Translations under genes and position numbers: made by a program | Notes under the pieces: model-generated | Database searches by the model: none | The model's input: the letters and a program-made list of their open reading frames with translations, nothing else | Told to the model about the DNA's origin: nothing | Shown here: positions 1 through 64,000 of the stretch, one piece after another | How the letters are laid out: each line of letters starts with the position of its first letter | How positions within the stretch are numbered: the stretch's first letter is position 1 | Assembly: GCA_020137815.1 (NCBI GenBank) | Contig: CM035358.1 | Coordinates: 5,704,001-5,768,000, forward strand | DNA from: Hormiphora californensis | Taxonomy: Eukaryota; Animalia; Ctenophora | Direction of reading: 5' to 3' | Length of the DNA stretch: 64,000 nucleotides

Positions 1-34
1 AGACAATGACTGCACTAATGCCTGTTTTCTCCAG

Positions 35-3000
35 GACTTTAGCTAGTTTCTTCTTGGATAATCACCTTCATTCGGGTGACGAAAAGGCTGGAGGATGCAG
101 GTTCCTCCACGCGAAATTTCTATGGGGGATCTCTAAGAAACTTTCCCACTTTGACCCTCGTTATATCTTAGAAACTTTCCCACTTTGGCCCTCCTTATCT
201 CTAAGAAACTTTCCCACTTCGAACCTCCTTATCTCTTAAAACTTTCCCACTTTGACCCTCCTTATCTCTAAGAAACTTTCCAACTTAGGCCTTCCTTATC
301 TCTAATAAACGTTCCCACTTTCACCCTCCTTATCCCTAAGAAACTTTCCCACTTTGACCCTCCTTATCTCTAAGAAACTCTCCCATTTTGACCTTCCTTA
401 TCTCTAAGAAACTTTCCCACTTTGAACCTCCTTATCTCTAAGAAACTTTCCCACTTTGACTGTCCTTATCTCTAAGAAACTTTCCCACTTTGACCCTCCT
501 TATCTCTAAAAAACTTTCCCACTTTGAACCTCCTTATCTCTAAGAAACTTTCCCACTTTGACCCTCCTTATTTCTAAGAAAATTTACCACTTTGACCCTC
601 CTTATCTCTAAGAAACTATGCCACTTTGACCCTCCTTATCTCTAAGAAACTTTCCCACTTTGAACCTCCCTATCTCTAAGAAAATTTCCCACTTTGACCC
701 TCCTTATCTCTAAGAAACTTTCCCACTTTGAACCTCCTTATCTCTAAGAAACTTTCCCACTTTGACCCTCCTTATCTCTAAGAAACTTTCCTACTTTGAC
801 CCTCCTTATCTCTAAGAAACTTTCCCACTTTGACCCTCCTTATCTCTAAGAAACTTTCCCACGTTGACCCTCCTTATCTCTAAGAAACTTTCCCACTTTC
901 AACCTCCTTATCTCTAAGAAACTTTGCCACTTTGACCCTCCTTATCTCTTAGAAACTTTCCCACTTTGACCCTCCTTATCTCTAAGAAACTTTCCCACTT
1001 TCAACCTCCTTATCTCTAAGAAACTTTCCCACTTTGAACCTCCTTATCTCTTAGAAACTTTCCCACTTTGGCCCTCCTTATCTCTAAGAAACTTTCCCAC
1101 TTTGAACCTCCCTATCTCTAAGAAAATTTCCCACTTTGACCCTCCTTATCTCTAAGAAACTTTCCCACTTTGAACCTCCTTATCTCTAAGAAACTTTCCC
1201 ACGTTGACCCTCCTTATCTTTAAGAAACTTTCCTACTTTGACCCTCCTTATCTCTAAGAAAATTTCCCACTTTGACCCTCCTTATCTCTAAGAAACTTTC
1301 CCACTTTGACCCTCCTTATCTCTAAGAAACTTTCCCACTTTCAACCTCCTTATCTCTAAGAAACTTTCCCACTTTGACCCTCCTTATCTCTAAGAAACTT
1401 TTCGACTTTGACCCTCCTTATCTCTAAGAACCTTTGCCACTTTGACCCTTCTTATCTCTAAGAAACTTTCCCACTTTGACTCTCCTTATCCCTAAGAAAC
1501 TTTCCCACTTTGACCCTCCTTATCTCTAAGAAACTTTCCCAGTTTGACGATCCCAATCTCTAAGAAACTTTGCCACTTTGAACCTCCCTATCTCTAAGAA
1601 AATTTCCCACTTTGACCCTCCTTATTTCTAAGAAACTTTCCCACTTTGAACCTCCTTATCTCTAAGAAACTTTCCCACTTTGACCCTCCTTATCTCTAAG
1701 AAACTTTCCCACTTTCAACCTCCTTATCTCTAAGAAACTTTGCCACTTTGACCCTCCTTATCTCTAAGAAACTTTTCGACTTTGACCCTCCTTATCTCTA
1801 AGAACCTTTGCCACTTTGACCCTTCTTATCTCTAAGAAACTTTCCCACTTTGACTCTCCTTATCCCTAAGAAACTTTCCCACTTTGACCCTCCTTATCTC
1901 TAAGAAACTTTCCCAGTTTGACGATCCCAATCTCTAAGAAACTTTCCCACTTTGACTCTCCTTATCTCTAAGAAAATTTCCCACTTTGACCCTCCTTATC
2001 TCTAAGAAACTTTCCCACTTTGAACCTCCTTATCTCTAAGAAACTTTCCCACGTTGACCCTCCTTATCTCTAAGAACCTTTGCCACTTTGACCCTTCTTA
2101 TCTCTAAGAAACTTTCCCACTTTGACTCTCCTTATCCCTAAGAAACTTTCCCACTTTGACCCTCCTTATCTCTAAGAAACTTTCCCACTTTGACTCTCCT
2201 TATCCCTAAGAAACTTTCCCACTTTGACCCTCCTTATCTCTAAGAAACTTTCCCAGTTTGACGATCCCAATCTCTAAGAAACTTTGCCACTTTGAACCTC
2301 CCTATCTCTAAGAAAATTTCCCACTTTGACCCTCCTTATTTCTAAGAAACTTTCCCACTTTGAACCTCCTTATCTCTAAGAAACTTTCCCACTTTGACCC
2401 TCCTTATCTCTAAGAAACTTTCCCACTTTGACCCTCCTTATCTCTAAGAAACTTTCCCACTTTGACCCTCCTTATCTCTAAGAAACTTTCCACTTTGACC
2501 CTCCTTATCTCTAAGAAACTTTCCCACTTTGACCCTCCTTATCTCTAAGAAACTTTCCCACTTTGACCCTCCTTATCTCTAAGAAACTTTCCCACTTTGA
2601 CCCTCCTTATCTCTAAGAAACTTTCCCACTTTGACCCTCCTTATCTCTAAGAAACTTTCCCACTTTGACCCTCCTTATCTCTAAGAAACTTTCCCACTTT
2701 GACCCTCCTTATCTCTAAGAAACTTTCCCACTTTGACCCTCCTTATCTCTAAGAAACTTTCCCACTTTGACCCTCCTTATCTCTAAGAAACTTTCCCACT
2801 TTGACCCTCCTTATCTCTAAGAAACTTTCCCACTTTGACCCTCCTTATCTCTAAGAAACTTTCCCACTTTGACCCTCCTTATCTCTAAGAAACTTTCCCA
2901 CTTTAGCCCTCCTTATCTCTAAGAAACTTTCCCTTTGACCCTCCTTATCTCTAAGAAACTTTCCCACTTTGACCCTCCTTATCTCTAAGAAACTTTCCCA

Positions 3001-6000
3001 CTTTGACCCTCCTTATCTCTAAGAAACTTTCCCACTTTGACCCTCCTTATCTCTAAGAAACTTTCCCACTTTGACCCTCCTTATCTCTAAGAAACTTTCC
3101 CACTTTGACCCTCCTTATCTCTAAGAAACTTTCCCACTTTGACCCTCCTTATCTCTAAGAAACTTTCCCACTTTGACCCTCCTTATCTCTAAGAAACTTT
3201 CCCACTTTGACCCTCCTTATCTCTAAGAAACTTTCCCACTTTGACCCTCCTTATCTCTAAGAAACTTTCCCACTTTGACCCTCCTTATCTCTAAGAAACT
3301 TTCCCACTTTGACCCTCCTTATCTCTAAGAAACTTTCCCACTTTGACCCTCCTTATCTCTAAGAAACTTTCCCACTTTGACCCTCCTTATCTCTAAGAAA
3401 CTTTCCCACTTTGACCCTCCTTATCTCTAAGAAACTTTCCCACTTTGACCCTCCTTATCTCTAAGAAACTTTCCCACTTTGACCCTCCTTATCTCTAAGA
3501 AACTATTCCACTTTGACCTTCCTTATCTCTAAGAAACTTTCCCACTTTGAACCTCCTTATCTCTAAGAAACTTTCCCACTTTGACCCTCCTTATCTCTAA
3601 GAAACTTTCCCACTTTGAACCTCCTTATCTCTAAGAAACTTTCCCACTTTGACCCTCCTTATCTCTAAGAAACTTTCCTACTTTGACCCTCCTTATCTCT
3701 AAGAAACTTTCCCACTTTGACCCTCCTTATCTCTAAGAAACTTTCCCACTTTGACCCTCCTTATCTCTAAGAAACTTTGCCACTTTGACCCTCCTTATCT
3801 CTAAGAAACTTTCCCACTTTGACCCTCCTTATCTCTAAGAAACTTTCCCACTTTGACCCTCCTTATCTCTAAGAAACTTTCCCACTTTGACCCTCCTTAT
3901 CTCTAAGAAACTTTCCCACTTTGACCCTCCTTATCTCTAAGAAACTTTCCCACTTTGAACCTCCTTATCTCTAAGAAACTTTGCCACTTTGACCCTCCTT
4001 ATCTCTAAGAAACTTTTCGACTTTGACCCTCCTTATCTCTAAGAACCTTTGCCACTTTGACCCTCCTTATCTCTAAGAAACTTTCCCACTTCGAACCTCC
4101 TTATCTCTAAGAAACTTTCCCACGTTGACCCTCCTTATCTCTAAGAAACTTTCCTACTTTGACCCTCCTTATCTCTAAGAAAATTTCCCACTTTGACCCT
4201 CCTTATCTCTAAGAAACTTTCCCACTTTGACCCTCCTTATCTCTAAGAAACTTTCCCACTTTCAACCTCCTTATCTCTAAGAAACTTTCCCACTTTGACC
4301 CTCCTTATCTCTAAGAAACTTTTCCGACTTTGACCCTCCTTATCTCTAAGAACCTTTGCCACTTTGACCCTCCTTATCTCTAAGAAACTTTCCCACTTTG
4401 ACTCTCCTTATCCTCTAAGAAACTTTCCCACTTTGACCCTCCTTATCTCTAAGAAACTTTCCCACTTTGACCCTCCTTATCTCTAAGAAACTTTGCCCAC
4501 TTTGACCCTCCTTATCTCTAAGAAACTTTCCCACTTTGACCCTCCTTATCTCTAAGAAACTTTCCCACTTTGAACCTCCTTATCTCTAAGAAACTTTCCC
4601 ACTTTGACCCTCCTTATCTCTAAGAAACTTTCCCACTTTGAACCTCCTTATCTCTTAAGAAACTTTCCCACTTTGACCCTCCTTATCTCTAAGAAACTTT
4701 CCCACTTTGACCCTCCTTATCTCTAAGAAACTTTCCCACTTTGACCCTCCTTATCTCTAAGAAACTTTCCCACTTTGAACCTCCTTATCTCTAAGAAACT
4801 TTCCCACTTTGACCCTCCTTATCTCTAAGAAACTTTCCCTTTGACCCTCCTTATCTCTAAGAAACTTTCCCACTTTGACCCTCCTTATCTCTAAGAAACT
4901 TTCCCACTTTGACCCTCCTTATCTCTAAGAAACTTTCCCACTTTGACCCTCCTTATCTCTAAGAAACTTTCCCACTTTGACCCTCCTTATCTCTAAGAAA
5001 CTTTCCACTTTGACCCTCCTTATCTCTAAGAAACTTTCCCACTTTGACCCTCCTTATCTCTAAGAAACTTTCCCACTTTGACCCTCCTTATCTCTAAGAA
5101 ACTTTCCCACTTTGACCCTCCTTATCTCTAAGAAACTTTCCCACTTTGACCCTCCTTATCTCTAAGAAACTTTCCCACTTTGACCCTCCTTATCTCTAAG
5201 AAACTTTCCCACTTTGACCCTCCTTATCTCTAAGAAACTTTCCCACTTTGACCTCCTTATCTCTAAGAAACTTTCCCACTTTGACCCTCCTTATCTCTAA
5301 GAAACTTTCCTACTTTGACCCTCCTTATCTCTAAGAAACTTTCCCACTTTGACCCTCCTTATCTCTAAGAAACTTTCCCACTTTGACCCTCCTTATCTCT
5401 AAGAAACTTTCCCACTTAGACCTCCTTATCTCTATGAAACTTTCCGACTTTGACCCTCCTTATCTCTAAGAAACTTTCCCACTTTGACATACCTTATCTC
5501 TAAGAAACTTTCCCACTTTGAACCTCCTTATCTCTAAGAAACTTTCCCACTTTGACCCTCCTTATCTCTTAGAAACTTTCCCACTTTGGCCCTCCTTATC
5601 TCTAAGAAACTTTCCCACTTCGAACCTCCTTATCTCTAAAAACTTTCCCACTTTGACCCTCCTTATCTCTAAGAAACTTTCCCACTTAGGCCTTCCTTAT
5701 CTCTAATAAACTTTCCCACTTTCACCCTCCTTATCTCTAAGAAACTTTCCCACTTTGACCCTCCTTATCTCTAAGAAACTCTCCCACTTTGACCTTCCTT
5801 ATCTCTAAGAAACTTTCCCACTTTGACTCTCCTTATCTCTAAGAAACTTTCCCACTTTGACCCTCCTTATCTCTAAGAAACTTTCCCAGTTTGACGATCC
5901 CAATCTCTAAGAAACTTTCCCACTTTGAACCTCCCTATCTCTAAGAAAATTTCCCACTTTGACCCTCCTTATTTCTAAGAAACTTTCCCACTTTGAACCT

Positions 6001-9000
6001 CCTTATCTCTAAGAAACTTTCCCACTTTGACCCTCCTTATCTCTAAGAAACTTTCCCACTTTCAACCTCCTTATCTCTAAGAAACTTTGCCACTTTGACC
6101 CTCCTTATCTCTAAGAAACTTTCCCACTTAGACTATCCTTATCTCTATGAAACTTTTCGACTTTGACCCTCCTTATCTCTAAGAAACTTTCCCACTTTGA
6201 CATACCTTATCTCTAAGAAACTTTCCCACTTTGAACCTCCTTATCTCTAAGAAACTTTCCCACTTTGACCCTCCTTATCTCTTAGAAACTTTCCCACTTT
6301 GGCCCTCCTTATCTCTAAGAAACTTTCCCACTTCGAACCTCCTTATCTCTAAAAACTTTCCCACTTTGACCCTCCTTATCTCTAAGAAACTTTCCCACTT
6401 AGGCCTTCCTTATCTCTAATAAACGTTCCCACTTTCACCCTCCTTATCCCTAAGAAACTTTCCCACTTTGACCCTCCTTATCTCTAAGAAACTCTCCCAC
6501 TTTGACCTTCCTTATCTCTAAGAAACTTTCCCACTTTGACTCTCCTTATCCCTAAGAAACTTTCCCACTTTGACCCTCCTTATCTCTAAGAAACTTTCCC
6601 AGTTTGACGATCCCAATCTCTAAGAAACTTTCCCACTTTGACTCTCCTTATCTCTAAGAAAATTTCCCACTTTGACCCTCCTTATCTCTAAGAAACTTTC
6701 CCACTTTGAACCTCCTTATCTCTAAGAAACTTTCCCACGTTGACCCTCCTTATCTCTAAGAAACTTTCCTATTTTTACCCTCCTTATCTCTAAGAAACTT
6801 TCCCACCTTGACCTTCCTTATCTCTAAGAAACTTTCCCACTTTGACCCTCCTTATCTCTAAGAAACTTTCCCACTTAGACTATCCTTATCTCTATGAAAC
6901 TTTTCGACTTTGACCCTCCTTATCTCTAAGAAACTTTCCCACTTTGACATACCTTATCTCTAAGAAACTTTCCCACTTTGACTCTCCTTATCTCTAAGAA
7001 ACTTTCCCACTTTGACCCTCCTTATCTCTAAAAAACTTTCCCACTTTGAACCTCCTTATCTCTAAGAAACTTTCCCACTTTGACCCTCCTTATTTCTAAG
7101 AAAATTTCCCACTTTGACCCTCCTTATCTCTAAGAAACTATGCCACTTTGACCCTCCTTATCTCTAAGAAACTTTTCGACTTTGACCCTCCTTATCTCTA
7201 AGAAACTTTCCCACTTTGACATACCTTATCTCTAAGAAACTTTCCCACTTTGAACCTCCTTATCTCTAAGAAACTTTCCCACTTTGACCCTCCTTATCTC
7301 TTAGAAACTTTCCCACTTTGGCCCTCCTTATCTCTAAGAAACTTTCCCACTTCGAACCTCCTTATCTCTAAAAACTTTCCCACTTTGACCCTCCTTATCT
7401 CTAAGAAACTTTCCCACTTAGGCCTTCCTTATCTCTAATAAACGTTCCCACTTTCACCCTCCTTATCCCTAAGAAACTTTCCCACTTTGACCCTCCTTAT
7501 CTCTAAGAAACTCTCCCACTTTGACCTTGCTTATCTCTAAGAAACTTTCCCACTTTGACTCTCCTTATCCCTAAGAAACTTTCCCACTTTGACCCTCCTT
7601 ATCTCTAAGAAACTTTCCCAGTTTGACGATCCCAATCTCTAAGAAACTTTCCCACTTTGACTCTCCTTATCTCTAAGAAAATTTCCCACTTTGACCCTCC
7701 TTATCTCTAAGAAACTTTCCCACTTTGAACCTCCTTATCTCTAAGAAACTTTCTCACGTTGACCCTCCTTATCTCTAAGAAACTTTCCTATTTTTACCCT
7801 CCTTATCTCTAAGAAACTTTCCCACCTTGACCTTCCTTATCTCTAAGAAACTTTCCCACTTTGACCCTCCTTATCTCTAAGAAACTTTCCCACTTAGACT
7901 ATCCTTATCTCTATGAAACTTTTCGACTTTGACCCTCCTTATCTCTAAGAAACTTTCCCACTTTGACATACCTTATCTCTAAGAAACTTTCCCACTTTGA
8001 CTCTCCTTATCTCTAAGAAACTTTCCCACTTTGACCCTCCTTATCTCTAAAAAACTTTCCCACTTTGAACCTCCTTATCTCTAAGAAACTTTCCCACTTT
8101 GACCCTCCTTATTTCTAAGAAAATTTCCCACTTTGACCCTCCTTATCTCTAAGAAACTATGCCACTTTGACCCTCCTTATCTCTAAGAAACTTTCCTACT
8201 TTGACCTTCCTTATCTCGGGGGTTACTCAAAGACTTCTATTTCCCCTCAGGGGTTACTCAAAGATTTCTATTTCCCCTTAGGGGTTACTCAAACACTTCT
8301 ATTTCCCCTCAGGGGTTACTCAAACACTTCTAGTTCTATTTCCCCTCAGGGGTTACACAAAGACTTCTATTTCCCGTCAGGGGTTACTCAAAGACTTCTT
8401 TTTCCCCTCAGGGGTTACTCAATCACTTTTAGTTCTATTTACCCTCAGGTGTTACTCAAAAACTTCTATTTCCCCTCAGGGGATACTCAAAGACTTCTAT
8501 TTCCCCTCAGGGGTTACTGAAAGACTTCTAGTTCTATTTCCCCTCAGGGGTTACTCAAACACTTCTATTTCCCCTCAGGGGTTACTCAAACACTTCTATT
8601 TCCCCTCAGGGGTTACTCAAAGACCACCGAGGAGTTAGAGGATGACCTGGAAAATCAGAGCGAATACTTCAAAGGAGGGTTTGCTATTCTAATTATTGGA
8701 GTTGCTTCCATCTTCAACGCTCTCAGCACTGAACTGGGTAAGTTCTCTATTGTACTTTGTCACAAACTGACTGTACATCTTCTTATATGAGACTAATTGT
8801 ACTAGGTCCAAAAACTCGCGGGGACCGCGTGACGAAGATTTATGATAGTGTTATAATAAGGCTTGCAGTTCTCTTTGGACTTTGAGGCTTGAGCTGTTTT
8901 TCGTAATTTTTTAGTAGTCATCAGTTTGTTTTCCCTGCCCGGGAGGACGGAAAAGGGTTTGTGGTTGAAATATCCGGAGTAACATTATGTTCTGTTTCAG

Positions 9001-12000
9001 GAGATAAGATAAATCAAGCGTTTGCTGTTATCAAAGTGTCTGCGATAGGCATAATTTGCTGTATCGGAATATATTGGGTCCACAAAGGTGAGATAGGGAG
9101 CGATTTGATTTGAAATAAATAACCATGATAAATGCATGCACAACACATACAAACAGCATAGCAAAAAAACACACAAAAAACAGCACAGCAAAAAATTAAA
9201 AACAGTTCCCAATTGTCCTTTCCGACGTTTTTTGGCAGACGAGAGTTCATTTGTACCACATGCTTGTATACCTGTCCCACAAGCATGTACCAGTCGGAAA
9301 ACAGGTCCACGGGAAGGTTGCTCCCGTCAGCACGGTCATATTCAGCCATATACATAGCGTATAGGGGAGATGAAAGTGGATTAAGGGTACGCTAACCAAA
9401 ATTTTTTTTCGAGTGCAGGGAAATCTCTCACCGTAGGGTTGTAGGCCATGCCAAGGAGACCTCAAATATGCAATTTGAGCTCTCAAGTCGAATTCATATT
9501 TTTGCTACAGCTGCTTGAAAAATGAACTGAAAATAAGTTTTTGGCATCTTAAAAATACATTTGTAAAGATAGGATCATAAAAATTTGTGGATTTGAAGAG
9601 GACAAAGAGGTGAGTAGCCACAAAAAATGTTTTTGAAATCCGAGCTGATTTCCGGTCCTGAGATGGATTTCTTTTTTTTGACTTTAACGCCATATTTGGC
9701 CAAGTTCCGAAAATATGTGAAAGCTGTAAATTGGTCAAAAGTTGCGTCTAACGATTCTCCATATGGCCATAAATTTTGGGCGCGTCCTTATTTGAGATAA
9801 GCTGTACAGAGGTTTTTTTGTGAAAGCCGTCATTTCAGAAATAAATAAATTCCCTGTATCTCAAAAACGACTGATCGTAGAGACCTGAGACTATGCTTAA
9901 ACGATTCAGAAGGTCCGATTTTGGGGGGGTCTTCTGAGAGACATTTTGCTCCTACTTCAACCGTTTTTGCTGTAATTGCGAAAAACAAAAATCCATCTTC
10001 GCCATCGTGGATTTTTTGTGATTTTGTTTTTGGTGATTATAGGGACCCATATGGACCAAATAGTGAAGAAAGTAGCTTGTTACACATTTTTCCATAGTTT
10101 CGGTCCTTTCTTAGCTAAAATTCCCTAATTACAGGATATTGGATTTTAGCTTTTGCCCTTTTCATAGAATTTGTTTTTCGCAATTACAGCAAAAACGGTT
10201 GAAGTAAGAGCAAAATGTCTCTCAGAAGACCCCCCCAAAATCGGACCTTCTGAATCGTTTAAGCATAGTCTCAGGTCTCTACGATCAGTCGTTTTTGAGA
10301 TACAGGGAATTTATTTATTTCTAAAATGACGGCTTTCACAAAAAAACCTCTGTACAGCGTATCTCAAATAAGGACACGCCCAAAATTTATGGCCACTTAG
10401 ATAATCGTTAGACGCAACTTTTCACCAATTTACAGCTTTCACATGTTTTCGGAACTTTGCCAAATAGGGCGTTAAAGTGGAAAAAAAGAAATCCATCTCA
10501 GGACCGGAAATCAGCTCGGATTGCAAAAAAAATTTTTGTGGTTATTCACCTTCATGTCCTCTTCAAATCCCCAAATTTTCATGCTCCTATCTTTAAAATA
10601 ATTTTTTTGAGATGCCAAAAACGTATTTACAGGACATTTTTTAAACAGCTGTAGCAAAAATATGAATTCGACTTAAGGGCTAAAATTGCATATTTGAGGT
10701 CTCCTTGGCATGGCCTACAACCCTACGGTGAGAGATTTCCCTGCACTCGAAAAAAAATTTTGGTTAGCGTACCCTTAAAGGGGATGTAGAGAAGCAATGG
10801 ACTATTATTATAGGGAAGGGGAATTAATTGCTCAGGAGATTCTAAATAATTTTGAGATCACAATTTTAAAGATCACAAATAAACTTGATTTTCTAAAAAA
10901 AGAAGAGAAAAGAGACAGATAGGGAGAAATAGGAAGAGAGATAGGAAGAGAGATAGGAAGAGAGATAGGAAGAGAGATAGGAAGAGAGATAGGGAGAGAT
11001 AGGGAGAGATAGGGAGAGATAGAGAAAGAGAGAGAGAGAGAGAGATAGGGTTAGGGTAATAGGGTATCACAAAAAGAAAACAATAAATAGACACTAAATA
11101 CTTGTTGACGTCACCCCCCCCCCCCCCCCCCCCCCCGGCCCATATCTTCGTTAATTTCTTTTTGAACATGACAGGGGCACAAAGTACAAACTATACGGAC
11201 AAACTATACGACAAACTATACGACAAACTATAGTGACATCATCAAGATACTTACCAAAATCCCTTTGCCATGTTACATTATTGACAAGGACCAAGTTATC
11301 CCAATTGAACACCTCATACCCTGCTGCATCTACATATCCCGTTCGATAAAGTCGGGATACCTCCGCGGGGGAGAGAGTTTTGTTTAGCCAATAAAACTCT
11401 GCAATCCCTCCCGTAAAGGCCTGACGCTCCTCGAAACCTCCCCCGTACTCGTCTTGCTCCTGAAACAGTACATTTCAGGAACCGACCGAATTAGGATATA
11501 CTGGTCCCTGATTGGCTGATAACCAGTCACGTGACCTAAATAGCGAGTTCTGATTGGTTGTTTACTTGTTATGTGTCGGTCGGTTCCTGATACTGCTATT
11601 CGATCAGGAATCGGGACTGTTTTGGGCACGTTACACACACATGTGTGAAGTGATTAATACCTGTCCAAAACACAGGTATCCCTTCTTCGGTAGCTTCTTT
11701 GTCGTCCCTATGTCCCCGATTAACTCTCCGTCCATGTATAGAGATGCTCCCATGGTGCTGTTCCTAGTGGTTACCACGTGATACCACTTCCCGTATGTTA
11801 GTGAGTAGTTATCACCTGTATGATAGTATAGGGATCAGGAACTGACCGAATTAAGTAAACAGCCAATCAGAAATCGTTATTTAGGTCACGTGACTGGTTA
11901 TCAGCCAATCAGGGACCAGTATTTCCTGATTCGGTCGGTTCCTGATAGGGATGGTATTGATATCTACCGAACCATCACAGAGCACGATAAAATGTGAGCC

Positions 12001-15000
12001 ACACAAGGACGATATAGTGTCAGTACTCAGTGAGGATTTCATCACTTGAAAATTGAAATCGATGTTAATTTTTCAAAACCTGTGGGGATTTGATACGCTG
12101 TCCCAAATTGCGCTTTCACCGCTCTTTCGTCATGTGTTGCAGCTTCAAAAGTGCCATTCCTCACCACCACTTCCATGTTCGCAAGGGACACGTCTGTAGC
12201 AAAGGTTACGGCTCCTTTAACATTAGTCGGTCTGCGGAGGGGAGGGATAACTTAGCCATGAGAATTGGAGTATGAAATGGTTATAGGGATCGGGATCAGC
12301 AATATTTGTCTTGCCTTTCTCTAAATTACAATGTCAACCTCTCTCCTCTCACAGTACAAGAAGATACAATTCAGTGGTCAGCGCGATGCCGGAAAGCGTC
12401 ACACTGTTGACTGTTTGTGTATGATGTCACACTGTTTGTGTATGATGTCACACTGTTTGTGTGTGACATCACACTGTTTGTGTATGGCGTCACACTGTTT
12501 GTGTATGACGTCACACTGTTTGTGTATGACGTCACACTGTTTGTGTATGACGTCATGATGACGTCATAAGCTATGACGTACTTGTAATAGATCGTATGGT
12601 AAAACCAGAAGGCAAGGGTTACATTAAGGTGGTAACCATCCTCATTGGTAAACTCATGATATGCGTAGTTATCCACCGATGGAGGGTAGGGAAAATACAG
12701 CGCTTTATCTGGGGAAAGAAGCATGTGTAACTCGATACATGGTTACCATGGTAACTACGCAATACCATGGTAACTACGCAATACCATGGTAACTACGCAA
12801 TACCATGGTAACTATGCGATACCATGGTAACTATGCGATACCATGGTAACTACGCAATACCATGGTAACTACGCAATACCATGGTAACTACGCAATACCA
12901 TGGTAACTACGCAATACTCAGCTGCGTTACTATGGAGCTACAGATAATTTCTCCTAGCTGGAAAGAGAGATTCTTACGGATTCTATCCTCTGGAGCAGTA
13001 TAAACAAGACGTGCTCCGAGTAGGACCACTAGAACAATGGTTGCCCCATAGTGAAGTCTTTCCATTATCACACGAATATATTCAAAGCACAATTGTCACA
13101 GCAGCAACCAATGCTGTTACATCAGCGGGATGAAATTCAGGAAACGATAGATTTCGAATGAAGGATTTATTTAGACTCCGTATCCCGGGACACTAGTGCA
13201 TGTGTGTCTAAAACAATTCCTGCGTGTTAGAAAATGTTTTTTATGCACGAATGAATTATATATTGTTCGCGAATCTGCATGTGTTTCATATGCATGTGGG
13301 CAGTTTATCTTGATATGCACTGATATTATAAAATTGGGCCGTTGGATTTATCGTATATTCAGAGGAATTACTGACCAAACTTTTTGAAAGTGACAGAAAC
13401 TAAATATCAAACTATGAATTATAGAGACTATGCGAGGGATAAAGGGAATAAAGCAACGCCACCATGATAGTCCTCAAGTTATACAATTGCAAACTAAAGT
13501 TAGCTCAATATTCAGCCTCCGCACTATAATAGTGGCCAGATATAATGATAGTACAATGCCTAAAGGAATTGCTATGCTACATAGATCACACTATCTGAGC
13601 TACCGTTCTTCTATAGAAGCGACTTAATTATATAAACAAAGATGTAAGTTTCATGTAGTTCGCATATGTATATGCTGCTATGACAAAGACCATGAGAGAG
13701 ACATGTCTTGACTGATCCACCTGTCATGACACAACACAGACCTAATTTGCTCGGAGCAAATTAGGTCTTTGCCTAATGGAAATTCCATATGGAAAATGCC
13801 GTTTTTAAATTCCATATTCCATATGGAAAAACGTTCATGGAAACATGGAATTTTTCTCTTGATACCAGGTGTAAGAATAGGGTTCTAAATTCATCATAAG
13901 CCGGTTTCAGATGACACAGCTTGCTTTTTAGAGTGTGAGATAGGTATCCTGTATCCTACCATTGATCTAATTGGGGCTCTCTCATTAGTAGCGACCGTGC
14001 TGTGTTCACAGAGATTGGTTAATAGAGTAGGATCATCTTCAAGAGTGCGAATATGATATGAAAATGAAATTGTTGTACGATGGCTTCCGGTGAATATATT
14101 GCCTAGTGAGCCTGGAGCCAAATTTGGCCATCAGCCTGTGCCCTGTGTGGCAGACGAAATTCGTTTCGTCTGAACATGACCCGAGGGAGGTTAACTGGTG
14201 CACGACCAGAGGAAGTGCTTCAGATAATGATATAATCTCAACCCTCTATTGACTAAGATCTACTCCTATTTTTCGGCTTGAATAATGTCTGCGACCATCT
14301 CAAAAAAACACTGTACCGGGAAACCTCGTGACAAGTGCCAATGTGTTATTTTTGACTAAATTGTACAGTAGACTTGCGATATGAGGGCCTTTTATAACAG
14401 TTTTAATTTCCAGCTTAGTGCTTAGGAGAAAGAAAATTAGTTTTTTGATGGAAATGCATGTAACTTATCAAGTTATACATTTCAAAACAAGGCTCGTTTT
14501 TTAAAATCCATATGGAATTCCATATGGAATTTTTTTGGGACATGGAAATTCCATATTCCATATGGAATTTAAAGCAATATGGAACGGACAACCCTATTTG
14601 CTCCGTAATCCGTCATGTTAACCTCACTTCATGTTAATCTCACGTCATGTTAACCTCACGCCCTCATGTTAACCTCATGCCCTATTTTTTACTCCCATGC
14701 TAACGTCACACTCCCTACCAGGCGAGTACAGTCAGCTGAATGAACCCTTTATAACGAATGAAACTACCTTTGCCAGCACAGTGAATGCCCTCACTCTCAG
14801 TATGTGGGCCTACGGGGGCTGGTAAGTTGTGGGGTGGCTTTAGTTGCCTTGTTCGACCCTCTCTCTCCGCGCCCCGCGACAAATTTACAAATGTAAAGGA
14901 GGGTTAATTAGAAGGATTAGGGTTAGTTAGAAGGATTTATTTGGGGTCTGGCGCACGCTAGACAGCTGTGTTTGAAGGGAAAAGTATGAATAATTCAAAT

Positions 15001-17959
15001 ATATTCGGGGGAAGAGCTGGCATGTTTAAAGCAATGGGGATAGATGGCTCGTTGAAACTAAACAGCAGAATGAGAATTCAGAATGTGTGTTTTACATGCG
15101 CCATCCCGTGAGTCCCGTGATCTACATACTAGCCTGGTGGGGTAGTTTGTAAGGGCCGGTTTATAGTTGTTAATGTTACTCAACAAGGGATTGATGACGA
15201 GATGATATGTCATTGTCAAGAGAGATGGAGACCGGGGAGAGACCGGGGAGAGACTGAGGAGAGAGGCTGAGGAGAGACTGAGGAGAGAGACTGAGGAGAG
15301 ACTGAGGAGAGACTGAGGAGAGACTGAGGAGAGACTGAGGAGAGACTGAGGAGAGACTGAAGAGAGACTGAGGAGAGACTGAGGAGAGAGACTGAGGAGA
15401 GAGACTGAGGGGAGACTGAGGAGAGACTGAGGAGAGACTGAGGAGAGACTGAGGAGAGACTGAGGAGAGACTGAGGAGAGACTGAGGAGAGACTGAGGAG
15501 AGACTGAGGAGAGACTGAGAAGAGACTGGGGAGAGACTGAGGAGAGACTGAGGAGAGACTGAGGAGAGACTGAGGAGAGACTGAGGAGAGACTGAGAAGA
15601 GACTGGGGAGAGACTGAGGAGAGACTGAGGAGAGACTGAGGAGAGACTGAGGGGAGATTGAGGAGAGACTGAGGAGAGACTGAGGAGAGACTGGGGAGAG
15701 ACTGAGGAGAGACTGAGGAGAGACTGAGGAGAGACTGAGGAGAGACTGAGGAGAGACTGAGGAGCGACTGAGGAGAGACTGAGGAGAGACTGAGGAGAGA
15801 CTGAGGAGAGACTGAGGAGAGACTGAGGAGAGACTGAGGAGAGACCGAGGGGAGAGACTGAGGAGCGACTGAGGAGAGACTGAGGAGAGACTGAGGAGAG
15901 ACCGGGGAGATGTGTTTTGAGGTTTTATTATCCTAGTAGGATTATAAAACCTCGCATTTATAATGGGAGATGCAATGATGTTAGACAAAGATTTGAATTT
16001 CATTTCAGGTCCTTCTTATCTTGGGTGGCGGAGGAGATTATAGATCCATCGAGAAACATTCCCCTTTCACTTTTTATTGGTAGGTCTTTATATCTCGATT
16101 GCTATAAGGCCGTGATCTGGCGGCGCCGACCCTATCTGAGCGAACAATGAGCATACAAACAGGGTCTGCATCTGGAGCCGCCATGGACAGGTGCATACAT
16201 ACCACGGCTGTATTGATTTTGAATTATAATCAGTGTTTTGGTTATATTTAATCTAATCTCACCCAATTTCAACCCATCACCCTCCTACTTGTTGAGCAGG
16301 AACCGACCGAATCAGGAAATACTGGTCCCTGATTGGCTAATAACCAGTCACGTGACCTAAATAACGAGTTCTGATTGGTTGTTTACTTAATCTGGTCGGT
16401 TCCTGTTGTTGAGTAACCCATCACCCTCCTACTTGTTGAGTAACCCATGATCTCCTCTCCAGGTATCTTTGTAGTGTGTGCGGTGTATCTTCTCTTCAAC
16501 CTTGCTATCTTCCTGGGTCCCTCTCTCTCCCACATACCCCTAAACAGTTCACCCTTCGTCCTTCTCTATGCTAGAACCGCGTGGAGTGGGTGGGGGTGGT
16601 TCTTTGCTTCGTTTTGTATTATAAGTGCAACTTATGGAGCTGTTTCAAGCAATACTATCAGTACCACGCGGTGAGTGTAATTACACAAAGTAGCAGGGTA
16701 TGAAACATGTGAAATGCGAATAGGATCAGGCCAATCCTCTGACAACTAGACAATCATGACTAGTCAACTGTCTGGCTGTCATGAATATTGTTTCTCCTCA
16801 CACCTAGATACCCCCGACAGGTTTTATCATGCGTGTGCTCGTGATGGTCACCTTCCTAGAGCTCTCTCCCTCTGCCTTCCATCTCGGTCTACACCAATAG
16901 TAGCCATTATCTTCAATGTGAGTAGAGATACTAGGTTCGTGTGTTTAGAAAACTAAACTCCAACTTACAAAAAGTACCCGGGTAACAATCAGACTCCAAC
17001 CCCCAGGCCCAACTACACCCCATTTTTATTGCCCCTTGACGACCACTCGCACCGACAACCAGCTTACATCGAGTCGGCACTAGGCCAAAAATTCCAGACC
17101 CAACTCACGTCTCACACTCCCTTCTCCTCCACCCCTTACTCAACAACCCTCCCTCCTGACAGTTTCTATTGACGGTGGTGTACATCATGGTTGGAAAACA
17201 CGCTGATCAAGTGGTAGAGAAGGTTATGTACACTCAGTGGGTCTACTTCGTCTTTGTATTCGTTGGAATCATCATTCTCCGGTTCACTCGTCCCAACATG
17301 AGACGTCCCTATAAGGTCAGTACTACTCGTCCCAACATGAGACGTCCCTATAAGGTACCAGTATGTTCACTGTATGGCGGCGCCATACCCCATTTGATTC
17401 TCAGGTGGGTCGCGGCGCCCGACAGTATGTTCAGTAGTTAGTGGATCAGTGGATCAGTGGGTCGAGTCCTACCACTGGGTAAAATCTAGACACATGACTG
17501 CAAACATGAATGGGGAAGTCAATTCTTTTATACGCGAATTGACTTCCCCGTTCGGTCATGTCTAGACTGTACAGACTATCTTAGGGACCAATTACCCTGT
17601 CTCTTCTCAGGCGCCATTTATCATCCCTGTGTTCCTCACACTGGCATCAATCCTAATGATCTTATCTCCCGTTCTCGATACCGAAAAGAATGATGACTAT
17701 ATAGTTAACATTGTCTCCAAATATGGTATTGCTGTGGGTTCCATAGTAACAGGAATACCATTCTACGTGCTGTGTATCTACCAGAAAACACGGCTATCCA
17801 TCTTCGAGCGGGCTTCAGGTGAGAAAGATCAAAAAGAGAGTGAGTGAGAGCGAGAAGGAAGAGAGAAACTACTTTATTTAGTGGGTTTTACAACTTCTAA
17901 CCCGATTTCCATTTTCAGAAAAGATGACTGAGCTCTGTAAAAAGATCGGATTCCAGTGA
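35..17959 (+). CDS. SLC7/LAT-family (APC superfamily) amino-acid permease, 5'-partial, 10 exons visible
   Basis: Phase-consistent GT-AG exons: 35-100, 8610-8737, 9001-9087, 14722-14821, 16009-16079, 16463-16670, 16821-16917, 17163-17315, 17611-17818, 17919-17959(stop). Family motifs SMWAYGGW-SFLSWVAEEIIDPSRNIPLS, RFYHACARDGHLP and LRFTRPNMRRPYKAP, plus many hydrophobic segments. The donor at 101 (GTTCCT) is weak but gives the required phase. Confidence 0.85.
130..8217. repeat. 34-bp satellite array (~8.1 kb, ~238 monomers) filling a permease intron
   Basis: Monomer ACTTTGACCCTCCTTATCTCTAAGAAACTTTCCC repeated head to tail; variant monomers recur in blocks. Confidence 0.97.
8218..8622 (+). repeat. 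Tandem array (31/38-bp units, ~12 extra copies) of a splice acceptor plus the first ~13 nt of the permease exon at 8610
   Basis: Unit TTCTATTTCCCCTCAG|GGGTTACTCAAAGAC; only the last copy continues into coding sequence (GYSKTTEELEDD...). Confidence 0.9.
9385..10774. mobile_element. Non-autonomous TIR element, ~600-bp TIRs, TTAA target duplication (Kolobok-like GG...CC ends)
   Basis: TTAA|GGGTACGCTAACC...GGTTAGCGTACCC|TTAA; 9385-~9985 is the reverse complement of ~10175-10774. Confidence 0.85.
10873..13065 (-). CDS. Secreted short pentraxin / LamG-fold protein (~248 aa), nested antisense in a permease intron
   Basis: Exons 13065-12978, 12708-12582, 12231-12080, 11815-11661, 11459-11255, 10892-10873 total 747 nt with one open frame. 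Hydrophobic N-terminus, then KALYFP..DNYA, KWYHVVTT..LYMDG and the pentraxin-type LCFGQEQDEYGGGFEERQAFTGGIAEFYWLNKTLSPAEV. Confidence 0.88.
11476..11589. mobile_element. ~110-bp hAT-type MITE (copy 1)
   Basis: TIR CAGGAACCGACCGA...TCGGTCGGTTCCTG; same family as the copies that carry 8-bp TSDs; no TSD visible here. Confidence 0.8.
11836..11944. mobile_element. ~110-bp hAT-type MITE (copy 2, opposite orientation)
   Basis: CAGG...CCTG termini, 8-bp TSD ATAGGGAT on both sides. Confidence 0.88.
12410..12555. repeat. 21-bp intronic minisatellite (GTCACACTGTTTGTGTATGAC)n
   Basis: About 7 tandem copies in pentraxin intron 2. Confidence 0.9.
12746..12917. repeat. 19-bp intronic minisatellite (CCATGGTAACTACGCAATA)n
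   Basis: About 9 tandem copies in pentraxin intron 1. Confidence 0.9.
13752..14604. mobile_element. Degraded TIR element with subterminal ATTCCATATGGAA motifs
   Basis: GGAGCAAATTAGG.../...CCTATTTGCTCC ends, with clusters of palindromic TTCCATATGGAA at both ends. Confidence 0.5.
15226..15910. repeat. 11-bp minisatellite (GACTGAGGAGA)n in a permease intron
   Basis: About 60 tandem copies; source of the spurious 275-aa SLLSLSSVSPQ ORF. Confidence 0.95.
16297..16405. mobile_element. hAT-type MITE (copy 3)
   Basis: CAGG...CCTG, 8-bp TSD TTGTTGAG. Confidence 0.88.
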
Positions 17960-18213
17960 TCATTGGTGCAGCTTGCTCTACCAGACCCTGATTGGTGCAG
18001 CTTGCTCTACCAGACCCTGTTTCAAGTTCAACAAAACAAGTGTAGTGCGAGAGAGAACTGAGAGCCATGATGGAGACACACACACATGACACTTCATATT
18101 TGACCGAAAGGAACTCCAAACTGCTTGACGCTTATAATTGCAATTGCTGTATTGCTGGAAGTGATAATGAACAAACCGTATTATTATACCTACTATTTGG
18201 AAATATTATACTA

Positions 18214-19119
18214 GTAGGGACGATAGTGTCAGTCGATGTCAGGGATTTTAAAATTTCCCTATTCAAGTGTTCGGGGAGCCTCTCCCGAGTAAAATGCGAC
18301 CAATTAGAGCTCCCAATCTTTTCTCGTTCTCTAATTATTCGTGATTATGCTAATTATGACGTCATCAGCAACTACCAGAAATCTACATCTTAGGGCTTAA
18401 ATTTTTATACTAGCTGGTAGGGGACCACTAGATTAGTGGGCAAAAATTTTTCAGGTCGATCGGAGTTATGGGCGTGGCGCTATGGCGTTTGAAAGTGTGT
18501 AATCCGGTGATGACGTCATCAAGGATTATCAAATTAGGTCAACGCGGGGGGTCGAGACCGGGTGCGTTTGATCGAGCCTGATAAGCTGATCAAAAATCTG
18601 TAGGGGTAGATCAATCCCCCAACTAGGAGCTGAGCTATTAGCGTTTTTCGGTTTTTAGGTCACGTGACTTCGTCAAAAATCAAAAAAATGCTAATAGCTC
18701 GGCTCCTAGTTGGGGGATTGATCTACCCCTACAGATTTTTGATCAGCTTATCAGGCTCGATCAAACGCACCCGGTCGAGACCCCCCGCGTTGACCTAATT
18801 TGATAATCCTTGATGACGTCATCACCGGATTACACACTTTCAAACGCCATAGCGCCACGCCCATAACTCCGATCGACCTGAAAAATTTTTTGCCCACTAA
18901 TCTAGTGGTCCCCTACCAGCTAGTATAAAAATTTAAGCCCTAAGATGTAGATTTCTGGTAGTTGCTGATGACGTCATAATTAGCATAATCACGAATAATT
19001 AGAGAACGAGAAAAGATTGGGAGCTCTAATTGGTCGCATTTTACTCAGGAGAGGCTCCCCGAACACTTGAATAGGGAAATTTTAAAATCCCTGACATCGA
19101 CTGACACTATCGTCCCTAC
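18214..19119. mobile_element. Fold-back MITE with ~440-bp near-perfect arms, TA-flanked (Tc1/mariner-type)
   Basis: TA|GTAGGGACGATAGTGTCAGTCG...CGACTGACACTATCGTCCCTAC|TA; arms almost identical around a short spacer near 18660. Confidence 0.85.
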
Positions 19120-19364
19120 TATACCTAATCCAAATATTTGGAAGATTTCCAATACGAGAATTAAAATTTATGTCACAAGACACTATGACACTTTGATTTT
19201 GATTCATTTAGAGTGTGGCATCTGAAATGCTTATTTGCTGAAATTAATTCTGATCTATCTTTTAACCCGCTGCCATGTTAAACTTTTTTACTGTTTTATT
19301 GTCTAGCCGCTGGCGGCGCCCCGTTTTGAATCTATTCGAGCCCCCGTAATCCCCCGTGTAACAC

Positions 19365-19600
19365 GGGGGATTACGGGGGCTCGAATAGATCGCCCGTATA
19401 GATCGCCCGTACCAGTCGCCCGTACATTTGCTTTGCGCATTACGTTTCATCGCACTTTCACCACAAAAAAGGTACATGCGCGTTACACGCATGTGTTTTG
19501 TTGTGGTGAAAGTGTGGTGAAACGTAATGCGCAAAGCAAATGTACGGGCGACTGGTACGGGCGATTGGTACGGGCGTCTCATCCGGGCCCCCGTAATCCG
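19365..19600. mobile_element. GC-rich inverted-repeat element (MITE-like)
   Basis: CGCCCGTACCAGTCGCCCGTACATTTGCTTTGCGCATTACG mirrored at ~19522-19562. Confidence 0.6.
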
Positions 19601-20044
19601 CTGCCTTACAATGACGTGCTCCGTCATATTGGCCACCCGCACAGGGTCGCCCACAGCGTGGAGCACGACGTCCAAAAATAACAAACAATGGCATATTTAA
19701 TGTCTTGGACAGTCCACTGGACGGTCCAGTGGACCCCCACTGGATCACGCTGTGGGCGGCGCTGTGTGGCTTATATAACGGAGCATCACAGTTACAGTGG
19801 TACTCCGTCATGATAGTGGCCACCAATATCACCATAATCCGTGATTACGACACTACGACAGTGCGCTCAGATCGGGTCGGCGCCGCCAGACAGCTGTTTT
19901 GGAAGATACTGGGAAATGGAAAACAGTATTGGAGAGATTTTGAGGCAAGTTGCTAATAAGTTGTCTTCCGTTTGCCAGCAGCTGCTTGGGGGAGGGAGAA
20001 AATGGAAAACACAGGAGTTTAGATCACATGAAACAACATTATAT

Positions 20045-20641
20045 TAGGAACCGACCGAACCAAGTAAACAACCAATCAGAGCTCGCTATTTAGGTCACGT
20101 GACTGGTTATCAGCCAATCAGTGACCATTACACTATGGGGTCAAAACGCGCGTTTTTCCGGTTAGGCTCGCAAAAATACGCCGTTTTTAGCGCATGAAAT
20201 GCCACCCAAAACAGACGCCGCTATGAATGCGTGTGATGTCTAATGGCCATAAAAACGGGTCTAACATGTGGTCCATCGTTTAGCACACAAAATGAGACCA
20301 AACTTGGATCTATAATCTGTAAAATGAGAGAATGAGAGCCATTTGAAAACTTTAAAATGAAACAGATTTTTTTCGCTATTCGGAGCGTGGACATATTTGG
20401 TACCAAAATGGTCAGGGGTTTGTACTGGATAGTCTGTAACCAAATTTAAGAAGGTGCGGGCAAGCGAACTTTGACTTTTTGCAGTATTTATGCTAAAAAA
20501 TCGCTTTCCAGCGCCAATTTTATGTGTAAAACGCGCAACAGGGTCGATATTTGAAGCTCTGTTGCGCGTTCTGTGGCCATAAACACGGCATCTCGCGAGC
20601 TGACCGGAATTGACCCCATAGTGCAATATTTCCTGATTCGG
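20045..20641. mobile_element. hAT-type MITE (copy 4) interrupted by a CACTA-ended TIR element (20131-20623)
   Basis: MITE halves at 20045-20127 and 20626-20641; insert CACTATGGGGTCAA...TTGACCCCATAGTG; a ~52-bp direct repeat flanks the whole block. Confidence 0.75.
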
Positions 20642-20769
20642 AAGAGGGAGAAAATGGAAAACACAGGAGTTTAGATCACATGAAACAACATTATATATAT
20701 CGCATTATTACTTCTCCGTAAAGATCACATTATATATCCCAACACTTAGTATATCCAGAAAAGTGAAAG

Positions 20770-21087
20770 GGGGGGGGGGGTGACACGTAACACTTTGTAA
20801 CACTTTGTAACATGTGCAGAAAACTCTTTGTGCACGTTACATGTTACAAAGTGTTACAAAGTGTTACAAAGTGTTACAAAATGTTACAAAGTGTTACAAA
20901 ATGTTACAAAGTGTTACAAAATGTTACAAAATGGGCATTTTTTGCAACATTTTGCAACATTTTGTAACACTTTGTAACACTTTGTAACACTTTGTAACGC
21001 TTGTAACACTTTGTAACATGTGCAGAAAATATTTTGTGCACGTTACATGTTACAAAGTGTTACAAAGTGTTACGTGTCACCCCCCCC
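20770..21087. mobile_element. MITE with poly-G/poly-C ends, 8-bp TSD AGTGAAAG and internal 10-bp repeats (Merlin/MULE-like)
   Basis: AGTGAAAG|GGG...GTGACACGTAACAC...GTGTTACGTGTCACCCCCCC|AGTGAAAG. Confidence 0.75.
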
Positions 21088-21622
21088 AGTGAAAGCACTA
21101 AAACATCTCACATCTCTGTCATGATTCTATCAGCACCCTGCTACTTTTATCAAGTCTATAGAGGGAGGATAGAGGAAGGGTAGTATGGGCTACTATCTCA
21201 CATTGTAATCCCACTATATACTAATTCGAGAAAGATAATGTACCCAATAATAGTAGTAAATGTAAGTGAAAATTAAACCCCAAAAAGTTTCTCCTAACTG
21301 TACAACAAAGTGCCCAAAAAAACTACTAAAACTATATATCGGAACAGTTTAATTGTGTCAACAGTGCTTTATGAAATAACTTATACAAGTCGATCCAGTA
21401 TTATGGAAAAATATCCTCTCACAATTATTCGATTTCAATGAGAATTATCTGTTCTAAACTTCAAGATAAAATGTTCATGAGGGGAAAAAAGAGGGATATA
21501 ATTTGTGTCCAGAGAGAGAGAGGGATATATGTATTATTATACACTTTACTAATTCACAGTAAACTGCCCAAGTTCCTGCCTTGGGTGCGGGCCAGCGCAC
21601 TTTTCAACTTTCTCTCAAAATC

Positions 21623-24600
21623 TTATGATGTCCTTATTTGGTAGTCTCCGTTTTGTGTTATGTACCGGACCCAGGGTAGGGCCTGGTAACCACTTTTCTC
21701 GATGATCTTCAAATATCGGACCTGTAGAACGGAAGAGAGATTCGTTGGATATTGTTGGAAAATAATTAAATATTCAATTGTCTCCGAGTCGGGCCGGGTA
21801 AGGAGATTTAATCTCGAAGCGTGCGTGATGTTACAGTCATGCAGCATGACGAAAGTTTAGCCAATAATTGCTAAGTAATTTACCTGTATTCCTGATACGG
21901 TGAAGTAGGGAATTTCAAATTTGACTTTTATCGGAGGTTTTCCTTCGTCCTCCTCAGCCTCGACAGAAGGAAGACAGAAGTGTGCTCGCATTAGAAAGTC
22001 TTTCCCACCCTGCGGAGAAAATAGGGTGAAATTTATTGCTTAGATTGGAGGATGGTAATGATGTGTTTTATGAAGGAGCACTTACCGGAAATTGTTTTAT
22101 GCTCCAAAACACAGCATTTTCCTCGGGGACGTACTTTACTGATCCAATAGTCGTCTGGGTGGGGAGAATTAGTGAGAATGGGTAAAAGGGATAACAGCAT
22201 TTTATTTGGGTATTTTCTCAAAAATAAGATAAAAGGAATGGTAAAAACCTGTTTACCTTGAATTTAGGGGAATCGGCATCAGGAGGAACTGGAATTATAA
22301 TTTCAACATTGTTCGCTGTCGATCGTCTCTTGAACTGACTTTTAGCCTAAACGGGGAAATAAAATACAACAACCAATTAGGGCAGGGCTGCAAGGAGTAG
22401 GATCGCGATTGCAAGGTGTCTTTTCCTGGTCCACAGGGGAGAAGAAATGTCGTGCGCGCGGAATACCCTACCCGGCGCGCGTTCGGCGTGTCTCTCAATA
22501 GAGCGCCCTCCGTATACCCCCTCATCTATCGGATTGCTGTGTATTTTATACACACACGTGTACATAAAAACTTAGTTACACTAAGAACTAGTTACTGACT
22601 AGTTACTAATAAGTTACCTTGATCATGTATTCAACACGGCTGTGAGAGTGTCGTTCTATTACACTTTCAATCAGCATTAGAGGTTTGCTCTGTGTGTTCA
22701 ACCGATAACTCATCAACTCAAATTCTCCATCAGGAGGCACAAAGGAAATCGTTCGATCATTTTCAAACCTAGGAAATTGTTTAATTATTAAACAATTTGA
22801 TCGTTTAATTAGTGTTTCTAGTCGATTATAGGATAGGAAACCACCTCTCACCTAGAGAGTCTGACACATTGATGGAATTTAACATCCTCAAGCTCCACAG
22901 CCTTGCTCTTGCTCCTTCCCGTACTTTCAAATAGGATTTTATCATTTAATCCGAGTCTTAGCTCAGGCATACCACTGAGCATAACTTTCATCTTGACAGA
23001 TCCGACAATCTCACTTTGTAGCACATTACCTTTCGCTGATACCTAGAGAGAGAGAGAGAGTCAGAGAAGGTGACATAATATACAGTTCGGTTCGCAATTC
23101 ACAAACACTCGTGCTCTCTCGCCGAATCACCAGGTTGTGTTTCGTATTGTTCATACAGCACAAGTTGTGTTGTGTGCGGTGCGATGTAATCATGTAATGC
23201 ATCCGTATTTCTCTCACTCTCTCTATCTCTACATCTCTTCGCTCCCTATCTCTGTATGTTTGTCTGTCTGTCTGTCTATCTGTCTCCCCCTCTCTCACCA
23301 GTAAATTAATAGACTCGACAACGTCCAGGAAAACTTCATTTTTCCTGTACTTGATGCCCTCCATTCGCCAGGAGACAGCATTTGTTACAGTTGGAGGTGG
23401 TCTGGGAGCAGCTTCCATCTTATGGGATTCTTGGGTAATAAACCTGAATTGGGGAAGGGATGGTTAGATAAGTGTTGGTGTCCATATCTCTTTCCATCTC
23501 CCCCTTTCTATTTCTCCATCACTAGGCAACCCCTTGCACGTGCAAACTGCCCCCAATAGTGCAGATTCCGCACGTGCTTACTCGCTTACAGTACACTTTC
23601 CAAGTTACGACTAGCTCTTTGTACATCTCGATATACTGATGATAACCACAACCTTCTTCGCATTTCTCCTGCTAGCAGCTGCAATAGTAGGAGGACTAAC
23701 CTTCCTTTGGAATTGGACAGCGCACGAAACTACCGCTGTATTCATCGGACTTAACCACAAGTCAGCTGATAACTCCGAAGAACACACCGAATGGATTGAG
23801 AACCTAGCGGGTGCAGCCGAGGAGACGGAGCGCCTTCAGAAGTCTATTATGGAATTCTACAAGTCCATCATGGCCATATCTCGACCACCCAGAAAATACT
23901 ACAGACATGTTCAAACTGAGGTGGATCTGGAGCGTGGAATGCAGTCTCTTTCAACTCAAACAAGAGATATGGAGTACAAATGGAGCCTTCCTCCAATTGA
24001 CATCTAACTCCATGGACCCAACACAACCGCACTGATGAAAACCAGAACATGACGTCACACAACATGACGTCACACAACCGGGGCAGAGTCTCCCTCCCAT
24101 TAGGGGAGCTCTCTCCACCACAATGGGGGGAGTCACACACGGAACACACACCGTCGTGGGACTCTTCGTGCCACAACTCTCTCTTCTTCTTCTTTCTCTC
24201 TTTTAGAGAGGAGAGGAGAGAGAGTTTCCCATTGCCGCGGGTCTGTAGGCGATGGCCCTGTGAGCGCGGTCAGTCTCACACAATTTTGGAAGTTTTGGTA
24301 ACAATTAGAACTTTTGGAGTTACAACTTACTCTTGAAGTATTTTAGGGTCAGTTGTCTGAGGGTACCCAAAATCCATAAACTCATCTAGCAACTCGTAGA
24401 CAATGACAAAGTTGTCTCTAATACTTTCCTCCTCGACTTCTTTGAAGTAATCGATAAACGCCTGAATAACAAAGAAATAAAGATCAGTTTTAAAATTCAG
24501 AGTGCGGGAAACAACTAACTAGCAGTATAATTACGTATAATATACAACCCATTTCTGGCTTCAACTAGGGTGATTGGGGGGAGGGGGAGGGGTGTGAGGT

Positions 24601-25800
24601 GTTCAATACGTACCTGGATCATGCGATAAAGATAGACGAATATAAGAGTCACATTGGCATTTGTCCTTGTCATCGCCACTAGGTAAAGGTTACTGTACTT
24701 TATGTACGCAAAGGTAGTCTTTTCGTGACGTAGTATCGGAGTCATAATTCCCTCTTCCTCAACCTAGTAGGAGAGGGGGTTGGTAATACTTTTCGGACAT
24801 TCTACCAAGCTCTTACTGGAGAAGGGTGGTTTGTTTCACACATAACAAGGACAGGGTGGGGATTGTATAAACTGGAAAATTAAACACAGCAGTATCACAG
24901 ATCAGAACAACTCTTATTAAAATGAAGATATTATTGAATTCGTGTTACCTCAGTGATCAGGGGCATGAAGTGATCTATCTCTGTCATCGGAATATCCCCT
25001 CTATAGTTCCGTGATATCAGAACCTGACGGAGAGAAGAGAAGCTGTTATTATATGAGGACGTTGGGCGCAGTAAAACAAATTAAACAAGCGCTAGACCAG
25101 GATCGAACCCGGAACTTATAGGTCCATGAGAGGCGAGTGTACTACACCGCTCTGTTCCTAGTTGACACATGTATCAATTATTTTCCATCTCTCTCACTCC
25201 GATTTGTTTACCTCAACTAATGGTCTTGTCTAGCTCAGTTTAAGACTGCAGTCAAGCCATCCCTCCCTCTCTGCAAATATTTGTCTCTCCCAATATCAAA
25301 ATATATGTCTCTCACTTGGCTCGGCTGAGCTCATAAATAATGTTTTAAAGTGCAGCACGCTCTCTCCCTCTCTCAAGTGTTACACTCTATGCGGGCGACG
25401 AACAATACTCAAGGATCTCTCAAAGGCTTTGTCCGAATCGCAGCACTAACATTTAACAAACAAACTAGCAAACCTGTTCTCAATATAAAAAAGGGAACCT
25501 TCGGGGACCCACCCAACCAACATAGATGTCAGATACTTGGCGGTTGAACCCAACCCCCACCCCCACCACCCCTGCCCCAAGGCCTAATCCCAACCCAAAC
25601 CCCAACCATGACACTCCAAATCAAAAAGCAATTTTTAAAAAAGGGAACAAAGACTCCCTCCACTCCCTCCACTCCCCCTCCACTCCCCACCCCCTCCACC
25701 CCCCTCAGGAAACAAAGACCCCCTCCACTTCACCTCCACCCCCCCCGGAATAACGTACCTTTCCCTTTAGGTCGAGGATGAAGATTGCGGATGCGGACAT
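21623..25800 (-). CDS. AP1M1: AP-1 adaptor complex subunit mu (422 aa, 11 exons)
   Basis: Exons 25800-25759, 25023-24949, 24763-24614, 24461-24331, 23443-23299, 23042-22852, 22768-22618, 22346-22257, 22154-22086, 22009-21884, 21721-21623 (1269 nt). MSASAIFILDLKGKVLISRNYRGD, SIRDNFVIVYELLDEFMDFGYPQ, VSWRMEGIKYRKNEVFLDV, ISFVPPDGEFELMSYR, VRYLKIIEKSGYQALPWVRYIT. Confidence 0.96.
23639..24007 (+). CDS. Candidate nested single-exon gene (122 aa; N-terminal signal/TM, helical body) antisense in AP1M1 intron 4
   Basis: ATG-initiated, non-repetitive ORF with hydrophobic FFAFLLLAAAIVGGLTFLW followed by a charged helical region; no family recognised. Confidence 0.4.
   Translation: MITTTFFAFLLLAAAIVGGLTFLWNWTAHETTAVFIGLNHKSADNSEEHTEWIENLAGAAEETERLQKSIMEFYKSIMAISRPPRKYYRHVQTEVDLERGMQSLSTQTRDMEYKWSLPPIDI
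25088..25152 (-). mobile_element. Degraded tRNA-derived SINE head
   Basis: Reverse complement reads GGTGTAGTACAC...GGGTTCGATCCTGGTCTAGC, similar to the head at 60570-60640. Confidence 0.5.
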
Positions 25801-26118
25801 TCCGCTGCTGATCCTAACATGTGGAATAGAAAATAATTAGGATGAAGGACATTGGGGAGGGGGCAAAATGTGTTCTTCTTTGGGGGATGATTGCAAATCA
25901 ATAGCGGAGAAGTTTGGAGTGGATTGAAGAATCTTGGAGAATTTTGGAGAAGTTGAACTGAATTATGCAAATGGTGAAAAAGAGGAAGGTATTGATAGCA
26001 GAATACACGCACATTGGGCAATGTGTATACTGTATATTCTCGCTAGCTCCCGGTGCTTGCTCAATGTGCGTGTGTGTTTATTCATTACCTCCCGATGCTC
26101 CAACCCGGACCCCTTTAT

Positions 26119-26198
<80 letters not shown>

Positions 26199-26587
26199 CC
26201 ACTACACGCACCACTCCCACATGGGGCCGTGAGGCCCCATGCGAGAGCAGGGTTAAATCCCCCGGACCCGGATCCTGTTGGATCTGAGGGCCCGGAGGGC
26301 CTGCGGAGTAAAGGTAGGGTAGGTAGAACAATGTACATACGGGTAAATTTAACAATGTACATATGGGTTAAGGAAAGGGGGATTAAAGCTCATGGTGACG
26401 GAGCACAAGACCTCCTAAACTATCTGCAAAGAAGCCCAATCTGCTACAATGAATTCTAAGAAGAGACAACTTATCAGGAACTGGAGAAGCAAACCGTCTG
26501 AATCTAAGGCAGCCTAAAACAAGCAGGAACGGGTTCGAGCGGGAAAAAAAATAAAATAACACAAATGGATGATGATTACAAGTCGAG

Positions 26588-27256
26588 CCAGAGAGGACAG
26601 CCAGCCCGTTCCAGAGAAGCCAGCTGACCCCGTTCCAGAGAAGACAGCCGACCCCGTTCCAGAGAAGCCAGCTGACCCCGTTCCAGAGAAGCCAGTTGAC
26701 CCCGATCCAGAAAAGTCAACTGACCCCGTTCCAGAGAAGCCAGCTGACCCCGATCCAGAGAAGCCAGCTGACCCCGCTCCAGAGAAGACAGCCACCCCGT
26801 TCCAGAGAAGACAGCTGACCCCGTTCCAGTAAGGACAGCTGACCCCGCTCCAGTAAAGACAGCTGACCCCGTTCCAGTAAAGACAGCTGACCCCGCTCCA
26901 GAGAGGACAGCCACCCCGTTCCAGAGAGGACAGCTGACCCCGATCCAGTAAGGACAGCTGACCCCGTTCCAGTAAAGACAGCTGGCCCCGCTCCAGTAAG
27001 GACAGCTGACCCCGTTCCAGAGAAGACAGCCACCCCGTTCCAGAGAAGACAGCTGACCCCGTTCCAGTAAGGACAGCTGACCCCGCTCCAGTAAGGACAG
27101 CTGACCCCGCTCCAGTAAAGACAGCTGACCCCGCTCCAGAGAGGACAGCCACCCCGTTCCTGAGAGGACGGCTGACCCCGCTCCAGTAAGGACAGCTGAC
27201 CCCGTTCCAGTAAAGACAGCTGACCCCGCTCCAGAGAGGACAGCCACCCCGTTCCA
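26588..27256. repeat. 20/21-bp minisatellite (GACAGCTGACCCCGTTCCAGA-like), protein-like in one frame (PEKPADPV)
   Basis: About 32 units; interspersed 20-bp units break the frame. Confidence 0.85.
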
Positions 27257-27786
27257 AAAAATCATCTCCGATGTAGAACCCTATCAAAAATGGAAGAAGT
27301 GGGTTTAGGGGGGCTAGTAGAACAAAAACAGTATTGGTTAGCGGATAAAGGGGCGTTGGGGGTCCACAGTTGGCTGGAAGATGCCTGTTCCACTGGTAAC
27401 CCTGAGCCGGAGAAGGCGGGGTAGGAACATAATAGTTGGCGATAATACACTGTGGGCCGCCTTGCCAAGATGTTTTTGTATTTTGTATTTTCTGATTTTT
27501 TTCCGTATTTCTGATACACAGCCACGCTCAGCCGCGGCCACACGGACCTGGAAATCGAACAGGGGGAAAAGGGGATGGGGAAAAAGGTACTCCGTGTGAC
27601 CCCGTTGCCCGGGGGAAACCGATTGGAGGTGGTGGCAGGTGGACCCCCCGCTTCCCCTTCTCCCCCCCCATGCTTCGTCTCTCCCCCCTCCTCCCTCTCC
27701 TCCTCTCCGGCTCTCTCTCTCTCTCTCTTTTCTCCCTCTCTCTCCTTCTCTCTCTCCTCCTCTCTCTCTCTCTCTCCTTCTCTCTC

Positions 27787-27822
<36 letters not shown>

Positions 27823-28001
27823 TCCCTGTGCTCCAACCCCCATTACTATTAAGAAAAGAAGATAGATTAGGAGAGTATAGGCCTATAAAGGGTTGGGTAT
27901 TTTAGAGGTAAATACACTGAGTAAAAACAAATGAAATGTCTGATACAATCAATCACAAATCATAGATTCATAACTCCCCATTAATTAGCTCTCCAATTAA
28001 T

Positions 28002-28970
28002 TCATACCTCCCCATTAATCAGCTCTCTAATAATTCTCTTCTGCTCCTCTATCCTCCTCTCCAAATCACACAGCACATTATCAGGAGACATACTATGTTG
28101 TGTTGCAGTGTGTAACAATACCCCCTCACCCTTTCTCTCTCCCTCCAGCCGTTCCTCGATCTGAGCGTGAATGTCCACAACCGCACTGATAATCCTATGC
28201 TCCACACTCCCATACCCAACTAACCCATAATCAACTGAATTCACCCATTTAGTAAGTGTTGGCATGTCAGTGTACAACTGGGTAATAGCTCCCGATAGCT
28301 CGGCTATTGATTTCAGTTCCCGTGATACACCCGTCATGTCAGTGTGGTTTGTAATTAACCGATCTAACATAGTTGAGCCCTGTAATTCAGTGCCTGGTAG
28401 AGTCCTGTTGCCTAGGATACCAGGAGCAGGATCTGAAGCGGCTAGGGTACAAGCAAACTCCCTTTCCAACCTCTCACATCGTCTCTTTTTGTATTGAATA
28501 TCAAGGGATGCTTCATATAGATCTCCATGTCTCGAGGTAGGGTGTCTGGATGCCTGGTCAGGGTGTCTAGATGCCTGGTCAGGGTGTCTGGTTTGGTGTT
28601 TCACCAGTGTTTCACAGTTCAACAACCTAACAATTCTAGCGTGAATCTCCTCCTCAATCACTGATAACACATTGAACTCCGTAAGAAGATAGTGGAACAA
28701 TCTCAAACACGCGTATGAGCTGGTACCGATATCAGTGTAAAAAGGGAACCCAATTAGCCGGGCAACACTGCTTAATTGTTCGAGGGAGTCAACGCTCACC
28801 CCGGTAGATCTTTCATTAACAAAGTTAACAAGGTGGATGAGAAAATTGGAGATATCCTCGTGGGATTTGGGGTCGTTAAACTTTGATAATCGTAGTGTTT
28901 CCGGGTGTATGGAGAAGTGGAAGGTGGAGAACAGCTTGGAGAGACCGAGAATTACATCTTTGATCGCCAT
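28002..28970 (-). CDS. TEDC1: TEDC1-like protein (tubulin epsilon and delta complex 1 / C14orf80 family), intronless CDS, 322 aa
   Basis: N-terminal HPETLRLSKFNDP...IGFP...SSYACLRLFHYLL resembles the PE.FR.AKF..P...GYP...SRELLLAL.WLL pattern of TEDC1 as I recall it; C-terminal coiled coil. Confidence 0.6.
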   Translation of the reverse strand: MAIKDVILGLSKLFSTFHFSIHPETLRLSKFNDPKSHEDISNFLIHLVNFVNERSTGVSVDSLEQLSSVARLIGFPFYTDIGTSSYACLRLFHYLLTEFNVLSVIEEEIHARIVRLLNCETLVKHQTRHPDQASRHPDQASRHPTSRHGDLYEASLDIQYKKRRCERLEREFACTLAASDPAPGILGNRTLPGTELQGSTMLDRLITNHTDMTGVSRELKSIAELSGAITQLYTDMPTLTKWVNSVDYGLVGYGSVEHRIISAVVDIHAQIEERLEGERKGEGVLLHTATQHSMSPDNVLCDLERRIEEQKRIIRELINGEV

Positions 28971-29180
28971 GGTACCTAAATATTGGGAGAGATTGGGATT
29001 AGATTAGGTTGCAAAGTGCAAACAGTATGGGCCAAGGGGAGGTAACGGCTTGGATGGGGAAATGGGTTATAAATTGGGCCATGGGGGGGGGCGGCAAGGT
29101 GAGAAAACAACAAGGGTATAACAAATTTAAACATAATTAAGTAATATTAAATTTGAAAGACAGTCTCTTCAGCTCTAAAG

Positions 29181-31040
29181 TGTTTTGGTGATCATCTAGA
29201 TCTTCTCATCACTGCCCAATGTAGAGTCCGTCTTTATCTGGAGAGGTGTTCCCTCCAGGTACCACAACATCACCACCCCACTTAGTTAACAGGTAGTTCA
29301 GCACCTCAACATTGTTACATGTGATGATGAAGGCGGTCTCTGTTTTGGTGATCATCTAGATCTTCTCATCACTGCCCAATGTAGAGTCCATCTTTATCTG
29401 GAGAGGTGTTCCCTCCAGGTACCACAACATCACCACCCCACTTTGCTAACAGGTAGTTCAGCACCTCAACATTGTTACATGTGATGATGAAGGCGGTCTC
29501 TGTTTTGGTGATCGTTTAGCTCATCTGGACAGTAATGATACTGCATGGTACACCACTTGACCATGATCCATCCACCTGACATGTCAGTGTTGCACTTATG
29601 GCAGCACATTCGATGGTTACAATTGTCCTTACTGTGTGGCAGACAAGTTTCCTTGTGTTGATCCCTAATCAGAAAAGGCAGGACACTTGATAGAGTACCA
29701 CTTCCTGCGATCGTTCAGCACCTCAACATTGTTACATGTGGTGATGAAGGCGGTCTCTGTTTTGGTGATCATCTAGATCTTCTCATCACTGCCCAGTGTA
29801 GAGTCCGTCTTTATCTGGAGAGGTGTTCCCTCCAGGTCCCAGGGTATATTCACATTCCGCTCTACAGCTGTCCAGTCTGAAATACAAAAAAGAGATTAAA
29901 CACTAAAGTTAAACACTGTGTCCCCCTCACCCATCCATCTCACTGGGAGATGGTCGGGTTTCATGTTGTCCATGATGGGTGGACAACAGCTTCATCCCGC
30001 GAAGAGTGTCCGCCCTGACTGTTGGGGCACTATTAGCGGGGTGAGCGGTTCTACTGGAAATCACATCTTGTGTAATTGATTTCATCATCATGGTTTAGAA
30101 AAAGTTCTGCTAGTTGCTAGAATTTGTGAGTATGTAACTCACCATAATGACAGAAGATAAGTTGTCGCCAGAGGGGGCTTAGCTCATCTGGACAGTAGTG
30201 ATACTGCATGGTACACCAATTGACCATGATCCATCCACCTGACATGTCAGTGTTGCACTTATAGCAGCACATTCGATGGTTACAATTGTCCTTACTGATG
30301 AGGCAGACAAGTTTCCTTGTGTTGATCCCTTAACAGTAAAGGCAGGACACTTAATAGAGTACCACTTCCTGCGATCGTTCAGCACCTCAACATTGTTACA
30401 TGTGATGATGAAGGCGGTCTCTGTTTTGGTGATCATCTAGATCTTGTCATCACTGCCCAGTGTAGAGTCCGTCTTTATCTGGAGAGGTGTTCCCTCCAGG
30501 TCCCAGGGTATATTCACATTCCGCTCTACAGCTGTCCAGTCTGAAATACAAAAAAAAGATTAAACAATAAAGTTAAACACTGTGTCCCCTTCACCCATCC
30601 ACCTCACTGGTAGATGGTCGCGGTCGGGTTGTCCATGGTGTGTTCTCAACAGCTTCATCCCGCGAATAGTGCCCGCCCTGACTGTCAGGGCTCTTAGCGG
30701 GGTGAGCGGTTCTACTGGAAATCACATCAAGTGTAATTGATTTCATCATCATGGTTTAGAAAAAGTTCTGCTAGAATTTCTGAGTAGGTCACTTACCATA
30801 ATGACAGAAGATAAGTTGTCGCCAGAGGGGGCTTAGCTCATCTGGACAGTAATGATACTGCATTGTACATCACTTGACCATGATCGATCCACCTGACATG
30901 TCAGTGTTGCACTTATGGCAGCACATTCGATGGTTACAATTGTCTCTGCTGAGTGACAGACAAGTTTCCTTGTGTTGATCCCTTAACAGTAAAGGCAGGA
31001 CACTTAATAGATCCAGTGGGGAAATAGCTCATCTGGACAG
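29181..31040 (-). pseudogene. Tandemly duplicated (~660-bp and 159-bp units) decayed exon fragments of an extracellular multidomain protein
   Basis: Acceptor followed by WTAVERNVNIPWDLEGTPLQIKTDSTLGSDEKI* (in-frame stop), then ITKTETAFIITCNNVEVLN and a sushi-like TLTCQVDGSWS..PC; repeated 2-4 times. Confidence 0.6.
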
Positions 31041-31494
31041 CAGCGACACTGCATCTCCCAATTCTTATGGAGCTAGACAGTTTTGTAATTTGGACTTTTT
31101 TTATCTTTTGAAATCGAAGAAATTAAAAATGCAGCCAGGTTGCAAAATAAAAGCGCGCAAATGATTAGATGCAGCGCAAAACGTTTCTACGTTGCATTAC
31201 CAAAATGCGCGTCGCAACCGTCTTAAAAAACTTCGGTTTCGTCGGTTTCGTCGCGTCTTTCATTTTACTTTTTTGTCTGCTCGTTTGAGTTTTGAGAAGC
31301 GTTGCTTTATCCCGATTTGTCCGTCCGTCTCGCTTATAATTTCTACTTTCTCTAATAAATAAGGATATATTTAAATTTTTGCTTATTTTGCTTATTGCTT
31401 TCAAATTTCAAATGTTCTCAGATAAGGGCTGCGCCCTGTGGCGCCTGATTGTTTTTAGAACTTTTACTCTTAATTTCAACTTCATAGTTGTGCT

Positions 31495-44964
<13,470 letters not shown>

Positions 44965-45279
44965 AGGTAATATATGACGTGGCGTTTAGCTGGAATGTGT
45001 GAACAGTTTTTTCATTTGTTTGTATTCTGTCTAACCCCATCCCTTTTTTCAGCGCACATCAAAAAAGGATGAAGCTCTGACGGAACAATTCACCGTGGTT
45101 CAGATCTACTATATAATAGACACTTTTCCTGCCCCCTCTCCTATTTTGCCCCTTTTCCCATTGCCTCCCGACGGAGGTGTTTTTTATTTTTCTTTAAAGT
45201 TTTTTTTGCTATTTTTTTCGATTTTTTTTCCGTTTTTTATTTAATAGTTCTTTCACCGTTCCTTGATGTTTCTCCCGTA

Positions 45280-45924
45280 GTGGAGAAGGAGAAGAAAAGA
45301 GATCCTCGCATCATGATCAATGATCTTGACCAGGACCTGCTGGAAAAAGATCGCCTTCTGTCAGAGATTGTCAGTGATAAGAATGAGTCTGTGAAGAGAC
45401 TAGTTGGGGAGGGTCACCTGGTGAAAGTGGTCCATGTAAACAGAACAGGAAGATATGCAGTGTTCCAGGTCTCTCCAGAAGTGAGGAAGGCGATATCAGA
45501 AAGGAAGGACAAGCTATTCTTGAAACTTCGACAGCATTCAGTGAGGAACAGGTTTTATGTCACGCAGTGTTTTCACTGCCAGCGCTTTGGCCATGTAGCA
45601 GGATCCATCTACTGCCCAAACAAGGATAAATCTCCAGTTTGTGCCTTCTGTACGGGAGATCATGACACTAGGAGTTGCCATGCCAAGAAGGAAAATGTAG
45701 TTAGCAGGATGAAATGTGTCAACTGTGATCATGGAGGAAGCAGAGAGGACAAGCGCCATGCTCAAAGTCACCCAGCCTCCAGCAGTATGTGTCCATTCTA
45801 TGTAAATGCTAAAGGAAGACTCATGGAGAGTACCAGTGGAGTAACGAAGCAGGAAAAAAACGTGTACCTGACGAGGGCATGGGAGGATCTGAGAGGAAAA
45901 CGTCTTGGAGGATTGGCACACTAA
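45280..45924 (+). CDS. LINE ORF1 (gag-like, three zinc knuckles), N-terminally truncated
   Basis: CFHCQRFGH..C, CAFCTGDH..C, CVNC..H..C; overlaps ORF2 by 46 nt. Confidence 0.8.
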   Translation: MEKEKKRDPRIMINDLDQDLLEKDRLLSEIVSDKNESVKRLVGEGHLVKVVHVNRTGRYAVFQVSPEVRKAISERKDKLFLKLRQHSVRNRFYVTQCFHCQRFGHVAGSIYCPNKDKSPVCAFCTGDHDTRSCHAKKENVVSRMKCVNCDHGGSREDKRHAQSHPASSSMCPFYVNAKGRLMESTSGVTKQEKNVYLTRAWEDLRGKRLGGLAH

Positions 45925-48854
45925 ACGTCCACTCAGTTATGAATAAGACGTCAGGTGTAATTACACACTTAGAGGAAAAAGGATGTGACATCTGCTTGGT
46001 ACAGGAGACTTATCTGAAACAGAGTGACACAGCTAAACTTCAGGAGATCAGGGACTATGGTTGGAATATCTTCTCCTCGCCTAGAGCGGAACGTTCAGGA
46101 GGTGGAATTGGAATCTTGTACAGGGATGGTGTCAAGTTGAAGTATACTCCGGTAAAAGCCAAGTTTAAATCGTTTCAAGTCCAGGAAGCCCTTATTGGAG
46201 GAGGAAAAGATGTGACGAGGCTATGCAATATCTATAGACCTCCGTATACTGACAAGGCACGGTTTACGGAAGCCCAGTTCTTGGATGAGTTTACCGATTA
46301 TTTGTCAGAGTTGGTCTGCAAAACGGGGAACCCTATCCTGATGGGGGACTTTAACTTCCAGGTTCAAGATACTCAGAACTTCTATGCCAAGAAGTTGCTT
46401 GGACTACTCGACTCTCTTGGATTTGATCAGCGGGTCCCACTACAACCTACTCATGTTCGTGGTGGTACTTTGGATCTGCTTCTCTGCCAAAAAGACAGAT
46501 ATTCTAAGGTTCAATCAGTTGAAGTATTTCCTGACGGAACGACCTCTGATCATTTTCTTGTATTGGCGGAGCTGTGTATTGAAACTGTAGCAAGTGAATA
46601 CAAGACTCGTGAAAAAGTGGACATGTACAGAGATTTCAAGGCTGTTGATATTGAAATACTTCGATGTGCTTTTAGGAGTGTGGATTGGAGTGAAGCGATG
46701 GAATCTGGATCAGCTGAGGAGGTTTTGTGTATTTATATGAGGAAACTTGAGGAACTTGTGGATAGGACTGTCCCGTTGAAGAGGAGAAAGAAGAGAGGAG
46801 CTAAGCTGAGGCCATGGAGAGATAATCCAGAGGTGCGTCAAGTTCTTCGTCAGCGGCGGAATGCTGAGCGAGCCTGGGAGAACAATAAAACCAGCGTCAC
46901 GAAGAAGCAGTTCAATGAACTCAAGAGGCAGTTTGGGCGTGTTGACAAGGAAGCGAGGACAAACTACGTCAAGGAAGACTTGGAGGAGTCCAGAGATGAC
47001 CCCAAAGCACTTCAAAGGAAATTGAACCGTCTACTTGGTAATACTGAGACCTTTATGCCGGAAACCACAGATAAGCGGAGGTTAGCGGATGACTTTGCGG
47101 ACTTCTTTGTTGGAAAAGTTGATAAGATCCGGTCTACTGTTATTGGAGAGAAGAATCTGAGGACTAAGAGGAACCCTATTCATCAGACACCCGTCTGTTG
47201 TTTTGAGGAATTTGAGGAAGTTTCCCCAGAGAAACTAAAGAGGATAATCAAAGACATGCCAGACAAGACATGTGATCTTGACCCTATACCGACTTGGTTA
47301 GTGAAGGGGTGTATGCATGAGCTAGCTCCAGTCTTGTGCAGGTTTATTAACCTATCCCTTGGATGTTCCAGTGTTCCTGAACTTCTCCAGCAAGCTTTGG
47401 TGTTTCCAACGATTAAGAACCCTTATGGCGATAAGGACACTTTGACCAATTATCGGCCAGTCTCCAACCTATCTTTTGTCTCCAAGCTTCTTGAAAAGAT
47501 AGTTCTAGAGCAGCTCAACTCGTATCTTAATGAGAACGAGTTACTAAATAAGCATCAATCAGGTTACAGGGTGAATCATAGCTGTGAAACCCTACTGATG
47601 GGTATGTTTGATGATCTCCTTCGGGATATGGATGAAGGAAAGGTCGCAGGCCTCTTTCTATTAGATATGAGCGCCGCTTTTGACACAGTGGACCATGGAA
47701 AGCTGCTAGAAGTTCTTAAAGAACGGTTTGGAGTGAAGGGTTCTGTCTTGGATTGGTTCGCCAACTATCTACAAATGAGGACTTATCGGGTAAACGTGGA
47801 AGGGGAACTTTCGAGGATCGTCTCTCTGATTTGTGGAGTTCCGCAAGGTTCACTGCTTGGACCTGTGTTGTTTTTACTGTATGTGGAGGAATTGCAAGAT
47901 TTGGTCAAACCGTATGGCCTAAGGATTAAACTTTATGCTGATGACTCGCAATTGTACATCAGCTTTGTTCCAACTGATGAGGAAAACTGGAAACTGGCAA
48001 AGGAGAGGACTGAGGAATGCTTGTCAAGTGTGAAAGAGTGGATGAGTGAGCACTGGCTAAAGTGCAATGAGGCAAAGACTGAATTCCTGCTGTTAGGCAA
48101 AAACAGCGCCCTGGATAAGATGGTCTATCAGCCCACTGTGGACTTTGGTGGAGTGGAGATAAGCCCAGTGGACTTTACGGGGAGTACAGGGAAAACACTA
48201 GGAGTGTTCCTTGATAGCAACCTCTCTATGGAGAGGCAAATCAACAGTGTTAAGAGGCAATGTGGTTTGTTGTTGAAGAATCTATGGCAGGTAAACCGGT
48301 GTCTAGATAGATCGACGAAGATACTCCTTGTTAAGCAGCTCATCATTTCAAGACTGGATTACTGTAATATCCTTTACCATGGCTTACCTAAGAAGCTTCT
48401 CAACAGCCTTCAGAGAGTCTTGAACTCGTGTGTCAGATTTGTTTATGGCCTACACGGTCACCAAGACACCTACATGCCATACTTGAAAGAATTGCATGTT
48501 CTTCCTGTGGAACAACGAGTCACGTTCAAAGCATGCCTTATGGCGTACAAGATTGTACATGGATTGGCCCCTGACTACCTGCAAGATCAGGTCCCTGTTG
48601 ATGATGGACTTCATGTGATCCGGGCTACTAGAGGAAATGCTTGGCCTGATGGCCTCAAGCTGAAGTACCCTAAGCTATCAAGTGTCAACGCGACTTCCAA
48701 GTTGAGAAGAAGACGTCCGTCAGTCTACCTGCCTGAAGTCTGGAATAGGCTTCCCCTTGATCTGAGAGCTGTTGAGTCTGTGGAATCTTTCAAGTCTAAG
48801 CTCAAGACTAGTCTTTTCACTGAGGCTTTTGGTGAGACTGGACTGTCCTCTTAA
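45879..48854 (+). CDS. LINE ORF2: APE endonuclease plus reverse transcriptase (991 aa, uninterrupted)
   Basis: VQET, MGDFN, SDH (APE); YRPVSNL, LLDMSAAFDTVDH, GVPQGSLLGP, YADD; L2-type SRLDYCN and LHVLPVEQR. Confidence 0.95.
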   Translation: MGGSERKTSWRIGTLNVHSVMNKTSGVITHLEEKGCDICLVQETYLKQSDTAKLQEIRDYGWNIFSSPRAERSGGGIGILYRDGVKLKYTPVKAKFKSFQVQEALIGGGKDVTRLCNIYRPPYTDKARFTEAQFLDEFTDYLSELVCKTGNPILMGDFNFQVQDTQNFYAKKLLGLLDSLGFDQRVPLQPTHVRGGTLDLLLCQKDRYSKVQSVEVFPDGTTSDHFLVLAELCIETVASEYKTREKVDMYRDFKAVDIEILRCAFRSVDWSEAMESGSAEEVLCIYMRKLEELVDRTVPLKRRKKRGAKLRPWRDNPEVRQVLRQRRNAERAWENNKTSVTKKQFNELKRQFGRVDKEARTNYVKEDLEESRDDPKALQRKLNRLLGNTETFMPETTDKRRLADDFADFFVGKVDKIRSTVIGEKNLRTKRNPIHQTPVCCFEEFEEVSPEKLKRIIKDMPDKTCDLDPIPTWLVKGCMHELAPVLCRFINLSLGCSSVPELLQQALVFPTIKNPYGDKDTLTNYRPVSNLSFVSKLLEKIVLEQLNSYLNENELLNKHQSGYRVNHSCETLLMGMFDDLLRDMDEGKVAGLFLLDMSAAFDTVDHGKLLEVLKERFGVKGSVLDWFANYLQMRTYRVNVEGELSRIVSLICGVPQGSLLGPVLFLLYVEELQDLVKPYGLRIKLYADDSQLYISFVPTDEENWKLAKERTEECLSSVKEWMSEHWLKCNEAKTEFLLLGKNSALDKMVYQPTVDFGGVEISPVDFTGSTGKTLGVFLDSNLSMERQINSVKRQCGLLLKNLWQVNRCLDRSTKILLVKQLIISRLDYCNILYHGLPKKLLNSLQRVLNSCVRFVYGLHGHQDTYMPYLKELHVLPVEQRVTFKACLMAYKIVHGLAPDYLQDQVPVDDGLHVIRATRGNAWPDGLKLKYPKLSSVNATSKLRRRRPSVYLPEVWNRLPLDLRAVESVESFKSKLKTSLFTEAFGETGLSS

Positions 48855-49242
48855 CACTCTCCTTCTTGCTGAGGTATGTGCTCTAGCTGGTACCCGTTTT
48901 TAATTATTTTTCTGTATTTTAAGCTCGTGGCGAGCAGAAGTGTGAAGCATAAATTGGGGTTTTTCATAGCACGAGTGTTTTTCTGTGTTTCCAATATACG
49001 GACTTTTATATCAATTTTTAGAGTTCCAGGACTCTAACTCAGTCTGTTATGTAATCAGTCACCGATAGTTATGTGAGCCGATAGTAATGTGAGCCGGTGT
49101 AATTTTTTCTTTATTATTTTTTGTTCTATTAGGGATAAGTTGGCGAGGTCTTACCAGTATATTAACCGTTCAGATCATCCTTCAGTGACAGCAGCAGTTT
49201 CGCTGCTCTGTCCCTGTCGGATATGGGCGGAATATAAACATA

Positions 49243-49278
<36 letters not shown>

Positions 49279-50036
49279 AGTTTGTATTATAGATAATTTT
49301 TTAAGTCTTGCAACTAAAGAACGTAAGAGAGAAGCAAACCTAACAGTGACGCTTGTAGTGGAAAAACGGTTTTCTAAGACGGTACGCGGACGTGTGCAGG
49401 TACTAAACTAAACCTGTGCACCATGTAAACGGGGCGTCTGCGTACCGTGTTTGAATGTCGTTTCTCCACTACAAGTGAACTTGTAACCTGCCGTTTCAGA
49501 CAGATATATTTTTGAGGTTGGCGGATGTTATTTTGGGTTTTATCAGGTTTATCCTTCATTAGTCTCTCATTAAACGAATAGAGATGTGATGGGTGCACCT
49601 GGTATCTCCCAACCGCTTGACCTTGTTTTTTGAGGTTTTTTTCGCAATCTGATTTTATCGCGAACGTCTAGGGTCCACAAGAGAAAGCGTCGCGTCCAGT
49701 GGTGGCCCTCCTATGTTTTGTTTTTTGTCTGAAACGTCGCTCCTAATACTGTTCTGCTTCCTGTTTTTGCAAGAAATTGTAGCGGATACTTCTCTTTATT
49801 TGTTACGGTGATCAGTTTGGGTCGGGGGTGCCTCGAGGATGCCTCAGGGTGCCTTGAGGATGCCCGATCCAAACTGTCCTGTTATCCCCTTTTTTCCACG
49901 GGATATGCTCTACATAATCGATCCTGCCAATAACTTTCTAAAGAAGAGAGAGATTTTCTTTTTCCGTATCGTTTTTTTGAAGTTTCTGTGTATGCTTCAG
50001 CCGCAGTTTATGTTATGAGCTATAAGTTATTAAACA

Positions 50037-50097
<61 letters not shown>

Positions 50098-50707
50098 GAC
50101 AGAGACACAGAGAGAGTGAGAGAGAGACAGAGAGAGAGAAAGCATGCCAAGGAAATGTAATTTGCGTGTGTTTGTTTGTGAACGTAGGAAAGTGTTTTGA
50201 ACCCTCAAAGTAATACCTGCATCACATATTTTTAACTGTGAACCAAATATACATGGACCTGGAGTAAGAATTTACCTGTTTTTTACAGAGCAACTAAGAA
50301 AAAAAGTACGGGTATATTTTTGCAAGTTGATCCCTTGTAAGGATGTGATCATTGATTATCATCTCTCTTTTAGGACCCCCTTTTCGCGAGCTCCGGAGGG
50401 TTATAACACAACAATTAAAGTGTGTTTCTTACTCCAACGTCTATTAAGAAATATGATAAGTACATTCTTCTCCTAGTATATAGGATGTTAACTAACGCTA
50501 AGTTCTATAAGAAGCATGTTTTTGTGATTTTGTGTGTGAGTGAGATGGAACTATATATTCTACACAAAAAGGAAAGCAAGTGTGATCATGTTTGTGTGTG
50601 TGTGATATGAGTGTGTGAGTGTGCCAGGCACGGTGTGTGTGGGTGGATTTGAGCATGATTTGCTGATGTCCTGATCCAGTATTTGATTTCTCGCCATGTA
50701 TGTTGAG

Positions 50708-50799
50708 CAGGAACCGGCCAATCAGAACTCGTTATTTAGGTCACGTGATTGGTTATCAGCCAATCAGGGACCAGTATTTCCTGATTCGGTCGGTTCCTG
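50708..50799. mobile_element. hAT-type MITE (copy 6, internally deleted)
   Basis: 8-bp TSD ATGTTGAG. Confidence 0.85.
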
Positions 50800-51109
50800 A
50801 TGTTGAGAGTGTCATGAGATGATGTGATATGTTTTTCATGTGTAGGCATTTTATCTTTCAACCCACCAAATTGATCCTTGTTTTTTGTCTAATTCAGAAA
50901 CCAGATCAAATCATTTGATCATTATGTCGCTGTGACAGCGTACAAAATTATCCTTGATGATAGGACCAGAGATCAATTAGATCATGCCTCTGCTGTAATT
51001 GGGGGGCCAATGGAAATGCTGTCATGTCTGGCGTCTCAGATCAGGTCGATTAGATGCAGCCACTAGCCAGCCAGTCGAGATGCAGGTCCATTGGGTGAAG
51101 CATTGATAA

Positions 51110-51338
51110 AGTCGGATTTTTTGAAACTGTCACCCCCCTGGGTATTTTCAATTTTTGTAAATGACCATAAATGGCCATATCTCCGGTTCCTGACGAGATA
51201 GAGACTTGAAATTTGGAGGTTACGAAGATCTTGCTAAGTTCTTCCGAACCTCCAAATTTCAAGTCTCTATCTTATCAGGAACCGGAGATATGGCAAATTT
51301 TGTTATTTCAGGGGGGTGACAGTTTCAAAAAATCCGAG
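51110..51338. mobile_element. MITE (TCGGATTTTTTGAAACTGTCACCCCCCTG TIR)
   Basis: Inverted ends plus an inner hairpin; related ends at 60719-60917. Confidence 0.7.
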
Positions 51339-51910
51339 TATACTTTTCCCACGAGACGCGCATAACAACTGCTAACAATAGTGAACACTAGAGTTTCAAA
51401 ACATCGCGCGCTCCAGCATTAACACGGGAGATGGTGTGACAAGGGGGGCAAAACTCGGGTCGATATTTCCACACTATGTGGACAAATAGTGTGTGTTGTG
51501 TGTGACCAATCGTGGTGTGCGTTTATTATCTGAGACCCCGGTGTCGGCTTGTTGTTTCTTTTATAAATTATAGTTCTTAGTTCATGGTCTAGTCACGCCT
51601 CCCAGACATTGTGGCCAGGTGATAACTCGAGTGTTGTTCAGGAGAGAAATTTTGAACCGAACAAGCTAGAGAGTTCTTTTTGTACAAAATACATATATGT
51701 AAAACTACAAATTAAAAACAACAGCAGTTTTTAAGGTCTATACACATGTTTCATGGTGCCCCACGAGGAGGCACCAATCATCATATGTAAAACTATAATA
51801 ATAATAACTTAATCCACATAGATCCAGTCCTTCAAATTGATTGTCCTAAGTATGAAAATAATCCATTTAAAAACTCAAATCTAGCCCTGAGGGTCTGGGG
51901 CCGGATAAAT

Positions 51911-54714
51911 TCAGCTCTCTAACAAGTTGTTATCCCTGAACAGCTCAAAGAACTCTCCACATCGGGCAGTAATCTTGGTATTTGTAACGTGGTCAGCACG
52001 AGTTGTCCCAATATTCAGGATTGCTATCTCCTTGTTTCTCTTTTTAGAGTCCAGAATGAACCGATAACCTGTGAGAATGGGTTGTTCATTTAAAAACAGG
52101 ATAATACATGTAAAGTCGGATAGAGGCGGGAATCGTGTCGTTTTTAAAAAATTTTTCACCGCAAACTCGTTATTCATTGACCCACACTGTCGACAGCTGT
52201 CGTACCTGACATGACGTGAAGAGAGGAGCCTGCAACAAGAATCCTATCAGCAGCTCTGACTCTCTCATAGCAGAATTCAACTTTCTCTGAACCGACGTTG
52301 GCGCCAAAAAATACCACCTGAATAATATTGGAAGTGGAGAAAATATCCAAAAAAAGATAACACCATAGGGAAATTTATAAATTTATTCATTAATTCCCCG
52401 CGGGGATCATATATCATGTACCTGTGGCTTCAATAGATCACTACCACAGTCAGGACAAAGGGGCGTGTTGAATGATCGGATCAGTTCCGTATCTATCTCT
52501 GCATCAGCATCAGGAGTGACGTTGATTATCTCAGCTAACAAACTCACTGTTGTACGATTGTATGTAACCCTGCAAGAGGTTATATCAATACGACTGTAAC
52601 CATGCAAGAGTTTGGTATGTGCATTATTTGGGCATGCATTGAGAGATCTGATAAAGTACCTACCTGGAAACTCTCCCTGTGTGTGACGTAATTACCTGGA
52701 AACTGTCCCTGTGTGTGACGTAATTACCTGGAACTCTCCCTGTCTGTGACGTAATTACCTGGAAACTCTCCCTATCTGTGACGTAATTACCTGAAAACTC
52801 TCCCTGTCTGTGACGTAACTACCTGGAAACTCTCCCTGTCTGTGGCGTAATTACCTAGAAACTGTCCCTGTATGTGACGTAATTACCTGGAAACTCTCCC
52901 TGTCTGTGACGTAATTACCTGGAAACTCTCCCTGTCTGTGACGTAATTACCTGGAAACTGTCCCTGTCTGTGACGTAATTACCTGGAAACTCTCTCTGTC
53001 TGTGACGTAATTACACCTCTGACACGTCACGATGTTTGTGGTCCCGTGTAGCTCCGTCACTTTAGTACTCCCCGCCTTTTGGTGCAGCCTGTCCACGTTT
53101 TGTGTTATCACCCAATCAACCTGATCAAGGATAAAATGACAGTTTTAATTTAGTTGAGTCGCCTGTTGGCTACGAAGTCACCACTATTGTCCAGTACAGT
53201 CTACAGACTACAGTGATATGATCAGGTTAAAACCTACCATATTATGTTTTTCCATTGCAGCCAGGACAGAGTGGGATATGTTAGGCTTCTTCTCAATAAA
53301 AACCGGAAATCCGACAAAGTTTCTTGCCCAATACCTAAAAAGTATTGATTAATTAACCAACAATTAATTATTACAGATACAACCAAATAACACAACTTCT
53401 CTTCCCACATGATCGCATCACAAAACTTAGAATTAAGCTCACTCTCCCGCCTACTCACTGCACTAATACAGTCAGACCCAGATTCACCGGAACCCCGATT
53501 TACTGAAGTATTAGCTTCCCCGGCCCCGATATAGGAAATCAACGGTATTTGACCCCTATTTACCGTGAACCCCCCCCCCCCCCCATTTACTGGACAAACC
53601 CCTTTTCCCCCGACTGTTGGTGACGCAGTCACCCTTATAACTCGCGCGCGTAGCGCGCGAAAACGAAGCCCGCGAAGCGGGCTGAGAGGTGATGGCATCA
53701 CCAACCCTGACTGTAAATCCGACTGTAAATCCGACTGTATAATAACTAACACACCTCTGTCTAGCTTTTGCATCCGTCATGAACTCCATATGTTGGATGG
53801 GCCTGTGTTTAGTTCTGTCGTAGAGGCCAACACCTTCACTCCTATAGTCCGGTATACCTGGAACAATGATAAGTCACAGGAACCGAATCAGGTAATACTG
53901 GTCCCTGATTGGCTGATAACCAATCACGTGACCTAAATAACAAGTTCTGATTGGTTGTGTCATAGAGGCCAACGCCTTCACTTCTGTAATCCGGTATACC
54001 TGGAACAATTCCTGTCATAATTCATATTCTATGATTGTGAAACATACGCTCCAGTTACAAATTGGAAACTGGCATCAGGTTGGAAACTGACATCAGTTTC
54101 TAGCTGAGAGACTCCTGATGAGCCATGCTGCACACGTCAATTTATGTGATCACGAGATCGATATGTATATCGTTAACCAACCTGATTCAGTAGATAGTCC
54201 AGCCCCCGTTAACCAACCTGATTCAGTGGATAGTCCAGCCCCCGTTAACCAACCTGATTCAGTAGATAGTCCAGCCCCCGTTAACCAACCTGATTCAGTA
54301 GATAGTCCAGCCCCCGTTAACCAACCTGATTCAGTAGATAGTCCAGCCCCCGTTAACCAACCTGATTCAGTAGGATAGTCCAGCCCCCGTTAACCAACCT
54401 GATTCAGTAGATAGTCCAGCCCCCGTTAACCAACCTGATTCAGTAGATAGTCCAGCCCCCGTTAACCAACCTGATTCAGTAGATAGTCCAGCCCCCGTTA
54501 ACCAACCTGATTCAGTAGATAGTCCAGCCCCCGTTAACCAACCTGATTCAGTAGATAGTCCAGCCCCCGTTAACCAACCTGATTCAGTAGATAGTCCAGC
54601 CCCTGTTAACACCACCAAACTCTTTGCCTCAGTTATAAATCTCTCCAGCTGATCGTATTGGTAGGTTGTGAGTGCGGTGTGTCTTGGAACACATTTCTGG
54701 AGAATCCTAACCAT
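51911..54714 (-). CDS. SIRT4: SIRT4-like (class II) NAD-dependent sirtuin, 7 exons; apparent +1 frameshift in exon 5 as assembled
   Basis: Exons 54714-54579, 53857-53755, 53334-53238, 53120-52983, 52569-52422, 52317-52206, 52068-51911 (892 nt = 3n+1). [47 protein letters not shown], two CxxC pairs, LKP-VVFFG, GSSL.V.SGYRF, ILNIG.TRAD. Confidence 0.9.
52662..53014 (-). repeat. Ten extra tandem copies of the last 32 nt of SIRT4 exon 4, each junction forming a CAG|GT donor
   Basis: Unit GTAATTACGTCACAGACAGGGAGAGTTTCCAG; the distal copy ends in CAG|GTAGGT. Confidence 0.92.
53468..53739. mobile_element. TA-flanked CAGTC...GACTG MITE (pogo/Tc1-type); related piece at ~34958-35640
   Basis: TA|CAGTCAGACC...GACTG|TA ends with the GAACCCCGATTTA motif shared with 34958. 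Confidence 0.55.
53877..53958. mobile_element. hAT-type MITE (copy 7, truncated)
   Basis: CAGGAACCGA...GGTCCCTGATTGGCTGATAACC...GATTGGTTG; lies between two copies of the start of SIRT4 exon 2. Confidence 0.8.
54171..54610 (-). repeat. Eleven extra tandem 36-bp copies of the SIRT4 exon 1 end plus donor (encoding [12 protein letters not shown])
   Basis: Unit GTTGGTTAACGGGGGCTGGACTATCTACTGAATCAG. Confidence 0.93.
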
Positions 54715-55611
54715 GACCACAGTTGTTTAAGAGCTGGTGATGAGTATCCTTAAATCAGTTCATAGTTCTTCCTAAATGGTTAGATTATACCGTTTATATT
54801 GGTGCGATCAAAATGTTTGTGTACATGGGGTGGGGTAAACTATCTCTCTATCAATCTCTCCCCATCTCTCTATCAATCTCTCCCCATCTCTCTATCAATC
54901 TCTCCCCATCTCTCTATCAATCTCTCCCCATCTCTCTATCATTCTCTATCTGTATTAAAAGGAAGCTAATATCCGGGTACTAAAACCAACACACTCTTTG
55001 CATGTAGCGTACTAACACCTCAATATACAGGTAGGTATTACTAGCAGCAGCAGCTCGTGTACTAAAATGATTGTACAGGGTATACAAATCTTGGATTCTC
55101 AGCGTTGAAAAAGAGTTACGACAGCAGGATAGTGACCGTCCGCAAAGTTATTTCCCAGTCCCGCAAAGTTATTTCCCAGTTCAAACGGAAAGTTCAAACT
55201 TAGCATCACCAGGGAACAGGCTTGGTAACGAAAATACCCCTCTACAGCTGTAGAGGGCATTGCGACAGTAAGGCACGTTTTAGCGTGCCCGCAAGGTAGG
55301 GGTTATTGCGTTAACAGGAAACAGGCATGCCGCACCCCCTTATGACCAAAATTCACTTTTGTCAACAATACGTTTCTGTGCCATAATATGTCATGTAATG
55401 GCTTCTTTTGACAGATAAGGTATGGTGAGTGGTGACATGGGATCACATTGCAAAGGGAGAGCGAAAGAGCCAGTGATGCGATACCAGTGTCCACTGTCCA
55501 GTGATAGACCCTGTTTAAACCGTTTCACCAATTACATAAGAGAAATACACGGGATTTTTCAAGGTTTAAAATAACCGAAAACACATATCAATGTAAAACA
55601 AATCACACATC

Positions 55612-56223
55612 TTATCCACGGGGAGGAGGGTGTCGGAGTCCCTTTCCGAAGTTAAGCCTGGCCTGGTTACATCCGTTGTACGTAACGATGGGGTTGTTGT
55701 TCTTAGGGTTGGGACTTCCGTTAAGTGGATGCCAGCACTTGCCACTGGTCTTGTGCTGGATGGATCCGCTAGGGAGGAACCTCCACCTGGCGTGAGGCTT
55801 TCCACAGTCACGGTGAAGGACGAGGGGCTCGTTGTTACCGGTCTGGGGCTTCCTGTGGTGGGGTACAATACAAAGTCCGGAGGTAGTGTGGCGGATGGAA
55901 CCGTCGGGGAGATAACAGAATTCAAGGCGCTTTCCACCACATCCAGCGTATGTGACAATCTTGGTTCCGGGGGGAGAGTTGGGTCGACCGCCGAGAGGGT
56001 GGACACACTTGTTGCTGTGGTGCCGGATAGGGGCACAGTTGGCTGAAAATGGTAAGTGTCAGACGCTATTGAATATATACCCGACGGAAAAGACAGTAGA
56101 AAATAATTGAAAAATGTCTTGTCTTGATCAGACTCTCTCGTGCAGAGCTAATAACGGCTAAATAGAAAATCACTTACAATAAACCAGGGCGATGAGAGCC
56201 GAGAAAACAATGAAAAGCTTCAT
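55612..56223 (-). CDS. Secreted beta-trefoil (R-type / mytilectin-like) lectin, 158 aa, 2 exons
   Basis: Exon 56223-56178 (MKLFIVFSALIALVY, signal peptide, GTAAGT donor) plus exon 56042-55612 (477 nt total). Three repeats: IRHHSNKCVHPLGGRPNSPPGTKIV.Y.GC, IRHTTSGLCIVP...NNEPLVLHRDC, IQHKTSGKCWHPLNGSPNPKNNNPIVTYNGC. This frame is absent from the ORF track. Confidence 0.85.
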
Positions 56224-56370
56224 GGTGACAAAATACTAGTTTTGAAAACTGATTTTACCTCGCCTCTTCAGCTCTTTTATACCCCTTTCTGGAGACTTTT
56301 GACACCTGTTTAAATCCCATATACAGAGCTCCCCCTGGATCCTTCAAGCCACAATGTCACGTGGATTGAT

Positions 56371-56947
56371 GCTATATGTTGACACATTGACACAACTGAT
56401 CACGCCGTATAAAGAAGTGTTACTACTGAAAAGATAGACAACAGGTATCAGTGATGGAATGGTAGTGACATGGTGCCAAACCAAGCTTCGCTCTTCTTCG
56501 CGCCATACCACTGCTGACCCGATCAGTGAACCTCTGCGTCAGTCCATCCTGGAAACGTACTCCAGCTTTGTGGGCCGATTTTTTTTGAGGGGGGATGGTG
56601 TTTTTGACTTTGCACCGGATGGTCATGTCCTCAGTTCCCTGTCCCTTGGGCAGTGGATTTGGCTGCTATATGTTGACACATTGACACAACTGATCACGCC
56701 GTATAAAGAAGTGTTACTACTGAAAAGATAGACAACAGGTATCAGTGATGGAATGGTAGTGACATGGTGCCAAACCAAGCTTCGCCATACCACTGCTGAC
56801 CCGATCAGTGAACCTCTGCGTCAGTCCATCCTGGAAACGTACTCCAGCTTTGTGGGCCGATTTTTTTTGAGGGGGGATGGTGTTTTTGACTTTGCACCGG
56901 ATGGTCATGTCCTCAGTTCCCTGTCCCTTGGGCAGTGGATTTGGCTG
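56371..56947. repeat. Direct tandem duplication (~294 bp x2)
   Basis: 56371-56664 is repeated at 56665-56947 with a small deletion. Confidence 0.9.
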
Positions 56948-59305
56948 CGTGTACGGCTAATGAATACTGATGCGAGGCTCTCTTCTCCCACTATGGGGCT
57001 AAATCCAACGCCAGAGATTCTTCGTTCCCAATTCCTTCATTATGGCAACCCCACCCGTATCTCCACTCCAAATTGAACTACTTATTTGTAATCACTGAGA
57101 ACCCTTGTCTGTTGACCCGGATGCTGTTGCCGGACATTGGTTACAATTCACCTCCGTGAGCTTGCGTGGAGACTGGAGGGGTAATTTCATTATCAACGCC
57201 GGACAGATACATTGCGTACTCCCCTCGGCCTCGTGATAGGGTGCTAGGAGTGATATGGTGACCAAGAGATCATAGGGTACCTTCAATAGAGATTATATGG
57301 GTGAGGGGGGGGGTAACTGCCTTGGGATCATATTTATATTCGATGGGAGGGGATAACTGCCTAGGGAGGAGAGAAGTTGATTTTGGGCATATCAGTCATC
57401 AGATAAAACTAGGGGACTAAAAGCATTGAATAAATAACGGGGGGAGTGGGTGGGTTTGTAGTTGTTGAAATCGCCGATTTTGTAAAGTTGGGTGGAACAC
57501 TTCAACTTCAAAAACCTTCCAGCCCCCCCCCCCCCCCCCAATGATAACATACCATAACAAATTGACATAGAAAATTTTCCATAAAATTGACTTTGAAATA
57601 TTTTCCAAACTTTTTTACAAAATTTCAGAGAATGATTCTTAACACCTTGATCGGTGCTCTACATGAATTTTTTGAAAAAAAAGGTTTCTGAATTTGTTGA
57701 CCCTCTCATGAGGACACGATTCGACGGGAAGTCAGGTATCAGATCAATCCATATCTAACCCGCTAACTAGCGAAATCATTTCCACATAGCACCACCGATT
57801 CGAAATAGGGTTAATACGGCGAAATTGACATTGAAATCCATACAATTTTCGTGAAATAATTGAAACATTTTGCATGAAAAAGCCCGATTTCTGGGCATTT
57901 TTTGACCAAAAAATTCGGTGGTTCGGCCAAAATTTCCTACCGAACCGATTACCGAACCGAACCGAACCGCCCAAAAAACACCGAATTTCCGAACCGAACC
58001 GAATATTCGGTCGCTTCCTGGTACCTTGGTAACCTATGATTATGGGTAATCTGAACGCTTCTAATACATGAGACAGCGGGGTTCATGACCTAACTGGCAT
58101 GGTTGGACGCCATGCCAAAATTCTTGCTTACCAGTGGTTAGTGACCCACTAGGTCCTAACTGGTTGCATCCTTGGGGTAACCTAAATCGGCTAAATTTCA
58201 AAACGTTTTGCAAATTTGGCCCTCTGAAAATCAACAAGAATTATTCCATTATGTGTTCATAATGCAGTGTTTCCCTGCCACAAATGGATATAAAATTGAT
58301 AACTAAGCTAAAAATTGGATTTCCTAATAAATTTTGTGCTCAAACAGCAATTTTTTGGTTGTTACGATGTTAAGTAGTTGCTATGGTATCCAGGGTGGTT
58401 GATATAATGGTAACCAAAGTAGTTGCTATGGTAACCAAAGCAGTTGCTTACACCATATATTCATATTGTTACGAGATTTATAATAATATCATGGCAACCA
58501 ATACAGCTGCTTGCTGCTGCTGCTAATACTATCTAGATTTATCTGTATCTTGAGGACACTGTATGTAGAGAGTTGGTTTTAGTACCCGGATATTAGCTTC
58601 CTTCTTATACAGATAGAGAGAGATGCAGTCAAGAGGAATGTTCTTAGAGTACTATTGGTGCACACGTTGTGTCCAGGGAGAAAGATCATCTAGTACTCGT
58701 GGTATAAATCCACGTGACACTGCTGCTTGAAAAGATGCAGAGAGAGAGGGAAGTCTTCAGAAAGGATTTAGAAATCTCAGATTTTAATATCATGTATTTC
58801 GTGTTGCGTAATACATATCAAAATGTATCACGTGGAGATGATAGCAAAGACACAAAGTTATTTTACCATTGAATGGCAACATGACGTGTTGTTTTCAAAG
58901 CACGGGCACAATGTCAGGCGACTCAAAACATTTGCTTTCGTTAACAATAGGTGCCCGTGCCCTACAACGTAAGCTTTACGTCATTAAGCTGATCCTTGTG
59001 CTTAAAAGTAGGTAACGTGACATGAGTGGCACTTGGGGGGTATGACCTAAATGGTTGGACGTCAGTCATGGATTCATAATTGTTTCCTTGCCTGGAAAAA
59101 TATCATTCAACCACACGTGTGACACGCAAAACCATTCCACGCACGAGAAGAAGTCCCCGAGTGGGTTGTGCCGAAAAATGCCAAGATCCAGATACGATTT
59201 GGGTGTATGGTGGCCTGCCGCCTGTTTACAGTTGTACGCTTCCAAAAAATTTGATTCACTAATAATAATAATAATGAAAACTCGTGCAGTTGCTCGATGT
59301 CCCAT

Positions 59306-60483
59306 TAAATCAGCATTCGATTGTATTAACAGGGATTTTATCTGGGCCGCATTTCGCCATTATGGTCTTCCAGAGAAGTATGTCCGGATAATTCGAGCAT
59401 TCTTTGACGGTACTATGAGTGCAGTGAAACATGACGGGGAGCTCTCCAGCTGGTTCAGTGTCCTCAGTGGTACCGGTCAGGGCGACATTCAGGGTCCACC
59501 AGTCTTCAACATCGTGATTAACTGGGCGGCTCAGCTTGCTGAGTCCAACAAGACTGTCTCCAGGGGTCTCACTCTTCACGGCGCTGAGAGTGATGAGGAT
59601 GGTGAATGGATCATGGATCTCGACTATGCTGATGACATGGCTGTAATGGATGATACTGAGGAAGGGCTCCAGGAGTCAACAGATTTGCTGGTAAAATACG
59701 CAGGGTACGCTGGTCTGAAGATTAATGCGAAGAAGACCAAAGTTGTGGCTTTTTCAAAGGGTCTTAGCCAGCGCCCATTTTCAGAGGCGGATACGGTCAG
59801 CATCTCTGTGGAGGGTAATCCGGTTGAGCAGGTTTCCAGTTTTACCTATCTCGGATCGGCGTTGTCCTCTGACGGTACCATCGACAAGGAGCTTGGTATC
59901 AGGATAGGGAAGGCTTACAGTGCATTCAGTATGCTTTGTAGGATCTGGTACAACCGTAACATCAGGACCTGTACCAAGATCAGGATATACAGAGCTGCTG
60001 TTCTGACAGTTCTTCTCTATGGTTGTGAGGCCTGGACAACTACTCAGGTCCAAGATCGCCGGGTGGAGGCGTTCCACCAACGGTGCCTGCGTAGAATCCT
60101 GAGAATACAGTGGTTTAGGAGAGTATCTAACAGGGAGGTACTGGAGAGGGCGGGGATAGAACCAATCTCGAAGTTCATTGGCAATGGGAGACTCCGCTGG
60201 TTTGGACACCTGATTAGAATGCCTGAGGGTAGGGTGCCCAACAAACTCTACCACTGGGTGCCTAGTCATGGGAGACGTTCCAGAGGAAGACCGCGTAAAA
60301 CCTGGTCCTCCTGTGTGCTGAATGATTATCGAGACGCTACGGGTCAATCCCAGTCTCTCCGTGCAATTACTAACACTGCAGAGAACAGAAATGAGTGGAG
60401 ACAGCTCACGTCATTACGAGCGAGGATACTTGGAGCCGGCCACTCGAATGATTGAGGAGACCGTACCAAGTATCAAGTAAGTA
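59306..60483 (+). mobile_element. 5'-truncated RTE-clade LINE (C-terminal half of RT), within ORF 59055-60455
   Basis: KSAFDCINR, GTGQGDIQGPPVF, LDYADD, FTYLGS, LLYGCEAW, RLRWFGHLIRM, RSRGRPRKTW; short (CAAGTA)-like tail. The first ~84 codons of the called ORF are unrelated flank. Confidence 0.9.
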
Positions 60484-60640
60484 TCTGTACGACTAGGTGA
60501 ACCTTAGCATCGAGTACACTATCCGGGTAAATCCCCGTACCAATCATAGCTTGGTGGACTAGACGACGTGTGCTAGACCAGAATCGAACCCTGGACCTAG
60601 CGCATGGGAGGCCAGTGTGCTACCACTACACCACCCCGCC
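60484..60640 (-). mobile_element. tRNA-derived SINE (Gly-like head) with body
   Basis: Reverse complement GGGGTGGTGTAGTGGTAGCACACTGGCCTCCCATG...GGGTTCGATTCTGG has A and B boxes but a poor acceptor stem, followed by a non-tRNA body. Confidence 0.65.
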
Positions 60641-60643
60641 GAC

Positions 60644-61510
60644 AAAATGGCTCTAACTGCCAAACCACTCAACCGTTTAGGCTAATTCAAAGTTTATCTG
60701 GTAGGAAATGTCAAGGCCTAAAGTCGGATTGCACTAACTTTTCGGCAAAAAAGCCGCATATCATCGGAAAGAACATAATTTTTGAGTTCGTAAAAATTTT
60801 GTTTGATGAAATCGGTCAAGAAACAAAGGCTTGAGAGCCAAATCAAGTTTCCGGTGTGCAAATAAAAACTCGCGTGCCACCCAGGAGGGTGACAAATTCA
60901 AAAAAAATCCGACTTTAACCCCAACCCTAACCCTAACCCTACTTTAGCCCTAACCCTAAAAAGCCATTTGTCAGCTGTCAGCACTCACCAAACGCTCAGG
61001 AATTTAACGCTGGTCCACAGAAGATAATCGGGCCTGTTGGCAAATCTAAATAAAGAATTTTTTATTTAAGCGACAGGCCGCCGTGCACTCAATTAGTTAA
61101 TTGGTCATACCTCCGGCTCCTGATAAGATAAAGACTTGATCCTGGTTGCGTTGGAAAGATAAATTTTTTATCTTTCCAATGGCACCAAGAAAAAGTCGCT
61201 AGCTTATCAGTTATCAGGAACCGGAAATCGATTTCAAGCGCTGCATTTTGATGTGCGGCGGCCTGTCGCTTAAATAAAAAATTGGACTCTATAAAAAAGT
61301 TAGACGAAGTTTTCGGCCAGCGTTAAAATCTGGGTGTTTTGGGAGTGCTGACAAACGGTTTTTTAGGGTAAGGGCTAAAGTAGGGTTAGGGTTAGGGTTA
61401 GGGTTGGGGTTGGGGTTGGTGTTGGGGTTGGGGTTGGGCCTTGACATTCCCTACCATATAAACTTTGAATCAGCCAAAACGGTTGAGTGGTTTGGCGGTT
61501 AGATCCATTT
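60644..61510. mobile_element. TIR element with ~76-bp TIRs and subterminal (CCCTAA)/(TTAGGG) tracts; nested MITE at 60719-60917
   Basis: AAAATGGCTCTAACTGCC...GGCGGTTAGATCCATTTT. Confidence 0.7.
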
Positions 61511-62484
61511 TACAAGATTAAAAGATTACAAGATTAAAACAGAATTTATAATGTCAATAAAATCAACATCCGCTCATACACTATACGAGCCTGGATATGC
61601 ATAGATGGTCAACTTTTTTGGCAACTTTTTTTGGCAGCGTGCACCTGTAAAGTCCATTTTTATTCAACTGTTCACCCCTCAACTCGTGCGCGTGCGATAT
61701 TTTAGTTTACGCTGCGCGCGCTACACGTTAACATGTGATAAACGCGCAAAACAATTCCGCGCACGATTTTGGGGGGTGAACAGTTGAAAAAAATGGACAT
61801 TAAACAGGCCTCCAAACACCCAGATCGTAACTAGTGGGGAAAATACCCCCCAAAAAGGCACGTTTTTGTGACCTATTCAGGAGTGAAGAAGGGCAGCCGG
61901 CAGTTTATGAAATATGAACAGATCTGTGGAAAAAAAAATTCCAAAAAGTGTTTGTACCCGGGTCAAATGACTAATTGATAGTGCACTATCAATTAGTCAT
62001 TTGACCCGGGTACAAACACTTTTTGGAATTTTTTTTTCCACAGATCTGTTCATATTTCATAAACTGCCGGCTGCCCTTCTTCACTCCTGAATAGGTCACA
62101 AAAACGTGCCTTTTTGGGGGGTATTTTCCCCACTAGTTACGATCTGGGTGTTTGGAGGCCTGTTTACAGGTGCACGCTGCCAAAAAAAGTTGCCAAAAAA
62201 GTTGACCATCTATGCATATCCAGGCTCGTATAGTGTATGAGCGGATGTTGATTTTATTGACATTATAAATTCTGTTTTAATCTTGTAATCTTTTAATCTT
62301 GTAAAATGGATCTAACCGCCAAACCACTCAACCGTTTTGGCTGATTCAAAGTTTATATGGTAGGGAATGTCAAGGCCCAACCCCAACCCCAACACCAACC
62401 CCAACCCCAACCCTAACCCTAACCCTAACCCTACTTTAGCCCTTACCCTAAAAAACCGTTTGTCAGCACTCCCAAAACACCCAT
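61331..62484. repeat. Spacer-less palindrome, ~500-bp arms, centre 61983/61984; the left arm carries an extra ~150-bp MITE
   Basis: Arms are reverse complements around GATAGTGCACTATC; the insertion at ~61651-61804 is absent from the right arm. Confidence 0.9.
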
Positions 62485-62787
62485 AGTGGAAGCTCTTACG
62501 GTATTTCCCACGGGGCGTGGGAACGTTTTTGACCGTGGGAAAGTTTTCAAACCGTGGGAAAAGAGAGATACATACATTGGCATACGTTGCAGGCCCCTTA
62601 TATATAAATAAGGGGTGCGCGCATGAGGGGGCTGCAGCGCATTCCAAATACATACAATAACGTTAAAAAAATAATTATTTTTTTAATCTTATTGTATGTA
62701 TCTCTCTTTTCCCACGGTTTGAAAACTTTCCCACGCTCGAAAACTTTCCCACGGGGCGTGGGAATTACCGTAAGAGCTTCCACTATG
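62483..62787. mobile_element. MITE (CATAGTGGAAGCTCTTACGGTA TIR)
   Basis: Inverted 22-bp ends and mirrored internal CCCACGG motifs. Confidence 0.7.
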
Positions 62788-63123
62788 AAGCAAATTTAAA
62801 AAAAAACTTTTAATCTTGCGCGGCGTTACCCGATTGCAATACTTACTGCGCGGCGCATGTTTAGCGCGGCACTATTTTTGCCACCGATTTTTAATTTTTT
62901 TTACCGGCAGGACAAACTTCCCCCAAACGGGTTTTTACCCCCCCCCCCTCCGATAAGTTGAGCTGACTAGCCTTATTCAACAGTAGTTATACAACCATCG
63001 GACCTCTAACAAGTTGTACAAGTTGTACAAGTTGTACAAGTTGTACATATAATAGCAAAACAAGGGTTTAAATGGAAAGTTACAGCAAAATCAATAAACA
63101 GACATTGAAATAAATTACAAAAA

Positions 63124-63714
63124 TCACTTTAACGCTATCAGTATTAGTGAAACTGACACTAGGACTAGGACTAGGAGTCCAAGTATGGCATTGGCATGGT
63201 GAATGGTTGCCATGCTACGCACTCTGTCCATGCTACGCAGTCTGTCCAATTCGGCGAGGGCCCGGTGTGAGAGCCGACAGACTGGGAACATGTCAAGAAA
63301 ATGGTTAGGGTCACCACACACCAAAGTTAAAATTAAAATTAAAATTTTAATTTTAACGCCGCACACACCAGCGGCCGTTAAAATTTCTCTCCCCATTCTA
63401 AAAGTAACAATCTCACGCACGATTTTGACGGTCGCGTTGGATGATAAAATTTTAACACGCCGTTAAAATCGCGCGCGAGATTGTTACTTTTAGAATGGGG
63501 GAGAGAAATTTTAACGGCCGCTGGTGTGTGCGGCGTTAAAATTAAAATTTTAATTTTAATTTTAACTTTGGTGTGTGGTGACCCTTATACCATGTCAGAC
63601 ACCACCAATAGTAAATTAATAATAATTTTAATTAATACCATTGGTGGCAAGTACTTGCAAGTGCTTCAAGTTCAAGTTGAAATTGAAGTCTTCCTTCGAG
63701 CATAGTGCCCTGCC
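63124..63714 (-). CDS. Possible terminal exons of a gene with a C-terminal hydrophobic tail (partial)
   Basis: Putative exons GRALCSKEDFNFNLNLKHLQVLATN (~63714-63639) and VCRLSH...AILGLLVLVLVSVSLILIALK* (~63281-63124) join in phase; upstream exons are unclear. Confidence 0.35.
63308..63584. mobile_element. PIF/Harbinger-type MITE
   Basis: TTA|GGGTCACCACACACC...GGTGTGTGGTGACCC|TTA, long perfect TIRs. Confidence 0.82.
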
Positions 63715-64000
63715 CTAAAAACAGGTTTTAACGTCTTTTCCTTATTGGGCGAGGTGACCCCTACCCATTTCCAGTTCTTTATTTTAAGGAACCCTGAACC
63801 CAATACAAATAGTAGATCAGATTATTCTCCTTGATGATTTTCATCTGGAAGTGGCGCAGAAAGTTTTCTCAGAGATGACCCGGGATGCACTGGGGACATC
63901 AGCAGAACCACTGTTAATACTGACAAACGGGGCTTTAATAATCTTGCTTCTTTGGAGGGCTTGTAACACCTGTAGGGGGGAATGATAAACTCATGCCGTG

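What the first reader, a model, noticed from the sequence alone, without database searches (positions are those of the whole stretch)
8218..54610. Recurrent tandem copying of exon edges with their splice sites (splice-site-seeded arrays)
Seen: at about ten exon-intron boundaries in three unrelated genes, the intron next to the exon is built from copies of that boundary. Permease: acceptor 8610 (~12 extra copies), donor 17315 (1). TNPO1: donor 33908 (3), acceptors 37263, 39920, 40438, 44737. SIRT4: donors 54579 (11) and 52983 (10), acceptors 53857 and 52569. Each array has its own sequence, so this is a local process rather than a dispersed repeat family. Inference: exon edges may act as anchors for slippage, template switching or unequal inter-allelic exchange where introns are hypervariable. 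The spliceosome must then pick the exon-proximal site among many identical decoys. This could be a route to intron growth, splice-site turnover and tunable exon length. I do not know of it being described as a system, but cannot search.
Basis: partly seen in the sequence, partly recalled or inferred. Interest (0 to 1): 0.88.

Follow-up and report, generated by a model that had tools for sequence, protein, structure and literature searches.

The report
Comb-jelly exon-edge 'mirage' duplications
In this genome, likely a comb jelly's, short stretches covering an exon's edge and its splice signal have repeatedly been copied into the neighbouring intron, a likely harmless oddity already known from lancelets and humans, and one copy appears to have been taken from a different version (allele) of the same gene.

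Summary
Real, but a known kind. Ten of the eleven claimed junction copies are confirmed; 44737 is too weak. Over five modelled genes, 10 of 89 splice junctions have a junction-spanning copy in the adjacent intron, about 2-4 times chance (p 0.001-0.05 by per-event nulls). A held-out gene (AP1M1) has 0 of 20, and the window was chosen for the pattern. Short-read contigs from two samples hold the copies tested. One sample has an extra unit at 40438, and a related species lacks the SIRT4 arrays. Such repeats are published as lancelet 'mirages' and as human F7/CBS minisatellites, and this scan noted them before in urchins and annelids. The cases are mechanistically mixed: microhomology-bounded arrays, a 16-nt duplication around a captured repeat fragment (39920), and a SIRT4 copy that differs from its exon at five synonymous sites only, likely a join of two diverged alleles (53857). 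Only 4 of 30 decoy sites tested keep an open frame, so 'tunable exon length' is unsupported. No RNA data were available. Most likely a tolerated by-product with a modest exon-edge bias.

The parts
8219..8624 (+). Permease acceptor 8610 array: 31/37-nt units (15 exonic + 16-22 intronic nt); 11 upstream copies keep AG, plus a partial copy at 8220
   Evidence: not checked in reads
17286..17356 (+). Permease donor 17315: one copy at +39; exonic 30 nt identical, intron starts differ (gtcagtact vs gtaccagtat); in frame
   Evidence: not checked in reads
33895..33985 (+). TNPO1 donor 33908: three copies (+25, +50, +74) with three different intron starts; the first filler contains an inverted version of the second
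   Evidence: not checked in reads
37207..37270 (+). TNPO1 acceptor 37263: two 24-nt copies, one without AG; a like unit is implied in the genome behind protein P0006
39807..39932 (+). TNPO1 acceptor 39920: 16-nt junction duplicate flanking a 94-nt insert that is largely a piece of a dispersed repeat; the exon-proximal acceptor's pyrimidine tract is repeat-derived
   Evidence: (depth 3365-7810 vs about 130-1090 elsewhere in X2; loose ends of other family copies)
40231..40442 (+). TNPO1 acceptor 40438: about 140-nt duplication ending about 10 nt into the exon; a further unit in sample S2
   Evidence: joint 40393 back to 40263 in X5
44587..44743 (+). TNPO1 acceptor 44737: near-junction duplicate that does not span the junction; claim not confirmed
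54171..54610 (-). SIRT4 donor 54579 array: 36-nt unit, 11 extra copies, GTTAAC microhomology; no array cover in organism B
53806..54024 (-). SIRT4 acceptor 53857: upstream 66-nt copy (25 intronic + 41 exonic nt) with five synonymous-only exonic differences, then a 5'-truncated MITE, then the intact exon; likely two-allele chimera
52656..53014 (-). SIRT4 donor 52983 array: 32-nt unit, 10 extra copies, GTA microhomology; the exon-proximal donor GTAATT is built from exon sequence; array absent in organism B
52563..52613 (-). SIRT4 acceptor 52569: one degenerate copy at -32 with AG lost
31488..45200 (+). Host gene TNPO1 (transportin-1), 21 exons modelled
8610..18060 (+). Host gene: amino-acid permease (SLC7-like by recalled motifs), 3' part, 8 exons
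   Evidence: AA_permease_2 hit weak, E 0.007, below Pfam cut-off
51880..54714 (-). Host gene: sirtuin (SIRT4-like by recalled motifs), 7 exons
   Evidence: SIR2
21623..25800 (-). Held-out control gene AP1M1 (adaptor medium subunit), 11 exons; 0 of 20 junctions copied

Best explanation
These are 'mirage'-type duplications of exon edges that likely arise by several error-prone copying and repair routes, likely persist because the splice site nearest the exon is the one used, and sit on junctions about 2-4 times more often than chance in this window. Shown: the copies, short shared words at two array break points, a captured repeat piece at 39920, synonymous-only divergence at 53857, copy-number difference between samples, absence from a related species. 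Inferred: step 1, a short duplication forms by slippage or template switching at microhomology, sometimes copying the homologous chromosome. Step 2, selection removes those that alter the mRNA. Step 3, some expand into minisatellites by unequal exchange. The edge bias likely has two sources: exchanges between alleles pair in conserved exons and derail where indel-rich introns begin, and DNA next to a splice site is shielded from deletion. No function is needed.
For: 10 of 89 junctions against a 2.4-3.0% terminal-unit rate at 2385-2539 intronic GT/AG controls and 3.9% at 2040 intronic positions. Per-event test over 44 introns: 9 of 38 events span a junction, 2.9 expected, p 0.001; 7 of 36 after dropping the two weakest, p 0.013. 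Microhomology GTTAAC (54579) and GTA (52983). The 53857 copy has 5 of 5 exonic differences synonymous, chance 0.0005-0.001. Its intron flank is the one organism B joins to the exon (joint 53866-54014), and the downstream acceptor carries the MITE's presumed 8-bp target site (3 of 4 full MITE copies have 8-bp target duplications). 26 of 30 decoys tested shift frame or add a stop. In human F7 only the most upstream of identical donors is used (PMC1557585); lancelet mirages do not disturb splicing (PMC3087553). A pleurobrachiid genome is reported 3.2% heterozygous with indel-rich introns (PMC8527503).
Against: Held-out genes: 0 of 22 junctions (Fisher p 0.06 against 10 of 67). Per base, an intronic position has a nearby copy as often as a junction does (0.13-0.16 vs 0.11-0.15); enrichment appears only when array ends or events are counted. 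In short introns the per-event test is marginal (5 of 13, 2.3 expected, p 0.05). Non-spanning repeats are also denser within 60 nt of junctions (12 in 5.1 kb vs 17 in 15.0 kb, p 0.04). One window, chosen for this pattern; my event list was hand-curated and control positions are not independent. Decoys often score as well as or better than the proximal site (33908, 39920). The inter-allelic route rests on one clear case. No RNA was examined, so which site is used is inferred.
Confidence: 0.7

Rival explanations
1. No special bias: introns here are full of local repeats, some of which overlap junctions, and the window and genes were picked because they had many.
For: Any-direction coverage of introns equals the junction rate; AP1M1 0 of 20; short-intron per-event p 0.05.
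Against: With held-out genes included the excess stays (10 of 89, p 0.002-0.007; 9 of 38 events, p 0.001). Matched GT/AG controls in short introns give 6 of 414 against 5 of 66 junctions. The null counts every junction-spanning duplication as tolerated, which favours chance.
Confidence: 0.15
2. A transcription- or splicing-coupled process (R-loops, spliceosome-linked breaks, RNA-templated repair) targets duplications to splice junctions.
For: The number of distinct events peaks at the junction itself; similar density is noted by this scan in other phyla (unchecked notes).
Against: Copies contain both exon and adjacent intron, so they are not mRNA-templated. Break points lie 8-41 nt or more inside exons, not at the splice site. 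The cases are mechanistically mixed.
Confidence: 0.08
3. The arrays are selected, functional ladders of alternative splice sites that tune exon length or mRNA level.
For: Two units are multiples of three and open (39 nt at 17315; 36 nt at 54579); most copies keep GT/AG.
Against: 26 of 30 tested decoys break the frame or add a stop. The 54579 extension would fall in the sirtuin GAGxSTESG motif (established knowledge: NAD-binding loop). The arrays are absent from the related species. Two older copies have lost AG.
Confidence: 0.05
4. Assembly artefact.
Against: X2 contigs with 0 differences span the 39809 and 40297 copies; X5 from another sample has related forms. Array-matching contigs exist in X1 and X5. 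Units carry shared variants. Exact copy numbers remain unverified.
Confidence: 0.02

Closest known systems
Lancelet 'mirages' (Adh3, troponin C, globins BflGb6/BflGb9, PGBD5; PMC3087553 and PMC3902484, passages read)
   Same: Minisatellite-like tandem duplications spanning 5' or 3' exon-intron boundaries, several per genome, locus-specific units, many but not all keeping GT/AG, copy number differing between haplotypes, mechanism stated to be unclear.
   Different: Different phylum; a measured excess over controls; two cases here are not tandem (captured repeat piece, MITE-containing chimera); normal splicing is shown in lancelets but untested here.
Human donor-spanning minisatellites: F7 IVS7 (37 bp), CBS IVS13 (31 bp), 6-16, LMNB2, PDGF (PMC1557585, abstract, Introduction and Discussion read)
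   Same: First unit spans the exon-intron boundary; identical pseudo-donors follow; unit sizes match 54579 (36) and 52983 (32).
   Different: Isolated human cases against about 11% of junctions here; in 6-16 and CBS two proximal pseudo-sites are also used, which cannot be excluded here.
Human CBS 844ins68 (PMC2630376, passages read)
   Same: Single duplication of an intron-end/exon-start junction in which the two copies differ in the exon part and the exon-proximal site is used; resembles 53857 and 40438.
   Different: One coding difference in CBS against five synonymous ones plus a MITE remnant here.
Internal tandem repeats at exon-intron boundaries of human duplicated genes (PMC2812944, passages read)
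   Same: About 30-bp units at boundaries that change intron length.
   Different: There they often create new introns or alternative transcripts; no new intron is seen here.

Membership tests
Mirage / junction-spanning minisatellite | Repeat unit contains an exon-intron boundary of the host gene | tested here: met
   10 junctions
Mirage / junction-spanning minisatellite | Copies lie head to tail in the adjacent intron | tested here: met
   Met for 8610, 17315, 33908, 37263, 40438, 54579, 52983; degenerate at 52569; not met for 39920 and 53857
Mirage / junction-spanning minisatellite | Both donor and acceptor boundaries affected; many but not all copies keep GT/AG | tested here: met
   4 donors, 6 acceptors; AG lost in copies at 37238, 52602 and 8220
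Mirage / junction-spanning minisatellite | Copy-number instability between haplotypes | tested here: met
   Extra unit at 40438 in one X5 contig; SIRT4 arrays absent from organism B; other arrays not resolved by short-read contigs
Mirage / junction-spanning minisatellite | mRNA spliced normally at the exon-proximal site | not testable with these tools
   No run on record as RNA held the stretch; frame and homology only
Mirage / junction-spanning minisatellite | Somatic instability (Adh3) | not testable with these tools
   Needs tissue-level long reads
Dispersed repeat / transposon family | Same unit at several loci | tested here: not met
   Units are locus-specific; swapped pairs 0 of 2178. 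Only the inserts at 39823-39916 and 53882-53958 are dispersed repeats
Intron gain by tandem duplication (Rogers model, as described in PMC3087553) | New intron whose two ends derive from the duplicate | tested here: not met
   All copies lie within existing introns; organism B has introns at the same SIRT4 positions

The most novel reading that the evidence does not exclude
In highly heterozygous animals, exon edges are 'homology cliffs' where repair between homologous chromosomes derails and leaves a piece of the other allele's exon edge in the intron. This would be the unexplained seed of mirage minisatellites, would regularly replace the working splice site with a newly built one (52983, 39920, 53857), and would leave frozen snapshots of other alleles inside introns, recognisable by synonymous-only differences.
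Probability: 0.3. Interest if true: 0.65.

Novelty: new member of a known kind. Interest (0 to 1): 0.35.

Why it matters
The repeat type is known, but the lancelet paper calls its origin unclear. A compact genome with about one junction in ten affected, and with a copy that betrays its template by synonymous-only divergence, makes that question testable: compare each copy with phased alleles. It also offers natural tests of splice-site choice among identical sites outside bilaterians, and a practical warning, because such copies mislead gene prediction (model P0006 uses the upstream unit at 37263).

Tried and rejected
No whole genome is held, so the genome-wide test could not be run. An exact scan of metagenome contigs for a MITE motif, meant to fetch further loci of this lineage, found 0; the second scan was not used. 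No RNA holder was listed. X12 laid 0 records. Logan contigs cannot give array copy number; depth sums were read only as presence. The letters of organism B at the five synonymous sites of SIRT4 exon 2 fell among 138 rows not shown, so the direct allele test is open. No relation was found between the 34-nt satellite unit and the 31-nt unit by local alignment. A classical retroposon target-site duplication at 39920 was rejected, because other family copies run on beyond both ends of the insert. Acceptors 43793 and 44737 and donor 39090 were examined and not counted (scores under 14). The original mirage paper (PMC117041) is not held. Ten literature searches listed no genome-wide enrichment test and no ctenophore report; most subscription papers and all supplements were not seen.
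Full report
Setting. No whole genome is held. A TNPO1 exon (39923-40144) is 100% identical over 74 aa to P0006. From the style of that record's id I recall it as a pleurobrachiid comb-jelly gene model; this is recall, not a tool result. P0006 differs from the window at a few residues and in intron-derived parts, so it comes from another assembly.

Observation. Each junction (25 nt on each side) was aligned, anchored at the boundary, to up to 500 nt of its own intron. 0 of 2178 swapped pairs reach 14, so splice consensus alone does not make such matches. In the held-out genes 0 of 22 junctions are copied, giving 10 of 89 overall.

More than chance? It depends on the null. Per base, 14.7% of 2040 non-microsatellite intronic positions (of 2139 sampled) have a copy nearby, the same as junctions, because long arrays dominate. 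A junction, however, must lie in the end unit of an array. That rate is 3.9%, or 2.4-3.0% at intronic GT/AG sites (n 2385-2539), against 11.2%. Counting events, 9 of 38 local duplications in 44 complete introns span a junction where 2.9 are expected (p 0.001). It is 7 of 36 without the two weakest (p 0.013), 5 of 13 in the 33 short introns (2.3 expected, p 0.05) and 9 of 21 within 60 nt of a junction (p 0.03). The 8610 array was left out of event counts because its intron is incomplete. From the 41 clusters I dropped two exonic ones, three pairs of dispersed or chance matches and one microsatellite pair, merged two, and added five. Non-spanning repeats are also denser near edges (p 0.04; profile). 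The excess is thus about 2-4 fold, in one window selected for the pattern.

Real DNA? Sixteen runs were listed, none on record as RNA among the holders; six were laid, on 2 stretches covering 6 of the 10 cases. X2 contigs with no differences span the copies at 39809 and 40297; this sample may be the assembly's source. X5, from another sample and study, has a contig with a further unit at 40438 (joint 40393 back to 40263). X1 and X5 hold contigs matching both SIRT4 arrays. Organism B (X8, X14) has no cover there and bridges 52578-52980 with 121 other letters, so its intron 4 is about 133 nt against 413 nt. P0006 reads SLTTSLFQ before the 37263 exon where the window reads GLTTSLF-stop, so that unit is shared with another genome.

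Anatomy: not one process. (a) Head-to-tail arrays with short shared words at the break: GTTAAC at 54579, GTA at 52983. At 52983 the unit is almost all exon; the proximal donor GTAATT is made from exon sequence, the donor with unique intron behind it (GTAGGT) lies 319 nt away, and organism B matches only GTA into the intron. A new donor has likely replaced the old. (b) At 17315 and 33908 the exonic parts are near identical but the intron starts differ, one with a small inversion, which fits templated repair or different alleles (inference). (c) At 39920 a 16-nt duplicate flanks 94 nt that are mostly a fragment of a dispersed repeat. The upstream acceptor scores higher (9.0 vs 4.2) but would give a stop, so the working acceptor is likely the new, repeat-derived one. 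Whether organism B has the insert is unresolved. (d) At 53857 the upstream copy differs from the exon at five sites in 41 nt, all synonymous (chance 0.0005-0.001). A neutral copy would not diverge so; its template was likely a coding version diverged from today's exon. Its intron flank is the one that organism B joins to the exon (joint 53866-54014, side 30 nt). The present acceptor follows a 5'-truncated MITE whose right flank TGACTTAT matches TGAATTAT before the copy; this MITE family makes 8-bp target duplications in 3 of 4 full copies. The simplest reading is a switch from a MITE-free allele, 41 nt into the exon, back into the MITE of a second allele. A paralogue or introgressed template is not excluded. 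Five changes in 41 nt exceeds the 9 in 118 between organism B and the window at this exon, so the donor allele would have been unusually divergent.

Consequences for splicing. Of about 40 copies with intact GT/AG I translated 30; 4 are in frame and open (17354; 54543, 54507, 54399) and 26 shift frame or add a stop. A splice-site matrix from the window's 89 junctions scores most array copies equal to the proximal site, so position, not strength, must decide. In human F7 only the most upstream of identical donors is used, though 6-16 and CBS also use two further sites (PMC1557585: abstract, Introduction, Discussion). Use of the proximal site here is inferred from frame and homology only.

Comparison with what is known. 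[quoted passage not shown] The original report (PMC117041) was not available. CBS 844ins68 is a single acceptor duplication with differing copies (PMC2630376, passages). PMC2812944 (passages) covers boundary repeats in human duplicated genes; PMC8527503 (passages) reports 3.2% heterozygosity and indel-rich introns in a pleurobrachiid. The term 'mirage' reached me through earlier notes of this scan, which report the same pattern in urchins and annelids, twice with about 2-fold excess; those are unchecked AI notes. Ten searches listed no ctenophore report and no genome-wide enrichment test; supplements were not read.

Verdict. A real, modestly enriched, lineage-specific set of mirage-type duplications; a new member of a known kind. 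What is fresh is the 53857 case, which points to the homologous chromosome as template, and two likely replacements of the working splice site. Interest 0.35.

Noticed in passing
window 129-8217 (+): An 8.1-kb satellite (34-nt unit, 238 copies, 92%) runs directly into the 8610 array. Its unit resembles a branch point plus pyrimidine tract, and its last unit abuts a copy of the exon start, so it may be an older array seeded from an earlier version of the same acceptor. No alignment to the 31-nt unit was found.
   Followed up: partly
window 52537: One extra base shifts the frame in SIRT4 exon 5; it is absent from X5, X8 and X14, and an X1 contig ends there. Likely an assembly error or a rare null allele.
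   Followed up: partly
window 11476, 11944, 16297, 20046, 40567, 50799, 53882: High-copy MITE of about 110 nt with CAGGAACC ends and 8-bp target duplications (hAT-like by recall), shared with organism B. An X2 and an X5 allele carry another copy just after TNPO1 donor 40144 (loose ends at 40148/40157).
   Followed up: partly
window 45963-48854 (+): Intact 963-aa endonuclease/reverse-transcriptase ORF of a LINE just behind TNPO1, with an upstream ORF-like stretch from about 45310.
   Followed up: partly
   Followed up: partly
window 11250-12350 (-): Exon-like stretches on the minus strand inside the first modelled permease intron; possible nested gene.
   Followed up: no
window 55610-56223 (-): Two-exon gene for a small secreted beta-trefoil (ricin-B-type) lectin-domain protein.
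   Followed up: partly
window 29181-31011: Several near-identical 150-700 nt segments containing exon-like pieces on the minus strand, repeated in tandem.
   Followed up: no
window 26588-27256 (+): 24-nt tandem array in an open frame (PEKTADPV-like repeat).
   Followed up: no
window 17962-18022; 39093-39158; 43693-43768; 53709-53739; 16271-16448: Short duplications that start within about 30 nt of a junction or the permease stop codon without spanning a junction; part of the wider near-edge excess.
   Followed up: yes
window 9381-10778, 18212-19121, 41164-41430, 60917-62576: Long inverted-repeat (foldback) elements, the last with telomere-like TTAGGG tracts.
   Followed up: no
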